From positions 77,280 through 141,279 of the IMG/VR virus record IMGVR_UViG_3300037487_000968: a stretch of 64,000 nucleotides of DNA. The stretch is one strand, 5' to 3'. This document shows, in pieces, positions 1 to 64,000 of the stretch; within the stretch, counting starts at the first letter, position 1; every line of letters starts with the position of its first letter. The position numbers and the translations under genes were made by a program. The DNA is from a virus (taxonomy: Duplodnaviria; Heunggongvirae; Uroviricota; Caudoviricetes). The notes below the pieces were generated by a model. The model was given only the letters and a program-made list of their open reading frames with translations, did not search any database and was not told where the DNA came from.

Positions 1-2
1 GA

Positions 3-761
3 GCTCTTCTAAATCCATTATGTATGCCCGCTAATGTTGTTCATAAAGGCAACTTTCTTATATATGATTATGCTGTTGGCGAAACACTATATACATGCCT
101 CACACCTGAATTATTTAACAAATTTATGAATTGGGCAGAAACAAAATTATGGAATCATGCAGGGACATTCGGTGATACATTTGGATATGCAGATAAGTTT
201 TATCATAAGAAAACATTAGAGCGTCTAGAAAAATTTAGAGTAAAATATAGTACGTGGGTAGAATTTTCTATAGTAAACGGCCGAGATGTAAAAACAATAA
301 AAGAATACATGTCTGAAATCGACTTCACATGGCTAGCATCAGAAACAGAATGGAGATTTACTCACGGGGATATGCAGTTTGATAATATTATATATAATTC
401 TATAACCGAACAATTTACAGCGATAGATTGGAGGACAGATTTTGCAGGAGACCAATACGGCGACATGTATTATGATTTAGCCAAGATGCTAGGTGGTCTA
501 TACCTAAGTTATAAATCTATAAAAGAAGATAAGTTTAGTTATGAAGAAAATGATGATCAGGCTATCATCGACTTCCCTTCAGTTGATCATGTAAATATAT
601 ATGTATCACAATTGCAGGAACGGGTTATGGCAATGGGTTATGATTGGCAAAAAGTAAAAACACTCGTGCCTATTATATATCTTAACATGGCTCCCTTACA
701 TACCGCACCTTTTGATAAATTCTTAATCGCATTGGCACAACTTTTCTTCTCGCAACTATGA
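3..761 (+). CDS. APH/choline-kinase-like phosphotransferase (5' partial; frame open to window edge)
   Basis: HGDMQFDN and IDWR kinase motifs, YDLAK; no stop upstream of ATG at 24. Confidence 0.75.
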   Translation, partial: ALLNPLCMPANVVHKGNFLIYDYAVGETLYTCLTPELFNKFMNWAETKLWNHAGTFGDTFGYADKFYHKKTLERLEKFRVKYSTWVEFSIVNGRDVKTIKEYMSEIDFTWLASETEWRFTHGDMQFDNIIYNSITEQFTAIDWRTDFAGDQYGDMYYDLAKMLGGLYLSYKSIKEDKFSYEENDDQAIIDFPSVDHVNIYVSQLQERVMAMGYDWQKVKTLVPIIYLNMAPLHTAPFDKFLIALAQLFFSQL

Positions 762-1453
762 GTCAGTTTTTCAGTTTAAGTAGATATCCTGGCAAGACAG
801 GAGAGTACTTCTTTAACTCAATGTTCAAGAAATTTAGCATGCCTCATACATATACAGCTCTAGCATGTGATAATATTGCCGACGGTGTTAAAGATATGGC
901 AGAAAGAAATGCTGCAGGATTTAGTGTTAGTATGCCATTTAAATCCGATGTAATAAAAGAAATAAACTTTATCGAAAATACAGTAGCTCGGTTTAATAGC
1001 TGTAACACTGTTTATCATGCGTCCGATGGATGGCACGGATACAATACAGATTACTTTGGTGCATATCATGTACTTCAACAGGTACCCAATAATGCAAAAG
1101 TATCCATCCTTGGCGACGGTGTTATGGGATCAATGTTTAAGAAAATATTAGGTGATGGAGCAACCATATATGCAAGAAAGTTAGGTAATTGGGAACAGAG
1201 ATATAGGGCCGATGATGTCATAATTAATTGTACATCTTTTGGTACAGCAAGAGAGGATTCACCCTTCAACATTCTTCCGTCTGCAAATCTAATAATAGAT
1301 CTTGCAATCAAATCAAATCAGTTAGAACAACAATCTATTGCTGCAGATGTTAAATACACAGGCGGTATGGAATTCTATAAGCATCAGTTTATAAGACAGT
1401 TTGGAATTTATACAAAGAAAGTGATTACAATAGAAGATGTAAATAGCATATGA
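758..1453 (+). CDS. Shikimate dehydrogenase (AroE)-like protein
   Basis: SVSMPFK, GYNTD, LGDGVMG Rossmann motif, INCTSFG. Confidence 0.7.
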   Translation: MSQFFSLSRYPGKTGEYFFNSMFKKFSMPHTYTALACDNIADGVKDMAERNAAGFSVSMPFKSDVIKEINFIENTVARFNSCNTVYHASDGWHGYNTDYFGAYHVLQQVPNNAKVSILGDGVMGSMFKKILGDGATIYARKLGNWEQRYRADDVIINCTSFGTAREDSPFNILPSANLIIDLAIKSNQLEQQSIAADVKYTGGMEFYKHQFIRQFGIYTKKVITIEDVNSI

Positions 1454-1929
1454 TTAAACACATAGTAATGGATGTAGACGGTGTCCTTAATACAGGACAT
1501 TTTTTATATAGTGATAAAGGAAAGATATTTAAAGTCTTTGGTCCGCATGATAAAGATGGTATTAAAATTGCTCAAAAATTAGGTCTTACTATTGATTTCA
1601 TAACAGCTGATAAATCAGGATGGGAAATAACATGCGCTAGATTAATTAAAGATTGGGGATTCACAAAGACTAGTGTTCATTTAGTTACTGAAGAAGATAG
1701 AATGGCATGGATCGAAGAGAGGTATAACCCGGAAGAAGTGGCATATATAGGTGACGGAATTCACGATGCGCCTATATTACAAAAAGTAGCAATAGGCATT
1801 GCACCCAATAGTGCCAGAAGAGAAGCAAAGGAATCAGCTAACTATATTACAGAAAGCAATGCCGGTTCGGGTGCTGTTCTTGATGCTATTCTTATAATAC
1901 AAAAGATATTAACAAATGAAAAATTATAA
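1450..1929 (+). CDS. HAD phosphatase, KdsC/YrbI family
   Basis: DVDGVL motif I, YIGDGIHD motif IV, GxGAV tail. Confidence 0.8.
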   Translation: MIKHIVMDVDGVLNTGHFLYSDKGKIFKVFGPHDKDGIKIAQKLGLTIDFITADKSGWEITCARLIKDWGFTKTSVHLVTEEDRMAWIEERYNPEEVAYIGDGIHDAPILQKVAIGIAPNSARREAKESANYITESNAGSGAVLDAILIIQKILTNEKL

Positions 1930-2902
1930 ATTAGGTGTAGGCCCTATGAGTCGAGAGATTATCGGATGTATTAGCGAATATGGAGATCGCAATAATTTAA
2001 TGGTAGTCGCATCTCGTAATCAAGTTGATTATAATTCTGGTTATGTATGTACATCTACGGAATTAGCAGAATTAATACTTAATCCTGCTACACTTATTTG
2101 TAGAGATCATTGCGGGCCATACTTCAGTGATTCAGATAAGGGGTTATCTGTAAGTGATGCAATGGACGAATGTAAGAAAACTATAGAACAAGATATCAGC
2201 GCAGGGTTTGATCTTATACACATAGATGTTTCTAGAATACCCGATAAACAATTAATATATGCTAAAGAATTAATTGAATTCACCTTACATCTTAGTCCTA
2301 ATATTATGTTGGAATTTGGGAGTGAAAATAATACAGGGACAGATTTAGCACCTAGCATGGCTCGTATAGATGAACAACTAGATTTCATCGGTCAATACAA
2401 AGATAATATTGTATTTTTTGTAACACAAACCGGTAGTTTTACTCAACATACGCAGGTAGGATCGTTTGATATTGATTTTACTAAACTTTTGGCGAAGAAA
2501 ATACACGATGCAGGGTTTTTATTTAAAGAACATAATGCTGATTATCTTACTCATAGCGATGTCAAATTACGTGGTCCAGGTGGCGTTGATGCGCTAAATA
2601 TAGCACCCCAACTAGGTACCATCCAAACAAAGATTTTGAAGGAATTATCTAATAATAGTATCGCCTGGCAAGATTTTGCGAAGATAGTTTATAATTCGAA
2701 TCTCTGGACAAAATGGATACCGAAAAACATAAATGACCCGGCATTAGCGGTTATTGTTGCAGGACATTATATGTTTAACACACCACAATATAAACAGCTA
2801 ATGAGCACAATAGATAAAGAATTATTTATGGTACAATTGAAAAAAGAATTATTTAAAACATTAGATGTATATACAGGAGGTAATAATGACACTGCTCACT
2901 AA
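1916..2902 (+). CDS. Tagatose-bisphosphate aldolase GatZ/KbaZ-like TIM-barrel protein
   Basis: ASRNQVD, CRDHCGP, LIHID, KEHNADY, NIAPQLG. Confidence 0.65.
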   Translation: MKNYKLGVGPMSREIIGCISEYGDRNNLMVVASRNQVDYNSGYVCTSTELAELILNPATLICRDHCGPYFSDSDKGLSVSDAMDECKKTIEQDISAGFDLIHIDVSRIPDKQLIYAKELIEFTLHLSPNIMLEFGSENNTGTDLAPSMARIDEQLDFIGQYKDNIVFFVTQTGSFTQHTQVGSFDIDFTKLLAKKIHDAGFLFKEHNADYLTHSDVKLRGPGGVDALNIAPQLGTIQTKILKELSNNSIAWQDFAKIVYNSNLWTKWIPKNINDPALAVIVAGHYMFNTPQYKQLMSTIDKELFMVQLKKELFKTLDVYTGGNNDTAH

Positions 2903-3011
2903 GATTAGAGATTTTATCGTATACCGGTTATTTGGTAAATTGACTAGGGAAATTAAATATCGTAAACGATTAAAAGAAATGCGTAAACGCGACCCATTTA
3001 TCTACAAATAA
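2886..3011 (+). CDS. Small basic phage protein (41 aa, ends KRDPFIYK)
   Basis: Manual translation MTLLTKIRDF...LKEMRKRDPFIYK; below ORF-track cutoff. Confidence 0.65.
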   Translation: MTLLTKIRDFIVYRLFGKLTREIKYRKRLKEMRKRDPFIYK

Positions 3012-3034
3012 ACATCAATAATATACCGAACATT

Positions 3035-5218
3035 ATGCACGAATTAGAAATATATAAAAACACAAACGCAACGGCTCGTCCCATGGAACCTGACGCCGAT
3101 GTAAAACATCTTGCAATGTTACAGGCTATTGCGCCATTTGCCAAGAGCAAGGTTCAGAAGAATATGACTACAATCGATGTAGATTATGCTCATCGTAATA
3201 CAAAATTAATGCTTATTTTAATGCCAGAATGGGCAGAAATGTTTCCTCCGTTTAATTTAGCAAGATTATCAGCAGTTGCTAAAAAGGCCGGTTACAAAAC
3301 TAAATGCCTTGATCTTAATATAGCAGCATACAGAACTATGAGAGATCCGGTGAAGAGTGGAGCAATTGCATATGATCCATGGGATGGTACAAGAGAGTGG
3401 ACTTGGAGAGAAGCCACATATTATACTGATATCCATCCACATTTAGAGACATTATACAGAAATTATATAGAAGAGATTAAGAAATTTAATCCTACTGTTA
3501 TAGGCTTCACTATGTATTATTGTAATGAACAACCAGTCCTCTGGTTGGCCGCCGAATTAAAAAAGGCTATACCGGGTATTAAGTTAGTGGTTGGTGGCAG
3601 TAATATTCATAATAATAGTGGTAACTTTAAAGATAATGTATTTGATTACGTTGTTAGTGGCGAAGGCGAGATGATGATTCTAGAGATTCTAGAAGAAATT
3701 GAACAACATAAAACATACGATACCGTACAGATTAGACGCCAACCCGAAGAACAACGACTAAACCTTAATGAGTTACCGTTACCAGATTATACAGATTTTA
3801 ACTTTAATGAATATATGATGCCAAACGGCGTATGTAGTGAATTAAGCAGAGGGTGTACAGCAAAGTGTACATTCTGTGATGAAACACATTTCTGGAAATA
3901 TCGCCAGCGTATGGCGACAGATATACTGAAGGAAGTAGAATCGTTATACTATTCAAGAGGTACAGATGTTTTCTGGTTTATCGACAGCCTTGTTAATGGT
4001 AATTTAAACGAGCTAAGGGCATTTTGTAAAGGTGTTATAGCAAAAGAAATGAAGATACACTGGACAGGATATTGCAGATGTGATGGCAGAATGGATCTCG
4101 AATATTATCAAGATCTTGCAGATTCCGGGTGTACGATGTTAAATTACGGAATCGAATCTGGTAGCCAAAAAGTGCTCGATGATATGGATAAGGGTGTAAC
4201 CATTGCCGAAATGGAACAAAACCTAGCAAACGGAAAGAAGACAGGAGTGCAAGCATTTACCAACTGGATTGTTGGTTTTCCCACAGAGGACTACCAGGGA
4301 TTTGCTGATACAATAACATTTCTATGGCGTAACAGAAATCAAGGAATAGTTAACATAGCCGCAGGATTTGGTTATGGATTAGGTATGAATTCTATTATTG
4401 GACAAAATCCTGAAAAGTTTAATCTATTAGATCACAAATATTTAAATGGGTGGATTACAAGAGATTTTAAATTATCTAAATTTAATGTATTAATGCGTAT
4501 GAAGAGTTTTGCTATCTTCCTTCAACAATTAATAACAGAGAATCATGTCAATATTCCGCATAGAGAAAATCTGCCATTACGTCATTATAAGATTACGTTC
4601 AATAATCCGTTATTGCAGAAAGAAATAGAGTATGAACAATTCGATTACAATATTATTAAACCTAATATTAATCCACTTGCAGATAGTATAGTAAATGAAA
4701 TGTTTGTTTTATTTAGAATGCTGTGGAGAATGCGAGGGAGTTTTATTGCATCTGTTGTTTTTGATGAGAAATTAGATACCGAAGAATGGGGCGGCATGCT
4801 TACAGGGCCGTTTAGCTCGTCACACCTATTTTCAATAGATGACGCCGGGAACTGGGATGCAGATTTTTCTTTCGACTTTAAACAACCGCCTGCATTGGTA
4901 TACCCGGCGGATCCTATGACACCTAGGTCACCGTTTTTTGCTCAAGATTATTCACACGAATTATCAACTACAACAATTCGTGCAAAGAAGTTAGCACGAC
5001 CTAAATGGGGTGATGGCAGTAGAAGTCACGAAGAGTTTATGGATTTAATGGTTGAGGAACGGATGCTTAATAGTACCATTGATTTCTCATTCACTTATAA
5101 TTGGGTAGGATGCGGCTGCTGGGGGAATAATACCGATTACTTAATTTCTGTCCCTAATAAACATACAAACAAAGTGGCACAACAGACTGAAGATATACAC
5201 TATATTAATTTTAAATGA
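3035..5218 (+). CDS. Cobalamin-binding radical SAM enzyme
   Basis: CTAKCTFC (CxxxCxxC), N-terminal B12-binding-like domain (PPFNLARL, VVGGS), YGIESGS. Confidence 0.85.
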   Translation: MHELEIYKNTNATARPMEPDADVKHLAMLQAIAPFAKSKVQKNMTTIDVDYAHRNTKLMLILMPEWAEMFPPFNLARLSAVAKKAGYKTKCLDLNIAAYRTMRDPVKSGAIAYDPWDGTREWTWREATYYTDIHPHLETLYRNYIEEIKKFNPTVIGFTMYYCNEQPVLWLAAELKKAIPGIKLVVGGSNIHNNSGNFKDNVFDYVVSGEGEMMILEILEEIEQHKTYDTVQIRRQPEEQRLNLNELPLPDYTDFNFNEYMMPNGVCSELSRGCTAKCTFCDETHFWKYRQRMATDILKEVESLYYSRGTDVFWFIDSLVNGNLNELRAFCKGVIAKEMKIHWTGYCRCDGRMDLEYYQDLADSGCTMLNYGIESGSQKVLDDMDKGVTIAEMEQNLANGKKTGVQAFTNWIVGFPTEDYQGFADTITFLWRNRNQGIVNIAAGFGYGLGMNSIIGQNPEKFNLLDHKYLNGWITRDFKLSKFNVLMRMKSFAIFLQQLITENHVNIPHRENLPLRHYKITFNNPLLQKEIEYEQFDYNIIKPNINPLADSIVNEMFVLFRMLWRMRGSFIASVVFDEKLDTEEWGGMLTGPFSSSHLFSIDDAGNWDADFSFDFKQPPALVYPADPMTPRSPFFAQDYSHELSTTTIRAKKLARPKWGDGSRSHEEFMDLMVEERMLNSTIDFSFTYNWVGCGCWGNNTDYLISVPNKHTNKVAQQTEDIHYINFK

Positions 5219-5649
5219 TAATAAATTGTAATGGTGATAGTTTTGTATCGGGAGAAGAATTAGGCGACAACTCTTTTCCTAATTACCCTGGTAATTATCC
5301 AACTATACCCGATAAGAAATTAAGCGAAATAGTTCAATGGACTAATTTTATAAACACATTACCATTTGATCAAATATTAGAATTAAGAAATTTATATCGT
5401 ACTTTTGCATTGCAATATAATTGGCGGCCTTATAAATCGAACACGCCAAATACTGCATTAGATAACTTTAATGATTTAAAAGACCTTGTAGAATATTCAA
5501 AATTTAAATACTCGTTTGATATAAATGAAGTAGCATTAAATAGTAATATAAAAAATATATATTGTCCAAAAGGTCATTATATTGAACAGATACACGATTT
5601 GTTAGCTGAACAAATTAGTAATAAAATAGCTCATTTGGAGAATATATGA
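5215..5649 (+). CDS. Hypothetical protein with SGNH/GDS-like N-terminus, possibly internally deleted
   Basis: NGDSFVSG start and late H motif (KGHY); only 144 aa. Confidence 0.45.
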   Translation: MIINCNGDSFVSGEELGDNSFPNYPGNYPTIPDKKLSEIVQWTNFINTLPFDQILELRNLYRTFALQYNWRPYKSNTPNTALDNFNDLKDLVEYSKFKYSFDINEVALNSNIKNIYCPKGHYIEQIHDLLAEQISNKIAHLENI

Positions 5650-7118
5650 AAATAATATGGGGCATATGTGCGTTAAATCATGATGCATCAATTACTGTAA
5701 TGTGCGGCAACGAAATATTATTTGCAGGCCATGCTGAAAGATATTCACGAATTAAAAACGATCCGTATCTCAATAAAGAGTTAATTGCCGCAGCACAAAA
5801 ATTTGGAACACCGTCTGAACTAGTATGGTTTGAAAAACCATACTTAAAAAAGATGAGGCAGGCGTATGCAGGTCAGTGGCAAGAAGTTAAATCCATAACT
5901 CCATCTGCTTATCTTAAATCAGTAGGGCTAAACGGCATACCAATCAAGTATAGTTCGCACCATGCATCCCATGCGGCAGCCGGCTATTTTACCTCTCCAT
6001 TTAATAATGCTGCTATAGTTATAGTAGATGCTATAGGCGAATGGGATACTATTTCTATATGGCATGCTAAAGATAACGATATGAAGAAAGTGCATTCAGT
6101 TCGTTACCCAAGCTCATTAGGTTTATTCTACTCAGCGGTTACAGATCGTATCGGTTTAAAAGCTAACGAGGAAGAGTATATACTAATGGGAATGGCTGCG
6201 TACGGCGAGCCAATTTATTATGATGATTTGCGAAAAGATTTTATAGAAACTTGTATCGCACCCAATTTCACACTAAAAGAAAATCTCCATCGCGGCATGC
6301 GTTACTGGCGCCCAGATATTAAATCTGAGCAGGATTATATGAACCTAGCTGCTAGTATTCAAAAAATTACTGAAGAATTTATGTGTGACATAACTCGTTG
6401 GGCAAGTGAAAATATACCATCTAAGAACTTGGTATTAATGGGCGGGTGTGCATTAAATTGTGTAGCCAATGAAAAGTTAGCACGCCAAAATTTATTTAAC
6501 GATATCTGGATTATGCCGAATCCGGGTGATGCAGGTAGTTCTCTTGGGTGCATATTAGCTCACACTAAAGAAAAAGCGAACTGGGTAAATCCGTTTTTAG
6601 GCACTAGTATTAGACATATGTTTGATATTCAAGGGACCGTAGATGCATTGGTTAAGGGCGATATAATTGGTATAGCAACCGGTAAGGCAGAGTACGGTCC
6701 ACGGGCATTAGGTAACAGATCGCTCGTTGCTGATCCCAGAGGCAGCACTATTAAGGATAGGGTAAATGACATAAAGAAACGTCAGCGTTTCCGGCCATTT
6801 GCACCAATGGTGTTGGAACACGTGGCCCATGAATATTTCGATATGCCTGTAAAGACTTCACCATATATGCAGTATACGGCTAAATGTCTTCGGCCCGATC
6901 TTTATCCTGCGATATGTCATGTTGACGGAACTTCTCGGGTACAGACATTAAATTATAAACAGAACCCAGTTATGTTCAAAGTACTTGAAGAATTCTACAA
7001 AAGAACCGGTTGTCCTATTTTATTGAATACAAGTCTTAATATCAAAGGGGAACCACTGGTCGATACATGGGCTGATGCTATAAAATTTCAAAATAAATAT
7101 AAGATACAAATGTATTAA
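5646..7118 (+). CDS. Carbamoyltransferase, NodU/CmcH family
   Basis: NHDAS, HHASHAA, GGCALNC, GPRALGNRS, FRPFAP, HVDGTSRVQT, LNTSLN. Confidence 0.92.
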   Translation: MKIIWGICALNHDASITVMCGNEILFAGHAERYSRIKNDPYLNKELIAAAQKFGTPSELVWFEKPYLKKMRQAYAGQWQEVKSITPSAYLKSVGLNGIPIKYSSHHASHAAAGYFTSPFNNAAIVIVDAIGEWDTISIWHAKDNDMKKVHSVRYPSSLGLFYSAVTDRIGLKANEEEYILMGMAAYGEPIYYDDLRKDFIETCIAPNFTLKENLHRGMRYWRPDIKSEQDYMNLAASIQKITEEFMCDITRWASENIPSKNLVLMGGCALNCVANEKLARQNLFNDIWIMPNPGDAGSSLGCILAHTKEKANWVNPFLGTSIRHMFDIQGTVDALVKGDIIGIATGKAEYGPRALGNRSLVADPRGSTIKDRVNDIKKRQRFRPFAPMVLEHVAHEYFDMPVKTSPYMQYTAKCLRPDLYPAICHVDGTSRVQTLNYKQNPVMFKVLEEFYKRTGCPILLNTSLNIKGEPLVDTWADAIKFQNKYKIQMY

Positions 7119-7119
7119 T

Positions 7120-7356
7120 TTAAGATTCGTCTTTGGTTATTTTATCTAACTCTCGGCCAGCCCATTGATATATTTCACCAATAAGTTCACTTGCCTGTAA
7201 TGCCATAGCCGAGTGTTCTTCATCTAACCCGGGATGATCACTAAATGCTGTCTCGATATGATTACACAACATATGTGCCCTATCCATAATTTCAAAATAG
7301 AACCATTTATCAGGTACAACATCTTTATCAAATTCTTCGCTACGTAATAAGTCCAT
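7120..7356 (-). CDS. Hypothetical protein
   Basis: 78-aa ORF coupled to upstream gene. Confidence 0.6.
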   Translation of the reverse strand: MDLLRSEEFDKDVVPDKWFYFEIMDRAHMLCNHIETAFSDHPGLDEEHSAMALQASELIGEIYQWAGRELDKITKDES

Positions 7357-7844
7357 TATCTTCTCATCCTTGCTATTTCGATTGCTTCTTCACTGCTGAA
7401 TACAGGTTGTAAACAGCTCTTATGAAGAATGGCTATTCCAATCATTTTCGATCCCGTATACGTTGGCGACGGTTTGGACGAGCAGGGCCCTGTGACCCAG
7501 ACACCCAACGAGGGAATATTATTGACCACTTCCCTTGTAGACGTCGGGCAGCTGAAGCAATCATTGCCCACGGACTCGGCGAGTTTGCCTTGAGTAACCT
7601 TTTTGGGAGTGGGTGCCTGAACTGCTGAGTGAACTGACGTTTGCCTCTTCTCTTTTTTGCTGTGCCCATACACGAACTCCATATACTGTTCAAACGTCTC
7701 TTTAGGAAGATGCATATCTTTTAGACGTTGATTTCTATCGCGCCATCCACGTTCAAACTCTTCCTGTTTTGATTTTGTGATCTTTTCAACTCGCTTCTTA
7801 TAAGAAGTTGTCGTAAGTGCGGGACCGCACAGATGCATACTCAT
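7356..7844 (-). CDS. Conserved phage hypothetical protein
   Basis: 162 aa; C-terminus HKSCLQPVFSSEEAIEIARMRR recalls large-phage proteins. Confidence 0.65.
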   Translation of the reverse strand: MSMHLCGPALTTTSYKKRVEKITKSKQEEFERGWRDRNQRLKDMHLPKETFEQYMEFVYGHSKKEKRQTSVHSAVQAPTPKKVTQGKLAESVGNDCFSCPTSTREVVNNIPSLGVWVTGPCSSKPSPTYTGSKMIGIAILHKSCLQPVFSSEEAIEIARMRR

Positions 7845-8062
7845 AATCTAAACTGCTTCAATATTTTGTTTGCTATACTTATATCAGTGACATCTTCTTC
7901 GAGTAATGCAGACTTCACTTCTAGTTCTTCACTATATCGAGCTATTAATTCACTTGCGTAATCGATGTCATCACTACTTGTTTTATTATACCAATCTTTT
8001 AAAGTAGCCGTATCAATGCTTAAGAGGAAATCTAAATTACTTCTATCATAATTATTCATCAT
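7841..8062 (-). CDS. Hypothetical protein (start corrected, MMNNYDR)
   Basis: Overlaps the stop of the upstream gene. Confidence 0.6.
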   Translation of the reverse strand: MMNNYDRSNLDFLLSIDTATLKDWYNKTSSDDIDYASELIARYSEELEVKSALLEEDVTDISIANKILKQFRL

Positions 8063-8279
8063 CTCTCCCAACACATCTAACTGCCGCTGCTGCGCCATAA
8101 CACCCAGCGCCTGCGTCACCATCCGAATAACTTCGGGCATGGAGTTCTGCTGCTACCGCACATTCCTCAATTAGAAGTTTTGCAAACCTTGCCAAACTGG
8201 CATCATCTGCCTCTGAGTTACCTGCGCTCAATCTACATATAGTTGCCTGTCTGGCAAGCTCTTTAATCCGCTTATTCAT
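8052..8279 (-). CDS. 'MNxRIKEL...FA(E/K)LI.EC' family small protein
   Basis: Paralogue of 32818, 56407, 57365, 57586. Confidence 0.65.
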   Translation of the reverse strand: MNKRIKELARQATICRLSAGNSEADDASLARFAKLLIEECAVAAELHARSYSDGDAGAGCYGAAAAVRCVGRDDE

Positions 8280-8630
8280 TTTAAAATCCCCCAGCTTGCG
8301 CCACGTGGTTCTGTATCAAACCCGCAGTCTCTTAATTGTTTTGCTACCCACTCGGCAATCTCTTCGTTGGACTTACCGTGTAAATAGTTAGCCGCCACCA
8401 ATGCAATTTCAAATGTTATATCGATTAATTTTTGGTCATTCATCTGCATCATCCCAGTTAATATTTGGTTCTTCGAAGTCTGCCTTATAATAAATAATGA
8501 ACTCATCAATTTCATCACGTAATTCTTTGAGTTCGAGCTTAGTCACATAAAGTCTATCATCATTTCTATTCAGCATAATAACTGGTAGATTACTGCTAAT
8601 CCATTTTATGTGAGTTAGTTTATTAGACAT
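8276..8630 (-). other. Two small hypothetical CDSs (8276-8443, 8436-8630)
   Basis: Overlapping start/stop coupling. Confidence 0.55.
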
Positions 8631-8631
8631 G

Positions 8632-9144
8632 TTACTTTCTTTTCATCATTGCTAACATTTTTAATAATGCTTCGGCATTACCCTTAGCATCATCTACAGG
8701 GTTGTGAGTATGCTTTGTTTCTCGCAAGTGTTTAAATGTTGAATAAGTATCTCTTTCGATACCTTTGTAAAAGGAGCCGATGTTGGCAGATGACCACCCA
8801 AACGGGTTACGTCCAATCTGTTGCCAAAAATAATAGTTTATGAATGCAGCATCGTATCCATTATTATCAGACCAAAGGACTGGCCGCCCATCTACGTTCT
8901 TATTAAGCCATATTTCGAAGTTCTGCATAGCATCTCGTGGATCAGGAAACTTCATAGTTTCTTCACGAGAAAACCCGCTGATAGCAAGTGCTTCGGGTAT
9001 ATAAATTTCTGAAATTGGTTTTAATTGTGCGTAGAATGTGCGCTGTAATCCTGCCTCAACAATAACTGCTCCAAAGCAAATCATGCTGTGCATACCCGGG
9101 CAAGGTCCGTCGCTCTCTACATCCACTGAAACATTTCGACTCAT
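8632..9144 (-). CDS. DEDD-family 3'-5' exonuclease/exoribonuclease
   Basis: DVESDGP, DNNGYD, HNPVDDA motifs. Confidence 0.8.
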   Translation of the reverse strand: MSRNVSVDVESDGPCPGMHSMICFGAVIVEAGLQRTFYAQLKPISEIYIPEALAISGFSREETMKFPDPRDAMQNFEIWLNKNVDGRPVLWSDNNGYDAAFINYYFWQQIGRNPFGWSSANIGSFYKGIERDTYSTFKHLRETKHTHNPVDDAKGNAEALLKMLAMMKRK

Positions 9145-9192
9145 AAAAATACTTTCTATAAAAGTATAGTATAAACTAATCTGCCTGTTATG

Positions 9193-10516
9193 TCAAGGAG
9201 TCACAGTTCCGTTTACTGTATTCACAATAGGAATATGTGGTAATATCAGATACTGTAGATCAATTTGACTACGCGGGAAAGGTTGAAGTATAGCCTGACG
9301 AATCGAAGTGGCTGCACCATAGCGTACCATAAAGCTTGCTAGACCTAAGTTAGTTTCTTTATCAAACATTGTATAGATAAAGTTACCTAGTCCGTTGTTT
9401 AATGTCTGATAGTAGTAAACGTTAGGACCACCGTAATCACCGTAGGGAATCACCGAATTTGTGTTAATCGCGTTCACCACAGCAGCCACATTAGCATCTA
9501 GTGACACTGTGTTCTGATTTGTTGCTACTAGCAGATTTTGATATGGATATTGCATGAACTATTTATCAGCTCTTTTTAATTTATCAATAAGAAGTCTTAT
9601 GTCAACTAAGGTACCATTTATATTGACATATGAATTAACAAGAACACCTACAGCCACAACACCAAATATGAGTACAAATGTCATTGGGTAGGCTAACATA
9701 ATAAAGCAACATAATGCACCAAACACATCAATAATCTTACATGCTGATATGGCAGCACTTTCGTATTTGCCTAATTCTTCAGCTGACAATGCTTTTAATT
9801 GTTCAATAAATGCAGCTCTTCTACTCATGTATCACACCCTTCAATTTATAAAATTCTAATAGCTCAAAGAAGATCTCTGGATAATTCAAATAATGATACC
9901 CTATTGTTTCTTCAATATATCGTCTTGTTATCAACATAGTATCATCTACATTAATTACAGAGTCTATATAGTAGTGGAATGCCTCTAATAATGCGACCTG
10001 ATCATTGCGTATCAACTTAAAATATTTAAATCTATAATCGGGATTTTGTAATAAAGAATGTTGTATATAAAATTTGTGTCTTGAAATAAATGTTATAACA
10101 TCTATTTGATAATTTACCAATTCATTATTGAAGAGAATTAAACCGTATATACCTAAATCCTCATAGACCATCTTATCAAAAACATCAAAGGGCATAAACC
10201 CTAGCCAATTAAGTTCCGGATCAGAAACTAGCGAACCTGCAAGCATATTGTAGTTTGGAGTAATCTCATCTATACATTCCTGCATCATTATTTCAAATTG
10301 TGTTTGTGATTTGAATTTCCAGCCAAATGAAACTTTAAGTGATGAAGTATCATCAATTACATCTCTTAGATCTTGTACATTACCTCTTTCTCGACCAACT
10401 CTAGATACCAATCGCCGACGATTAAGCTGCTGCTCAACCGGCTCAATGATATCTAAGTTAATACATTTTAGAAAGTTGATATTGCATATTTGATTAGTTA
10501 TTACAAATCTATCCAT
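9193..10516 (-). other. Three hypothetical CDSs (9193-9555; 9559-9828 with TM segment; 9821-10516)
   Basis: ORF track, contiguous packing. Confidence 0.6.
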
Positions 10517-10528
10517 GCAATAGTAACT

Positions 10529-10702
10529 CTATGTCTTAACCGAATCTGTGAATAAACTCCACGCCAATAATGGAACCCACACTAATATAGTCCAACCTAA
10601 TAATATATTGATCAAAAAGCATGTTCGTTCACGTTTTGCATGTCTGTAATGTGCAACTAATGTTGGCACAAATACAATCAGCAGTAAGAAAATAATTTCC
10701 AT
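10529..10702 (-). CDS. imm: Superinfection immunity protein (T4 Imm family), 57 aa
   Basis: Manual translation ...FVPTLVAHYRH...FLINILLGWTILVWVPLLAWSL matches the Imm pattern. Confidence 0.75.
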   Translation of the reverse strand: MEIIFLLLIVFVPTLVAHYRHAKRERTCFLINILLGWTILVWVPLLAWSLFTDSVKT

Positions 10703-10850
10703 ATCTCTCCAATTAAGTTACGCTATTTATGCTTTTCTTCCAAATATTGCATTATTTAACAATTAATGCTATAATTAAATAGTTGGTAAGGTTGGTTGGG
10801 TCTGCGGCGTCAGAAGGACGCGCCGTTAGCGCAAATTTTTCTAACCGGTT

Positions 10851-12854
10851 CTATGCGTCTATAATATCCAATCTAGTATTAAATTTAAGTCTAAATGCAT
10901 CACTATCTGTTTCACACTTAAATATAATTGTCCCTGACACATCTACTCCATACAAACATATTGTAGAACCATAATCAAATTTCCAATTACTATTATGTAT
11001 ATTATCGCAACACCAATCTTCGATGGTTCGGAAAAGGATATAGGACTCAACTGTTTCTTTGTTACCTACTATATCCTGTAACCTTATATACACCATTAAT
11101 ACTTCTCTAGTCTAATTGGCAGTATTTACCTTTTATAGATTAAATTTAAGCTTAAAGGCTAAAGCATCTTCTCTTGTTTCAAAACGTATTGTACCAGGGT
11201 TTCTACTACAGGCACCATGGAACTGCCAGTTATTTCTACCTATAATTTCATTCAACCATGTTCTATATATGTTGTCATGTTTTAGAAATAGATTATATGC
11301 TTCATCGCATCTAACAAAGTATTCTTCAGCCATTACATCCACTTCAACTTAAAAGCAGTAGCATCTGCTTCAGATAGGAATACACCTGTTTTTTTATCAT
11401 TTATTAGACCCCAATCAGCCTTTGTATTTTGTTCTATCCATTCTTCAAGCCCATCGGGTATTTTATAATCACCATTAAGATTAAAACTTCCTTTATTAAC
11501 CGGCGGGAAAGCAACATAGATAATACCATCACTAAATTTTCTCATAGACATCATAGTTAAGTTCCTTGCTTTCGATTTAACATAATTAAAATCACTTAAG
11601 ACCATATGTGGAGTTGTTTCTAATTCGCCATGCCTATTTTTTATATAGGTAACAGTATAGTCACTTTCTAACCATGCTCTATCAGCAATATTCATAGTAT
11701 AGTTATGGTATCTAATCCCCGGGTTCGAGCCCGAACTAATACTGCCACTACACTTAAGATTAGTTTCTACCCAATACCTATAACCCCATTCGTGGTCATT
11801 ATGCAATTCATAATATATGTTATACATTTATGGTCCAAACTTTAACCTAAAAAATATTGCGTCCTCTTCGTTCTCGAATTCTATCGCCCATTCCGACCAG
11901 AGATTCTCTACCAAAATTATTTTAGCACCGTATTGCTTAATCCAGTCCTCATAAGAAGGTACATCTCCTGCTATATCAAAAATATGCTTCCTATAAAAGT
12001 CGGAGCCATTATAACCGTCGCTATATAGTTTTCGTATCATAATCCATACTTTAATCTAAACGCTGTAGCATCCTCACGCCTAACAAATGTTACGCCAAAC
12101 GCAGACTTACTATATCTGTTACTCTTCATTCTAAATGCTGCATTGCCACGCTTAGTTTTCGGCAACGCTGCCAACCAACGAGACTGTTCTATCAATAGTT
12201 CAACATTCAACCCTGCTACGGAATCTAGTATGTCAGTATTCTTATCAAAGATATAAATTGTTTTCATAATCCAAACTTTAATTTAACTATTACGGCTTGT
12301 TCGGAATCTAAAGTTATTCCACACAGGTATGTTGACCTAGATGTAGAAACACCCCACGCAGCATAATTTCGAAATACTTCATCTACATTCTCAAGTACCC
12401 AGTCTTCTAACTCTTTATTCTTAAGACGTTGATTATTGTATCGCTCCATACCAGCAAAACTAATATAACTCATAATTGAAACCTTAACTTGAAAGCTGTG
12501 GCATCTTCACTATCATTGAAGTAAAACGAACACGGATACCACTGAAACCACCAACTACTTTCACCTATATTATTATAACACCATTCTCTGTATATAATTA
12601 CCATATTAACATTGAGTTGACCTATATCAATATTAATCCACATACTATAATCCAAACTTCAACTTGAACACTATAGCAACATCCTCGTCTTGAATGTAGA
12701 CACCTTGTCCCACCACGTCTCCACGTCTCCACTTCCAACCCACATCCTCGGGACCCGCATGAAGTTCTAACCAATCCCGATATTCTTTAAATTCGTTATG
12801 TTCGTCGGTCCAATGTGAAAAGACATGGCGTTCAGCAATATTCACATATATCAT
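10851..12854 (-). repeat. Tandem array of 8 paralogous small genes with C-terminal (E)DA.AF(K/R)L(K/R)(F/W/Y) motif: 10851-11096, 11133-11333, 11333-11827, 11828-12040, 12037-12267, 12264-12473, 12470-12655, 12645-12854
   Basis: C-termini DSDAFRLKF, EDALAFKLKFNL, ADATAFKLKWM, EDAIFFRLKFGP, EDATAFRLKYGL, AVIVKLKFGL, EDATAFKLRFQL, DVAIVFKLKFGL. Confidence 0.85.
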
Positions 12855-13808
12855 ATATCATTGTAAGCTTGAAGTTAGAAACATAGAGTCATTATAACAT
12901 AGAAAATTTAGAAAGGTCTATAGTGTTGGGCAGAAAAATTTGTGTAAAAATTTTTAAGGTGGGAGAAATCGACCGACCAAGATAAAAAGGTGGCCCTATA
13001 TAGATAGGCGAAAAAGTATAGGGCGTGCTTGCCCGAGGCTTTCAAATTGCTCATCTTCTCGCAGTATATACGCTGACCGCGCTGCAAACTGCGAGACTAT
13101 GCAAATGCTGTAAAAACTGTAGCCTCGCACTGTACAGCACGCAACTAAATTGCGTACGAGGCAACGTGCTGCACGTTAGCACACGCTAACATACAGTCTC
13201 GCTGCTACTATGCACGCTACATGCATAGTAGCACGGGGGTGCTGTGTTACAGTTGTTGTGCTGCGCTAAGTACGCTGCACAAGTCGTTTTGTGTACACTG
13301 CTTGCAGTAATTGTTAACTGTGAGACAACTGTTTGCGCTGCGTTGCATAAACTGTACATCCTTGCGAGGGTTGTACTGCTGTGCGCTTGCAAGTGTAATG
13401 CGCTGCACTTGCGCTGCTATTGTGCGCTGTTTGCTGCGTGTGTACTGTGTAGTAGTTTGTGCGTGCATAGTGTGCTTTACTAGTTAGTTGCTGCATAATG
13501 TTGTGCAGTGCTTGTATTATAGCGCACTTTTTATGTTTCGTGTGTTGTATTTGTGCAACAATGCAAAAATAAGTTACGCACTGGAATCGTGCGTAACTTA
13601 GGCTTAACCTGTACGACAGTGCCGAGACAGCACAAACCTATCAAATTGGGCTGTCTCGCGTTTAGCCTATACTGGGCCCAACCGTGGCCGAGACCACTGT
13701 ATGTGCGTAGGTGGCTACACTGGGTGCTATACAGTGTACCAAGTATAACACACCCTGCACCCAGTGTCTACCCATACCCCTATGGGGTGTATGGGTATGG
13801 GTGGCCCC

Positions 13809-14093
13809 CTATGCCTCCACCTTGTCCCAGCCGTAGGGCTCGTACTCAACCTTCTGGCCCATTGCTTCGAGGTCCGCCTTAGCTTGGTTGAGCATGGCTG
13901 ACTTGGTGCGAAGCTTGGCCCCTCGGAGTTCGCCATCGCATGTCAAGCACTCCGGGCTAAGGCAAGTGAGCAGGCGATCAGCCAGGTTCTTCTTGTCCTC
14001 GGCTGTAAGGGCTTTAATGTCAAACACAGGAGCAGAGGGTTCCCAAAACTTTGCCATACGGTTCTCCTGCTCAATGAACTTCTTAAGTGACAT
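13809..14093 (-). CDS. Hypothetical protein (start corrected, MSLKKF)
   Basis: Follows cassette promoter and leader. Confidence 0.7.
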   Translation of the reverse strand: MSLKKFIEQENRMAKFWEPSAPVFDIKALTAEDKKNLADRLLTCLSPECLTCDGELRGAKLRTKSAMLNQAKADLEAMGQKVEYEPYGWDKVEA

Positions 14094-14149
14094 AACTAAC
14101 TCCTTTGTGTGTTGCGATGTGTTTATTATAGCGTAAAGGAACTGTGCTG

Positions 14150-14302
14150 TCAACTGTTTTTAATGTAAAGTTGATAGTCCTCTGTGGAGATGTAGGGACC
14201 AATGAAGCTACCCGCGAGGTTGTACCATGTGAGTGTTACTCTCACATTCAGCATAACTTGCTTATGCTCTGCGGGTGTGAGGAGGATTTGATTTGCTTCC
14301 AT
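14150..14302 (-). CDS. Leaderless 50-aa hypothetical protein
   Basis: TTGACA-17-TATACT-5nt-ATG; its TGA lies inside the next TTGACA. Confidence 0.55.
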   Translation of the reverse strand: MEANQILLTPAEHKQVMLNVRVTLTWYNLAGSFIGPYISTEDYQLYIKNS

Positions 14303-14342
14303 ACTGTAGTATAATACAGTTGGAAGCAGTTGTCAACTGTTA

Positions 14343-14759
14343 TTACCTGACCATGCAGCCAGTAAATACATAAGTCTCGACATAACGCCCTGACTGGTCC
14401 TGATAGTAACTGCGAGAGTAAGTTGCGTCTGTGCCTTGCGGGCAGACAGGCTGCTGCTGTGGGGGTGTTGCGGGCACTACAACGACTGTAGCTGGCTCGC
14501 TAGGGCGTGTCGCACCGTAGACTATTGCCCCAGTGATTAGTGCTGGCACGAACCAACCTAAGCCTGGGCCGCCTCTGTAGCCGCCGTTGTCATGTCTGTA
14601 GTTAGCGGCAGGCCAGTGTCCTGGGCCGCCTCTGTAGCCGCCGTTGTCATGTCTGTAGTTAGCGGCAGGCCAGTGTCCTGGGCGGTACTGCTGATTGTGC
14701 TGAGCGTGTGCGCTTACTAGGGCAAGGCCTAGTATAATTGCTGTTAGAAACTTTTTCAT
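14343..14759 (-). CDS. Secreted Gly/Pro-rich protein with a duplicated 19-aa repeat
   Basis: Signal peptide MKKFLTAIILGLALVSAHA; PGHWPAANYRHDNGGYRGG x2; TM-like segment. Confidence 0.75.
   Translation of the reverse strand: MKKFLTAIILGLALVSAHAQHNQQYRPGHWPAANYRHDNGGYRGGPGHWPAANYRHDNGGYRGGPGLGWFVPALITGAIVYGATRPSEPATVVVVPATPPQQQPVCPQGTDATYSRSYYQDQSGRYVETYVFTGCMVR
14563..14682. repeat. 57-bp intragenic tandem repeat (2 copies plus partial)
   Basis: Identical units starting at 14563 and 14620. Confidence 0.9.
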
Positions 14760-14818
14760 TTGGTACTCCTGTGTGCTATGTATTTATTATAACAGAAAGA
14801 AGAGCTGCTGTCAAGTAG

Positions 14819-14986
14819 TTACAATGCAAAAGTAACTACCTCGTCACTGGGCAGTTTAATGTCTGCAGTTGCCTGCAAGAGCATAGACTTGTAGCGGTAC
14901 ATAAACACTTTGTTGCTGTTTGCCTCTGCAAGCGGAACAAAGACGCCATTAACTAAGTAGAGGCTGTTGCGTTTTAGTGTGTACAT
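14819..14986 (-). CDS. Hypothetical protein (55 aa, MYTLKRNS)
   Basis: Manual ORF after cassette leader. Confidence 0.55.
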   Translation of the reverse strand: MYTLKRNSLYLVNGVFVPLAEANSNKVFMYRYKSMLLQATADIKLPSDEVVTFAL

Positions 14987-15241
14987 GCTTGTTCCTTTGT
15001 GCTATGTGTTTATTATAGCACAAAGTGAAACTAAACGCAAGCTTTATTTACATTGTTACATCTTGTTACATCTTAGCAGCCGCGCATAGGCAGTGTCAGG
15101 TCTTAAGTTTGTGCATGAGGCTTTGTGCCGCCCATCATCTATTACGCAGAACCTCGGGATCTTAAGTATACCTTGTTTAGGTAAAACGCATAATTGCGAG
15201 ACTTTAGCAATTGTGCTGATCTCTTTGGCATTTGTTTAGAA

Positions 15242-15488
15242 CCTCGGAGTTATGCATTTTAACCTTAACTGACCTGCAGTAGGACTGCGAGGCTCTATGT
15301 AAAAAGACTTGACTTGGCAGGCGATTTTTTGTATAATAAGGCATAGGAGGGAGAGCTCTGACCTCAAAACTTTTGGCCTCGGAAAAAGTTTGGCACTAAG
15401 CTTAGATTGTGTAGAGGCTTTGCACGCTAATGCCTATGTCTTTGCTGAGCCTCGGAGTTATGCATTTTAACCTTAACTGACCTGCAGT
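15242..15488. repeat. 39-bp perfect direct repeat (15242-15280, 15450-15488)
   Basis: cctcggagttatgcattttaaccttaactgacctgcagt x2. Confidence 0.9.
15309..15360 (+). promoter_or_regulatory. Orphan sigma70 promoter, no downstream ORF
   Basis: TTGACT-17-TATAAT then GGAGGGAGAGCTCTGAC. Confidence 0.65.
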
Positions 15489-15561
15489 GGGTTTGCGAGG
15501 CTTTGCTGTTAATGTCTTTTAAGATCTGTTTTATAAGACGTTTTGCACGCAGCCTCGGATG

Positions 15562-15756
15562 TTTGTGTTTGATCAGTGCACAGAATCTACTAAGTGCGAG
15601 GTTCTGGCATTTTAGGGCTTGTAAGTTGTTGATTTATAAGGCTTTTTTTAACTAAAACAAATAAGTTTTTGTTTTTGTAGATTCTTAAAATTTAGTCTTT
15701 TACTGATCTCTAAGAGCCTCGGAGTTTATAGATTCTGTGCACTGATCAAACACAAA
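15562..15756. repeat. 28-bp perfect inverted repeat (15562-15589 / 15729-15756)
   Basis: tttgtgtttgatcagtgcacagaatcta and its reverse complement, each flanked by GCCTCG. Confidence 0.9.
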
Positions 15757-15779
15757 AACGCGAGGCACAGCAAAAGTTA

Positions 15780-15845
15780 TTGACAAGACCTGCGATCTGC
15801 CTTATAATTTTTACATAGCACCATTTGGAGGGGAAGCTCTGACTT
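15780..15845 (+). promoter_or_regulatory. Second orphan sigma70 promoter
   Basis: TTGACA-17-TATAAT then GGAGGGGAAGCTCTGAC, similar to the 15309 transcript start. Confidence 0.65.
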
Positions 15846-16105
15846 GTTCCCAAAAATCGTCTCGGCCGGCACGCGCTTGCACAAGAGCAATGTGTGCGAG
15901 ACTGCACGCAAACATCTTAAAGACAGGCGGCTAACAGATTCTGTTATTGCTAGAGCCTCGGGTAGGCAAGTGCAGGTTGATAAAACCTAAACCGAGGCTC
16001 TGCTTAGGTCTGTGTTTGATCTATAGATCTTAGACGACAATTAAGACGTAGTCTCGGGCTTTAGCACGCAACTACCTTTAGTGTGCGAGAGTTTGTGGCC
16101 ACAAT

Positions 16106-16128
16106 AAAAGGGGCCTAAGCCCCTTTTT
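16106..16128. terminator. Bidirectional intrinsic terminator
   Basis: AAAAGGGGC-CTAA-GCCCCTTTTT. Confidence 0.8.
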
Positions 16129-16142
16129 GCCCCTGCCGGGCC

Positions 16143-19135
16143 CTAGTCGTTGATGATGAGCAGCCCGTGCCCCGCGAGTGCAGGGTTGATGCTAAGGCTG
16201 TTGCCCGTCGGGGCATAGCGCCAGCCCATGATGTCTTCCCCTGAGATATCTTTGTCGGCGTGCGTAAAGACAAAGGCGTAGCCGTCGACAGTGACGTATT
16301 GCCCAGGGCTACTGATCCTCAGGTCGCTCGCTTCAGCAACATAGGTTTTAGTTGCCAGGTTGTAGCTAAACTGCGATTCTTTGAAGTTCATTTGCTGCGC
16401 TCCTTGTTGCGATATGCTATTATAGCGCAACTGGAGCGATGTGTCAATAGTTAAAACTCACCCTCGTACGGATCAGGAGACGCCTTGAGCCCAGGTGCGA
16501 GACACTCACATGCCTGCTCGCACACCCGCAGCAGTCGTGCTCATGTCTGCAATTGCTACCGCCCAGTGTGTCTCGCAGCGCCTGGATCAGCTGCTGCATG
16601 TTGACACCAGAGGGCGCCCTGGCGTACTGCACAAACGCCCCACCGTCGTCGTAGTCTTTAGGCGCCTCGGTTTGCCTTGCTGGTGTCATATTGACTGAGC
16701 CCAGGTACACATCCTTGTCCAGGTAACGCCAGCCATCGGCATAACCATGCGTTAGGCGTTTGAATGCGTAGACCTTTTCCATTGTTGACTCCTTGTTGCG
16801 ATGTATGTATTATAACGCAATTGGAAGTCTTTGTCAAGCTTCTGTAAGCTGTTTTAGGCTGCGCTTTGCCAGGAGGATGTTCTCCATAAAAGCAGAGCGG
16901 AGCAGGCTAGCTGCCTCGTTGCGAGTATGGCCGTTGTTTAGGAGTTGCTTCAAGAAGGGAGTGCCCAGGATGGCAACCTCTGCTTGCATCAGCGGCGTAG
17001 GAGGTTTTCCTTTGAGGTGCGCTACCGCTGTGCTAAACTGCATCAGGATGAAAGCGTCTGTGTCTTGTAAGTGTTGTGCCATTTGCTGCTCCTATGTTGC
17101 TATGTATTTATTATAGCACCATAGGAAGCTGCTGTCAATAGCTATAGGAATATTGTTGTACTTCAAAAACTTTGTCGAGCTTTTTTTGCACGTCTGGCTT
17201 AGTGACGCTGTAAGTCTCTGATGCGTTAGAGTGCTTAACGAGCGTTGCAACTGCGGCATCGATGCTTTGCTGCGTAAGCATTGACACAGGATTGAGTGTC
17301 TCGTAGTACGTTGCTGTTGCTTGCACAAGTTTGCTCTCGAAGCCTGCTAGTAAGATGTACTGCACTGCTGCCTGAGAGCCTTGCAATTTACGTGCAATAA
17401 TGCGTGTAAACAAAGTACCGTTTTTCATATTACTCCTTGTTGCGATGTGTTTATTATACTGCTAAGGAACGGTACTGTCAACAACTATTTTCATCTTTGC
17501 GTGTCAAACCTGTCTCGGTTTTTCCCGCAAGAACCTGCCGCAGGAAGGCGAGACAGGCACTACACTTAAAAATGTAAACCTAAATCCTCGCATAGACTTC
17601 TGAGTCTGACCGGGCAGTCTATCAGAGATCCTAGCACTGGCTCTCTATCTTGTCGCACAGGGCATTGAACTGTAGCCAGGTCAAAGGCTTGAAGTTGTTG
17701 TGTGAGCGGACATAGTGCGCTTGATAAGCATTGTAGCGTGGCATATTGACTCCCTGTAAAGATATTATCATAAGCATCTGCATTGCTGCAACGCTTATGG
17801 AAGTACCCTTCACATCGCTTTTCCATTGTTCAACCACCGGCCCCGAAATGCGATACAACTAACCGGAGAATAACAAACAATGTCTTGTTTGCTTTGCTAT
17901 GTGTTTATTATAACGTAGTTGGAGCCTGCTGTCAAGCCTGAACGTTCCAAGCCCGCGCCGTTTCAATCTTTCGCTTCAAGTTGATAGCGTCAATCGCAGC
18001 CTCTTTCAGGAGATGAAACGATTTGTCAGATACCTCGAGGTTGTCCATGTTGCGCTTCAACTCGGCGTAAACCAACTCTACCATGTTCTCGACAGTCTTG
18101 AGAGATTCGTTGTTCATGTATGTATTATAACAGGTTTGGGTATTATTGTCAAGCCAAAGCTATCATTAAATCAGCAGCCTCCGAGACTTTCATGTTGCTG
18201 TACTCGTCGCCGCATGTCTCTGCCAGTTTCAATGCCTTCGCAGGAACACGCATGCCGCACGCCTTCATAACCTTCAGTTCGGCCAGCAACTGTTTGACAA
18301 ACTCGCTCATTTAACGACTCCTTGTTGTTGAGTGTTTATTATAGCGCAATTGGAACAGTGCAGTCAAGCACTATTATGCGTAATTAACTTCCTCGCACTC
18401 GACCTTTACGTCTAGTTCCGGAAACTCTGCGAGTATTTCAGCCTTTTGTGCGTCTGCTAACGCTTGTGAGCTGTGCATGCCGCACATTTCCCACTGATTC
18501 TCGTCGTCGCCGAAGCCCAGGCCGTACACTATGTAAACTTTTTGCATTGCTGCTCCTTGTTGCGATGTATGTATTATAGCGCAAAGGAACAGTGCAGTCA
18601 AGCACTGTTACACTTAATACGCTTCTAATTCGTGTATGCAATAACGTGCGCCGAGCTGACGCAATGCAGCACGACAAGGTTCAGGCGAGATACTCCAAAA
18701 CGTGCTGTAGATCTCATCGCGTAAGTCTTGTGAGATCTCGTCTTCAAACAGTGCATAGATCTGATCAAAGCTGAGGCCTTTACAAGCATTTGCAAAGTCA
18801 CGCATACTGTGTATGTTACGTGCTACGACTGCAAGTGTTTTCTTCATACGCTACTCCTTTGTTGCTATGTGTTTATTATAGCAACAAAGAAAGCTGCTGT
18901 CAACAACTTTAGTCTACTAATAGTCGCCGTCTTCTGCTCTCTGTGCTAAAAACACAATGTCGTAGTTAGCACCCTTCGCTGCTACTAGCGTCTCTACTAG
19001 CGCACCCGCAATGTCATTGCTAACATCGTTGTCATCCTCGTACCAATCGCTGTCACTAGCATTTTCAACTGAGAACATAACATCGTCTGCTGCTTTGCGT
19101 AAAGCTGCTGCAAGTGCTTCATACTTTGCCTTCAT
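16143..19135 (-). other. Single-gene cassettes encoding hypothetical proteins: 16143-16391, 16444-16782, 16834-17082, 17135-17428, 17631-17744, 17932-18117, 18149-18310, 18374-18547, 18614-18847, 18917-19135
   Basis: Most have their own promoter and SD (17932-18117 is leaderless); starts corrected to the ATG after the leader. Confidence 0.7.
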
Positions 19136-19480
19136 ACGCTACTCCTTTGTTGCTATGTATGTATTATAGCGCAAAAGGAACTGTGTGTCAACAACTATTT
19201 AGAGCCTCGCAGGTCTTAATCTTAGACACATAAGAGCTCAAGCGAGGCTACGCCCTCCTCGGGTAAGGTTCAGAGGACCTTAGAATCTACTATGCGAGAA
19301 GGTTCAGATGTAACAAGATGTAACAGGCGAAAAAAGACTTGACAGGAACGCCCCAATCGCATACAATAACGACATGGACAGCAAACATCGCAACAAACAA
19401 AAATGCAAAAGCTTGCAAATAGTTGTTGACGAAGCTTGCATCCAGTGTTATAATATGTTTTTCAACACAAGGAGTTAGTA

Positions 19481-19984
19481 ATGGACAAAGGTATCCGCCC
19501 CGCTTGCAACGCAAAGTTCGCTGAACTGTTGCCCACACGTGCCGAAGTCGGCAACACGGCTTTCCGCAAGAACGTTATGTTCTACGTGATGGAAGAGTTC
19601 GGCATCACGCTTGCTAGTGCTGCAACGCACTACAATCACGCTTTCCAAGCTGTGAAGGCTGCTAACCCGGAACTTGTTGCAGGCTTGGGCCGTGCAGACG
19701 ACAAGAAGGGCGGCCGCAAGCCGAAGGCGACTGTTGTTGCTGAAGCTGTTGCTGTGCTGCTTGGCACGCCGGAAGGTGCTGCGCCCGAAGCTGCTACGCT
19801 GCTTTCGGAAGGCGTCAAGGAGAACACGTCGACGCTGACGGTTACAGTTAACCCGGCAGCGACGTTTACCGTCCGCAAGAAGTCCGACGGCACTGTTGTT
19901 GCCGAAGGGCTGTCGCAGGAAGCTGCTGACACGCTGGTTGCAAAGGCCAAGGCTGCAAAGAAAGCGGCACTGGAAATTGCTTAA
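19481..19984 (+). CDS. Putative DNA-binding protein, 'SAATHYN' family copy 1
   Basis: FRK.VM...GITLASAATHYN...GLGR.DDKKGGRKPK; own promoter and terminator; only credible + strand gene in the region. Confidence 0.75.
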   Translation: MDKGIRPACNAKFAELLPTRAEVGNTAFRKNVMFYVMEEFGITLASAATHYNHAFQAVKAANPELVAGLGRADDKKGGRKPKATVVAEAVAVLLGTPEGAAPEAATLLSEGVKENTSTLTVTVNPAATFTVRKKSDGTVVAEGLSQEAADTLVAKAKAAKKAALEIA

Positions 19985-19989
19985 GGGGT

Positions 19990-20014
19990 TAGGGGCTACG
20001 GCCCCTACTCTTTT
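19990..20014 (+). terminator. Intrinsic terminator
   Basis: TAGGGGC-TACG-GCCCCTA-CTCTTTT. Confidence 0.75.
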
Positions 20015-20073
20015 GGCCGCGCATAGGCAGTGTCAGGTCGTAGACCGAACCACCCGAGGATGCTACAAACGGT

Positions 20074-20207
20074 TCTCGGATAGGCAGTGTCAGACCAATA
20101 TTAGCTAGTGCGAGGAGGGGCATGGCAGGGTCTCGGATAGGCAGTGTCAGACCAATATTAGCTAGTGCGAGGAGGGGCATGGCAGGGTCTCGGATAGGCA
20201 GTGTCAG
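20074..20207. repeat. 57-bp non-coding tandem repeat (about 2.3 copies)
   Basis: Units start at 20074, 20131 and 20188 (tctcggataggcagtgtcag...). Confidence 0.9.
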
Positions 20208-20271
20208 GACGTGGGCCGTAGCTGCAAGGGTCTGCACAACTTGCATAGCTTAGTTAAAGTCAAAAGATAAG

Positions 20272-20460
20272 CTAGGTAGGACATTTTAGTTTCCTACCTA
20301 GCTTTCCTAACCACTCATCCGGTTCGTAGTGACCTTGATAGAGTTGTATATCAAACTGAATATACCCGGACCGTGCGCGAATTGTGTGTAGTGATCTAAC
20401 CCAGATCCCATCGTTGCCGGGGTCATCAGTGTGCGGCATATACATGTAGTGATCCGTCAT
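20272..20460 (-). CDS. Hypothetical protein
   Basis: GGGG SD-like sequence before ATG. Confidence 0.45.
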   Translation of the reverse strand: MTDHYMYMPHTDDPGNDGIWVRSLHTIRARSGYIQFDIQLYQGHYEPDEWLGKLGRKLKCPT

Positions 20461-20592
20461 GGTCCCCGTATGTCGGGACTTCGAAACCCGAAATTCGTTG
20501 CAAAAATTGAGACTATAGCCCCTACCGGTAACGCGGTGATCTAGCTATTGCTGCGTGAGCCTGATTCTCGCAAATCAGGAGTCTCTAAACTT

Positions 20593-20678
20593 TGGTGGAG
20601 ATGGATGGATTTGAACCACCGTGCTTTTTAGGGGCCAGATTTACAGTCTGGTGCAATCAACCGCTCTGCCACATCTCC
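20593..20678 (-). tRNA. tRNA-Tyr (GTA)
   Basis: GGAGATG acceptor, CCAGA-CTGTAAA-TCTGG anticodon arm, long variable arm, GGTTCAAATCC, encoded CCA. Confidence 0.93.
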
Positions 20679-20682
20679 AAAA

Positions 20683-20788
20683 TCATATCTAAACGCACTC
20701 GCATCTCCCTTTGGGGGCGCGTGTTCACCAACTTTTTATCCTGCGTCCAGGAAGTTGTGTGCCCATTTACACCAGCGTTTAGATATGA
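20683..20788 (-). ncRNA. Candidate cloverleaf-like structured RNA closed by a 14-bp stem
   Basis: TCATATCTAAACGC / GCGTTTAGATATGA enclosing three hairpins. Confidence 0.5.
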
Positions 20789-20911
20789 CCCCATGCGTCG
20801 GGACTTCTTACAGACAGGATATACAATACTAATCTCGTAACTAGCGCAGACATTACTTATGTAGTTGCTAGATTAAGATTAGCCTTTTTTTGGCTAATTT
20901 AAGCAGCTACT

Positions 20912-23129
20912 TTACTGATGTACAGTCCACTCATCGGACTCAAGCATATAGCTGTACGCTACGTCTTCGGGCAACTCGCTGCCATCTTGCATCACGCCTG
21001 TTGACACAATCTCTTCTGCTATCGTGCGGGCAGAGTCTTCACTGTCTGCTTCCACTTCGATGCTCTGAACCCAGACTTCCTTAACTCGTACAGTAAACTT
21101 AGCCATATGTTACTCCTATGTGTTGCTTGCTGTGCATGTATTATAGCGTCTATAGGAGCAAAGGTCTATAGACCTCTAGGTGCTTAGGCGGGAAATCTGT
21201 GCCAGAACCTGTCGCAAATTCCAAAATTAAAAAACCAAATCTGGTCGCGAAAGTTATTTTGGAAACCTAGGGTCGTAATTTCGGCCTGAACACTCACACG
21301 CATAGGTATCTAACATCTCGACAGCACTGGCCTCCGCTTTAGTGTTCCTCGGATCCTTGGCCCACTCCTTTGTCTTCTTGTCGAGACTTTTATTCATTGT
21401 GTAAGCACACCAAGCAACGAACAATGCCAGCATTGCTTGACCCCACATAGCAGTAGCGACACCGATGACAGCAAGCACAAGAAAGACACCAATTATTGTA
21501 TTCATTTTATATCAGAGTGGAAAGAAGTACCTTTAAGTGCTGAAGCAAGCAATATAATTAATGCACAGCCTAGCACAAAGACATTAACAACAGGGATTAC
21601 AATAGCAAGCAACAGTGTAGAGACAAACCTAACTGTAAGCGGGTTATGCTCTTCAACTACCTCTACCCAGCAAACAAGACCTGCCAACACAGTCGCGAGA
21701 ATCGCTGCTACAATATACACGATCCAGAAAGTGCTCATGTCTCTAACCGATTAAGGAACTTGTTGAGTGCATCAACAGAGACGCTGCCATAGATCTTTGC
21801 GTAGTTGATGCTATCCAGTGAGTACTCAACCGCTGCGGCAATAGCTGTAGCCTCGTCGCGGGGAACACCCGCAGACATCATGTTGTCTACGAGTGCTGTT
21901 ATTCTGGGATCAGTTTGTGTGCTCATAGCGTATTATACTATCTATGAGCACACTTGTCTACCTTATGCCCGCAAAGCATTCACACGCACATAAGGGCCGC
22001 CGATGCTAACACGCCCGGGCAGATAAGCGTCAGTGTCGGTAACACGAACTTGATTGTTGAAACCTTTGGCACGCAGATTCCTGTTAGCCCGCTCAGCAAT
22101 CTCGCCGGCGTAGGTTGTTTGGTATGTCACAACACGCATAGGTTTGTCGGGACGGGACCAATTCACCGGGTCTGTCCATGTGCGACCTTTGCGGCACTTT
22201 AGTTCGTCAAACGCTGCATTGATTGCTGCACGAACTTCCAATGTGTTGCCTGCTTTCATTTGCTGTCCTTTGTTTGTTGCGATGTATGTATTATAACGCA
22301 GTAGGAACCAGTTGTCAAGCAATAATTGCCAGCCTCTCAGGGAACTTCATTGGCTGCTTGCTGTCGTTGAGGTACACCTTGTCGCCATCGAGCTTTGTAA
22401 CGACCTGCACCTCGATGTAAGCACTGAGGCGTGCAAAGGCAAAGGCACGAGCAACATTCTGCCCTACCTTGAACTTCTTTCCAAGTACATCCTTAGCCAT
22501 TTTGATCTCCTTCAATAATTTCTTTCATTGCCTTACGCTCAGCAACTTCAGCTGCCAACTCCAGGTCAGTGTAGTCATTATAACCACGGAACCCGAACTC
22601 AAGGTTCCATGCAACAACGGTCCAGTCGTTGTCCAACATATCCGCTTTGATGTACTCGATGTCCCCATCAACCAGCTGTTTGATGATTGCTTCACGATCC
22701 ATGTTACGCTCCTTATTAAAAGCTGTCAAAGACCCACACACCGTCTTCCTTGCGTGTAGGCAGGTCGCCACAGAATTCCCAGTTGCCTGCACCTTCCACC
22801 TTCAAATTGGAGTAGGCCATGCCGTCTTCAATTTTGGTAATCACACCGTATTCGTAATTGACTTCTTCGTCGCCCACAGTATCAGCGCAGCAGCGGTCGC
22901 CTACCTGTGGGGTGTCGCCCGCTTCGTTGCCTTCTTCACCCTCGGGTTCTGTGTTGTCCATCAACGTGCAGAGCAGGTTGTTGTAATCACCCGCCATGCA
23001 CTTGAAGATCACATCCGAGATCTCATCTGCTGTCCAGCCCTGCTTACGCGCAGCAGTCTTGAATGCACCCATAAGGGAAAACGCATTGCCGTCAATGCCT
23101 ACGAGCGTCAGTTTAACTTTGTTTGCCAT
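20912..23129 (-). other. Hypothetical CDSs: 20912-21106, 21254-21505 (TM), 21502-21738 (TM), 21735-21926, 21963-22259, 22315-22515, 22493-22702, 22716-23129
   Basis: Cassette promoters, SDs and coupling; starts corrected. Confidence 0.7.
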
Positions 23130-23191
23130 ACAGTCCTTTGTTGCTATGAGTGTATTATAGCAGGATGTTTCCACCCTGTCTATATATTTGT

Positions 23192-24034
23192 TTACTGTAC
23201 TGGAACACCCACCTTGGGAGCATTGGCAAGATAGGTCGCACGTGCCAGCTGCCGTGTGTAACCGTTAGCGGCCATCATCGCTGTGATGATCTGCTCGTAA
23301 CCGTGTCCTGCACGATGCCCTGTGAGCATAATGTTGCGACTGATGGCTGCTTTGCTTGTCCCTACTATAGACGAACCAACAGTCGAAACAAACGGTGCAG
23401 GGCGCTGTACAGGAACAACTACGGGCGCCGGGTAAGGCACACCGATGATGGTAGCCGGCTCCACTTCCTTTGTCACTGCAACCTTCTTGACTATGGGTGC
23501 AGCAAACGAACGCCCACCTGCACCAACAATGCTGTAAGCACATTGCTGGTTAACAGTGCCCAAGCCCTTACGATAGGACAGTGTACGCCCCAACTGAACG
23601 TGCTGGTGACGCCTATCATTCAAACGCACCTTGTGCCCACGATCGGTTGTGTATTCGTACGTGGTGCCCTTACCGTACACAACATCCATGTCGTGTGTGC
23701 GGTCTCCAGTGCCACCCAATGCCCTGCAAACACGGGCCCAACCGTAGTCGTGATTGCGGCCCAATTCGGGCTTCAGGAAGCAAACGATGTGTGCAATTTC
23801 GTGCGGGACAACAACATCAACCATTTCGTCTGTTTCACGCAACAGCATATCGTAGTTGAAACGCATATGATAGACACGGGCAAAAACGCTGCCACGAGCA
23901 CAGGCCATACCACCAACACGACCCTTCAAGTCGAAGCGAATAGCAACCTTGCTCAAGTCCACTCCGTACAGTTCCTTGGCCTTTTCAAACACTGCTTTAC
24001 ATTTTGTAAGCACTTGCGCTTGTGGGGTTGTCAT
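23192..24034 (-). CDS. SprT-like zinc metalloprotease with basic C-terminal domain
   Basis: PHEIAH (HExxH) followed by HDYGWARVC; GGMA and RFN motifs. Confidence 0.8.
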   Translation of the reverse strand: MTTPQAQVLTKCKAVFEKAKELYGVDLSKVAIRFDLKGRVGGMACARGSVFARVYHMRFNYDMLLRETDEMVDVVVPHEIAHIVCFLKPELGRNHDYGWARVCRALGGTGDRTHDMDVVYGKGTTYEYTTDRGHKVRLNDRRHQHVQLGRTLSYRKGLGTVNQQCAYSIVGAGGRSFAAPIVKKVAVTKEVEPATIIGVPYPAPVVVPVQRPAPFVSTVGSSIVGTSKAAISRNIMLTGHRAGHGYEQIITAMMAANGYTRQLARATYLANAPKVGVPVQ

Positions 24035-24092
24035 TTTGTGTGACCTTTGTGTGTTGCGATGTATGTATTATAAGGGAGATGGAACCGATTGT

Positions 24093-27000
24093 CTACCTGA
24101 AGTTGAAATTTCTTATCCACTCAAAACGTGTAGTAGCTGGAACCCACTTAACCATCAGTGTGGTAGGGACAGTGTTAGGCTTGTCAACAACCTCGTCTGT
24201 GTCGATCAAGAGCCAATTTTTGTCTTGCGAGAACTGTACATCACGTGCAAACTTAACAATGCGTACAATTTTGTTTCCCAGCTTTGCTATAACTGCCATA
24301 GTCACCTCGGGAGTTGAATCAGGCCCGATCAAAGGCCACTTGCGAGACTAGCCGAACAGGGCGATAGCAATGCAGATCGCTGATAACCAAGGATGCCCGG
24401 TCATCAATAGGAAGATGCTTGCTACTATAAGCCAAAACGTCATTATGCTGTCTCCTTTTCCCACGCTACATCAGCTGCCGCACCGTATGCCACATAAGCA
24501 TCAGAGCCGTATGCCGGGCGTGTCTCGCACCAATAATCTAAGCAGATCATGCCCGCTGCACGAACCTTTGCTGCAAGTCTATCGCAGTCTGCCTGTGCTT
24601 GCTCGCGAATGTCTTTGTATCCCACAGCCCATTCGTTCTCCCACTTCTGCACACCAGGGAACTCATTGCCGTGAACCCAGCGATTGCCGTATGCATCAGT
24701 AACATAGACGCAGTAGACTTCGCCGATGAAGGACTCGCCGTCTTCTGTGTAGCCAAAGTCCTTAAGATAAGAACTTGTACTAACGTCACATCCTGCTAGA
24801 TCCATTGTATGCTCCTTGCTGCTATGTATTTATTATAACAGCAAGGAACCACTTTGTCTACCGTTAGTTAAACACTTTGCCGTCTACACGAACTTCTGTG
24901 ATGCTGTCTGCTTTGAAGCTGCGGATGATAACCTTGTCTTCCAGCCCGCCTTGTGCGCCTTCTTCTTTGTCGTCAAGCCCAACGATTTCGCTCTTCGCAA
25001 TGGGTGCCCCATCCAGGAAGTATTGTACAGCACCGGGCTTCAGGAAGATGACTTCCACGTAGTAGGCAGTAGCACCGTCTTTGAAATGCTCGATGATTGG
25101 CATATTTGGAACGCGAGTGCCCCAGGCACGCTCGCCGAGCACAAAGCTTGTCGGGTCTTTGCCTTCAGCTACAAGACGCCTGCCCACCATTGCAGCGTAG
25201 CCGTTAACTGTCTTGTTCTGGAAGCACATAACGCTTGCACCCGTCATGCGTTTCGTAACGCGACCCTGCTGGGCATTGCTCTTGCCGCCCTTCAACTTGG
25301 GCTCTGTCAGAGTGTCGATGCCCACAAACGAAGCACCGTTTACGTTTTGGAACGCTGCTATGAGTTGAGTGTGCTTCATTTTGTGCCCTTTGTGTGTTGC
25401 GATGTATGTATTATACGGCTTCTGGAACCGTATGTCAACAACTATTTGCCGGGCGGGATGCCCCACAGGGAGAACCTTCTGTAGCCTCGTGGCTTGCAGA
25501 TCCGCAAGTCAGTACATTGCGAGACCTTGGCGTGCAGGTGTGCAGCGGCATAGTCGTAGTCGAAGTACTTCTCCTCGCGGTTAATGTCTTTGTCCAGTGG
25601 GTCCAGTGCGTAGACTGTGCCCAGCATACACTCCCAGATCAGCCTGCGGTGCTTCAGGGTGATGTTAGCCTTCTTCACACCACCCGCAAAGGGATGACGA
25701 ACCTGCCCGCTGATGGCAGTAATAAGTGGGTTAAGCATTTGCTCTCCTTGTTGCGATGTATGTATTATAACGCAAATGGAACCACCCGTCAACAACTATT
25801 TACGCAGTGACGATAACCTTCGGAGTCAGCGACTTCGCGATCTCCCTCGCAGCAGCCTTCAGTGCCTCCGGTGCGGGTTCGCGGTGTCCCCAGCCCATGC
25901 GATCCTTCAACAAGTGACGAATGAATGCTTCGTTGGGCACAGCCACCACGTCTCGCGGCTTGCGGCCCTTGGCAGCAACAAACACAGCACGGCGATCGTC
26001 AACCGTGACATTGGAACGTTGGGCAGTTGCGAATTTGTTCATATCGTTTCCTTGTTGATTGTTTGTTGCGATGAGTATATTGTAGCAGGGAGTTTCCTCC
26101 CTGTCTACCTTTTAAATCCGGTCTGCCATGATCTCTTGCAGGATCTGCTTGCTCTTGCCGGGCCACATCTTCTGTGCAGCAGCCAGCACTTTGGGGTCGT
26201 CGAGCAGGCCACCTGCCATCTCGTACGCCATTGAGTCATCAATAGCTTCACCACCCATGTCTGCCTTCATGTCGTTGCCAGCATCCTTGAGCATCTTAAG
26301 CAAGTCCATCTCTACTCCTTGTGTGTTGCAAAAATGTTATTGTAGCAGGGAGTTTCCTCCCTGTCTACCTTTACTTACAGGTTCTTCCAGTGATCCGGGC
26401 CTGTCTGGACAGTGTACTTGTACACCGGGTCACCATCGTGCCCATTCACACGCTCACCACGAGCAGCCTTGGCCGCGGCCTTGGATGCATAGAACTCACC
26501 GTTGACTTTGAAAAGACGCTTCATATTTACTCTCCACGTTGTTGTAAAAGTGTATTATAGCAGGGAGTTTCCTCCCTGTCTACCGTTTAGTCCACCAGAC
26601 GGACAATAAAACTCTTGCCGCCCATGCGATCCGTTGCGCGGATAAACATGCCATAGAGGTAGCGGCCCTGGAACTGACGCTTCAGTTGACGCTCCAACTC
26701 CTGTTGTGCAAACAGCGGAGCATGGAAGATGTGCTCGCCATTCCACAGCTTCAGGCGGCGCGTACCGTCCTTAGCCTTGTCATTGAACACAGCGGGCGCC
26801 CAGGGATTAGCTTGGCGGAAGCCAGCATCCTTAAATGCTTGGCGAAGCTTCTTTGTATCAGACATTACTGTCTCCTTTGTTGCGATGCGTGTATTATAGC
26901 AGGGAGTTGCCTCCCTGTCTACCACTTTATGCCAGTACGCAGCGAACAGTGACACCCGGCAGGCCGCCACTATAGCCGAAGCCCGACGGGTAATTCAAGC

Positions 27001-27767
27001 CACCGTCCGTCAGCGTGACATTCTTCTTGCCACACTTCTTCTGCAATGCCTTCAGCATCTTCTTGTTGCCGTTGTAATAAGCCTTCACGCGGCGGTTAGG
27101 GCCTTCATAGCCCGTCGTCTTGTTCGTGTAAGCAGGGTAGCCGCCATGCTTACGCATGATTTTGCGGACTTGGAGTGTGGTAAGCAGTTTCTTCATTCTC
27201 TATCCTTTGTGTGTTGCGAAGTATGTATTATAGCACCAAAGCGGTTTATTGTCAACTAATAGTCAGCAATAAACTTCTTCTTGCCTTCATCCCATGTCAC
27301 AAAGATGACAGCAGTTCCTACACCCTCGGGCGCATCATCCCACGGGAAGTTAATAGTGTACACGAACTCTGCACCATTTGCAATGCCTATGAACTTGCGC
27401 TCACTCACCCTGTCACCCTCGTAGCCACCGGCATGCAATGCCCAAGCAAGCTCACGAGATCCAAGGTTAATACCTTGTATGATAGTCTCTGCCTTAAGCA
27501 TGTTATACTCCTTTTACGTCGTTGTTGGTATTATAACAGGTAGGAACCTACCAGTCAACCAATTTAGGAGACTTTAGCGATCTTGCCTTCTTTCATCGTC
27601 ACTTCGGCAAACCACTTGCGTTCGTACGCACTGGGCCCTACCACTGCGAACTTGCCGTCTGCCTTGTACTCCGGGCCGAACATGCTTGTTTCGCTGAAGC
27701 CAAGCGGCTTGCCAATGCATGCCTTCAAGTCCTTCTTCGTCTTGTAACCGGATGCTGCGAGTGTCAT
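24093..27767 (-). other. Hypothetical cassette CDSs: 24093-24299, 24443-24805, 24864-25379, 25442-25738, 25800-26042, 26112-26309, 26375-26524, 26587-26865, 26927-27196, 27256-27501, 27564-27767
   Basis: Nearly one promoter per gene; starts corrected to the ATG after the leader. Confidence 0.72.
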
Positions 27768-27788
27768 ATAGACTCCTGTGTAGTTAAT

Positions 27789-28016
27789 TTACCAACGATT
27801 GTCACGCTCTTCTGCGCCAATAGCATCGCAGATATCCTTTGCTTCCTTCAGGCCCAGCCCATACTGCTGGCGGATGAACTTGATTGCAAGGACCTTTTGA
27901 CCAGCACCACCGTTGCTGGGATTGAAGAGATTCCATACCAAGTCGAACTCAGCGACAGTCACTTCCTGAGTTGCGTAATTGTGTACCGGATACTTAACAG
28001 TCTTCATCTGTGCCAT
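27789..28016 (-). CDS. Ribosomal protein bL12 C-terminal-domain-like protein
   Basis: KVLAIKFIRQQYGLGLKEAKDICD matches K(V/I).VIK.VR..TGLGLKEAK. Confidence 0.65.
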   Translation of the reverse strand: MAQMKTVKYPVHNYATQEVTVAEFDLVWNLFNPSNGGAGQKVLAIKFIRQQYGLGLKEAKDICDAIGAEERDNRW

Positions 28017-28219
28017 TGTAGACTCCTTGTTGCGATGTATGTATTATACTAGATAGAAGCCAGCCTGTCAACGGCCTGTTACCAAAGCTTTCGTTTCTTT
28101 TCCGGTAACTGGGCAAACAAATGTCAGCAAGTCCCTACCTTGCGGGTCTTCCTCGATGTTGACAAACACAACATCGGCGGGATCGTGAGGCTCGTGGCAC
28201 TCAGGACATTGTACTTGCA

Positions 28220-28447
28220 TTAGCCGAAGTACCCGTATTTGATCTCGTTAAGGAAATCACTCACTGTGCAGATTGCCCAGACTGTTAGTACAATCGCCCC
28301 CACACCGGTGCCTGCTACAAAGAACACTGTCACCAGCAACGGTAGTGAAGACCAGAGTAAGTACAGTGCAACACTGCCTCCCACCAGCAGCCAGGCGCCG
28401 GCAACCCATACCTGCCATTTGATTTGTTTGAGTGTTGGAAGTTTCAA
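28220..28447 (-). CDS. Two-TM membrane protein
   Basis: Hydrophobic ORF. Confidence 0.55.
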   Translation of the reverse strand: MKLPTLKQIKWQVWVAGAWLLVGGSVALYLLWSSLPLLVTVFFVAGTGVGAIVLTVWAICTVSDFLNEIKYGYFG

Positions 28448-28580
28448 ATTGTTCTCCTAAAACATATGGGACAGCACTAATCTAGATGCACAGCAATGCA
28501 CCCTTCGCCGTATTGCTGCACAGCCGCTTGTAAAACGTCAATGCGGTCTCATATCCTCTATGCCTTATTATAGCATAGAT

Positions 28581-28994
28581 CTAAGCGTATGCAATTTGAT
28601 TTGAAGGCCAACGCTCCCTCTTTTGGTACCGCCTTAACTCGGATGCTGTACTAAACACTTCTGACGTGCTGTACATTTCATAGACTTCTGCTTCCTTTAT
28701 GTGCATAATAAGCACAGGTTGGTTGCGAAACTCCTTGAATTGTGTAGCTGTAACATCAATTACATGATCTTCAACCACTACAAAGCAGTGACACTCTTGC
28801 CAAGAGCTTACCCACATATGGATCTTTGCTTCTATTCCTTCTATATTAAGCCGTCTTTGCAGTTCTGCAGACGCAATTGCACACCACCCTTGCAGGTCGT
28901 CTGGGTTATAGTCAGAGCGGAACGCCTTGGCTTCCACCCAGGTTCTGGTTCCGTTTGCTATAGCCGCGACAGTATCGTGAAGCATTCTGTTCAT
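28581..28994 (-). CDS. Leaderless protein with possible Cys-His-Asp (transglutaminase/papain-like) triad
   Basis: GWCAIAS...HCFV...IDVTATQF; TATACT 6 nt before ATG. Confidence 0.45.
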   Translation of the reverse strand: MNRMLHDTVAAIANGTRTWVEAKAFRSDYNPDDLQGWCAIASAELQRRLNIEGIEAKIHMWVSSWQECHCFVVVEDHVIDVTATQFKEFRNQPVLIMHIKEAEVYEMYSTSEVFSTASELRRYQKRERWPSNQIAYA

Positions 28995-29039
28995 GCCACA
29001 AGTATAACTGGGCAAGCTCTATCTGTCAAGCCCTCATTA

Positions 29040-30240
29040 CAGTCTCGGCATTACTAGGGCAGCCCAATGATCCAGCCATGCGAGGCTACACTGTGCTGGC
29101 TCTGCCTCGGGCATTGCCCAGTAACTGGGCACGCACATCCGAGAACGAAACCCTAAGCCGCCTCGGAAGTTAGTAAGCGCCAACTAACCTTTCGAAACCC
29201 TGCCGAGAACGAAACCCTTGGACCATTTCAGAAACCGAAACTCATATTAGATCGAAACTCGAAATCCTAATTGAAATTCGATATCCTATAATTGATTTTC
29301 TATCTTAATGAAGACCGTATGCTATATAATAGGCTAGTGTGCCGCTGCTATGTAATCAATTAGATCTTGTGCTATATAGAAGGTTTATTGCATAATCTAG
29401 CTCACGGTCAAACACTGTGTAAGCATAGGGGCAGTTAATACGTCTAGACTATAGTATAGATCATATAGTATAGGTTCTCGGATCTTACTACACATACATT
29501 GATCTAATAGAGCCGAGGTTAAGATAGAGGACAAACGGCGAAAGGGCTTATATGCCCTATTATCGAAACTCTATCCATAGCATGTCGAGACGTATCTAGA
29601 CAGTGGCTCGTGCAGGCATATATGTAAATCAATATCACCATCTGCATTATGTGATATCCGCTCTAACTCAACTTCTATTATAGGACTCAATACCTATTGG
29701 TTAATCATTTATTATTCGCTGTTATACCTGTTTGCGAAGCGTATATAAGATAGAACTTCTAACTGCTGGCCAATGCTCGTAAGCGACTTTAAGAATAGGT
29801 GTTCTATGGTTCTATACAATGTTATTTATCACCGACCAGATCGAAACAGTATAGAAGATTAGCATAGGGGTTCGGTGATGTGGCCTTGCGTATAAGGCCA
29901 CAGTGGTTAGCATAGATAACCTATGCTAAAGCAATGTCAAGAAAACCACGCGAAAAGGGGCAAGATTCTAGCTTAGAAAAGGTTTAGATAGGGTTTCGGC
30001 ACCTATGCTAGATAGGTTGAAAACAATGGAAGCATTGGATACAGTGTATGCACTATGCACAAAGCAAACCGCATAGGGCTTCTATGCGCCTATTTTACAC
30101 ACATAGGCGCGAAATCCGCGCACAAATCTGCGCCCAAAACCGCCCGCAGGATTCCAATTTGAAAACCTGCCGCAAAAAGGGCACCTAGGATTCCGAATCT
30201 GACCGAGAAATCTACCGAGAGAGGTTCATTCGAATATGTT
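29040..30240. other. 1.2-kb non-coding island (CCTCGG/CCGAGA, GAAACCC, GCATAG motifs, hairpins)
   Basis: No ORF of 60 aa or more on either strand. Confidence 0.65.
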
Positions 30241-30297
30241 CTTTAATGGTGCGTTCTGGATATTGCACAATACCACACTTTATTGCACTTCATTGCA

Positions 30298-31647
30298 CTA
30301 AGGCTGAAGATCGTGCTCCTTTATTCTGCGTTGTAAAGCCTTTAAGGAGCGTTCTACAAACTCGTACCACACTCTTGATTTCATATTAGGGCCGCCATTC
30401 ATGAAGCTGTATATGCTAGTAGGATTCGATAATACAGGGTCTATATCTAAGTCTTCACTACACCATTTCCACAATATAATGGACGGAATACGCTCTAGAT
30501 CTTCTAATAGAAATCGATCATCTATTGGGTATGCTATAACATCAAATAGACTCATTTTCTTCTTCGTATTCAATAATTATTTGCTTTAAGCGACGAACAC
30601 CTTCTTGATTACATAGAGTTTGAGTACCCATTGAATAAGCTTCATATCTCCATTTATCAATAAAATGTCTAGGAACACCGTGATGATGAACTCTGGATTC
30701 ATTGTCTAAATAGATATTGTATTTTATAATATCAAATAGGCTCATATTCAGCTATAGCCTTTCTTGCTTGTTTGATTTTATCTGTATTCGGTATGTCACG
30801 TTCGCTGCGCCACAAGTAACCATAATAAATATGGTTTGAAAGAAGTTTTATATTGAACGCTCTTGTGCTTATATCTTTTCTTACACCGAATATATCGAAC
30901 ATCTTTGATATCAGATCATCAGGCATTCTAGCAAATTCTTCATGTGTTGGTATATCACTTAATGGATATCGTAATACATCAAATAGGGTCATTGTATTCC
31001 GATAGAAGTGTTATTAGGATATTGCGAATTTGTTCCGGTGGCTTGTTGAATTTATTATTATTAGAAAGGCCGTTCCAATATCTTGTGTATCTATAGCGAA
31101 TTTGTTCCGGTAGGGCTTCGAACTCTTTAACCATCACTGGAATGCTTAACGGATACTTGATAACATCAAATAGACTCATAATCATCCCACTTAGCAATAA
31201 GTCTTCTAAGAAAGTCTATTTCCATTTTATCTACATTCATTGCAACAATAACTTCGGGCGTGAGTAGGGCACTTCGTGGTCGCGCATACCAAGCTGAGAC
31301 ACCTTCAATTGATATTGTGCTATGTTGTTTCCATACAGTATGATCTCTCCACTGTTGGATTATCTGTTGTGGTACTCGCTGTAATTCTTCTACAGTGGGT
31401 TTATTGCTTATCGGATATCTAATAGCATCAAATAGGCTCATTGTTGCCCTGCTATGTTATTATCGGAATCGTTGTGCTTGAGCATCAAGTATCTAACTAT
31501 TTGATAAGCGACAGGCCCGTATGCGTCGAATTCGGGTTTGCGATTTAATTCGTGGACTTGATTTAATACTGCGGAAGGTAAGGCACAGTATTCCGCCGCA
31601 GTGGGAGGATTGCTTATTGGATATCTTAGTATATCAAATAGGCTCAC
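30298..31647 (-). repeat. Tandem array of 6 'MSLFD..RYP' paralogues: 30298-30555, 30542-30745, 30732-30992, 30979-31179, 31166-31441, 31438-31647
   Basis: Shared N-terminus M(S/T)LFD(V/I/A)(I/L)(R/K)YP; shared 15-nt start sequence ATGAGYCTATTTGAT-like. Confidence 0.85.
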
Positions 31648-33836
31648 TCTATCACTCGTAATACTTTTAACCATTTATTGAAATCACGCAGCTTCCATTG
31701 GCCGGTCTTAACCCATTCAAATACATGGCTCGTACTTATACCGGCTATCTGATCGTCAGTAAGCCTGTTTTCGTGCTTAATGTCTTCAGAACGAATTTTA
31801 CGAGCGATGCGAGCTTCTAGTTCAGGTATCATTCCACACCTCTCTGAATGTAAATTTCGCCGTCAAGTTTAAGGCTCCAATGTGTTCCGGGGCGATAGCT
31901 TTTGTCAGCTTCGGTTGCTTGGAAGGTCTTGCGATTTATCTTTGTGACGACTGCTGTCACATGATAATGGCCACCACGACCGCGTCCGTTGCAGGTAAAT
32001 TCTACCTTGTCACCAACATAGAGTGAATGGATTGGTACTTCTTCGTACACCCAACCAAGCAACTGAGTAAGGGTCTTAGTTTTCATATAACTGTCTTTGT
32101 TTGCTGCAATGAGTGTATTATATACTGGATGTTGGATGGTGTCAACTACTAACAGATAACAATGCCGGCAATTTCATATGCCTTGTTGCGTAGTTCCTCA
32201 TCTCGGTCCATAGGGACATTCATGTAATGATCGAATCCCATTTCTTTTGCTGCTCTCTTAAGGCAGACCGTCCAGCAAGGACGAATTGTATATGTGGCAG
32301 GATTACGTCTTAGTGAAGAATCTGCTTGTCCCATATCGATCATAGTAACTCCTAAAGCGAAGCACAATCAACTGGAACATCGGCAAGGAGAACAGTTACT
32401 TCCCAAGACTTCTTGGCCTTGAAAAACTTTGCTGCTTCTTGTTGTGCTGCATAGGAGGTTTCAGCAATAACGGTAACCGTCTTGCCTTTGTAGAATGCTT
32501 TGTATGTACGCATCATTGACCTATTGTTTGTTTGTGTAAATGTATTATACAATAGGATCAACCTACTGTCAAGCCTTAGATTTACGATCGAGCACTTGAC
32601 TTTTCAGTGCAGTCAGCACGTTGATTGCAGTGTCGAAATTGTCCTTGCTGGGCCGTGTCTTACACAGTTCAACATAGAAGTCCAGGTCTTCCCAATCCAC
32701 GTCACCTATGTTTTGCCAGTTAGCGGAAGGACGGTCAGCTATCTTTTTCGCCATCTTTACTTGCAGGGCTTTCGCATTGGCTTCAACTTGTGCTGCCCAT
32801 ACTTCATCTACCATTATTCAACTCCGAAATGTTGTTTCAATCTCACGCATACAACTCAACACCACTTGTTCTTGTGTTGGTGGTACAAAATGTCTAATCT
32901 CATTTGCTCTGCCACAGGCCTCTAAACATTCTTCTACAATCAACTCGGCGAATTTTTCATAATCAAAACTGGAGTCAAGTAATTCCCCATTCACTCCGTA
33001 TGTTTCGATTTGGCAAGATTTGGCAAGTGCTTCAATTTGTTTATTCATTTTGTTTCTTCTAGCATAGACAAGTCAGCGGGTAATACTTCGCACCATACCA
33101 CTCCGGGCTTTTCAACCTTAGTGAATTGATGCCAGTAACCGTTGCCCGACCTATTGTATCCTATATAGATCAACCGCTCCGGTTGGCCTTTCCAATTGTA
33201 ACGGCCACCAATCTTAAATTGTTCGTTCATTGTGTCAATCCTAAGCTGTCCAAATCATCGATAATGTCTGCCACAGAAGTTTCGTCCATCTGCACTTCTT
33301 CAGCAATATCAATGTCTTCGAGCCCAGCGTTGTGCAGCTTCAGGATTCGACGCTCGAGTTCAGATAAGTTTGAATTATTCATAAGAAGTAAATGTTCTTG
33401 GATTCTTTTTCCCGTTGCAGAGCGTAGTTGCGTTTTCGCTCGTCTTCACGCCCCATGCCTAATCCTGTTAGCCACCCAATAAAGCCTGCCACCAACGCAG
33501 AAAGGGCACACAATACAATCGTATTGTCGAAACCAAACATTACATACTCCAATATGTTTCGGAGGCCGGGGAACAACAGAGCGGAGTGTCCTCGGCTTCC
33601 ATATACTTCTTGCCAGACATCAAGTTGACACGCTCAACCATCTTGACAGGATTCATTGCGCGATAGCACTGATAGTCAGCCGACGAATACCAAAGGTATT
33701 GTGTCTTACCAACCTTCTTATTCAACCGCGTTGCAGCCGTCTTACATCCAGTCATGCTGTTGTAACGGGCATGAGTGATTTGGCCGGGCTTCTTATACAG
33801 TGAATCTGTTTCGTTGTCGAAGATAACATAACCCAT
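31644..33836 (-). other. Hypothetical CDSs: 31644-31832, 31829-32086, 32149-32343, 32352-32516, 32569-32814, 32818-33048 (FAELI family), 33045-33230, 33379-33576 (TM), 33540-33836
   Basis: Coupled small ORFs and cassette promoters. Confidence 0.65.
33227..33382 (-). CDS. Stand-alone LuxR/sigma-region-4-like HTH peptide (51 aa)
   Basis: LSELERRILKLHNAGLEDIDIAEEVQMDETSVADII pattern. Confidence 0.5.
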   Translation of the reverse strand: MNNSNLSELERRILKLHNAGLEDIDIAEEVQMDETSVADIIDDLDSLGLTQ

Positions 33837-34707
33837 TTGGTTGACTCCTTGTTGCGATGTGTTTATTATAGCGCAAAGAAGCCTATGCGTCAAGCTCTTT
33901 TAGAACTTTAGGAATCAAATCACATTCAACGACTTCCAAATCCCATGTCTGGGTTAAACAGTATTGGTCAACAGTGTGACTGCGGTCTTCACCATTCAAC
34001 ATCCAATGTGGATGCCAATTGTTTGCGCCCTTGTTCATTACCGTCATGGCCTTCTATGCGTTCGCTCTTGTGTTGAAGATCGCTGCCGCTTTAAAGGGAT
34101 TGAAGTATGAATGCTTGGAACTCTCGCAGTATGCACCGGACAGTTTATCTCGAATAACGAATAAGCTTCTCATTCGTTTTCAGCCTTGACGATGATGTGC
34201 GGATCGAACCCGTCGTGCTTGATTAGTGATTTTCGCACTTGATCTTCGGTGGTCCCTTCAATGAAGTACACCTTGTCAATCCATTCAAACCATAAGTAAA
34301 CGTCCCAACCAATCATGATCTACTCCTTAGATATTGCGGGTGAATCAACATAAGATTTCACCTGCGAATATTTGAATTTGTTACCAATTAAAAATTTACC
34401 ATCCTTGAATACAGTGTAAGACTGAGTGTTACAATCAAAGAATACTTCGAAACCTCTGTCTTCTTTTACTAAGAACATATCTGCTCCTTGTTGCTATGTG
34501 TTTATTATAGCGTAGAGAATGGATTTGGTCAACCTCTAAGTGGCCAACGATCGCGAGCATAATCGCCCAACCATTTGCCCGCTGTGAAGATGCCGAGCAC
34601 CTTGAAGACCTCGGTGCAGGCCCTATTATCAAAGTAGGCAAAGACCCCAACTGATATCAGGAACACCGAACAGAGTGCGATATGCTTGTATAGGTTAGGC
34701 TTGTTCA

Positions 34708-37700
34708 TCAGTAAGTCTCTTTGGAGTAATCGAAAAGTTCAGGAGGAAACTTTGCCAGGAATTCAGCGGACTTCACATATTCGTTGTAATCCTTAGCGGT
34801 AAAGAATACCTTGTGCAAGACGGTTTTGAATGTGCCTTTTGGGCTAACCGTTAGATAAACGGATTTTGATTTGCCTGCCATTTTGTTTCTTCCTTGTTGT
34901 GAAGTGTTTATTATAGCACTAAAAGAGTCAACTGTCAATCCCAGCTTATCGTTAAGCTGCTTCCGTCCCGTTGATCTGAAAAGACTGATACATTGTATCC
35001 TAAATTTGTCAATCGATCAACGATAACCTGATCAGTGCAGTCTTTGGTATAAACGGTGACAGAAGTCATCCCTTTCTTTGCGCCTTCCCGGATAGTATCC
35101 AATATGGCCTTAGTCTGCGCTTTCTTGTATTCTCCTTGCAATGCTCGGGCTTCAGCGGTTATGTGACGAGCTTCTTCTACCGTTAGAAAGTTGTTTGCCA
35201 TTTTGATTCCTTGTGATACTAATCGGCACCACCGGGCAGACCGATAGTCATAAATTCATCTGCTTCAACTCGAAGGTTAGGACATTTCACGATGATATGT
35301 TCTTCCAGTGTCCAAACGCGGGCACCCTCTGGTCCCACCTTGCCAGGATTAGAATTGCCCACCCACTCTTTGAGAGCGTCTTCATTGATGTAGCGACTCT
35401 TACCGTTGTAGAGTTCGATCAGCAGATATTTCATTTCTTCTCTCCCGTCGAGCATTCGCGGATATGAATTGTGCCCCATTCTTCGGGCGCGTCTACAAGC
35501 AGAGGCTCTGTTTCGAAATCTTCAAGACATGGTTCCATTGCGTCCCATTCTTCGTCGGAGTCATCCTCGTCACCAAAACCTTCTTCGAACAGTTCGCTTA
35601 AATGTGTTTCGCAGAATTGTTTCACATCAGCTTCATCCATCCAGCCGAGTAAGTCATTTATCAGACTCTTTTGATCTAAAACACCCTGATCTACAAGTTC
35701 CAACACGGCGCAGGTATAGGCCCGCGACTTGCGTGTATCTACCTTAATGGCTGACATCTTGTGCTCCTTTGTTGCTATGTGTTTATTATAGCGTAGAGAA
35801 TGGATTTGGTCAATGCTTATGTGAAATAATCACGCAGAATAATCTGCACCATCCATCTGATCTTCCCAAAATGCACGGGCATCGGCCTCGTTGTCAAACG
35901 ATTCCAGCACATCCATACCGCCCAACGGATACGGAAACCAGACGAGCCATTCGTCTCGCTCTTCATCATATGTGCAGTGAAGTTCTACAGGTTCATCCAT
36001 TTTGTTTCCTTTGTTCAACCTTTTGCGCGGCAGTTTGCGATAAAGTCATCCAGCGCATCTTTGGCCGGAGTAACCAATGCCGGATCATCGCTATCGATAA
36101 CCATACCCAGGTTATATTCCAACCGTGCCCGTTCATCGTCCTGCGCTTTGTTTTTCCGCGCTGCCTTTTCTTGTGCAACTTCCAGCAACTGACCAGCATA
36201 GATTCCGATACGCATTGATCCGGATTTGTCCTTCATGCGCCAGTAAGCCACTTGTTTTGGAGAAAGCCTGTTAAATTTTTCATAGAAAGTTGCCATCGAT
36301 GTGCCCATGCGGGCGTGACATGGACGAAAACCGCGCCCGTTTAAGTAGCGCGTCTGCTCGCTTACCTGCTCATCGGTCGTTTGACGCGCTGTGAGCACAA
36401 CAAGGGCACGAGCAACCGCTTTGTCATTCGTTTGCAAGAGGCTAACGATAGATTCCTTAGTAGTCATTTCAACTCCGTTTGTATGTTGCGATGAGTGTAT
36501 TATAGCGCAAAAAGGGCTACCGGTCAACCAAATTTCTTTTGCAAGCGTTCATATTGAACACGATCACTCGCTTCACGAGCAATTTCATATTTCTCTTCGT
36601 ACATGATACGATTTTTCATTTGTGCATCGCTTTCGGGTTCCATAGCATAAACGCGCAAAGTACGATGTTTGTGTTCATCATACATATCATATTCATTCTT
36701 CAGTTCGGCATCAGGGCCATACTTTTCAATCAAATACTGAATTCGTTTTAGTGCGGAGGCTAAAGATGTATCGAGCTCAGCACTTTCTTTCTCGGTGCTA
36801 ATCATCTTACGGTTACGGTTCACTGCCATCATCTACTCCTTGTTGCGATGTGTTTATTATAGCAGGAATTTAGACTTCGCCTAGAACTTTTTGAATTGCA
36901 CGTTTAGCTTCGGACACTGAGCTGAATCGACCTGTTCCTTCACATAAGCTCTGCGGGACAAATTTATCTTCTACCAAATCGAATTTCTGTACGTGGATAC
37001 TATGCACCCAAAATAGGTCGATAATACTTGTCCTCTTAACATACACACCGTTTTCTCTCTCGAAGAAGCGATACTTCCACTCGCCTTCCACACATTCGTA
37101 GATTGTTTCGACTACACGGGTGTTGAACATTGCATTGCCTTCTTTCTCTTTTGAAACATCTTCTTGGTGCGCCAACGAGCATAATCCAATTGATTACCGC
37201 CGGAGTAAAAACCAAATGTCCCTATGCTAATGACAGCGTCGAGCAAAATGACCAACCCGAATATCAGATTGGACCAGAATCCCCATTCACTATTAGTTCT
37301 GCGTATCATTTTTTTTACTTTACAACAAGGTGGCCAGTCGCATACAGTATGGCCATCACAGGACCAGCAATATGCTCGGCAATTTCATAGATAGCCCATG
37401 CTGTAAGTGCCACAGCCCACCACGGATTTGTTTCAGCCTTGTGCCCAAGCCAAGCAAAGAACTTACCGTGTGCGCGACCGATGGCATTGGCAAATTTAAC
37501 AATCATTTCAATCCTTATGTATTTAATTCAGTAGAAAGGCCTAGTGCCGCCACGACACTCGGGCCAACAGGTATTGCTTCTATCTGAGTGCGTAGAAACA
37601 GGTGTTCTTTGCTGAAATAATCACCGCCATACGCAATCTTGGCAACCAGCATACGGTCATCCGATGCAATCAACCGAAAGATGTTTTCTTGATACGAACC

Positions 37701-39638
37701 GTCCTGCATCTTCACAGCCGTTGCAACACCGTACCCACTATCGATGATACGAGTTTTTGGCAAGAAGCGAATGTAGAACAGTTCGCCTTTACTTGGTAAC
37801 CAAGACATAGTTTCCTCCTAAAGAAACAGTGTAACAATCCAACCAAATAGCAAAGCAAAGGTGAGGGGTATAAGAATAAGAGCAGCCATTTTGGTTTCCT
37901 TAAGTTGAAGTTTCTTCTGTTGGAGTAATACTCTTCATGAGTCGCTCCATACACCGACCGAGACCGGTAAGGGTCTTATTACCCCACTCGGTATCATAGC
38001 GGCCAGTTTCTTTATTTGGCTTCAAAGCCAGAAAGTTGACAAGCGACAAGCCGAGTGATTCGTATTGTTCTTCGTTCATTTGTGTTCCTATTATATGTGT
38101 TTATTATAAGGCAGGAACAGGAGCCTTGTCAACCGCTAAGAACGACTTAACCAGCCGCCGGAGTTCAGGAATATCTCTACGGTTGAAACAAGTATTCCAA
38201 CCATATTTCTTTGCTGCCAAAGCTCGCAGTTCGATATATTCCAATCGGCCTTTGTAGATTGGCATATGGTCCAATTCTTTCCCTGCTTTGCGAACGCCAG
38301 CGGTGTCATAGTGTTTCTTCTTGCCATTCAGCGTAAATTCTACACCGACATGGCTGAAACTAACACCGTTCTTCTGCCATTCATCGAGTGTGTTCTTTTC
38401 AATGAGAGGGCGAATCTTATCGATACTTTTACTGGCAAGAGAAGAATAAGATGCTACAATACCCTTGGCCGGAATATTCAGCTTATTTAATTCTGCTACA
38501 ACCATTGCCGCATAGACGCAGCATCCACCTGAATTGATGTAAGGATAGCGATCATACACTTCATCGCCTAGGCGATTGAGTTTGATTTCCAAGTCCATGT
38601 AAGGTCCTGTTTGTGTTGCGATGTGTTTATTATAACACCAGGAGTGAATTTTGTCTATTGCTTTGTGAAACAACATGCCACACCATACGCAGCGAACATT
38701 ACCAGACACGAGGTGAAGAAAATCCCCGCAACATTAACCAGATATGGCAAGGAATATGTGAATACCGCAGGCAGTATGACTGACATTACAAGCATACCGG
38801 CAATCATTGCCCATGTCGGTTTAAGAAAATTTGTCATGATAACCTTCTGTTAGTTCCAAAGTGTTCCAGCTTCGTCGAGAAGCTTCAACCTTGTTGAAGT
38901 AATACCAGACAATCCGATATAAGTTTCATTTCCGGAGAGGAGTGCTCGTTGTTGAACATCTGTGAGTTCCACGAAGCAACTCACCTTAATGCGGCGACCT
39001 TTAACGAATACATGGTTCTGCCCGCTTTGTGCAGCGAAGCCCACGTATTTGTGCCACAGCAAGGAACCATCCTTTGTAGAGACTACGAAGCGATGATTGG
39101 TATGAAGATCGCCCTGATAGTGAGCGGATGCTACTTCAGCGAAGTCTGTTCCATTTGCTTGCAGGATAGCACGAAGCTTCTTGAAGTTTTCGGTCTGCCG
39201 TTCAAAGCTGTAATCCTTTGCATCGCCAACGAAGGTCTTTGCCGCCCTATCACGACGATGCAGATAGGCAGGATTAGGAATAGTGGTATCACGGAAACCG
39301 GTACGGATACGTTCTGGTAGCATGTCGTTTCCTTAGTTTGAAAACTCTTCAATCAATGAACGCATCCAAGCCTTGCGATATGCTTGCAACTTCCGGTTGG
39401 TAATACGCTTCACACCTTGTGCTTCCAGCCAATCTTCGACTGTTGTGTACGGGGCGATACGTTTGTGAATAACTTTCTTGGCAGCTTCGGCATCGGGGTC
39501 GTTGCTATATCCATGCGGTTCGTCAATTGCAAAACAGATAAATGACGTTTTATTATTATTGAGGATGCGACCATTCCACAAATATGGGAGGCCAGCACGA
39601 ATTGCATTGGCAATTCTTTGACGGTTAGCTTGTTTCAT
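34708..39638 (-). other. Hypothetical CDSs: 34708-34881, 34935-35201, 35219-35434, 35431-35757, 35830-36000, 36015-36467, 36524-36832, 36870-37130, 37112-37309, 37315-37506, 37515-37808, 37900-38079, 38104-38598, 38655-38837, 38850-39323, 39333-39638
   Basis: Cassette promoters, SDs and coupling; starts corrected. Confidence 0.68.
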
Positions 39639-39689
39639 AATCTACTCCTTGTTGCGATGTGTTTATTATAGCAGGAAGAAGCCTGCTAG

Positions 39690-40172
39690 TCAATGCCTTA
39701 TTGAATAAATTTGGATGCTTTTCTTATCAGTGACAGCAAACGATTTCTCACGTCGGCGCTGTTCGAAACAGAAGATACCCACAGGCTTAGCAGGATAGGC
39801 ACTCTGCTTTCTTGCTCTTAAAGCAATGCTGTCGATAATGTGATGGATAGTGTTACCGGTATCGATAAAGTCGTCCACAATCAGATACTTCTTAATCTGG
39901 AGATCGAAGCCGTTACATTCAACGGAACCGCCGTGGCAATCTTCGTTCTTCTTCCTCACATAAAGCAGCGGGATCTTGTATTTGATGCCGAGATGAAAAG
40001 CAATAGCCGAACCCGAACTGCCGCAGAACGCAACGGCATCGAATTTAAGCGTGTCTTGAAGTTTTCTGATTGCGATGCCGGATTTGGTAATAGTGCGAGC
40101 AAGGTCGATTGGACCCATGCCAGCCCAACCATATCCTCCATACTCAACAAATGGGTAATATTCTTTTGCCAT
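39690..40172 (-). CDS. Type I phosphoribosyltransferase-domain protein
   Basis: LIVDDFIDTGNT PRPP-binding loop; VRK motif. Confidence 0.75.
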   Translation of the reverse strand: MAKEYYPFVEYGGYGWAGMGPIDLARTITKSGIAIRKLQDTLKFDAVAFCGSSGSAIAFHLGIKYKIPLLYVRKKNEDCHGGSVECNGFDLQIKKYLIVDDFIDTGNTIHHIIDSIALRARKQSAYPAKPVGIFCFEQRRREKSFAVTDKKSIQIYSIRH

Positions 40173-40184
40173 AACGAACGTATT

Positions 40185-40866
40185 TTACAGAGAAAGAAAT
40201 ACGAGCCCAGTTATAACAGCAGCCACAGCCATTATTGCCCAACTGATCCAGGAATTGCTATTGACTTTCCAATCCCCAACGCATACACTGACCACCTTAA
40301 GCAAGGCAACGGTGATAACGACAAATAATATGCCTACACACAGAAAAAGCCCGACATATCCACCTTCCCAGAGTTGTTGTTCCAATGGGTTACGATAGAC
40401 AATGATGCTTTGGGTTTGGTTCATGTTACTTCTTCCGACGCTTGCTATTGTAGATGTCTCTTGCTATCGAAGCGGCCGCGACAGTTCCTACCGCACGGAC
40501 AACACCGTGAACAACCGGACTCTTGGAACGAAGGATTGCTCGCTCAATAGCATTCCAGGCCATCACAACAAGGCAGATGACAACGATCCCGATGATAAGT
40601 TCCATTGCGGCCCCTTGTTAGTCGAAACGAGCCAGATCGTTCAACACCTTCGGATTCACAGAGAAGCCGTTACGCATCGAAACATCGCGCAACTTGAATG
40701 CCGATGGCAGCGTCGGATTTTGCAAGCCGCCAAACAGTTGGTTGATGTCCTTCTGGACGTTTTCGCGGATCTCGCGGAGTTCCACAGCGGTGCCGATTGT
40801 GTCATGCGTCTTCTCGATTTCTTCAATCAGAACAGCCGCAGCCTTGATAAATGCACGTGATTCCAT
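40185..40866 (-). other. Hypothetical CDSs 40185-40424 (TM) and 40618-40866
   Basis: ORF track, starts adjusted. Confidence 0.55.
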
Positions 40867-40937
40867 TTTTACTAACCTTCTAACCTGGACTATGAGAGCT
40901 GGCATAGTCCTAACCAGGAAAACTATTATAACAGAAT

Positions 40938-40990
40938 GAACTCAGATTGTCAAGCAGTTTCCAGAACTCAGATTGTCAAGCAGTTTCCAG
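40938..40990. repeat. 26-bp tandem duplication spanning a stop codon and the -35 box
   Basis: gaactcagattgtcaagcagtttcca x2. Confidence 0.9.
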
Positions 40991-41491
40991 AACTTGATTT
41001 CCAGATTCAACTGCCACCTTTGCAGGCGAATACCGTTTGATCTCTTTCTCACCGGTTTCCAACTTGAACGGGTCACCGTTGTTCGGGCCCAAGCCTTGGA
41101 TCATTACCCAATCAGTATTGTTCCAGGTTTCGGTCTTGGAGTCAAATGTTTCACTGGCATCGCCTTGTGTGAGGAACGAATAGCAGCGAGCAACCTTATC
41201 ATCAACGACTTCGATCACCGTGAAGCAATCATTATCGTCTTGGAGTTGAACTTGCGTCTTGCCTTTACTGCCCGGCTTGCGGATACCTTTGGGGACCGGG
41301 GCACGGCCTAGGCCCTCGATTGGTGTAGCCTGCTTCTTGGCGTTGTTGTAATGTGTAGCCGCCGCAGCAAGCGAGCAACCAGTCTCTGCTTGCAATTGAT
41401 CCATCACGGTTTTGCGGAAATTACGCCCATCTGTGCTTGCGAGTGCAAGATGTAGGTTGTAGATTTCGATTGCTCGTTGCTTTGCGTTCAT
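40976..41491 (-). CDS. 'SAATHYN' family copy 2
   Basis: FRKTVM...GCSLAAAATHYN...GLGR. Confidence 0.72.
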   Translation of the reverse strand: MNAKQRAIEIYNLHLALASTDGRNFRKTVMDQLQAETGCSLAAAATHYNNAKKQATPIEGLGRAPVPKGIRKPGSKGKTQVQLQDDNDCFTVIEVVDDKVARCYSFLTQGDASETFDSKTETWNNTDWVMIQGLGPNNGDPFKLETGEKEIKRYSPAKVAVESGNQVLETA

Positions 41492-41550
41492 TTGCGTTCC
41501 TTGTTGCGATGTGTGTATTATAACAGGATGTTACCACCCTGTCAATACAT

Positions 41551-42021
41551 TTACCAGCTTGAATGATATTCGAAGTTCCAGTCATCGGGCCATGCAAGAC
41601 ACTCGTCGATTTCCTTGGCTGTACGTTCCAGATCGCCGAAGTAGTATTCGTCAAACTCCGTGCCACCGAAGAAGAAGCCCGATTGCGAAGGAAGCAATTC
41701 TGCTGCCTTGCTGTGATCGGCTAGCACTTCTTTGCACTTATCGCGAAGTTCGGTTAGCAAATCACGATCGGCATAATAGTTACCACAATCGTCGACGCCG
41801 CCCTGCACATTTTTCACAAACCATGCATGAATGGCATTAGCCTTGCGCCAATAGATTGCCCGTGCGCTAATTTCATTCACACGAGGACCCGGTGTGCCAA
41901 ATTCGATGTGTGGTGTCAGTTCCGGGAACATTGCCGACACATCGGTGGCAATCTTCTTGTCCGGATGGTCACCCGAACTCCACAGATAACGCTTACCACT
42001 CAGATACATATCCAAACCCAT
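41551..42021 (-). CDS. Conserved phage protein (MGLDMYL...YWRKANAIH)
   Basis: Recognisable uncharacterised phage/prophage family motif. Confidence 0.7.
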   Translation of the reverse strand: MGLDMYLSGKRYLWSSGDHPDKKIATDVSAMFPELTPHIEFGTPGPRVNEISARAIYWRKANAIHAWFVKNVQGGVDDCGNYYADRDLLTELRDKCKEVLADHSKAAELLPSQSGFFFGGTEFDEYYFGDLERTAKEIDECLAWPDDWNFEYHSSW

Positions 42022-42091
42022 GATTGACTCCTTTGTTGCGATGTGTGTATTATAAGGGAAAATTCCCTACCTGTCAATGACTATTTGATAA

Positions 42092-42487
42092 TTAGCTGCC
42101 AATACAGAACTTGATGATCTTCTTTTCGGTATCGATTTCGATTTGCTCGAAGTAAAGATCGCTCAAGCAGTGACCCCAAATACCGTACGGACCTTCGGAC
42201 GAATCACGATTGAGCATACCCGGAATGTTGGGTGTTTCGCCAACGGCTGCATCTTCAGCAGCATAGATATCCTCGTAGTCCTTCTTTGCCAGGAGCAAGA
42301 TATCGATTGCGCTTGTCAGCCTGATAAGAGGGTGTGGGATACCGACTTCGACTGAAAGTGGGTAACGATACATAAACGAATAAGTACCCACCAATCCAAG
42401 AGGCGTGTCATCTACCAAATAGCGTTCTTCCTCGCCAATATCTTCACGGGAGAATGAAGCGACATGGTGGTTGCAATCAATTTTCAT
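42092..42487 (-). CDS. Hypothetical protein
   Basis: 131-aa ORF. Confidence 0.65.
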   Translation of the reverse strand: MKIDCNHHVASFSREDIGEEERYLVDDTPLGLVGTYSFMYRYPLSVEVGIPHPLIRLTSAIDILLLAKKDYEDIYAAEDAAVGETPNIPGMLNRDSSEGPYGIWGHCLSDLYFEQIEIDTEKKIIKFCIGS

Positions 42488-42666
42488 AGTGTGCTTTCTT
42501 TAACAAGATTCTAAATCAAATTGGAGGCGATAAGATTCTTTGATAGCATCTTCATCGTTGGTAGCCTTAAGCAGGAATTCATCACCTGCCCAATGGAAGA
42601 AATATCTTCCGCAGGACCATTGCGAAACGCGATCAGTTATTTCACGGATGATAGGTTGTTTCATAA

Positions 42667-43143
42667 TTAGACAGACTTTGGGCGAACAGGATCCCAGGCT
42701 GATTCAGGAAGTGGTTTGAACTTAGGATATTCAAGATCATGGAGATCGATTAAATCATCAATAGCTATAACAGCTTCAAATGGAAAACCTGCACGATTAG
42801 GACGATTAGAAACAGTCAGGCTGGTAAGAAAATCTCTACCTTCTTTCTTGCCCCAAAACATATCCAATTCTGCCTGAATATGCGGAAACTTGTCCAACTT
42901 CGCAATCAAAGCATTCGCCGCAGCACGATCTACTATCGGTTTAGGTGGAGAAAATTTTGCAGGTGAAGTATCAAATGCCTCACCGCTATCAGTTGCTGAA
43001 GCAATCAACGAAATATCCTCGCCTGCAACTTGCCGCTCACGAAGAGCTGAAAGTCCGGCTATCAGGATATTCAGCGTTTGACATTTGAAAGATTTGACTT
43101 TTCCTTTTTCAGTCCAGTAAATCTTATGAATATTCTTTTCCAT
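42667..43143 (-). CDS. Two-domain hypothetical protein (C-terminal half paralogous to 52734-52994)
   Basis: FPHIQ..L..FWG.KE.RDFL.SLT.S.RPNR.GFPF. Confidence 0.72.
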   Translation of the reverse strand: MEKNIHKIYWTEKGKVKSFKCQTLNILIAGLSALRERQVAGEDISLIASATDSGEAFDTSPAKFSPPKPIVDRAAANALIAKLDKFPHIQAELDMFWGKKEGRDFLTSLTVSNRPNRAGFPFEAVIAIDDLIDLHDLEYPKFKPLPESAWDPVRPKSV

Positions 43144-43351
43144 TACAATCCTATTGTTCGTATAATGTATTTATTATAACAAGAAAAAGTCTATCTGTCA
43201 ACAGTTATTTGAAAATAGCCACGTAAGGGAAGGACTCCGTATTAGGGCACCTTACTGCTATTCGTCGAGGTTTTTCTAACCAAGGCACTCACGACTAATC
43301 CTTGTTGTGGATGTCCCATCCTGGGAGGCCCACACAGCCATCGAAAACCTA

Positions 43352-43453
43352 GTTTGATTAGTGCTCTTATCTGCCTGCCTGCACTCTCCGGATGGATAGC
43401 GTCGACCCGTATACGGAACTCGCCCGACTTCAGTCTAGAGGCACTAATCAAAC
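43352..43453 (-). ncRNA. Candidate structured RNA closed by a 13-bp stem
   Basis: GTTTGATTAGTGC / GCACTAATCAAAC. Confidence 0.4.
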
Positions 43454-43475
43454 AAGGCTCCCTTGAGCCTTGTTT
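43450..43475 (-). terminator. Hairpin terminator after the 43487 gene
   Basis: AAACAAGGCTC-4nt-GAGCCTTGTTT. Confidence 0.65.
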
Positions 43476-43486
43476 CACCGTTTGGA

Positions 43487-43915
43487 TTAAGCTGTCGCAG
43501 CTTCGGCGGCCACTTCAACTGCCGGAGCAGATTCAACGGTCTTGATTGCCAGCTTGGCCTTGTGCTTCGCAGCAGCAGTGGTGATCAGCAAAGTAGCCGC
43601 ACCTTTGGACACGCCGCTGGCAACGACTTCACCCGTCTTCACCTTGATAACGTCCACAGTGTGGATGGGCTTGCGACCACCTTTCTTGTCTTCCGGACGA
43701 CCCAAACCAGCCACCGACTTCGGATCAACAGCACGAGCCGCCTTCAACGAGTGGTTGTAATGAGTTGCAGCAGACGCAACAGTAATGCCGAATGCCACCA
43801 CCGCCAAATCCATCACTTCCCGGCGGAATTCCGACGGTTTGAGTTCGCCGCTTTGCAGCCTGGGCAGAGTTGCACCAAAATTCGCATTCGTAAATTCCCG
43901 GATACCTTGTGTCAT
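43487..43915 (-). CDS. 'SAATHYN' family copy 3
   Basis: GITVASAATHYN...GLGRPEDKKGGRKP; closest to 19481. Confidence 0.75.
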   Translation of the reverse strand: MTQGIREFTNANFGATLPRLQSGELKPSEFRREVMDLAVVAFGITVASAATHYNHSLKAARAVDPKSVAGLGRPEDKKGGRKPIHTVDVIKVKTGEVVASGVSKGAATLLITTAAAKHKAKLAIKTVESAPAVEVAAEAATA

Positions 43916-44041
43916 AATAGACTCCTACAGTTGATTAAAAGCAAACTATTCTTGGCTGGACTTGTTTTGCTGTCCATGTGCTTATTATATGATAGGACGA
44001 GTTGTTTGTCTATAGGATAATTGTAACAGTTCTTGGATAAA

Positions 44042-44068
44042 AGAAAACCTGCCGAAGCAGGTTGTTCT
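44042..44068 (-). terminator. Intrinsic terminator (UUCG loop)
   Basis: AACCTGC-TTCG-GCAGGTT-TTCTTTT. Confidence 0.8.
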
Positions 44069-44094
44069 TATGAAGGCCGAAGCAGCTTAAAAGA

Positions 44095-44343
44095 TTAAGC
44101 TAATACCTTTGCCTGCGATCCTGTAACATCACGACGCGACATTCTATATGCTGCGCGGCTAGTTGTCTTGGTAGGAATGGTTTGAACATTCAATCCAAGG
44201 CCGCGAAGTTCGCTAACACGAGCACTCAAATTTTGAATGCCGAATGTTGCCGAAGCCTGGGCCGAAGTTAAGGTTTGATCAGTGCCACGAAGATATGTTT
44301 CGAGGAACTTGTTCTGTGTTGTTTTCAAATTTGTAAATGACAT
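44095..44343 (-). CDS. Winged-HTH DNA-binding protein
   Basis: LTSAQASATFGIQNLSARVSELR. Confidence 0.65.
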   Translation of the reverse strand: MSFTNLKTTQNKFLETYLRGTDQTLTSAQASATFGIQNLSARVSELRGLGLNVQTIPTKTTSRAAYRMSRRDVTGSQAKVLA

Positions 44344-44400
44344 TGAAGTCTCCTTATGTAAGTGTTCTAATTATAGCAGCCTCGGACACGAATGTCAAGA

Positions 44401-44432
44401 GAAAAGCGGCCAACCGAGAACGATTGCCGCTT
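44401..44432 (-). terminator. Terminator closing the ncRNA transcript
   Basis: AAGCGGC...GCCGCTT followed by TTCTT on the minus strand. Confidence 0.6.
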
Positions 44433-44647
44433 AATAGAGTTAGAACATAGGTTCCACCATTGGATATGTAAACTCGGACTTACGAGATTCCTACCGTTTC
44501 GCCCTTTATAATAAAAAGGGAGTTTCTATGATTCCCTATGTTTAGAATTATTACTGTGGAGGCTAACTCCTCGAGCGCAAGCAGCGCATCCTGGTTCACG
44601 CCAGTTCGTTTACGCAGGGGCCAGGTTGCTTAGGCCTTCTTATACTC

Positions 44648-44862
44648 GGTGAGCTGGGAAGGATTCGAACCCCCAACGATAACCATTCCTTATTGCACGT
44701 TCGGATTCCTGTATAGCGGAGTGGTCCTTAACCCCGACTTCGTATCATATGGGACCAACCATATTTAACTACTGCCCTATTCTCCGTGCAAGTTTGAATG
44801 ATCCTGTTTTACCACGCTCCAGGGCCTTTGTTCCTTTTTGCGTCTTGTTAAACTAACAGCTC
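44648..44862 (-). ncRNA. 215-nt tRNA-scaffold RNA with D-loop insertion and a large pseudoknotted insert in place of the anticodon loop (tmRNA-like topology)
   Basis: GAGCUG/CAGCUC-ACC acceptor, GUUU/AAAC D stem, GGGGG-UUCGAAU-CCUUC T arm; TTGACA(44893-98)-17-TATACT(44870-75) places +1 near G1. Confidence 0.7.
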
Positions 44863-44911
44863 AAGTCATAGTATAGTGCCAAATCACTATACTGTCAACG
44901 AGTATTTAGTC

Positions 44912-44940
44912 AAAAAGAAAGCGTCCGAAGACGCTTTCTA
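44912..44940 (-). terminator. Intrinsic terminator (UUCG loop)
   Basis: AGAAAGCGTC-TTCG-GACGCTTTCT-TTTT. Confidence 0.85.
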
Positions 44941-44952
44941 GGGTCTGTTTTC

Positions 44953-46374
44953 TTACTGTTGGGCTAGGTAGTTTACCAACACACTTGCATTCGGTACGCC
45001 GAGCCCGGTAACAAGATCGTACCCGGTCTTTGCAGCGTTGCCATTAGATCCAGTCAATACATCGCCGAATGCTGTGGCATAATAGCCGGGGACAGATGCT
45101 ACAGTGTATAGGCCTGCGGTAAAGTTGATAATCGATTTGCTATTTTCAGCTCGGACTGCCCGAGTAATTGCAGCGATCCCTGCCCACTGTGGCGCTCCAA
45201 GACTAGTCCCATATCCACCATACCAACCGCAGCTATTAGCACCTTTGGTCTTTACACACGAAGCATCTGGTACCCACGTACTAGGTGTAATATATACTGA
45301 CATCGCACTAGCACTGTCTCCATTATAAGCTACATCGGGTACCGCTCGAGTTGGGCTACCCGAGATAGATTGCCACGCAGGTGCTGTATAGTAGGCAGAC
45401 AAGCCTCCCCCACTTCCACTCCATCCTACATCAACAAGCCCCTTATTGTTAGTTCCGCCTACTGAAAGTACCTTTGTAGAAACCGCTGGCCAGAGTGGAA
45501 CACTCCTATCGCCTGATGCTGCAACATAAGTGACATTCGAATTAGTGAATCCGATAGTATCATATCCGCCGGCAGTTCCAGCAGCCGCAGGCCCATAAAG
45601 AAGTGTGGTGGTTTGTTTGAAAGATGTGCAAGTGGGTGAAATTCCGCCTCCTCGAATTGTAGGACAACCTGCTGCGAAAGCAGATTCTGGAGCACCCCAA
45701 CTCATTGAAACAACATCAGCGAATGTGCTCGCATATTGCGTGGCATACGACAAGGCACTCACAAAATTATTCGGAGCCTGAACAAGCACAATAGATGCCA
45801 TAGGAGCCATTGCGTGAGCCCATTCAATGTCCATTGTGGACTCTGCCATCCAATTTCCGTCTGCGCTTACCCATGCACTTGTGCCACCATCGTTGCCGAT
45901 TACATATGGTTCACCAGTTGAGGTGACGTTAATAACCTGGAAAGTACAACCGTCACCTGCTAGAGGTTTTGGCGTATTTGGTAAGAACGTCTTGGCTACG
46001 AGATCTTTCGTAAATACAGTTTTCACTACTGTACAAGGAGCCAATCCATGCTGTGCTGAAAACTTGGCAAGATCAGCAGCGGCATTTGGGTTATTGTATG
46101 CGCTAATAATAGCGATAACCTGCCCCGAACCTTGCTGTGCGGGCGTTGTAAGCCCGTCAAACCCGTAACGGGTGCGGATGAAGCTAGGCGACTGTCCTAT
46201 ACCAATTACTCCACCGGACGTTCTCATGGTTGCCGCTTCGGTCATCTTGGCAATTGATGCCATTGGGGACATTTGAATGTCTCCCGATGCTACAGAGGGA
46301 TCGTTACCCCCACCCCCACACGCTGCCAACAAAGCGGCCGACATGATACTTGCTACGATAAGTTTACTTTTCAT
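44953..46374 (-). CDS. Sedolisin (S53) family serine peptidase, lipoprotein
   Basis: Lipobox LAAC; ESTMD (Glu/Asp), AASGD, GTSLGAPQWAG (Ser), VPDVAY, GYDLVTGLG. Confidence 0.85.
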   Translation of the reverse strand: MKSKLIVASIMSAALLAACGGGGNDPSVASGDIQMSPMASIAKMTEAATMRTSGGVIGIGQSPSFIRTRYGFDGLTTPAQQGSGQVIAIISAYNNPNAAADLAKFSAQHGLAPCTVVKTVFTKDLVAKTFLPNTPKPLAGDGCTFQVINVTSTGEPYVIGNDGGTSAWVSADGNWMAESTMDIEWAHAMAPMASIVLVQAPNNFVSALSYATQYASTFADVVSMSWGAPESAFAAGCPTIRGGGISPTCTSFKQTTTLLYGPAAAGTAGGYDTIGFTNSNVTYVAASGDRSVPLWPAVSTKVLSVGGTNNKGLVDVGWSGSGGGLSAYYTAPAWQSISGSPTRAVPDVAYNGDSASAMSVYITPSTWVPDASCVKTKGANSCGWYGGYGTSLGAPQWAGIAAITRAVRAENSKSIINFTAGLYTVASVPGYYATAFGDVLTGSNGNAAKTGYDLVTGLGVPNASVLVNYLAQQ

Positions 46375-46436
46375 AAGAGTCCTTTCTGTTAAAATTACAT
46401 TATAGTGACATCTATACCCTATGTCAATGTTTAATT

Positions 46437-46488
46437 GAAAAGGGCGGGGTGGCGTATCCGTGACGCCTACACCTTAACCCCGCCCTAA
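46437..46488 (-). terminator. Hairpin terminator
   Basis: AGGGCGGGG...CCCCGCCCT then U-run on the minus strand. Confidence 0.55.
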
Positions 46489-46492
46489 ATCT

Positions 46493-47635
46493 TTACACCT
46501 CTGCGAGCACCAGCCCACGCTTCTCTGCTTCAGCACGTTTGGCGAGCAGACGCTTGAACTTGGCTTCCTTCTGCAAGCAAGTGGCTTCCGCCATTTCCAA
46601 CCATCCTACTGGATCTGCTTTGACAAAGTCTGCTACCTTTTTCACGGCTCGCAAACTCACTTCACGCATGTATTCTGCGTTATCCATTACGAATGCCAGC
46701 ACATCGGCTTCTTGCTGCGGCGTGAACAAGTAAGGCAGCAACATACCATCGCGCACAATCTGCTTGATACGCAGCAACTTGTCACGCATGGATCCAATCT
46801 CCAAATCCAAGTAGTGACAGCGTGACATAATAGCAGCCAAGTGAGCTGCAATACGCGAGCCTTTCGCAATAGTCTTTTCAAAGTCGATATTCGACAAGAA
46901 GATAATGCTACCTTCGAAATCAAACGAATCAGGAATGCCTTCCACGCCAAGCACACGGCTTTCCTTGTTCCAGCAGATACGCCGTTTGTCGCCACTGTTC
47001 AACGCAGCCTTGAGCAAGTTCAGACATTCTTCTTCGAACAGAACACCGTCGCAGTCATCGAACACCAACACATTGTCGGAAGCACGATTAAAGTAAAGTT
47101 TCTGATACAGCCCAATGCTTGATACGCCGCCACTAATGACTTCGTATTTGGGATCTTGCTGAGCAATCTTGCGAAACATATTCGCAGTTTCGAGTTGCTT
47201 CTCAACTCCAAACGACTTGCCAATACCAGGCGGGCCCGATACAACCAGTCCGCGAATAACGCTGCGAGCGCAAGCATCCACAATCTTATCCAGCATATTG
47301 AACGTTTCGGAGATACGCTCCATTGCTTCGTCGTCTGTTTCAGCATTGACAAACACCTGCTCGTAGTTGGTGCCTGTTTCGATCTTGCTGCCGCTTTCGC
47401 CCATATCCACTGTAACGTGTTCGCCTAAAACTTCACCAGCAGCATCCAGCATCGTGAAGTCTGTCTTTTCAACAGTTACACGCTGAGCAGGCGGATGGCC
47501 TGCTTTGGGATTGGAGTTTTTGATGGTGATGAAGCCACCCTTGGCTCCGTCTTGATAAGGTTTGATAAGTGGAAAGATGCCAGAAACAACTTCACCACGA
47601 TAATACCCTTTAACGATTGATACTTGAATGGACAT
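46493..47635 (-). CDS. AAA+/P-loop ATPase of large phages
   Basis: Walker A GPPGIGKS, Walker B VLVFDDCD, IIFLSN, SRC. Confidence 0.85.
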   Translation of the reverse strand: MSIQVSIVKGYYRGEVVSGIFPLIKPYQDGAKGGFITIKNSNPKAGHPPAQRVTVEKTDFTMLDAAGEVLGEHVTVDMGESGSKIETGTNYEQVFVNAETDDEAMERISETFNMLDKIVDACARSVIRGLVVSGPPGIGKSFGVEKQLETANMFRKIAQQDPKYEVISGGVSSIGLYQKLYFNRASDNVLVFDDCDGVLFEEECLNLLKAALNSGDKRRICWNKESRVLGVEGIPDSFDFEGSIIFLSNIDFEKTIAKGSRIAAHLAAIMSRCHYLDLEIGSMRDKLLRIKQIVRDGMLLPYLFTPQQEADVLAFVMDNAEYMREVSLRAVKKVADFVKADPVGWLEMAEATCLQKEAKFKRLLAKRAEAEKRGLVLAEV

Positions 47636-47681
47636 TCAAACCCTTTCTGTGTTGTGTAAGTGTATATTATACGGCATTTGG

Positions 47682-50063
47682 TCAGTTTGGTCTACCGTTT
47701 TGTTCAACATATTCTTTGGCGTATCGAAGATGGCTGAACTCGGCAAATTTGAAATCTTCACCAACTCGCGTCCATGAATACCATTTGTCGGGAATCATTT
47801 CTCGTTTACCTGCCCAGATCTTTCTTCGGTACTCTCTGCGAATTTCTCCGCAGAGTTTTCCGTTTCGGAGAACATATAGTCCTGCCGCAGATTTCTGGTA
47901 TGAAATCATTTTCCTAGACAGTTTCTACTTCTTTAGAAGCATAGAAGGCAGCGATTTTCGTCTTCAAGTCTTCCACCAGCGTGAGTGCGTGGTTGTGTTG
48001 CTCTTCGACTTTCTTGCCCGTGCATTTGGTAGGTGCTGAATACACCATACGCTCAGAGAAGTCCTGATACATCACATAGCTGAAGAACGCACCCTCATCC
48101 TTACCGACGATTGCCGATGTGATTAGCTGGCCACTGCTCACCTTGTGGGTACTGATTTCGAGACTTCGACCGTTTGGCAGATTGAACTTGCTCTCTGCCT
48201 TCCAGTTGCCACGAATGTCTTTGCGGATAAGAGTCATGACGGGATCTCCATTTTGGTAAGTTCGTGAAAGCATTCATCCCCTTCAAGTGTAATCTCGTCA
48301 AAAGGGATTTCGTATTCTTCATACGAATCTTCATCGTGGCAATGAAGCATGCCTTCATCCATATCACAAAAGTCCATACGCAGCCACTTGCCGGATGGGT
48401 CTACATAGAAGCACGCCTTTTCAGCCATGTCAGCGATTTGATCGACAGTTGGTTTAGCCATTTCATTCCTTTGTTTGTTGCGATGTGTTTATTATACGGC
48501 CAAACAGGAGCCTTGTCAATATTAACTTGGAAAGAAGGTTGCAGGACCTATTCCGTATTTTTTACGAAATTCGAACCTATCGTAAGGCCCTTTCAGGCGT
48601 TGAATCATATATGCAGACTTCAGTTCGTCGTTTAGAAACAGTGCTGTGGCTCTGCTACATTGTGGTGAATTCTTCTCGTTCGGTATGTATTGGTGTCCGG
48701 AAGCGTATGGATAATTCGCATGCCATACTTCAACGCCATCAACCTTGGATGCACAGTAACCAACCACTATCTCAGTACCTTGCTCAAGTGAGCCCCAAAG
48801 CCATTTATCCCACTCTTCATCATACGGATACATCCGCGTCCAACAGAGTGGATTGAATATAGCCTTCAGCGTATATTTCAGCTTGAGTAGCTTCACGATC
48901 TAAATCACCAAATACGGATGACCAGGGTCCAATACATCGTTGGCGGCACCGTCAGCAAAACAACACGGATAGTCGTTAACCAGCGGGTAGTATTCGTCTA
49001 CCCCCGACACATACACTGTCACATTCTCTTCCAGTTGTTCTGGAGTCAAATCCTTCAGCATCTCAATCAATTCACGATAGGTAAGTGACATATCAGCCCT
49101 TAGTTGTTTGCGATGTGTGTATTATAGCAAGGAATCACTTCCTTGTCAATACTAATCTCCAGAATCAATCTGGTAAGTATCGCCGCAGTGGTCGCAAACA
49201 TATTCGTGGAGGCAGTTGCGAATAGTTTGTCCTTTGTAGGAATGGGTACAGCCCACGCCATTGCGGTTGATACCTACATATCCTTTTGGTTCGCCAAACA
49301 TATATTGGCCACCACAGTTGTTACAGCTAAGAGTATCATCTGACGCACGATATCCGGCGATAACATTGGCATATCGTCGCATATCATCGGGGATAGGCCT
49401 ACGCCCTGTTCCATTACAGATAGGACACAAACATTTACCTTCGGGTATCACCAGTTTTGTTTCCATTTCAACTCCTTGCGGCTTTAAGAATACGAGCAAC
49501 TGAATTGTCAGCAATGTCGGACCAATCCTTAGGCATAATAATACGCTCAGGCAGTTTAACACCGGGCGGGAAGTTCCAAACATTGGAGAAGTGATCCTCC
49601 ACCAGATCTGATACTTCGGACATCATCGAATACAGTGCGTCGGCAATATAGCTGCGACCATCCTTCCACGCACGATAGGAATCGCACGAGCGATAGTTGC
49701 AGCGAACAGGCATCCTATCCAGTGCTCGGGACAATTCGCCGTCTGTATCAAACGGATGGAATGTATCTGTTTCGAACAATTGGATTTTGAAATATTCTGT
49801 ATATCCTTCACTTACCTTTTTGGTATCGAGTGTTGAATATAGTTTCATATTGGCAAGAATAATCTTGCGAAACTCCGCCACTACAGCAGGCCAATTGTAT
49901 TTCATTTTGAATGCTCTCGTGCGTTATCAATTACATCTTGAACAAGTTGATCGAATTGCTCTTCTGTGAATTCGCTATCAACTTCAACAGCATCATCAAA
50001 CTCTCGCAGTGCCTTGATAAATTCGCGTGCCGCTTTGTTTAGTTTCTCTACATGCTCTTCCAT
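47682..50063 (-). other. Hypothetical CDSs: 47682-47909, 47914-48237, 48234-48461, 48522-48896, 48900-49091, 49152-49466 (CxxCxGxG zinc-binding), 49468-49905, 49902-50063
   Basis: ORFs with corrected starts. Confidence 0.65.
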
Positions 50064-50075
50064 CGTAATCCTTGG

Positions 50076-50171
50076 TGGTGGAGTAGATAAGATAAGACTA
50101 CCTGCCATGGAGCACACCGGTACGTCAGTGTGCTTAGGACTCGAACCTTTTAGCCTTATCTTATCTACTCC
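50076..50171 (-). ncRNA. 96-nt circularly permuted tRNA mimic (YrlA-like topology) on a 21-bp terminal stem ending in ACCA
   Basis: GGAGUAGAUAAGAUAAGGCUA / UAGUCUUAUCUUAUCUACUCC-ACCA; interior AGG-UUCGAGU-CCU, closed 9-bp stem, CC-AUGGCA-GG; sits directly behind a cassette promoter. Confidence 0.7.
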
Positions 50172-50219
50172 TTGTTGCGATGTGACTATTATAACAAGGT
50201 TCTTAGGCCTTGTAAACAA

Positions 50220-50849
50220 TTAAACGAAAAGAAAGTTTTTAGATAGAAACTTGAGCACTTTGTTGTAGCCGTGCTCTTTAATTAGTTCCCCGATCAACTT
50301 GTCAGCTTCAGGAGCTTCGGCGCACGTGGTCAATCGGTCTGCATCGATGCACATTTCAATGGCACATTCGTTGTCGTCGACCATGCAATCTGAACCAATA
50401 TAGTTCCACACAAGCCACATCGGGTGCCTTAACTGATCTACTACTGCTTTGTCTAACTGCATATCTACTCCTTGTTGCGATGTGACTATTATAGCAACAA
50501 GGAGCGAGTCTGTCAACTACTTTGTTTCATATTCCTTGATAAGCATTTTCAGCCACTTGTGGCGATGCGCTTGCATCCGGTCAAAGGTAAGATCTGTCGA
50601 AGGGATACCTTTCTTCAGAAGCCACGACTCCAATGTTTCACAACCTTCCAGTCGCTTGTGGATTGCAGTCCTGGCCCGCATCGCCGCATCTGTGTACATG
50701 AATCTTCCTTTACCTGGATTGCCGTCCTCAATAGCATGGCAGATGAATTCATTCATAAACCAGCGACTGGTATAATCTTTGCCACTACCTTTTGCCAGCC
50801 GTTCAACAGCCTTACGCATCGCCTTGGCAATTTTCAAACGTGAAGTCAT
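50220..50849 (-). other. Hypothetical cassette CDSs 50220-50462 and 50517-50849
   Basis: Starts corrected; 50517 resembles 39333 (ends HKWLKMLIKEY vs KAWMRSLIEEF). Confidence 0.68.
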
Positions 50850-51210
50850 ATCAGTCCTTTGTTGTGATGTGTCTATTGTATTACAACGGACGGAGTCTGT
50901 CAATGGTTAGTTGGAGCAGTGGTCGACATATTATATATGTTGAGATTGGGCTATAGCAACCTCGCAACATAAGAGCAAGGACGGAGAACCTGTCTGCGAG
51001 ACTTTTCACCAGACCTAATGCTCAGGCCAAAGTGTTGCTCACAAACCACACCGGTATTTTTGAAACTCGAACCCAGGTGAAACCCGAAATTCAGAATGAA
51101 AACCTAACGAAATTCTATTGAAACTCTTAAGAAATCCTAAAGAAACTCTTATCCAAACTTTTAGATAGATTTTCGAAGATGATAGCAGGTTTTATCCGCT
51201 TTTAGAAGAT

Positions 51211-51837
51211 TTATTTTTCGAAAGTTACAGAAAAATCTGAGCAATCTCTATACATCTGTGGAATGAGATTACCTTCTGCCGCAATCATAAGTTCCAAACT
51301 ATGTAATTCACAATCATAATCAGCTGTCTTGAGCGCATCAAGTACAACCTCCACACAGCTAACTCTGGTAGAATCAGCTAGATCGAATAAATCATCATAA
51401 GGCTTTCCTACCTGTTTTACTAAGGCATCGATAATTGCTGTCCATTCACTATTTTGTATATTAGTTGGTGTTAGCAAACATACATTATCACAAGAAAATA
51501 CTTCATCAAAGGTTGTATAGACAACACCCTTCACATCTGCCTCTACAAACTTAAATCCACCGCGGTTCAATGGATCTTCGATATTATCGCAGTTCATTAG
51601 TGCGTGGCTGTATTTTGCCCACTTACCTGTCTTTAGCCATGATAATAAACTTACCATCACACTGCTCAGATGCGATTTATTACCAGTTAGAATAATATAA
51701 TACCCTGCCGCTAATTTTTCAGCAATGTGGGCTTTATCTTCATCGGTAATGGCGTGTTTTTTACTCCAACTAATCTTTGGAGGAATTTGGGCTAACTTAT
51801 GATAGACGCGATATAGGAGTGTGGAATATTTAGACAT
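51211..51837 (-). CDS. Permuted papain-like amidase (YiiX/YebB-like)
   Basis: YSHALM (His) before GKPYD...SCVEVV (Cys). Confidence 0.7.
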   Translation of the reverse strand: MSKYSTLLYRVYHKLAQIPPKISWSKKHAITDEDKAHIAEKLAAGYYIILTGNKSHLSSVMVSLLSWLKTGKWAKYSHALMNCDNIEDPLNRGGFKFVEADVKGVVYTTFDEVFSCDNVCLLTPTNIQNSEWTAIIDALVKQVGKPYDDLFDLADSTRVSCVEVVLDALKTADYDCELHSLELMIAAEGNLIPQMYRDCSDFSVTFEK

Positions 51838-51884
51838 AGTCCAATATTTATCATACTGGAATGAAATATACAATACACACTTCA

Positions 51885-52162
51885 CACTTCATTTTATTCA
51901 TTAATCGAAATATCTATTCTATTAGGTATCTTATTAAATAACCTATATTTAATAAGATAGAAATATATTTAATTCATACATGCGTGAGCACATACGATCA
52001 CAGGTGTTTAGGCCCGGATTTCGCACTTCATTTTATTCATTAATCGAAATATCTATTCTATTAGGTATCTTATTAAATATGGGTTATTTAATAAGATAGA
52101 AATATATTTAATTCATACATGCGTGAGCACATACGATCACAGGTGTTTAGGCCCGGATTTCG
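51885..52162. repeat. 139-bp tandem duplication, each copy with a 13-7-13 palindrome whose spacer is inverted between copies
   Basis: TATCTTATTAAAT-AACCTAT-ATTTAATAAGATA (51927-59) vs TATCTTATTAAAT-ATGGGTT-ATTTAATAAGATA (52066-98). Confidence 0.9.
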
Positions 52163-52246
52163 CACAAGATTTTGCCGCAGGATTTGGATTTGAATTTCCA
52201 AATCTGATTTGGAAATCTGAGATGGAATTTTGAAAAGGCTTTTTGA

Positions 52247-52558
52247 CTACGCTTCTTGGTCGTATTCGGCAAGTCGTCGTTTCAAATCCTTGGTAAATTG
52301 TCTCTTAAACATTTCACTTAAGACGATTTTTGTAGTCGCTGAAAGATAGCATTGTGAAGATATTTTTGTATGGGCTGCATTAAACGCAATAATAGAGAAA
52401 TCATTCAGTGGATCTTTAACATCAACCTGATATACAGAATCAGTATCCTTAATACATTCTGCTGCCCATTCTTCGAGTAAGTCGCGTGGCAACTTATCTA
52501 ATTCTTCTTTATCATAGATATCGATATTAGGAAATCTCAGAGTATCAAAGATTGTCAT
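52247..52558 (-). CDS. Dispersed member of the 'MSLFD' family
   Basis: MTIFDTLRFP...EELDKLP..LLEEW. Confidence 0.6.
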   Translation of the reverse strand: MTIFDTLRFPNIDIYDKEELDKLPRDLLEEWAAECIKDTDSVYQVDVKDPLNDFSIIAFNAAHTKISSQCYLSATTKIVLSEMFKRQFTKDLKRRLAEYDQEA

Positions 52559-52733
52559 TTACCTAATGCTTCTTGGCGTTCTTCTTCAATCTCTTTTAAT
52601 GCTTGCTTCAATGTCTTGCCAGTGGTGCCCACGAACTGTTCACCACTCTTCCAGTGAGCATACATCCGCACACCTTCTGCGATACCATTGTAATATTCGT
52701 GGATTCTTCCTGCATCATCTTTCATAGCAATCC

Positions 52734-55410
52734 TTATATAGATCTTGATTGAACATCATTCCACGCCGGGTCTAATAAAGGCTTAAATATAAGGTATTCT
52801 GTATCATGTAAATCGATGAGGGCATCTATTGCTAATACAGCATCAAAAGGAAATCCTTGCCGATTAGGTCGGTCTGACATAGTTAGACTTCCTAAGAAGT
52901 CTCGGCATTCTTTACACCCCCAATACAGATTTAGTTTTTTCTGTATATGGGGGAACCTGCCTAAGCGATCGATTAAAACTGTAGCGTTTTCCATTACTTT
53001 ATTTATCGAGCTCGATTATCCATACATGAGTTTGTGTGCTTTCTGTCGAAGCTGTTCAATCTCATGTGCTGCCTCTTCCAATAGGTCTGCTATGCGATCC
53101 GGTTTGTTTTCCTGAACACTCTTCCTACCTGGAATCTGCCGGCGGATGCGGGCACGTTCCCTCAGACGATAAACAAGGTCTTGTTCGTTCATACATACAC
53201 TCCGGATTCATATCCATTATTACCCTTGATAACATCTTCGAGTGTATAGGTAGTACCAAATAATTCAACTTCTTCTGGCCAGTTATCGATCTCGGATTTG
53301 CCTCCGTATGCTTGCAGTCGTCCGTTGGCCAATCGCTGTCCGGCAAGATCAAATCCTGCGATAAATGGTTTTAGCTGTTCGTTCATTCTTCAACTCCTAG
53401 TAGCTTATCAGCTACGGCGTCATCGTCCACTCTATTTGCGATGCTCCTTGCTTCTTGCTCAGTATTGGCCACCACTTCCATAATGTAATCATCGCCCCAG
53501 GCATCTGTCATTTCAAATGTGAATGTCTTCATTATTTTTCTTTAGTTCGTGGCGAATTCATAATTGTTACAAAGAATTTATTATAGGCAACTTCGAACCC
53601 ACGCAAATAATCTTCGGCTTCTACCTCTTCACCAAGTTGGTCGTAAGGATTATCATATATACATCCTATCAGACCATCCGCATACCCTTGTCCATATGGG
53701 GTTTTCATTCCTGCATTACCAGTTGCCATTATGCAGTTACCTCATTCAGTCGTTCCCGCGCCGCACCGGCAAAGGCTGAAATGTTACCGCATTTATCTTC
53801 CCAACGCAAGAGATTGCGGCAAGTGTATCCAATATCTTTACGATCCCAACATACAGCTTCCTGATTCAATTCCCCGTTAAGGAATACCCGGCAATGAAAC
53901 TGGCCGTTGATAGTGCGAACCGTAACTTCGTGCTCGCACAAACCTTGCAGCACCTTCTGCATTAGGATGAGTTCTGTGTATCGTTGTTTCATGATTCGAA
54001 TCTTTCATAGCGACTGAGATTAGCATCAGCACCGACTCGCAACACTTCCAATCTCTCGAGTGCTTCGAGGATGTATTGATCGAAATGTTTCGTGTGGTAT
54101 AGTTTCTGTAGTTCTGCACCCGCGGTATTTACATCGGCCAGCAGTTTACGAACAATACGATGTTCTTCCCGTGCATCAGATGCATTACTCATGGTTCAAG
54201 GCTCCTATTATCGATGATAGAATATGCTGCACCACGCTCTGCTCCAGCACGATGTTGTTTAGACCAAGTATAGTCTTCACCATCGGGTGTCTTACCATCT
54301 TTAACTTCATCCACACCGTTTTGACCGACTTGATCTACATTTTCACAAACCATTGTTATGAACTTAAATCCTTGTTCCCTTAGCGAAGCGGCACCGCGTA
54401 ACGCATAATCAAGTTTGTGAAAGTCGATGAATTTGGCCTCGCCATCTGCATCAGTCCAATAAACCTTATAAATTGTTTCTTTCATATTATGCGCTTATAA
54501 ATCCTATATCTCTTAATAGGCTCTGATTAACCTTCGGCCAACCAACAACTTGATAGAATATATTTAGTGCTGTGGCTTCGTCTTCAAAATCTCGTTCCAT
54601 ACCAAAATCGTCATTACCCCAAACACATACACGCCAATCACCATTATTGGGCGGATTTGGGCCTGTCTGCGTAAATGATACACATACCAGTTTAGATACG
54701 CGGGCATCGCCTTCTACTCGGTAGTTGCCATACCAGTCGTCATCTGTTTCTTTATATACATTGATTCTCATGATATCTTCATCATTTCGTTATTCTGGAT
54801 ATGTAACTCTTCACGAGTCATTTTAGCCAGTGTTGTTAATTCTGGAAATACAAACGTCTTAAAAACGGCAATGCTTACTACTGAGTCACTTGCGTCTAAT
54901 GTACGCAGCAATATGCCTAAATTCGGCATATTTGCCTTCACAAATATGTCTTGTAGTATCGTATCTCCCGACCAAGATTCTCCTATTAGTAATCGAACAG
55001 AAAGTTTATAATCATACACCAATTGATTCTTCAACTTTCTCACCCTTAAGAACCAATACGGTTTCTTCCTCTTCGGCAAATATTAGCCTTTTCGATTCTA
55101 ACACTGCCCTGCGGTCTGCTGCAGACATCTTTAGCCAAGCTTCAACCACCTCATATGACCCCCAGCATACATTGCGTGGCAGTTCATTAAGAATCCATAC
55201 AGCCATATATTTTAAGGCCTGCATAGTATTTGATGGGTGTGAATGTGTTATGGCACCCAGACAGTCATTAGCCAACACAGAAGTAAAGAAGCCGCCGGGA
55301 CTATAACCATGAACAAGATAGTTATAGATAGTATCGGCGTATTCTTTAGGTACGTGATAACTATCGAAACTCTTATAAAATCTATTTTTGCTGTATGCAG
55401 TTAATTTCAT
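52734..55410 (-). other. Hypothetical CDSs: 52734-52994, 53016-53192, 53189-53386, 53532-53729, 53729-53992, 53989-54192, 54189-54485, 54487-54771, 54768-55079 (start uncertain), 55012-55410
   Basis: ATGA/TAATG-coupled train of small ORFs. Confidence 0.65.
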
Positions 55411-55448
55411 AATGTATTATACACTAATACGCAAACAAAATCAATAGA

Positions 55449-56204
55449 TTATTTAGTTGTAAAATTACAACAACCTTCGTTGGGATGGCATATGAACACA
55501 TCTATTCCATTCTTCTTGGCGTTATACATTGCACAATCAGCCTTGGTCATTAATGTCTTTACATCATTACCGGATTCTGGATAATCAACCTTGCCAATAC
55601 TAAGGCCAATGCTCAATGATTGCCCATTGATATCAATTGGTTCCTTTATCTTTTCTATCATTTGCTGGATTACTGTTTCATGTGAAAATACATTAGCATA
55701 AGGTAGGAGAATAACAAATTCATCGCCACCTAATCGAATTACCATATCATTGGCACCTACTGATTCTACAATTCGTTTTCCCACAACTCTTAATACTTCA
55801 TCGCCAGCATCGTGCCCATATGTATCGTTTACTTCTTTGAATTTGCATAAGTCAATTAATAGTAATTGGAATTTTGTTTTCTTTTTAATCAGTTTATTAA
55901 TTCTATCAGCGAATGCTGCTCGATTATATAATCCGGTTAAGGGATCAAAAGTTGCCTTATGTGTTATCTTACCAACTACTGCGAAATGATAAAGTATTGG
56001 AACAACTACAATTGTGGCAATAAAAAAATCAATAACACAATATAGATAAAATGGTAATAGTAATGTGTGAGAATATGCGTGTAATAGATACAGAAGTGAT
56101 ACCGCTCCATACATAGCAAAACTTATAACGAAGAAAGTCAGTAACGTGACATTCTTAAATAAAGGGGATCTAATGGAGATATAATTCATATTCGTATTTA
56201 TCAC
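55449..56204 (-). CDS. Membrane-anchored diguanylate cyclase (GGDEF)
   Basis: Two TM helices, DPLTGLYNR, D...FK.VND.YGH..GD, RLGGDEF, AD.AMY.AK. Confidence 0.9.
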   Translation of the reverse strand: MINTNMNYISIRSPLFKNVTLLTFFVISFAMYGAVSLLYLLHAYSHTLLLPFYLYCVIDFFIATIVVVPILYHFAVVGKITHKATFDPLTGLYNRAAFADRINKLIKKKTKFQLLLIDLCKFKEVNDTYGHDAGDEVLRVVGKRIVESVGANDMVIRLGGDEFVILLPYANVFSHETVIQQMIEKIKEPIDINGQSLSIGLSIGKVDYPESGNDVKTLMTKADCAMYNAKKNGIDVFICHPNEGCCNFTTK

Positions 56205-57822
56205 TATTTCTGTTGTTGTTTTAATAACAGTCCATTTAACTCAGCATCAAACTCATAAAACTCGTTTGATTCGGGATCGAATACAAATTGTTTTGAAGGA
56301 TATAACCAATACTCGTTATCCTTCATCAATTCATCGGCTTTGGCAAGCCATGCAAGCATAGCCTTCTCGGCATCTGATTGTTCGAGTGAAGGAGATGACG
56401 TAGTCACTACACACCAAAAAGAAGTTTAATTTGGTTCATAAAAACTTCAATACCCATCTCTCTACCAGCATTGTATTCTTCTGATCCGTTAACCACCGTT
56501 TGCGATTGGGTCAACCTACCTTGCGCTAAACATTCCCGAACGATAAGCTCGGCGAACTTTTCTAAATCAATAAAATCTTCCATATCCTGTTGTGCCTGCT
56601 TATCCCAAAAAGATCGTTCAGCAAGTCGTTTCAATCGGTTATTCATTCTTCAACTCCAAATCGTTCTTTAATCATTCGTTCACAATTATCAGCAACCGAT
56701 TTGAATCGTCGGGCTTCTTCACCTGTGTACATTGCTTCAATGACACTGCCGACACCTCGGCATTGGCTAATGCAGTCCAACATAATCAACTCGGCGAACT
56801 TTTCCTTGGAGGATAATAAGGATTTCTCGGGTTTGTTCGTTCATAATGGTGAGTAGTGGTCTGGTGCTATTTGTGCAACATAATAGTTTTCGTCAATGAA
56901 TCCGTATTTAATACGGTGTTCTTCCGCATCAGATGCACTTCCGTACGGACCAAAGATGATTCTATTTGGTTCGGCATTCATTCTTGGTTCGCGTTCAAAT
57001 ACAGCGAACAGGGCCGGCCGTGGGTATCGTTCATTCATTTTCGGCATTTGCCTCATCACGCATTGCCCAGGCTTCATCAAACCCTTCCCAATTATCTACA
57101 CCGGCACCTTCAAGATAACTGAGCCACTCAGAATCTTCGCACAGTCGGTCATATTCTGCTTTTGTAATGGTAATCATTTCTTCGTTCATTTTCTTGTCAG
57201 TTCCTTTAGTGAATAAAAAGCAATCACCAGGTTGAACATCGGCACCATGGAAACCACGAGGCTAATCAACAACTCCGGCATAGTAATATATCCTTGCCTT
57301 TTTCGTATGCTGTAATAGATACAAGCAAACGACACCGGCCACATCAGTAAAAAAAGTGTTCCCATTATTTAACTCCAAAATGTTCTAAGATTGCGTCTTT
57401 GAGGTATATGCCCCTGACACCTACAGGATCTTGCCAATAAGTGCCATACGCAACATCGGCACATTCCCGGATGATAAGTTCAGCCAATGCCTGATGTTCG
57501 TGATCCAATACCATCCCCTGATCCGAAGTCCAGAGTAAGGCGTTATCTAACTTCGCCTTGTACACAAGTTCTCTGAGTGCCTTGTTCATTTTACCCCGAA
57601 GTGTTCTTTAATAGTAGCCAATGCTAAGTCAGTACCGCCCCATGTTTTATCTTTAACAATAGACATGCATTCCAGTACAATAAGTTCGGCGAACTTTTCC
57701 ACGTCAAGTGTACGAGAGTCTATATCACCAGTGTCAGACCAAGAGCCTGCTGCATGTGAAGTATACCCACCGCATACAGTTGCTCCAGCTTGTTCGGCAA
57801 ATTCTTTAATTCGTTCGTTCAT
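56204..57822 (-). other. Train of small CDSs: 56204-56407, 56407-56646, 56841-57038, 57031-57189, 57365-57589, 57586-57822
   Basis: Several are FAELI-family paralogues; MNE/MNx starts overlap upstream stops. Confidence 0.65.
56643..56843 (-). pseudogene. Frameshifted or chimeric FAELI-family gene
   Basis: ATG frame MNEQTREILIILQG stops early; KEKFAELIMLDC...ERFGVEE continues in another frame with no start. Confidence 0.45.
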
Positions 57823-57824
57823 AC

Positions 57825-58298
57825 TTAACCTGTAATTTCGGTATAACTATTCTTGAAGATCTTTTCATCGACTACCCACACATCAGTGTGGTCTTCACGA
57901 TTGCGAACAATATAATCGCCCGCCTTGTATCTTTGAATATTTTTATACTCGCCGAATGTTTCGCCCCAGTTGCCTTGCAAGAATCCTGTGAACGACGTTT
58001 GTGCAAATTCTACACTGTTCTCCTGCTTAGGATTACATACCATCCAACCTTCGGGATCAATGGCATCAACTGTATATTTCGATAAAAGCTTTTTAGCCGA
58101 TTGTTGCCATGCATCGTTGCTTTCACCGATACAGAACATTGCATCAGCATGGACAGGTTCTTTAGCCTCCAATGTGTCAACTAAGAACTTGGACATTACG
58201 GTTCGGTCAACCAACAGTGTCACCATTGGCTTAGCCCGCAGGCCTTTCGTCTTTTTCGCTACACCAAAATTCAGTGTGTTTGCATCAAGTAAAATCAT
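57825..58298 (-). CDS. PGDYG-like protein
   Basis: KAGDYIVRN...VWVVDEKIFKNSY. Confidence 0.5.
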   Translation of the reverse strand: MILLDANTLNFGVAKKTKGLRAKPMVTLLVDRTVMSKFLVDTLEAKEPVHADAMFCIGESNDAWQQSAKKLLSKYTVDAIDPEGWMVCNPKQENSVEFAQTSFTGFLQGNWGETFGEYKNIQRYKAGDYIVRNREDHTDVWVVDEKIFKNSYTEITG

Positions 58299-59500
58299 GG
58301 TTCAATCTCCTCTGTCATATCAGCTTCTTCCAGCTGATACCATTCACCATCGACAATCTTTAATTTGATATAATTGCCTACCATTCCGCCACGCACATAA
58401 TCACGGCCGCCATCGATATAGGTGGACCCATCTGTTGATGTGCGATAGTCGTGTCGATAGCGACTATAGATAACTTCGCCATCGCGGGCGATTACACCAT
58501 CGATGATACCTTCCACAGCACTTGCGCCGCTTGTGATGTAAAGTGTGCCGCCCTGGATAATCAATGCGAAGTAGTTGGAGTAACCTTCGACCGGCGGCGT
58601 TTCCTGGTAATACACATCGCCGCAGGAATCTCCAGTCCACTGGCCATCCCGTGTCTTCATAGCAAGTTGTCCAACCCACTTGGCGTTGTACTTGGCTTCA
58701 ACCTTCTCAATAATACATTGAGCATCAGCACGTCCAGTATTTACAATAATCTTTTTCATTTCATTGCCCTTATGCGATTAATTACTTCATTGGCTTCGGC
58801 AAGATCGCTGTATTCAACAGCGAGCTCATCTATTTCTTCCTTCTTCTCATACCACTCGACATATGGTTGAGTCCATTGGCGAAATGCTTCATATTTGTCT
58901 TTACTATTTGGATCCATAGCGTTCTCCTGTTACTGCTATTTTACAGCAGACCTTTTAAGATAGCAATAGATAATGCTTGTTCTGCTTCTTGTATTGTATC
59001 GTATCGCCATGCAAATATCCACCAACTACCTGTTTGACCGCGGCAGCCGAAGAGATTGTATAATTTATCAATCCATTCGGGATTGATATCTATGCCTTTA
59101 GTAAAGATATTAACTATGAATTCGTTGTTCCTACCTTTTATACCACGCCAGGATTGAATACTATAATTCCTGCCTTTTTTTATTGTTTTTGTGCGGCGTC
59201 TCACAGAATTTCCAATACCTTCAAACTATTGGCTGTGTACCAAATACCGCCCTGACTTTCTGGACGAATGTGTTTTGTGCAGCCTTTAACTTCAACCTTG
59301 CACCAAACACGGCCTTTTTTAGACAAGTGTGGAGCAAGTGGTTCAGCGCAACAGTGCCAGCCTGGGCGAACCTTATAGCCTTTGGTCGGATGGAATTCCG
59401 CCATATACTTCTTTCCAATCTCCACACGCAGGCGAGCATTGATAAAGAGTGGGCCTAACGAACCATCCTTGCGTTGTTTGAATAGCTTATATGCAATCAT
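58295..59500 (-). other. Hypothetical CDSs 58295-58759, 58941-59204, 59201-59500
   Basis: ORF track; motifs SRYRHDY..DGG.DY and RPGWHC. Confidence 0.68.
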
Positions 59501-59554
59501 GTGTGCCTATGTTCTGTACATTATAACAAGATAGGCAAACAGTGTCAATGGATT

Positions 59555-59989
59555 TTATCCCCACATATCAGGATACATATCGGATAAATCGACACCCACT
59601 AATACCCTGGGAGAGGTGCCTTTGTTGCAGACATCCTGATGAGTTTTTAAGTTATGACAACATGCACACAAAGTCTGCAAATTATCGGGGTCGTCATTAT
59701 CATGATTTCCATCTATATGATCAACTGTTAATTCTTTTGGATGAGAAATTGTAGTTGTGCATATCTTACCGAGCCTACCATCTATATTTTCACAATAGTT
59801 CTTTTTATGAGCTGTATAGCCTCTGTTTTTCATATGTGGGTATTTGTTACTATGACAATAATAGCAGGCAGGTTTTCCATCTATATTTCTCCACATCGGA
59901 GAACCATCTACTCTATAATTTAATAAGGTAGCTGGTAAATCGCATACCTGCCCGTTTGATAGTGTTTGTTCGCAGTTTGGTCTTGTCAT
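59555..59989 (-). CDS. HNH endonuclease-domain protein with zinc-binding Cys
   Basis: LTVDHIDGNHDNDDPDNLQTLCACCH. Confidence 0.8.
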   Translation of the reverse strand: MTRPNCEQTLSNGQVCDLPATLLNYRVDGSPMWRNIDGKPACYYCHSNKYPHMKNRGYTAHKKNYCENIDGRLGKICTTTISHPKELTVDHIDGNHDNDDPDNLQTLCACCHNLKTHQDVCNKGTSPRVLVGVDLSDMYPDMWG

Positions 59990-60032
59990 ATGCTAATGTA
60001 GCATCGATATACAAAATTGTCAAGTCATAAGA

Positions 60033-60052
60033 ATAGGGACCGTAGTCCCTAT
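60033..60052 (-). terminator. Hairpin terminator
   Basis: ATAGGGAC-TACG-GTCCCTAT-TCTT. Confidence 0.65.
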
Positions 60053-60074
60053 ATCTTAACTTGCATTGGCCTGC

Positions 60075-60494
60075 TTAGGCAGTTGCGTCAGCAGCAACCG
60101 GTTCTGCAATAGCAGCAACCACGTCAGCAGCAGGTGCTTCAACCTTCGGGCTATTCTTGCTGCCAGCTGGGCGGCCGCGCTTGCCAGTAGATGCAACCTT
60201 GACCTTTTTAGGGTCACGGCCGAGCGTAACGGTGCCAGTAGCTTCAGCATCCTTTTTGGCCGCATTGTACATCGTTGCAGCAGATGCAGTGGACACGCCC
60301 AGATCGGTTTGGATACCAGTCAATACCGCTGCCCGGAATTCCTTGTTCGAAGCGAACAGGCCTTGGGTGCGTTCAACCATCTTGGCTTGGAAGATGGCCA
60401 GTGCAAGGGACTTCTTGGAAGGTGCCTTCGGAACTGCCGGCGTGGCGGGTGCAGTGGCAACAGTGGTTTCAGTAGCAGTAGCGTTCTTAGTCAT
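60075..60494 (-). CDS. 'SAATHYN' family copy 4, with AT-hook-like KRGRP
   Basis: EFRAAV...GVSTASAATMYN...LGRDPKK...KRGRP. Confidence 0.72.
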   Translation of the reverse strand: MTKNATATETTVATAPATPAVPKAPSKKSLALAIFQAKMVERTQGLFASNKEFRAAVLTGIQTDLGVSTASAATMYNAAKKDAEATGTVTLGRDPKKVKVASTGKRGRPAGSKNSPKVEAPAADVVAAIAEPVAADATA

Positions 60495-60590
60495 AAAATA
60501 CTCCAGTTTGTGTGTTGTGTGTAAACAAAGACGAATGAACTATTTCCTCCGTCTTGCCGCTATTGTAAGACAATTATTGGCTGAAGTCAA

Positions 60591-61097
60591 TCATCCAGTA
60601 ATTATTACAAAGTCTGTATCATCGGTAGAGCGGACCCACCGTGAAGACTTGTGATTCTGATCGCAACCAATTGGCGAAACAAATAGCCAAGGGCCGTGTT
60701 TACCCGGTGCAAAAAGCACAACATCGGTTTCGGCCAATACCGTCCACCGATCACCATGCTCGCGCACTCGATTCTTTCCCTTTTGAGAAAGACCTTTGAG
60801 TTGAATTTGTTTACCAAGTAGTGACACTTTAATATCCTATACTGCTAATGCTTCAGGAGCATCAACTTCGTCGTCATCTTCCAGGCCGGCCACCAATGCG
60901 TCTACATCGAGTTCAGCATCGACAGCGCGGGTCTTACGATTACCATTTACGGTAGAAACAGAGACAGGGCGATACTGCCACAGCGGACACGAATTCACGC
61001 TGGTGCAGGCTTCTACTTGTTCTCTCCAAGTTCCTGGCGATTTGTGATCATAGATACACATTTTGCACATATCATTGATAGCTTTGGTGCGACTCAT
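60591..61097 (-). other. Hypothetical CDSs 60591-60827 and 60837-61097 (CKMC...C...CPLW zinc-binding)
   Basis: Promoter and SD present; second start corrected. Confidence 0.68.
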
Positions 61098-61310
61098 TTG
61101 TAACTCCTTGTTGCGATAATGTATTATATAACAGAATTTACTTCTTGTCAACTAAAATACGATATAAGGATTTTGAAAGCTTCCTTGCCCTATTTGTTCG
61201 TAGTGGCCTTGCAGGATACGCCGAAGGTCCAACCACTGCCATAACAAAAAATCTCATCTTTCGGTTGGTGCCAACACGCTTAACTAAACGTCGAGCAGTG
61301 GGATTTCTTT

Positions 61311-61682
61311 TCATTTAGCACGCCGCAATTTTTCAGCAAGGACAAGTTGCAGAATTTCGCTGGCAAGATCATCCTCACCTTGCTTTAAGGCTTCGGCACC
61401 CAATTCGCGTAAAGATTGCAACAATCGCTGGACAGAATCACCTACACTGATGCCATTGTTACGCAAGATACGAAATTGATTTTCAATCTCGTTATCGGGA
61501 TTACCATAGGATATGAAATTGGTTCTATGGATATCAAAGTGCTGCTCTCCCTGCCGTTCGGAGGCATCTTTTGCCTCTTTTAAGCCGAGCCCGGTAAGCA
61601 TCCGGATCGCTTTGATAACTTCGACACGTTGGGTCTGTGCAGCGAGCAGCCCAATACACATCGAGAATGAACCGTTACTCAT
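61311..61682 (-). CDS. Second bL12 C-terminal-domain-like protein
   Basis: RVEVIKAIRMLTGLGLKEAKDASE. Confidence 0.7.
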   Translation of the reverse strand: MSNGSFSMCIGLLAAQTQRVEVIKAIRMLTGLGLKEAKDASERQGEQHFDIHRTNFISYGNPDNEIENQFRILRNNGISVGDSVQRLLQSLRELGAEALKQGEDDLASEILQLVLAEKLRRAK

Positions 61683-63199
61683 TTAACTACGCCGAGTATG
61701 AGGAAGAACGGCCAATCCACCGCACACCACCGCAGCCAACCAAGTCCAGAAACTAAAAGCAATCTGCGGAATAAATGCGCCTACAGGAGCACCAATCATT
61801 GATGCAGCAATAAGAGTATTCACACCCCAAATAAAACACCAAGGCCCCACTAAGAGCAGAAATGCAATGAAGAGCCCAGCAAAAATCAGCTTAACTAAGT
61901 TTGACATAATTTTCCTTATTTAGATTTCAAACGAACGGGTTGATACAAGTCCCAGCCAATGATATAGACAGGAACTACAATTGTTTCACAGAGGATAATA
62001 CCCCAAATAACCGAGCTGGCACTGATTTCGTACAGCACATTTGGATCCTTCTGCGATTCCATATTAGCAATACCGTAGACATCGTAATGCTTACCTTCAA
62101 TAACTTTATCATTGCCGCAAGCAGACAACAATGCAGCGGCACCAATGATACATGCGATAAGACGTGTTTTCATTTTATTTCCTTTACCTTTACTTTGCTG
62201 ACACGATAACCCATCCTTGCTGCTAAATCCTTCAGCAAGGCAAGATTGACATCGCCCACTTGTTGTTCGCGATGCCAGTGCGTATATGCAACAGGTCGGC
62301 CACCATATCCATCCAACACAGCTAATGTCTGTGTATCGGCGTGAACTTGCTCGACAATCTGGCCATACTGAAATTCTCTGCGGCCATCGGTTGCAGAAGC
62401 CATCCAAATCTTGCGACCCAGTTCAGGATCCTTCTCCCAAACATGAACAAGATCGTTTGACAATACAACTACGGTGCGAAAGCCCATGTTAGCCAACCCT
62501 TCCTACATAGTCTGCTCTCATGTACCAATCCGGCACATAGTCTTTATCATTGAATTTGGCATTATAAGCCCGGGCATATTCTTTGGCTTCGACATCATTG
62601 TCAAAATAGATTGTTTCATCAATCTTGGAACCCCATCCACGTTCACTCTCAATAATATCTACGCGGAATGCTGTTTTAAGTTCAACCCTTGCCATATTAT
62701 TTCCTTAGTGTGTAATCGAAACGCGAATCTTTGTAACTGTATCAGTGCCGCGGAAACGATCCATTGGATCACCACCCACTTCTTCGATGACATAATTAAC
62801 CAACACCTTTTCAACAGGAACTTCGAGATCCTTTGCAATTAGCAGCTTGATATCATCTGTAGAGAATTCGTACGATGATACTTTTGATTTCAATATACCT
62901 GCCATTACCTACTCCTTGTTGCGATGTCTTTATTATAGCACCAAAGGAAGATGATGTCAACCTTTGGCAACAATGTCGTACTGGTCGAAAAATTCGGTTG
63001 CAGGGATATCTTGAGTGACAATTTTGTTCTTGCCCTGATACGAATCAGCAAAGCGAACCCGCATCCCGCCGGAATTCAAATTCAGTTGCACCACTTCAAC
63101 TTCGCGTTCCTCAGAAATTTTGAAGCTAGAAGTAGGGTCCGTGTTGTCGTAGTTTTGGTTGTAAACACGAACAGTAGCAATAACAATAGGGAGAGACAT
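61683..63199 (-). other. Hypothetical CDSs: 61683-61907 (TM), 61916-62173 (lipoprotein, LSAC), 62170-62496, 62489-62695, 62705-62905, 62957-63199
   Basis: Coupled ORFs and cassette promoters. Confidence 0.68.
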
Positions 63200-63264
63200 A
63201 TCCGTTCCTTGTTGCGATGTCTATATTATAGCACAAGATAGCGTAAGGTCAACAGGATTTACTC

Positions 63265-63296
63265 AAAAGAAAAGCCTGGGCGAAAGGCCCAGGCTT
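63265..63296 (-). terminator. Intrinsic terminator
   Basis: AAGCCTGGGC-5nt-GCCCAGGCTT-TTCTTTT. Confidence 0.8.
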
Positions 63297-64000
63297 CAAT
63301 GTCTTTATCACTGACGGCACCGGGAACCCCTAGCACCGCTCTTCGCCACGCACCTTCAATGTTCCATTAGATCATTCAGATCCAACTTCCCTCCAGTGTT
63401 CTCGCAGCAACCAACTTTTATATTTACTTACTATATTATATTGACATTATTATCTCTCCAATGAGCTGATAATAAGTGGCCGGGGTTCTACCCCTTTTCT
63501 CTTAGTTTTATCATTTTAGTTCTTTGGATATATCTCCTCTGCGAGTGGATAATCGCTCAGTTACCTTTAGCCCTTATTTCATATATCATCTCGACAATTC
63601 CTACCACTGGTTAATAGGCTGTGGAGAGAGGATTTGTGTAGCGCGCCGTAGCCATTGCTTCTAACACAATACCATAAAACGAGAAGTCCCATCTTAGTCT
63701 CAACCGTGTTTTTCCGGCGAGTTAAAAAGTCCCCAAACGCTCCATCGAGTCTTACAGTTTCGTCCTTCCGGACTCATCAGTTGTGTAATATATTTATACT
63801 CTTGCTCCGGTCTTGAACCGGACATCGAATGGTCACTAAGGCATGCTTGCAGGACCCGATGACAATATCTCATTCGAATGCATCCCCATTTCAAGAGTGT
63901 ATTAAAAATTCCTAAGGGGACTCGAAACCCCAAACTGATATATTAAAAGAATACCAGCGCAGCCGTTTAAGACGCAGGATGCAGGCCCACTGTCTCATAC

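Follow-up and report, generated by a model that had tools for sequence, protein, structure and literature searches.

A dense array of repeated promoter-leader units in a predicted early region of a giant T4-like lake phage and its resemblance to PeSL elements

The window analyzed here, a stretch of 64,000 nucleotides, is part of a 210-kb record whose completeness is estimated by CheckV at 55 %. The record contains a match to the T4 gp23 capsid family (E 7e-79); judged from its sequence, its source is an uncultured giant T4-like lake phage of the T4 superfamily, and the region under study is the predicted early, hyperplastic part of the phage genome. This region is a mosaic of ORFans (Table 1). 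Among 30 of the larger gene products, 19 had no Pfam match at all; matches were found for four products at the left end, and for SprT-like, phosphoribosyltransferase-like, GGDEF, DUF7695 and L7/L12 C-terminal-like domains, with weaker ones for AAA_16 (below threshold) and a C92 peptidase (weak). The only match of a radical-SAM protein, to the Streptomyces phage SF3, was likewise weak. Neither a megablast search with 20 kb of the DNA nor a tblastn search with a 473-amino acid protein found anything among GenBank phages.

Table 1. Features of the array, in coordinates of the window.
Feature	Position	Strand	Remarks
Array of small early-type genes	12900..64000	-	61 minus-strand units; extends beyond window end
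Third plus-strand unit	15773..15823	+	
Hairpin-plus-T-run terminator after gene 16391-16143	16100..16135	-	read directly from sequence
Typical unit with exact leader	16789..16840	-	TGA of upstream gene inside TTGACA
Unit 18601	18554..18606	-	profile match
Inverted cassette: plus-strand units 19335-19380 and 19417-19474, 167-aa gene 19481-19984	19335..19984	+	
Three-gene block	21963..22703	-	swaps for gene 25738-25442 in run X16 contig
1.5-kb block of four cassettes and five units	24850..26376	-	
Four successive units 26921, 26582, 26367, 26107	26060..26929	-	spacers 16-17/17 identical
Mobile cassette: gene 27196-26927 and parts of both flanking units	26873..27216	-	
Twin units 35813 and 34532, 1.3 kb apart	34485..35820	-	identical from -35 to SD
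379-nt segment between units 34938 and 34532	34511..34891	-	single chimeric unit instead in G006 and G007
"Empty" resident unit in this phage	41498..41551	-	G007 homologue split by cassette 26873..27216
615-nt segment with two genes, between units 49149 and 48519	48525..49141	-	
Unit with no start codon after its leader	50168..50223	-	non-coding stretch 50076-50171 downstream

An nhmmer profile detects 64 copies of a promoter-leader unit in the window, 61 on the minus strand and three on the plus strand; over the full 210-kb record the count is 73. The repeated cassettes of promoter, leader and gene noticed in an earlier sequence-only reading are thus real, and about 60 small early-type genes are organized in this way. 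Between 12,900 and 64,000, the minus strand has 54 sites that fit the strict pattern TTGAC-18 nt-TATAAT with at most one mismatch. When up to three mismatches are allowed, the 16-mer ACATCGCAACAAGGAG matches 23 sites, 12 of them exactly and 21 on the minus strand, while 0.47 are expected from shuffled sequences; a generic sigma-70 scan of positions 14,000-33,999 yielded 67 sites as compared with 28.1 +/- 5.1 in shuffles.

Each unit is predicted to be a near-consensus sigma-70 promoter, in which a -35 hexamer (TTGACA or TAGACA), a 17-nt spacer and a TATAAT -10 box are followed by an A/C-rich leader of about 20 nt that ends with AAGGAG. Counted from the first T of the -35 hexamer, the information profile reveals conservation from about -9 to +48, with a weak preference for A/T upstream of the hexamer (0.3-0.65 bit at -9 to -4). 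In about 51 units a gene starts 48-68 nt from the -35 hexamer and an AAGGAG-type Shine-Dalgarno sequence (SD) precedes the start codon; the prediction that the units are self-contained expression modules is supported. The leader had been described as near-invariant. The description is overstated, as only about a third of the units come within three mismatches of the ACATCGCAACAAGGAG-type form; the others possess related variants (for example ...CGCAACACACAAAGGA... or ...ATAGCAACAAAGGAG). Spacer identity averages 5.8 of 17 positions over all pairs of units. The near-identical neighbouring copies reported before were found again: the match between units 35813 and 34532 includes all 17 spacer positions, units 50516 and 50216 are identical from -10 to +56, and units 19191 and 18903 are identical in the leader through the ATG.

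Stop codons of the upstream genes crowd the -35 region. Fifteen of them lie within the hexamer itself, two as TAG in TAGACA and 13 as TGA in TTGAC, the latter at exactly the positions listed by the sequence-only reading; 25 further stops are located no more than 15 nt 5' of a hexamer, so that 40 of the 64 units have the upstream stop inside or next to their -35 box. A terminator stem-loop just upstream of the promoter was not found, and there are almost no terminators between the cassettes; terminator-like sites are not enriched (14 versus 16.7 +/- 4.4 in shuffles), and the hairpin after gene 16391-16143 is one of the few clear ones in the array. The unit contains an inverted repeat formed by the spacer and the leader, which spans the -10 box. 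For 35 leader-type units, the predicted energy of the spacer-leader duplex is -9.0 kcal/mol as opposed to -5.85 kcal/mol for shuffled spacers, while other promoters give -4.6 and -4.1 kcal/mol, respectively. The predicted pairing of the SD amounts to 71 % in read-through RNA and 25 % in RNA initiated at the unit's own promoter.

The unit is a property of a whole clade. An exact 26-mer of it is present in 100 IMG/VR stretches, and these 878 kb of related phage DNA contain 855 units; ten or more studies of freshwater and sediment contain the clade. In five large IMG/VR contigs (200-380 kb) the unit is the sole similarity to the window at the DNA level, and these contigs are therefore useless for synteny comparisons.

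Relative to two related phages, G006 and G007, the amino acid identity of adjacent genes jumps between 30 and 100 %, and indels, swaps and translocations are found as well; it should be noted that an IMG/VR contig may pass from one co-occurring strain to another where orthologous stretches are identical, which could exaggerate this mosaic of identities but would not affect the ectopic events. Event boundaries lie inside units in 70 of 188 cases (37 %), and in 44 % when the flanks are at least 85 % identical, while the units make up 8-11 % of the bases. Crossover positions within the unit range from -5 to +53, and high-identity HSPs (BLAST aligned segments) tend to end at +17..+23 and +42..+51. 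The sequence-only reading had allowed that the motif would be left as an ordinary strong early promoter if synteny breakpoints in relatives lay elsewhere; because breakpoints in relatives do lie inside units, this objection falls away. Its view of the unit as both an expression module and a recombination joint is borne out in part, as the joint is not a special one. Synteny is broken equally often at unit-bearing and unit-free junctions, both when genes predicted with a one-strand caller were compared (Fisher p 0.2-0.8, a test in which small spurious ORFs may inflate the presence/absence breaks at unit-free junctions) and in a second comparison (p 0.52). One comparison gave an approximately 1.6-fold excess of breaks at units, for which the wider window applied to them can account. 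An apparent tendency of unit-bearing genes to travel alone (9 % keep their neighbour versus 47 % of genes without a unit, counted per hit) was discarded, as it is dominated by a few genes with many hits; counted per junction, which is the second comparison above, neighbour retention does not differ significantly. Unit-free junctions recombine at microhomologies around SD and ATG or at the shared 5' ends of paralogous genes. The units are accordingly one of several junction homologies in use, and neither a dedicated nor a privileged recombination site.

At four events in the comparison with G006 and G007, the units are chimeric at the nucleotide level. In the relatives, the site of segment 48525..49141 is occupied by one unit with a crossover at the -35 hexamer. 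The block 24850..26376 is absent at this place from both relatives and ends on either side at a unit edge, and the cassettes flanked by the four successive units with almost identical spacers are either absent from the relatives or placed elsewhere. Another case is the mobile cassette, which is 96 % identical to G007 10949-11292, has moved 15 kb between the two phages, and resides in G007 inside a different unit. There, the insertion splits the homologue of the resident unit into two chimeric units: the left one consists of the resident flank and -35 hexamer, the spacer of the cassette's downstream unit (17/18 bases) and the leader of its upstream unit, and the right one of the -35 hexamer of the downstream unit followed by the resident spacer, -10 box and leader. 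This pattern is compatible with that predicted for excision of a circle and its subsequent integration, and a circular intermediate probably existed, to judge by this footprint.

Contigs assembled from metagenomes of lakes or sediments, four in all, also contain unit-to-unit joints. In run X13, a contig joins unit 18601 in register to unit 16447 (joint 16429/18586), with the deletion of seven genes. Contigs of runs X16 and X19 fuse unit 27255, again in register, to the typical unit that has the exact leader (joint 16821/27250), with an identical insertion of 10 letters in the two runs. Further in-register joints connect 33873 to 25423 and are found at 14130/15026, and joints that go back, a possible trace of mini-circles, occur as well. 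When the three-gene block replaces gene 25738-25442 in a run X16 contig, one joint lies at the SD/ATG of leader 25792 and the second immediately 5' of a -35 hexamer (25443/21963); joint 22703/25739 is present in three runs. Two candidates, 14127/33845 and 18883/33841, were rejected as cross-matches between repeats, their shorter sides (26-27 letters) falling inside the shared core.

The units might be nothing but ordinary strong early promoters with an optimized 5' UTR, and the recombination signal an artefact of assembly or alignment in which conserved cores end the alignments. HSP ends at +17..+51 would be expected even for breakpoints merely nearby, since HSPs must extend into any shared core; breaks are not in excess over those at other gene junctions, and all sequences compared are metagenome assemblies. 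However, it is the variable, unit-specific spacers and not the core that switch partners within single units, whole spacers are common to neighbouring units, and joints identical down to the inserted letters recur in runs from different studies. Moreover, the joined units share an exact match of only 6-16 nt, less than the word length of the Logan assemblies, which we take to be k = 31, and the joints are for this reason unlikely to be assembly chimeras. We consider the artefact reading unlikely. The chimeric units and in-register joints, as they can be read from the assemblies, are the product of recombination, and together with the footprint of the moved cassette they argue that the units are used as crossover points.

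A dedicated system, in which the unit or its folded hairpin is the attC-like target of a specific unrecognized recombinase, would account for the inverted repeat across the -10 box, for the conservation of the unit across phages otherwise unrelated at the DNA level, and for a footprint compatible with circle excision and integration. Against this stand crossover points that scatter from -5 to +53, unit-free junctions that recombine just as often at simple microhomologies, and the presence of a promoter on every cassette. Matches to tyrosine (PF00589) and serine (PF00239) recombinases were found neither in the window nor in the remainder of this 55 %-complete fragment, in agreement with the earlier remark that an integrase is not evident, and PF00589 was also without a match in five relatives. 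One of these is rated 100 % complete by CheckV; in this record the unit core has short exact matches and a RecA/UvsX-like gene is present, whereas no such gene was found in our 55 %-complete fragment. We therefore disfavour a dedicated recombinase and regard its involvement as very improbable.

Among known systems, the array most closely recalls the PeSLs (promoter-early stem-loops) of RB49/phi1, T4/PST and KVP40/nt-1, which have been described in only these three pairs of cultured T4-type phages, and whose mini-circles in RB49 have their crossover between the -10 box and the ATG or SD (Arbiol et al. 2010, PMC2839356; Comeau et al. 2014, PMC4122927). We found little follow-up on PeSLs in the literature since 2014. 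The comparison with PeSLs made in the sequence-only reading is apt: both are intergenic, repeated near-consensus sigma-70 promoters with an SD in hyperplastic regions of T4-type genomes; relatives display indels, replacements and displacements with crossovers inside the element; the genes are mostly ORFans, and general recombination is suspected. Unlike PeSLs, which have a terminator stem-loop upstream of the promoter, the units lack a terminator, carry their inverted repeat internally, between spacer and leader and across the -10 box, and conserve the whole 5' UTR. They also occur at a much higher density (64 in 50 kb, about one per kb), and in a phage that is giant and uncultured yet shares the T4 capsid family.

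The term "integron-like", in contrast, does not hold, despite the long series of small accessory genes in one orientation, gained, lost and reordered cassette by cassette, and a plausible circular intermediate. Integrons consist of promoterless cassettes transcribed from one common Pc promoter, whereas each cassette here has its own; there is no IntI and no attC/attI with a fixed crossover, and recombination proceeds by homology at variable points. The lambdoid morons of Juhala and Hendrix are reportedly single accessory genes with their own promoter inserted between other genes. Morons carry a terminator, have mutually unrelated control sequences and are expressed from prophages; the cassettes share with them a promoter on single accessory genes, but lack terminators, reuse one unit many times, and belong to a lytic-type genome. 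In T4, occlusion hairpins of a few genes (e, soc, 49, I-TevI) separate early from late transcripts. The predicted pairing of the SD in upstream transcripts, and its release in transcripts starting inside the hairpin, is similar, except that in the array the promoter spacer itself provides the 5' arm and dozens of early units are built in this way.

We suggest as the probable explanation a PeSL-like early expression array of a T4-superfamily phage, shuffled by general or short-homology recombination for which the units are not privileged sites. Transcription would start approximately 7 nt downstream of the -10 box and yield an A/C-rich 5' UTR of about 20 nt whose AAGGAG lies 5-8 nt before the ATG, so that host RNA polymerase could transcribe the small genes individually as soon as the phage has infected the cell. 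The partial complementarity of spacer and leader may take the place of terminators, since this pairing is predicted to sequester the SD in transcripts that arrive from upstream and to leave it accessible in RNA made from the unit's own promoter. Because 50-60 nt of similar sequence recur about once per kb, general homologous or short-homology recombination would cross over between units and give rise to deletions, duplications, replacements and transposition of cassettes, probably via excised circles.

The near-identity of the leader might also be maintained mainly by a phage regulator that shuts off the early genes together, with recombination as a side effect. The T4 proteins RegB and RegA are precedents for regulators that act on early mRNA leaders; a nuclease similar to RegB that cleaves at GGAG, or a translational repressor of the RegA kind, would fit the clade-wide conservation of AAGGAG and of the CGCAACAA core, which goes beyond the needs of a promoter. 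RegB, like AsiA and gp32, had no family match in this 55 %-complete record, but as the control genomes gave none either, these negative results carry no weight. Regulation as the main cause seems quite unlikely to us, although the idea does not conflict with a PeSL-like array shuffled by recombination.

The array extends the PeSL idea to an abundant clade of uncultured giant phages, with a far higher density and a different architecture (no terminator, stops inside the -35 hexamer, a hairpin across the -10 box, a fully conserved 5' UTR), and is accompanied by a footprint, visible in the nucleotide sequence, that excision and integration of a circle could have left, and by unit-to-unit joints in natural populations. 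Since gene boundaries without a unit are equally plastic, the driver of shuffling would be any short shared expression signal combined with active recombination, not a special site. More tentatively, and with some doubt, one may regard the unit as promoter, translational insulator (the spacer acting as anti-SD) and recombination handle in one, a common currency across uncultured giant freshwater phages whose cassettes circle out and re-insert into any unit. If so, genes could be exchanged inside one genome as well as among co-infecting phages whose DNA is otherwise dissimilar, in a homology-based functional analogue of the integron that needs no recombinase. In practical terms, the unit may offer an inexpensive means of flagging the early genes of the clade and its candidates for host takeover or anti-defence, and a compact, portable design of promoter and 5' UTR. 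A unit whose leader precedes no start codon (50168..50223) is predicted to drive the non-coding stretch 50076-50171.

The stretch analysed here comprises bases 77,280-141,279 of one 210,450-bp viral contig, the completeness of which is estimated by CheckV at 55 %. Its major capsid protein is of the T4 type (Pfam Gp23, E 7e-79), none of the GenBank phages searched is closely related to the contig, and near-identical DNA is found in metagenome contigs from lakes, freshwater and sediments (ten studies). These data identify the window phage as a giant, uncultured member of the T4 superfamily.

Its array of small genes is punctuated by a repeated promoter-plus-leader element, hereafter called the unit and named by its window position. 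The strict promoter pattern has 54 minus-strand sites between positions 12,900 and 64,000. With a profile built from these sites, the count is 64 in the window, 61 of them on the minus and three on the plus strand, and 73 in the entire record; almost without exception, these units lie within genome positions 90-150 kb. According to the information profile, conservation spans about -9 to +48 counted from the first T of the -35 hexamer, with a weak A/T preference upstream of this hexamer. The unit consists of TTGACA (TAGACA in 10 units), a 17-nt spacer with a semi-conserved 3' half, TATAAT, and then A(C/A)A(C/T)ACATCGCAACAAGGAG. The 16-mer leader has 23 matches with at most three mismatches, 12 of them exact and 21 on the minus strand, while 0.47 are expected; the leaders form a family of variants, instead of the near-invariant sequence described in the sequence-only reading. 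The near-identical neighbouring copies noted there are present on sequence comparison, and four consecutive units at 26,107-26,921 have 16-17 of 17 spacer bases in common vs a mean of 5.8 for all pairs. A start codon lies 48-68 nt from the -35 hexamer in about 51 units; the remaining ones possess longer leaders or non-coding stretches downstream, and where no start codon is nearby, the unit apparently drives a non-coding RNA or a long structured leader. The upstream gene stops inside the -35 hexamer in 15 instances (13 through the TGA of TTGAC, two through the TAG of TAGACA), and 25 further upstream stops are found at most 15 nt before a -35 hexamer. The cassettes, i.e., small genes with their own unit, are presumably transcribed early by the host polymerase. 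In IMG/VR contigs, 100 stretches contain the 26-mer TATAATAMAYACATCGCAACAAGGAG without mismatch; together, these stretches comprise 878 kb and carry 855 units; in contigs of 200-380 kb, the unit is the sole DNA-level similarity to the window.

Two related IMG/VR contigs, G006 (101 kb) and G007 (70 kb), are collinear with the window. The gene-by-gene map is a mosaic in which the protein identity of adjacent genes ranges from 30 to 100 % and the nearer of the two contigs is G006 for some genes and G007 for others; indels, replacements and translocations are numerous. Chaining of sensitive HSPs (BLAST aligned segments) yielded 94 gaps of 80 nt or more and thus 188 boundaries, 70 of which (37 %) fall within -15 to +62 of a unit, at a unit coverage of 8-11 % of bases. 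Among the 84 boundaries with flanks of at least 85 % identity, units account for 37 and other gene junctions for 30, the remaining 17 being elsewhere, and high-identity HSP ends cluster at unit offsets +17 to +23 and +42 to +51. These boundaries, together with the chimeric units described below, bear out the expectation of the sequence-only reading that synteny breaks inside the unit. A 2.2-kb block (26376-28615) is 99.2 % identical to G006, while the neighbouring genes reach 55-80 %, a difference that indicates a recent exchange; one end of the block precedes a -35 hexamer by 9 nt, and the other is within a gene. The GC content is 45-51 % at 14000-28000, with single genes at up to 58-60 %, and 33-40 % at 1-12 kb and 50-58 kb; this heterogeneous composition suggests that the cassettes are of mixed origins.

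Several crossovers can be followed at the nucleotide level. The segment at 34,891-34,511 is flanked by two units in the window; both relatives possess a single unit there, the 5' part of which corresponds to the upstream and the leader to the downstream window unit. Likewise, the two window units that flank 49,141-48,525 are matched by one chimeric unit in the relatives, with the crossover at TTGACAAGG. In G007, the unit that corresponds to window position 23,182 is interrupted by a cassette of 421 nt, and the crossover region is common to the two resulting units; the cassette gene is 98 % identical in protein and 91.5 % in DNA to the gene at 26,309-26,112, a different place in the window. The cassette at 27,216-26,873, whose arrangement in the window is common to G006, is 96 % identical to positions 10,949-11,292 of G007, where it interrupts the unit that belongs to the homologue of 41,491-40,976. 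A five-way alignment reveals that the left unit in G007 combines the resident flank and -35 hexamer with the spacer of the cassette's downstream unit (17/18 bases matching vs 13/18 for the resident spacer) and the leader of the cassette's upstream unit, while the right unit joins the flank and -35 hexamer of the cassette's downstream unit to the resident spacer, -10 hexamer and leader. Such a three-part chimera is the pattern predicted if a cassette circle were excised by a crossover between two units and then re-integrated through a third one, with circles as the putative intermediates. The alignment does not distinguish between the two directions of the event.

Comparable joints are found in natural populations. 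Contigs of four runs, one per study, were aligned to 14,000-33,999; the contigs of one of these runs are at about 100x. Here, different units are joined to each other in register (see table). One contig has a three-gene block (21,963-22,703) that replaces the gene at 25,738-25,442; the first joint is immediately upstream of two -35 hexamers, and the second, 22,703/25,739, is at the SD (Shine-Dalgarno)/ATG edge of a leader and was found in three runs. The exact sequence common to the joined units amounts to 6-16 nt. Logan assemblies use 31-letter words; since the shared sequence is shorter than these, the joints, which are known from contigs and not from reads, are unlikely to be simple assembly chimeras.

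Unit joints in metagenome contigs and further features of the window
Feature	Position (strand)	Details
Unit joint	16,429/18,586	offsets +18 and +15
Unit joint of the 'goes back' (circle or tandem) kind	33,873 to 25,423	offsets +20 and +15
Unit joint	16,821/27,250	offsets +16 and +5; two runs, identical ten inserted letters
Unit joint	14,130/15,026	offsets +23 and +14
Polymorphism	14616-14691	three runs; 74 nt replaced by 5 nt (net -69 nt, in frame), within gene 14759-14343
Units without a start codon at the usual distance	50076-50223, 44648-44907, 17826-17938, 40866-40961, 21740-21963 (-)	
Tandem paralogous small genes	30300-31450 (-); G006 (L102) about 6300-7600	identical opening codons (Met-Thr-Ile-Phe-Asp...); shared 5' ends are sites of indels, order swaps and one 'goes back 434' joint
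Gene cluster	758-7118 (+)	about 35 % GC; shikimate-dehydrogenase-like, GatZ/KbaZ-like, B12-binding radical-SAM (727 aa), carbamoyltransferase (490 aa); resembles a phage-borne pathway for small-molecule or sugar modification
tRNA-Tyr (GTA)	20593-20678 (-)	single tRNA within the cassette array
SprT-like cassette gene	23192-24034 (-)	E 2e-7
Phosphoribosyltransferase-like cassette gene	39690-40172 (-)	E 3e-6
GGDEF diguanylate cyclase domain	55449-56204 (-)	phage-encoded, E 1e-44; in a densely packed, unit-free gene stretch
Ribosomal protein L7/L12 C-terminal domain match	61311-61682 (-)	123-aa product, E 1e-8

The sequence-only reading went further and envisioned an integron-like shuffling array. 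In three pairwise comparisons, unit-bearing junctions are not broken more often than unit-free ones (window-G006, 19/30 vs 51/67; window-G007, 33/41 vs 45/51; G006-G007, 14/23 vs 28/51; Fisher p 0.2-0.8), and the junctions kept relative to more distant loci number 3/27 with and 9/49 without a unit (p 0.52). Indels at unit-free junctions have short repeats of their own, namely the SD-spacer-ATG motif GGAGTC.A..ATG and the first codons common to a paralogous family, ATGAC(G)ATATTTGA. Crossover positions within the units are spread from -5 to +53. Neither a tyrosine nor a serine recombinase was found in the 210,450-bp record, nor a tyrosine recombinase in five relatives; one of these, rated 100 % complete, has short exact matches to the unit core and carries a RecA/UvsX-like gene. 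The data as a whole give no indication of a site-specific, integron-like system, and the integron-like part of the earlier proposal is therefore not upheld; they indicate general homologous or short-homology recombination wherever an expression signal is shared, by enzymes whose identity we infer.

In the PeSLs of T4-type phages, an AT-rich stretch and a terminator stem-loop are combined with a strong sigma-70 promoter and an SD. These elements occupy hyperplastic regions, where they bring about indels, replacements and the formation of mini-circles, whose crossovers lie between the -10 hexamer and the SD or ATG (PMC2839356, PMC4122927). For RB49, the circles were assayed by inverse PCR. The window array resembles them in promoter, SD, location, breakpoints and phage superfamily, but differs in that it is without the terminator stem-loop feature. 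Furthermore, it goes beyond PeSLs through a spacer-leader inverted repeat across the -10 hexamer, stop codons embedded in the -35 hexamer, and conservation of the complete 5' UTR. In our view, the array should be filed as a PeSL variant, and as neither an integron nor a moron.

The leader and the 3' half of the spacer are partly reverse-complementary, most clearly in unit 50,516, where the spacer (...CTCCTTGTTGC) lies opposite the leader GCAACAAGGAG. The spacer-leader duplex energy of 35 leader-type units is -9.0 kcal/mol vs -5.85 kcal/mol with shuffled spacers, while 49 other promoter-like sites have -4.6 vs -4.1 kcal/mol. Intrinsic terminator-like sites are not enriched in comparison with shuffles (14 vs 16.7 +/- 4.4); therefore, the cassettes are not transcriptionally insulated. 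RNA folding predicts that 71 % of the SD bases are paired in read-through RNA vs 25 % in RNA from the cassette's own promoter, so that occlusion of the SD in read-through RNA may insulate the cassettes translationally.

Follow-up and report, generated by a model that had tools for sequence, protein, structure and literature searches.

The window analysed here, a stretch of 64,000 nucleotides, raises the question of why so many of its promoters fold: in 23/50 cassettes of a long array, the spacer that separates the -35 box from the -10 box supplies one or both arms of a stem-loop. The source of the array is an uncultured T4-like freshwater phage, the genome of which encodes a T4-type gp23.

13717..62960, minus strand: array of 50 cassettes of sigma-70-consensus promoter and conserved leader (ACAYACATMGCAACA..AGGAG..ATG).

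Units were defined by T[TA]GAC[AT]-N16-18-TA[TC]A[AC]T on the minus strand at 13770-62960 (n = 50). The cassettes begin 0-10 nt past the stop codon of the small ORF before them, and the genes behind them are without known function. The leader is A/C-rich with an AGGAG ribosome site, and CGC and GGAG are its only segments rich in G/C, so that a stable spacer-leader stem necessarily includes the Shine-Dalgarno sequence (SD). With -35 box, -10 box and leader all fixed, only the 17-nt spacer is left free in sequence. Twelve of the 50 units have a hairpin that bridges spacer and downstream sequence, 11 have one that is wholly spacer-internal, and 27 have none above chance. Both classes start 5-25 nt beyond the upstream stop codon and lack a proper U-tract (2.7 U in the eight nucleotides after a spacer-internal hairpin, 1.5 U after a bridging one). 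Canonical terminators are found in the array upstream of four units only (46427, 44898, 44398 and 44012).

We propose, with moderate confidence, that the array consists of about 50 cassettes of the PeSL (promoter-early stem-loop) type in a hyperplastic early region, and that their stem-loops insulate against read-through; the promoter hairpins are a variant of the PeSL cassettes already known and do not extend to every cassette. The observations behind this proposal are the sequences themselves, their statistics, a loop bias confined to one strand, turnover between orthologues and a parallel in phage RB49. A cassette would comprise a near-consensus sigma-70 promoter, a leader with its AGGAG site and a small gene without known function. 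Because its own transcript starts downstream of the spacer, the stem-loops can be present only in RNA reading through from the upstream cassette, and we infer that there is such read-through, that hairpins do form in vivo and that they act on it, in two ways that would insulate the cassette against expression from upstream. The spacer-internal hairpins (11 units), with GNRA or UUCG loops and UAUAAU behind them, may attenuate read-through, as has been reported from experiment for PeSL211/210 of RB49, the type phage for PeSLs, while the bridging hairpins (12 units, no U-tract) may lock the downstream SD or start codon in a helix. In the bridging units the cassette's own promoter starts within the loop, so that the 5' arm, and with it the lock on SD or AUG, would exist only in read-through RNA. 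Such RNA would be poorly translated and the promoter-proximal transcript open, which is the principle of T4 gene e, soc, 49 and I-TevI. If the insulation is real it is optional, since 27 of the 50 units are without an above-chance hairpin, and, with no proper U-tract, the case for the spacer hairpins as terminators depends on a single published reporter assay, carried out in another phage.

The bridging hairpins have a predicted folding energy of -11.7 to -27.6 kcal/mol and hold the -10 box in the loop. Their 3' arm covers the SD in nine units, in which it contains GGAG or AGG, a leaderless AUG in two, and no ORF in one.

59500..59541, minus strand: bridging hairpin of unit 59548, TGCCTAT/ATAGGCA, weak SD; -10 box at 59520-59525 in the loop; ORF 59201-59500.
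50465..50508, minus strand: bridging hairpin of unit 50516, 12-bp perfect stem including GGAG, arms CTCCTTGTTGC/GCAACAAGGAG; -10 box at 50488-50493.
32515..32562, minus strand: bridging hairpin of unit 32572, CCTATTG/CAATAGG over an SD-like AGG and the start region.
24807..24852, minus strand: bridging hairpin of unit 24860, 17 bp with three G-U pairs, -23.9 kcal/mol, arms TTCCTTGCTG/CAGCAAGGAG.
21917..21953, minus strand: bridging hairpin of unit 21960, 12-bp perfect stem; leaderless ATG (ORF 21735-21926) 5 nt past the -10 box, within the 3' arm.
18845..18899, minus strand: bridging hairpin of unit 18903, arms TTTCTTTGTTGCTA/TAGCAACAAAGGAG.
18550..18592, minus strand: bridging hairpin of unit 18601.
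17085..17132, minus strand: bridging hairpin of unit 17138, leader variant CATAGGAG met by spacer CCTATG (two-sided change).
16787..16829, minus strand: bridging hairpin of unit 16837.
16398..16438, minus strand: bridging hairpin of unit 16447.
14294..14328, minus strand: bridging hairpin of unit 14336; leaderless ATG (ORF 14150-14302) 5 nt past the -10 box, within the 3' arm.
13717..13767, minus strand: bridging hairpin of unit 13770, the strongest (-27.6 kcal/mol); neither SD nor ORF follows it.

Unit 13770 lies just beyond the range covered by the preliminary description of this DNA, the three quoted examples of which (in its order, units 50516, 18903 and 24860) are exactly as described, with TATAAT in each loop. 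In eight units, opening the ribosome site in read-through RNA has a predicted cost that exceeds that of shuffled-spacer controls by more than 3 kcal/mol and is 7-14 kcal/mol higher than in the cassette's own transcript; predicted values are 10.0 vs 3.1 kcal/mol in the control for unit 50516, 16.3 vs 3.8 kcal/mol for unit 24860 and 16.1 vs 7.8 kcal/mol for unit 17138. The suggestion that read-through RNA hides each ribosome-binding site is supported in part and does not hold for every cassette. In about 11 units, hairpin action on read-through RNA would also have to mask the ribosome-binding site, in the manner of T4 gene e.

Over all 50 units, the duplex of a spacer with its own leader has a mean energy of -9.29 kcal/mol, against -7.7 kcal/mol with spacers swapped among units (none of 10,000 permutations reached so low a mean; z -4.6) and -6.66 kcal/mol after shuffling of the spacers (z -8.2). 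By the median there is no difference (-7.4 vs -7.2), and this non-random signal stems from a subset of units: duplexes of -16 kcal/mol or lower occur in 9/50 units vs 2.1% of swapped and 0.6% of shuffled controls, and eight spacers, vs one expected, have no better partner among the 50 leaders than their own. Complementarity beyond that of shuffled spacers, as anticipated in the preliminary description, thus exists overall, through this subset, but not in the 38 non-bridging units (own -6.51; shuffled -6.13, z -1.05; swapped -7.01). The 27 units without either hairpin likewise do not surpass the shuffled or swapped controls in pairing, and the anti-SD geometry claimed for each cassette applies to about 11/50, the hairpin-free units and the 11 spacer-internal ones falling outside it.

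The spacer-internal hairpins, mostly with GNRA loops, never touch the SD.

49128..49145, minus strand: spacer-internal hairpin of unit 49149, CAAGGAA-GTGA-TTCCTTG.
42055..42068, minus strand: spacer-internal hairpin of unit 42077.
41523..41542, minus strand: spacer-internal hairpin of unit 41545, GTAA loop; G-U pair, A-U in relative L161.
39669..39688, minus strand: spacer-internal hairpin of unit 39693; different stem with UUCG loop in the orthologue.
27539..27552, minus strand: spacer-internal hairpin of unit 27558.
26900..26917, minus strand: spacer-internal hairpin of unit 26921, CAGGGAG-GCAA-CTCCCTG; unrelated stem CTGCGGA..TCCGCAG in the orthologue.
26561..26578, minus strand: spacer-internal hairpin of unit 26582, GAAA loop, GGAA in a relative.
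26346..26363, minus strand: spacer-internal hairpin of unit 26367.
26086..26103, minus strand: spacer-internal hairpin of unit 26107.
25413..25433, minus strand: spacer-internal hairpin of unit 25438.
23161..23178, minus strand: spacer-internal hairpin of unit 23182, CAGGGTG-GAAA-CATCCTG; G-U pair, A-U in relative L029.

A 29-nt promoter is identical in units 26367, 26107 and 26582. Spacer-internal hairpins of -6 kcal/mol or lower occur in 26% of the window's units, in 18% of the 67 units of the three closest relatives and in 18% of 205 related units from IMG/VR, vs 2% of shuffles in each case. Bridging complementarity is at chance in the 205 more distant related units (own -6.62, swapped -6.52), being enriched solely in this phage and its closest relatives. 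Orthologous cassettes keep, lose or switch hairpin class. At positions orthologous to units 23182, 41545, 26921, 26367 and 39693 there are G-U/A-U exchanges and wholly different stems; the orthologue of unit 24860 retains a weaker bridging hairpin, while that of unit 32572 is lost in L036/L161 and kept in L125/L159, and one relative lacks the bridging hairpin in the orthologues of both 50516 and 32572.

On its fullest reading, the preliminary description would have the spacer selected as an anti-SD, each gene translated only from its own promoter, and the YTCC-bearing spacers as weaker forms of that device. We regard this as doubtful in its full form. The SD or AUG in the 3' arm of 11 bridging units is in agreement with it, as are two-sided changes that keep the SD paired (CCTATG/CATAGG, TTGCTG/CAGCAA and CCTATTG/CAATAGG) and stems rebuilt over the SD from other sequence, both in the orthologue of unit 59548 (L124/L160, a different cassette) and in that of unit 16447 (a 69% identical gene with another spacer and a 12-bp perfect anti-SD stem). 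The count of about 20 more spacers with (T/C)TCC is also correct, YTCC being present in 28/50 spacers vs 7.9 expected (maximum 16 in 1000 shuffles). However, YTCC does not improve pairing over controls in those units, nor do the 38 non-bridging units altogether pair better; in eight of the YTCC units the motif is the 3' arm of a wholly spacer-internal hairpin, which would hide the anti-SD rather than the SD; and the 205 related units have no YTCC enrichment. Inclusion of the SD is, moreover, what any stable stem with this leader entails. In units that lack the conserved leader (21960, 14336 and 13770, and those of RB49), the 3' arm directly follows the -10 box and is not on an SD, and the orthologue of unit 21960 (L115/L162) has a spacer-internal hairpin in place of the bridging one. 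Two of the strongest bridging hairpins belong to leaderless starts (units 21960 and 14336), and since a leaderless AUG would be poorly translated in read-through RNA anyway, masking fails to explain them. Given the hairpin-free units, the spacer-internal class, the orthologue switching, the leaderless starts, the bridging hairpin with no ORF and the RB49 parallel, SD masking is at most one of two modes in which the hairpins would act on read-through RNA.

The hairpins might instead serve the upstream gene, as 3'-end stabilisers or processing barriers shielding its message from 3' exonucleases, or as coupling devices melted by the terminating ribosome, the SD overlap being incidental. Their position just past the upstream stop codon, loop types that indicate RNA and the interchange of classes among orthologues would suit such a role, as would the lack of an embedded hairpin in the four terminator-preceded units, a number too small for statistics. 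We nevertheless judge it improbable: between the window and L125, promoter and hairpin stay together with the downstream gene, whereas the gene upstream is a different one.

Less credible still are DNA-level structures, cruciform or ssDNA hairpins that would be recombination sites for cassette shuffling, like attC (the alternative offered in the preliminary description) or the speculated PeSL mini-circles. Cassettes are indeed shuffled, the same promoter preceding different genes and the same gene following different promoters among relatives 99% identical in adjacent coding sequence, and the stem-loop has been speculated to be a target of recombination proteins (PMC2839356). Yet the loop bias is one-stranded (14 GNRA and one UUCG among 26 4-nt loops on the gene strand, none on the opposite strand), and the predominance of GNRA indicates that the spacer-internal hairpin is RNA made from the gene strand. 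The stems tolerate G-U pairs, their sequences are not conserved and so offer no recognition site for a protein, a search of the 210-kb record (only 55% complete) gave no tyrosine recombinase, and homologous recombination between conserved promoter and leader requires no hairpin. That the hairpins are functionless, decaying remnants of one ancestral palindromic cassette amplified in this lineage is very unlikely too, for although spacers at 14-19 kb are visibly related (GCA..TTCC..TGCGC) and bridging is lost in some orthologues and confined to this phage and its closest relatives, other bridging stems are of wholly unrelated sequence (units 21960, 14336, 13770, 59548 and 32572), changes on both arms preserve pairs, and stems are rebuilt in orthologues.

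Among known systems, integron attC sites are also imperfect inverted repeats bounding small, shuffled, promoter-independent gene cassettes, but here each cassette has its own promoter, the loops point to gene-strand RNA, stem sequences vary freely, and an integrase was not found in the record. Intrinsic (Rho-independent) terminators share the short G/C-rich hairpins directly after a gene, often with GNRA or UUCG tetraloops, and differ in having a U-tract. The closest counterparts are the PeSLs of the T4-type phages RB49/phi1, T4/PST and KVP40/nt-1 (Arbiol et al. 2010, PMC2839356; Comeau et al. 2014, PMC4122927). Like the array, these repeat a stop codon, a near-perfect TTGACA-N17-TATAAT, an SD and a small gene of unknown function, with a stem-loop set between the -35 box and the -10 box or overlapping the latter, cluster in parts of a T4-like genome that are hyperplastic, and are exchanged between close relatives. 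Spacer-internal and -10-in-loop hairpins both occur in the RB49 PeSLs, together with a similar ACACACATC leader; the -10-in-loop hairpins examined there lack SD pairing, and the PeSL211/210 stem-loop, reported to act as a terminator in one reporter assay, is a spacer-internal hairpin followed by TATACT. Unlike PeSLs, the array units have no AT-rich block upstream of the -35 box, their stems are not of the GGGG..CCCC type, no more than about half the cassettes carry a stem-loop, and the SD itself forms the 3' arm in nine units, a feature not described in PMC2839356 or PMC4122927. The blocking of ribosome sites in T4 e, soc and 49, mentioned in the preliminary description, is documented, along with I-TevI and Aeh1 mobE, as sequestration in read-through RNA with the promoter inside the structure (PMC3014915). 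In these genes, as in the array, SD and/or AUG lie in a helix whose 5' arm is upstream of or across the promoter, so that the promoter's own transcripts lack that arm and are translatable; the array differs in having about 11 occurrences together, with the -35/-10 spacer as 5' arm. In T4 the internal promoter is late (gp55) and the read-through RNA early or middle, so the device delays expression, whereas in the array both promoters are of the same sigma-70 early type and the effect would be insulation, not timing.

The window belongs to a 210,450-bp IMG/VR virus record, about 55% complete according to CheckV, which encodes a T4-type major capsid protein gp23 (PF07068, 262 bits) together with portal, tail sheath and baseplate hub proteins, a gp46-like nuclease and a gp43-like polymerase, and near-identical DNA is present in freshwater and sediment metagenomes. 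Between 13770 and 62960 its minus strand carries 50 units that match the pattern T[TA]GAC[AT]-N16-18-TA[TC]A[AC]T, against only 18 further such units in the remainder of that strand. They have an extended -10 (TG at spacer positions 15-16), and most are followed by the conserved leader ACAYACATMGCAACA(A/CACA)AGGAG and then ATG; an SD with ATG, or a leaderless ATG, lies behind 44 of the 50, and the stop codon of a small upstream ORF falls 0-10 nt before the -35 of each. Convincing canonical terminators were found upstream of only four units, too few to test whether terminators and embedded hairpins exclude each other. The linked genes are small and of no known function. A PHROG search with those behind the units described below as bridging hit families of unknown function only, so that the roles of the genes offer no hint why some cassettes would be masked. 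Comparison of the window genes with 50,697 phage records (megablast, tblastn) gave no match, Rfam at gathering thresholds matched only a tRNA-Tyr gene, and the RegB profile (PF10715) matched nothing, its control included. Base composition shifts sharply between 1-12000 and 14000-28000: the biosynthetic cluster on the plus strand has a G+C content of 33-35% and the array at 22-28 kb one of as much as 51%, with 40% for the genome. Other features of the window are as follows.

Features accompanying the promoter array
1916-7118, plus strand: genes for a GatZ/KbaZ-like protein, a B12-binding radical-SAM enzyme (727 aa) and a carbamoyltransferase (490 aa), whose products could make up a pathway modifying a sugar or a base
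15309-15400 and 15780-15870, plus strand: GGAGGGAGAGCTCTGAC and GGAGGGGAAGCTCTGAC, which resemble each other, follow two consensus promoters here; the surrounding 1.1 kb has no long minus-strand ORF, and the two could be paired small RNA genes
20593-20678, minus strand: single tRNA-Tyr (GTA) gene inside the array
40953-41010, minus strand: promoter unit whose -35 region is preceded by a near-exact tandem copy of about 27 nt, cttgacaatctgagttctggaaactgc, suggestive of slippage or recombination within the cassette
55449-56204, minus strand: phage-encoded GGDEF diguanylate cyclase domain (E 1e-44) within the early array

The preliminary description had noted that the promoter spacer is complementary to the leader and SD just downstream, leaving the -10 box in a hairpin loop, and the three examples quoted there are exact. 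Scored by RNAduplex over the 50 units, the spacers pair with their own leaders at a mean of -9.29 kcal/mol (median -7.4), compared with -7.7 (median -7.2) when spacers are swapped among units, a mean that none of 10,000 permutations lowered to that of the own pairs (z -4.6), and with -6.66 for shuffled spacers (z -8.2). As the own and swapped medians are practically equal, the excess is carried by a subset of units: nine of the 50 reach -16 kcal/mol or lower, as do 2.1% of swapped pairs and 0.6% of shuffles, and for eight spacers the own leader is the best partner among all 50, where one would be expected. Unit-by-unit folding yields 12 hairpins bridging the -10, of -11.7 to -27.6 kcal/mol. 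The remaining 38 units show no pairing signal (own -6.51 kcal/mol; shuffled -6.13, z -1.05; swapped -7.01). The observation is partly confirmed. The motif (T/C)TCC, said to be kept in about 20 more spacers, is indeed enriched (28 of 50 spacers, 7.9 expected), but outside the bridging set the spacers that bear it pair no better than chance.

In the bridging hairpins the spacer provides the 5' arm and the -10 lies in the loop, upstream of the presumed transcription start. Because stem registers differ between units, permutation tests and orthologue comparisons were used in place of column-wise covariation. Changes on both sides preserve the pairing in CCTATG/CATAGG (unit 17138), TTGCTG/CAGCAA (unit 24860) and CCTATTG/CAATAGG (unit 32572), and five of the bridging stems are of entirely unrelated sequence. 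By sense versus antisense duplex energy, eight of the 12 favour the gene strand, against a background of 26%, a comparison to be given little weight because the A/C-rich leader biases the background towards antisense and near-perfect stems are symmetric. The strongest bridging hairpin (-27.6 kcal/mol; unit 13770, 13717-13770, minus strand) has neither an ORF nor an SD behind it and may be where a non-coding RNA starts or where the array ends. Several consensus promoters without an SD have their ATG just 5-7 nt behind the -10, at 21926 and 14302 on the minus strand of the window and at genome positions 152112, 180979 and 185330, and are candidates for producing leaderless mRNAs. The start of the ORF at 21735-21926, ATGAGCACACAA, is conserved in one relative.

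To what extent such hairpins could close a ribosome site was calculated as the energy needed to open the region from SD to AUG, in RNA reading through from upstream and in RNA starting 7 nt after the -10. The mean cost is 6.35 kcal/mol in read-through RNA, 2.59 in the own transcript and 4.83 in read-through RNA with a shuffled spacer. Eight units (59548, 50516, 24860, 21960, 18903, 17138, 16837 and 14336) exceed the shuffled control by more than 3 kcal/mol, and in these the read-through RNA is 7-14 kcal/mol costlier to open than the own transcript; in all others it is no more closed than the control. Folding predicts the SD and/or the AUG to be paired in the longer transcript of 11 units.

A second class comprises 11 units in which the hairpin is confined to the spacer and employs the CA of the -35 and the TG of the extended -10, as in CAGGGAG-GAAA-CTCCCTG, identical at units 26107, 26367 and 26582. 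Spacer-internal hairpins of -6 kcal/mol or lower are more frequent than in shuffles in each of three sets: the window units (26%; shuffles 2.3%, z -9.9), 205 distinct related units (18%; shuffles 2.1%, z -16.5) and 67 units of the three closest relatives (18%; shuffles 2.1%). With both classes, an embedded hairpin is present in 23 of the 50 units, far above shuffles, and absent from 27. Among 26 distinct four-base loops read on the gene strand, 14 are GNRA and one is UUCG, whereas their complements are never found and about 3% would be expected per class. This bias towards one strand indicates that the spacer hairpins are RNA structures of the gene strand; they exist only in transcripts entering the promoter from upstream. 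The same 29-nt promoter, TAGACA-GGGAGGAAACTCCCTGC-TA[CT]AAT, recurs three times within 500 bp (26079-26107, 26339-26367 and 26554-26582, minus strand), and these repeats are likely recombination substrates.

At least 118 IMG/VR stretches contain the leader motif. Among the 205 related units, bridging pairing is no stronger than chance would give (own -6.62, swapped -6.52, shuffled -6.37 kcal/mol); the three closest relatives show a modest excess, with five of 67 units at -14 kcal/mol or lower against 1.3% of shuffles. One gene may stand behind differing cassettes in different relatives and one cassette before differing genes, and insertions, deletions and replacements between close relatives are seen at cassettes.

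Promoter units of the minus strand, their hairpins and their orthologues in relatives
59548: bridging over the SD; orthologous gene about 100% identical behind a wholly different cassette, which again has an SD-covering stem, ATCTCCTA/TAGGAGAT
50516 and 32572: bridging over the SD; stem absent in one relative despite flanks 94-99% identical
24860: bridging over the SD; orthologue keeps a weaker bridging stem
21960: bridging over a leaderless AUG; spacer-internal hairpin in its place in the orthologue
16447: bridging over the SD; orthologous gene 69% identical, with another spacer and a 12-bp perfect anti-SD stem
18903, 18601, 17138, 16837, 14336 and 13770: bridging
26921, 26367 and 39693: spacer-internal; unrelated stems in the orthologues, one with a UUCG loop
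23182 and 41545: spacer-internal with a G-U pair; A-U at the same position in the orthologue
27255: no hairpin in the window; spacer-internal GCAA hairpin in one relative

From these patterns the promoter hairpin appears as a maintained but fluid element whose two classes are interchangeable. Parts of the window are also contained in four metatranscriptome runs as assembled contigs, for which DNA carry-over is possible. Several span promoter units (e.g., 18494-18992, 24334-25100 and 26530-27311), and several have loose ends at about 20500-20800, around the tRNA gene. Others, ending exactly at 26107 and 26367, reflect assembly breaks at the identical promoters repeated there, and the contigs decide nothing on transcript ends, strand or read-through.

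With the -35 box, the -10 box and the leader fixed, the spacer is the only free sequence, and its stems would involve either the spacer alone or the CGC and GGAG of the leader, the leader's only G/C-rich parts. In units 21960, 14336 and 13770 and in the T4-type phage RB49, which lack the conserved leader, the 3' arm directly follows the -10; this argues for a hairpin in read-through RNA as such being the selected feature. If the bridging hairpins form as modelled, masking of the ribosome site would be an unavoidable consequence and is considered their most likely effect. Three points weaken the masking reading: leaderless AUGs, which would be poorly translated from read-through RNA in any case, lie within two of the strongest stems; another strong stem is followed by no ORF; and two orthologues have lost the stem. 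Spacer-internal hairpins may instead attenuate read-through, by analogy with a published assay in RB49 (Arbiol et al. 2010, PMC2839356). Termination is unlikely for the bridging hairpins, which are followed by no U-tract (mean of 1.5 U in the next 8 nt; 2.7 U, likewise without a tract, after the spacer-internal ones). A DNA-level, attC-like role as ssDNA or cruciform hairpins, the alternative in the preliminary description, is disfavoured by the GNRA/UUCG bias on one strand, by stems that contain G-U pairs and vary freely in sequence, and by the lack of a tyrosine recombinase (PF00589) match in the 210-kb record, itself about 55% complete, in a search in which the controls matched.

With either attenuation or masking, expression of a cassette would hinge on its own promoter. 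The insulation of every cassette by SD masking, as initially envisaged, shrinks to predicted SD or AUG masking in 11 units, eight of them with a clearly raised opening cost, since 27 of the 50 have no hairpin; an insulation that is partly transcriptional would cover 23 cassettes. The proposal is partly supported. If confirmed, it would account for dozens of strong promoters arranged head-to-tail without terminators, and would offer compact, portable parts with promoter and insulator in the same 29 bp. A bolder generalization, which we consider rather improbable, is that throughout a large freshwater T4-like clade the strong early promoters have spacers that also serve as programmable RNA elements, attenuator hairpin or anti-SD, by which a shuffled cassette is expressed from its own promoter only, whatever lies upstream; if true, this would be a built-in rule making modular gene shuffling safe.

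Promoter-early stem-loop cassettes (PeSLs) were defined in RB49 and phi1, where they occupy hyperplastic regions and bring about the shuffling of cassettes (Arbiol et al. 2010, PMC2839356), and although they have been proposed as the gene-shuffling units of T4-like phages, their stem-loops have hardly been studied. The array in the window is best read as a PeSL array: it shares the near-consensus TTGACA-N17-TATAAT, the upstream stop and downstream SD or start codon, the position in hyperplastic parts of a T4-like genome, the genes of unknown function and the exchange of cassettes between close relatives. It differs in that no A/T bias was found in the 30 nt upstream of the units; the stem-loop is present in 23 units and absent from 27. 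Promoter and attenuator activity in vivo has been published only for RB49/phi1, where the stem-loop of PeSL211/210 is reported to lower downstream lacZ as strongly as rrnB T1 (PMC2839356). Scanned in the same way as the window, RB49 (AY343333) has at PeSL211/210 a spacer-internal hairpin, GGGGATC..GATCCCC, followed by TATACT, and in other units hairpins with the -10 in the loop, such as ATGGGAGTAG-TAAAAT-ACTCCCAT and AAGGGAGATTCTC-TATAAT-GGGAGTCTCCCTT, the latter followed by a T-run; its leader begins ACACACATC, resembling that of the window. These -10-in-loop hairpins have a GGGAG-like 5' arm, and their 3' arm corresponds to the first transcribed bases, not to the SD; being ACTCCC at the 5' end of the own transcript, it makes that transcript start with an anti-SD-like sequence. 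T4 genes e, soc, 49 and I-TevI have their SD or AUG locked away when RNA reads through from upstream, and from a late promoter located within the structure comes an open transcript (PMC3014915). The bridging cassettes resemble gene e in that the SD or AUG is predicted to be paired in the longer RNA and the own transcript, from its presumed start, would lack the 5' arm, but upstream and internal promoters are both of the sigma-70 type, the internal one not belonging to a later class; from intrinsic terminators both hairpin classes differ by the missing U-tract. The array is best described, with partial support, as a variant that combines PeSL cassettes with gene e-type masking of ribosome sites under promoters of the same class. 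To the PeSL model it adds that the stem-loops are gene-strand RNA elements, as the bias in tetraloops and the exchanges of G-U pairs show, that they are widespread in uncultured relatives, and that one subclass would reuse the trick of T4 gene e with promoters of a single class.

Follow-up and report, generated by a model that had tools for sequence, protein, structure and literature searches.

What is the RNA encoded on the minus strand at positions 50076-50171 of the window (the whole 64,000-nucleotide stretch of phage DNA analyzed here), in which 92 folded nucleotides are followed by ACCA? An earlier reading, made from the sequence without database searches, had taken it for an RNA expressed from a cassette promoter in place of an open reading frame (ORF), with a circularly permuted tRNA elbow on a 21-bp stem that itself ends like a tRNA, and had offered as possible roles a decoy for tRNA-targeting toxins, a partner of Ro60 or a chargeable minihelix. 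The IMG/VR virus record to which the window belongs is 210 kb long and an estimated 55% complete, has a G+C content of 40% and carries four tRNA genes; DNA of this record is present in freshwater, lake and sediment metagenomes (12 studies). The phage carrying the element is large, uncultured and of freshwater origin, and represents one lineage of jumbo phages.

The element as leader of a small operon

The features of the locus are given below in the order of transcription.

50188..50216, minus strand: cassette promoter TTTACA-17-TATAAT with TG extension (11 of 12 matches; identical in relatives)
50172..50187, minus strand: conserved cassette leader (..CACATCGCAACAA) 5' of the stem, with the probable transcript start inside (approximately 24 leader copies in the genome)
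50151..50171, minus strand: 5' arm of the 21-bp stem (the handle), whose first four bases, GGAG, are the cassette Shine-Dalgarno sequence, sequestered by the stem (seven compensatory stem pairs)
50136..50148, minus strand: T-arm-like hairpin AGG UUCGAGU CCU (stem invariant in 7 of 7 sequences; loop variable only at tRNA positions 57 and 59)
50111..50134, minus strand: closed acceptor-like hairpin with variable loop, 9 bp here and 6 to 8 bp in other copies (five compensatory pairs and an invariant U-G)
50101..50110, minus strand: D-like mini-arm CC AUGGCA GG (GGC of the loop invariant, AUG not)
50080..50100, minus strand: 3' arm of the handle (fold and covariation)
50064..50079, minus strand: single-stranded spacer ACCACCAAGGAUUACG, holding the ACCA and the working Shine-Dalgarno sequence AAGGA (50069-50073) of the next ORF (counterparts GCAACUAAGGAAG in contig L018 and ACAACAAAGGAAG in contig L085)
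49902..50063, minus strand: 53-aa ORF (MEEHVEKL..), cotranscribed with the element, with its own AAGGA Shine-Dalgarno sequence
49468..49905, minus strand: 145-aa gene, the start of which overlaps the stop of the 53-aa ORF (ATGA); directly 3' of the element in alleles C and D

A standard cassette promoter (TTTACA-17-TATAAT with TG extension) does precede the element, as had been read from the sequence, and approximately 24 copies of the leader CATCGCAACAAGGAG behind it are found on this genome strand. In every other copy this leader is followed by an ATG at a distance of 3 to 10 nt, the element copy being the sole exception. The view that the RNA takes the place of an ORF did not hold, as the 53-aa ORF with its own AAGGA begins 16 nt past the stem, and no terminator was found between the element and this ORF at the window locus. 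Because the 53-aa ORF and then the 145-aa gene follow without a terminator, the element is the 5' leader of a small operon. The proposed identity of the 5' arm with the cassette Shine-Dalgarno sequence applies to most copies but not to that in L085, which is without a promoter and reads GGAA. None of the neighboring proteins matched Pfam or another known family; a homologue of a phrog_8421-like small gene is located just upstream in the lineage of the window, in L018 and in L090.

The source gene call extends the downstream ORF to a 68-aa protein (P0035, 49902-50108) that starts from the AUG inside the D-like loop, and the 53-aa form (P0036) is found in at least 15 other contigs. A mini-ORF or N-terminal extension from this AUG was ruled out, since other copies read ACG, AAG or UUG, and the 68-aa call is probably a misannotation caused by the RNA. 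The locus would thus be a case of gene callers extending a neighboring ORF into an RNA.

In two metatranscriptome runs, contigs were found only over 50253-50500, which holds an 80-aa gene, and are uninformative on expression of the element. Identical 36-nt promoter/leader copies (window 50462-50497 and 50162-50197; also L013:1742-1777) flank this 80-aa gene.

Fold of the window copy

The minus strand of 50076-50171 matches letter for letter the element quoted earlier and folds so that a 21-bp stem closes a three-way junction, in which AGG/UUCGAGU/CCU is followed by a hairpin of 9 bp (loop of 6 nt) and by CC/AUGGCA/GG. Its folding energy is -48 kcal/mol, compared to -22.4 +/- 3.0 kcal/mol for dinucleotide shuffles (z = -8.5), and none of 200 shuffles folded as well. 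The fold also bore out that the sole irregular stem pair is a G-U, which is an A-C on the opposite strand. A riboswitch or thermosensor was ruled out because the perfect 21-bp closing stem is not switchable, and an intrinsic terminator was ruled out because a U tract is absent 3' of the stem. A likeness of 3 + 9 = 12 bp to the acceptor plus T stack of a tRNA was dropped, since the total varies among copies (4+7, 4+6).

Close alleles and exchange of cassettes

Contigs of relatives, reached via the 145-aa protein and by pattern scans, brought the number of nearly identical alleles to four, of which allele A is the window copy; a search via the flanking 53-aa ORF returned alleles A and B only. 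Allele B is without the upstream 80-aa gene, a loss that we attribute to recombination between the two identical 36-nt leaders, that is, to gain and loss of cassettes at the leader. Alleles C and D are without the 53-aa ORF, the stem being followed by UAAUAUAUC and the AUG of the 145-aa gene, with no Shine-Dalgarno sequence near this start. Alleles A, C and D share 99 to 100% identity over the entire block (promoter, 80-aa gene, promoter, element), compared to 80 to 91% in the genes on either side; conservation among these three alleles was therefore rejected as a sign of selection and ascribed to recent mosaic exchange of the block.

Allele B differs from allele A at 9 of the 92 element positions, compared to 1.5% over 2.8 kb of flanking sequence. 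Eight of the nine differences lie inside 27 nt, clustered in the acceptor-like hairpin, where pairing is kept (G-C to A-U, C-G to U-G, with an altered loop). The T arm and the 3' arm are unchanged, and in the handle the G-U pair is replaced by A-U.

Divergent copies, covariation and strand

A covariance model (R1) built from the four alleles detected three divergent copies elsewhere, with scores of 54.7 to 57.7 bits and E values down to 7e-12. The copy at L018:2488-2582 has promoter and leader upstream and an unrelated 51-aa ORF downstream; that at L090:721-815 has a promoter upstream and is directly followed by a 143-aa homologue of the 145-aa gene; that at L085:1645-1739 lies 5 nt past the stop of a 70-aa gene, is without a promoter and has a 108-aa gene downstream. 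These copies fold at z scores of -6.2 to -7.9. Across all copies the handle measures 20 to 22 bp (19 to 22 paired positions) and the element 92 to 95 nt.

The alignment (A5) comprises seven distinct sequences fitted to the model, which fall into two clades and hence represent few independent compensatory events. Standard pairs occupy 94.3% of its cells, and 12 of the 35 pairs (7 in the handle, 5 in the acceptor-like hairpin) changed on both sides, compared to 31 to 42% paired cells and 0 to 2 double-changed pairs in controls in which the 3' partners were slid by 1 to 3 columns. None of 500 shuffles matched the alignment in pairing percentage or covariation score, and RNAalifold arrived independently at these four helices, 11 pairs being compensated. 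The T stem (3 to 4 bp) and the D-like stem (2 bp) are invariant and without covariation.

A second model (R2) scored 87 to 109 bits on the sense strand versus 26 to 39 bits on the antisense strand. A single U-G pair is the same in all sequences, several G-U pairs vary among copies, and every copy is located on the coding strand. As judged from these sequences, the structure belongs to the sense strand. There is one copy per genome (three phage records), and the element occurs in five gene contexts, not all of which include a promoter, in each case sense-oriented, 9 to 17 nt 5' of a start codon and without a terminator after it.

Near and distant blastn searches of GenBank phages gave no match. 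Scans with exact core and arm patterns returned only the contig already found in the JGI metagenomes, nothing in GTDB genomes and, in IMG/VR, two close relatives and chance matches (a coding region in L029 and ordinary tRNAs). Separately, a 219-kb IMG/VR contig of another jumbo phage carries in a noncoding stretch (L044:4318-4371), with a tRNA-Glu gene approximately 1.2 kb away, a small T-arm hairpin, GAGG UUCGAUU CCUC, framed by UAGAUAAGU/ACUUAUCUA. Its 5' part equals the allele D arm over 14 nt; it scored only 11.8 bits with R1, was not counted as a member and may be a degenerate relative or a chance match.

A proposed tRNA-like elbow on a possible processing stem

The T-loop reads UUCGAGU, UUCAAAU or UUCGAAU within an AGG/CCU closing stem that is invariant in all seven sequences. 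U54, U55, C56, A58 and the closing G-C are fixed, and variation is confined to positions 57 (a purine) and 59, as in tRNAs. In sequence, the arm thus has what characterizes a tRNA T arm (G53-C61; U54 U55 C56 R57 A58 N59 Y60; a GG partner loop), and in the D-like loop GGC is invariant, preceded by AU, AC, AA or UU. The pattern GGTTCRANTCC occurs six times in the 210-kb record, all on this strand, namely, in the four tRNAs, in a 215-nt tRNA-scaffold RNA and in the element; its chance expectation inside the element core is approximately 6e-5. Neither ARAGORN nor the Rfam tRNA model (RF00005) found a cloverleaf with anticodon arm at the element.

The order of T arm, closed acceptor-like stem and D-like loop that the sequence-only reading had likened to bacterial YrlA RNAs stood up to covariation in the seven distinct sequences. 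The folded model is connected like a tRNA with an open anticodon loop and a sealed acceptor end. Since the T and D-like stems do not covary, we infer the elbow from sequence conservation alone.

The element is not a separate gene ending in ACCA. The reading that we prefer, at a probability of roughly 0.4, is that of a conserved 92- to 95-nt sense-strand RNA module that early operons of small genes carry in the 5' leader or between cistrons, with an elbow under selection and a handle that is a likely RNase III substrate. Docking of the T-loop with the GG loop would give the tRNA-like elbow, the D-like arm being stacked on the handle and the T arm on the acceptor-like hairpin; this elbow would be the selected part, read by an elbow-recognizing factor. 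Candidate readers are RNase P, TruB, TrmA, the CCA-adding enzyme, a ribosomal site and a phage or defense protein.

A perfect handle of at least 20 bp is a likely substrate for host RNase III, and the 19 to 22 paired positions in all copies correspond to the length of regular duplex that this enzyme takes (approximately two turns, at least 20 bp). Cleavage of the handle would free a discrete RNA of approximately 70 nt and would put the new 5' end of the mRNA just before the unpaired Shine-Dalgarno sequence of the next gene. The module moves between cassettes, recombining at the leader that these have in common. Several further RNA modules of the same genome are likewise framed by long stems, which fits a theme of processing. 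Genes for RNase III, the CCA-adding enzyme, RtcB and Ro60 were not found in the 55%-complete record.

Among the points against the elbow reading are that many RNAs use T-loops simply to hold a tertiary fold, and that an RNase III cut would separate the 145-aa gene of alleles C and D from its only recognizable Shine-Dalgarno sequence. A more far-reaching proposal, which we consider unlikely, is that of a new phage family of tRNA-elbow mimics without Ro60, presented on a double-stranded handle of conserved sequence, excised from early leaders by host RNases and titrating or recruiting, early in infection, a host factor that reads the elbow, such as RNase P, a T-loop modification enzyme, the ribosomal tRNA site or a tRNA-directed defense protein.

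Alternative explanations

The main rival to an elbow mimic is a purely cis-acting leader structure, in which a rigid hairpin module beside the ribosome-binding site would insulate or stabilize the mRNA and control how the following gene is translated, with contact between T-loop and GG loop doing no more than compacting the junction; we regard it as doubtful, if serious. It accounts for the position of the copies, all sense-oriented, 9 to 17 nt 5' of a start codon and not followed by a terminator, but genes in these phages are dense and run in one direction, so any intergenic element would lie near a start codon. In four of six contexts (alleles A and B, L018 and L085), a leader-like CAACNAAGGA on the 3' side supplies the next gene with a free Shine-Dalgarno sequence, a point in favor of this rival. 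However, the downstream genes differ by context (53-aa, 51-aa, 108-aa and 143/145-aa), so that no single regulated gene goes with the element. Moreover, a plain hairpin would suffice, leaving the tRNA-patterned T-loop and the invariant GGC unexplained.

As part of the cis-acting explanation, the handle in alleles C and D, and perhaps in L090, may bridge a split ribosome-binding site, bringing the leader AAGGAG to approximately 9 to 11 nt from the AUG. Only UAAUAUAUC lies ahead of the 145-aa gene in alleles C and D, and an RNase III cut would deprive the gene there of its sole Shine-Dalgarno sequence; in more distant relatives, this gene has such a sequence nearby or is translationally coupled. 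Hairpin-bridged split sites are established for genes 38 and 25 of phage T4 (PMC3014915), but the 92-nt insert is far above the 22 and 27 nt between Shine-Dalgarno sequence and AUG in those precedents. By its sequence geometry, a split site fits alleles C and D only.

It is improbable that the element is a selfish or neutral palindromic insertion, either MITE-like or the relic of a tRNA gene fragment, with no RNA function. The element is absent 5' of the orthologous genes in more distant relatives (L018, L019, L022, L024 and L027), a presence/absence polymorphism that an insertion would produce; its removal from the window restores a normal "type-2" leader, as in L018, and its ends are 21-bp inverted sequences. 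The top of the 5' arm together with the T arm resembles parts of phage tRNA-Arg(UCU) and tRNA-Ile(GAU) genes, which is a lead only. The sequence-only reading had itself raised a MITE-like insertion with target duplication and an unconserved T-loop as the case to look for, but no target-site duplication was found at the junctions, there is one copy per genome, and the T-loop is conserved in a tRNA-like pattern. IMG/VR, the JGI metagenome scan and GTDB genomes yielded no further locus with these arms or cores. Compensatory changes in the internal hairpin would be needless for a transposase or a DNA palindrome, and G-U pairs are tolerated on the sense strand only.

Regarding the resemblance to tRNA genes, the pattern TAAGNTAAGG-N5-AGGTTCRANTCCT also matches many phage tRNA-Arg(UCU) and tRNA-Ile(GAU) genes (IMG/VR loci L041-L084), the match covering the 3' strand of the anticodon stem, the variable loop and the T arm; the pattern was taken from the element, and the match is without significance. 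The module may be derived from a tRNA gene.

A YrlA-type Y RNA, the handle of which is bound by the Ro60/Rsr ring while the tRNA-like domain recruits a partner enzyme, is very improbable. YrlA (RF02553) is a Y RNA of bacteria and mycobacteriophages, with a tRNA-like domain in the order V/T/AS/D in which the T arm, a closed acceptor-like stem and the D arm sit on a terminal stem (Chen et al. 2014, PMC4201824). The element has the same order of T, closed acceptor-like and D-like parts, and its 7-bp acceptor-like stem in L090 and L085 recalls the Mycobacterium smegmatis YrlA, which is opened by RNase P (PMC4201824). Yet a cmscan of the window locus, L090 and L085 with 4227 Rfam families, YrlA included, returned only microRNA and lncRNA noise at E <= 10, so that the suggested YrlA membership found no backing in Infernal. 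A known ribozyme, tmRNA or other catalogued RNA family was ruled out by the same lack of an Rfam match at E <= 10. The Ro-binding motif GNCGAAN0-1G is absent from the 5' arms of all seven sequences, and the perfectly paired helix is unbulged. The Ro60 partnership fared no better in the genomes: no TROVE domain was detected, even at E <= 1, in the 210-kb record, of which the unsequenced part or the host may hold Ro60, or in the partial records of two relatives (101 kb and 70 kb). The neighboring genes are without any Pfam family.

A double tRNA mimic, in which the terminal stem is an acceptor-like minihelix with discriminator and CCA that is charged or acts as a toxin decoy, has next to no probability: the ACCA right after the stem in alleles A and B, which prompted the idea, is replaced elsewhere by UAAU (C and D), GCAA (L018), ACAA (L085) or AGAU (L090), it lies within a continuing mRNA that runs on into ORFs, 6 nt 5' of the Shine-Dalgarno sequence of the next ORF, nothing in the sequence makes a 3' end there, and a 21-bp helix is not an acceptor/T-arm stack. 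The ACCA is thus present in the window, as had been stated, but not conserved. Being nonconserved and part of the CAACNAAGGA spacer, it is a local accident of the spacer before the next Shine-Dalgarno sequence, and the chargeable minihelix falls with it. The anticodon loop and the CCA end are the two best-known target sites of tRNA-targeting toxins; the element has neither an anticodon loop nor a conserved free CCA end, so both of these sites are missing.

Other structured RNAs in the window

At 44648-44870 (minus strand), a consensus promoter, TTGACA-17-TATACT, drives a noncoding RNA of approximately 215 nt that has at its 3' end a T arm, GGGGGTTCGAATCCTTCC, and after it CAGCTCACCG. This 3' end resembles that of a tRNA or tmRNA, and pairing of a 5' GAGCUG with CAGCUC is conceivable; the RNA was called neither by ARAGORN nor by Rfam. 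A near-threshold match to the Rfam family Proteo-phage-1 is located at 43260-43340 (minus strand; 39.5 bits versus a gathering threshold of 42; E = 4.5e-5) and hints at a proteobacterial host. Directly upstream of this motif, at 43340-43465 (minus strand), lies a structure of approximately 110 nt with a 13+8-bp closing stem (z = -4.1 versus -2.4 on the other strand). At 20679-20792 (minus strand), a 114-nt structure with a 17-bp closing stem (z = -5.9) is found immediately 5' of tRNA-Tyr, with which it is probably cotranscribed. The region 51885-52162 contains two direct copies of approximately 139 bp, each with a palindrome TATCTTATTAAATA..TATTTAATAAGATA, the central spacer being inverted between the copies. 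Membership of the element in one family with a 19-bp framing stem just past the end of the window was ruled out, as the stem sequences are unrelated.

Significance and comparison with known systems

To our knowledge, Y RNAs bound to Ro60 are the only catalogued permuted tRNA mimics. By its sequence, the module matches no catalogued RNA family and has a YrlA-like topology without the defining features of Y RNAs. If a conserved mimic is indeed carried inside mRNA leaders without a Ro-binding site or Ro60 gene, phages would use the tRNA elbow as a stand-alone handle for another partner. The RNA is compact (92 nt) and experimentally tractable, with the T-loop, the GG loop and the handle as clear mutational targets. 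As the locus also illustrates, a "CCA tail" known from one genome can arise by accident, through the ribosome-binding site of the next gene.

In T4 genes 38 and 25, split ribosome-binding sites are bridged by hairpins (PMC3014915, reviewing Nivinskas et al. 1999; Malys and Nivinskas 2009). Alleles C and D likewise have their sole Shine-Dalgarno sequence 5' and their AUG 3' of a stable structure, and folding would reduce the gap to approximately 9 to 11 nt. They differ from the T4 sites in the size of the insert (92 versus 22 to 27 nt) and in a Shine-Dalgarno sequence that is partly paired, and a second, unpaired Shine-Dalgarno sequence is present in the other alleles (A and B) as well as in L018 and L085.

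The intercistronic sites of phage T7 and the stems of rRNA operons are RNase III processing stems, and the T7 sites carry internal loops. As in these systems, the flanks of a folded module form a long duplex, which at 20 bp or more suits RNase III and is placed between genes or in leader RNA. Unlike the element, the T7 sites have internal loops and are without a tRNA-like top; cleavage of the element is a prediction.

The stable RNAs C and D of T4 are small structured phage RNAs with tRNA parts. The element shares with them, and with tRNA-framed phage small RNAs, a structured fold in which parts of a tRNA are borrowed, but those RNAs are located in tRNA arrays and have tRNA ends for RNase P and 3' processing, whereas in the element, which is part of an mRNA leader, the tRNA ends are sealed.

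Compared to YrlA, the element is without a variable arm and has a shorter T stem (3 to 4 bp) and D stem (2 bp), its handle is a perfect, unbulged 20- to 22-bp duplex with the conserved center AUAAGNUAAGG, and it resides inside mRNA leaders rather than in a free-standing gene. Both are circularly permuted tRNA-like modules on a terminal stem formed by the two ends of the RNA, both have a T-loop of the tRNA consensus and a D-like arm with GG, and YrlA, too, is known from phages as well as bacteria.
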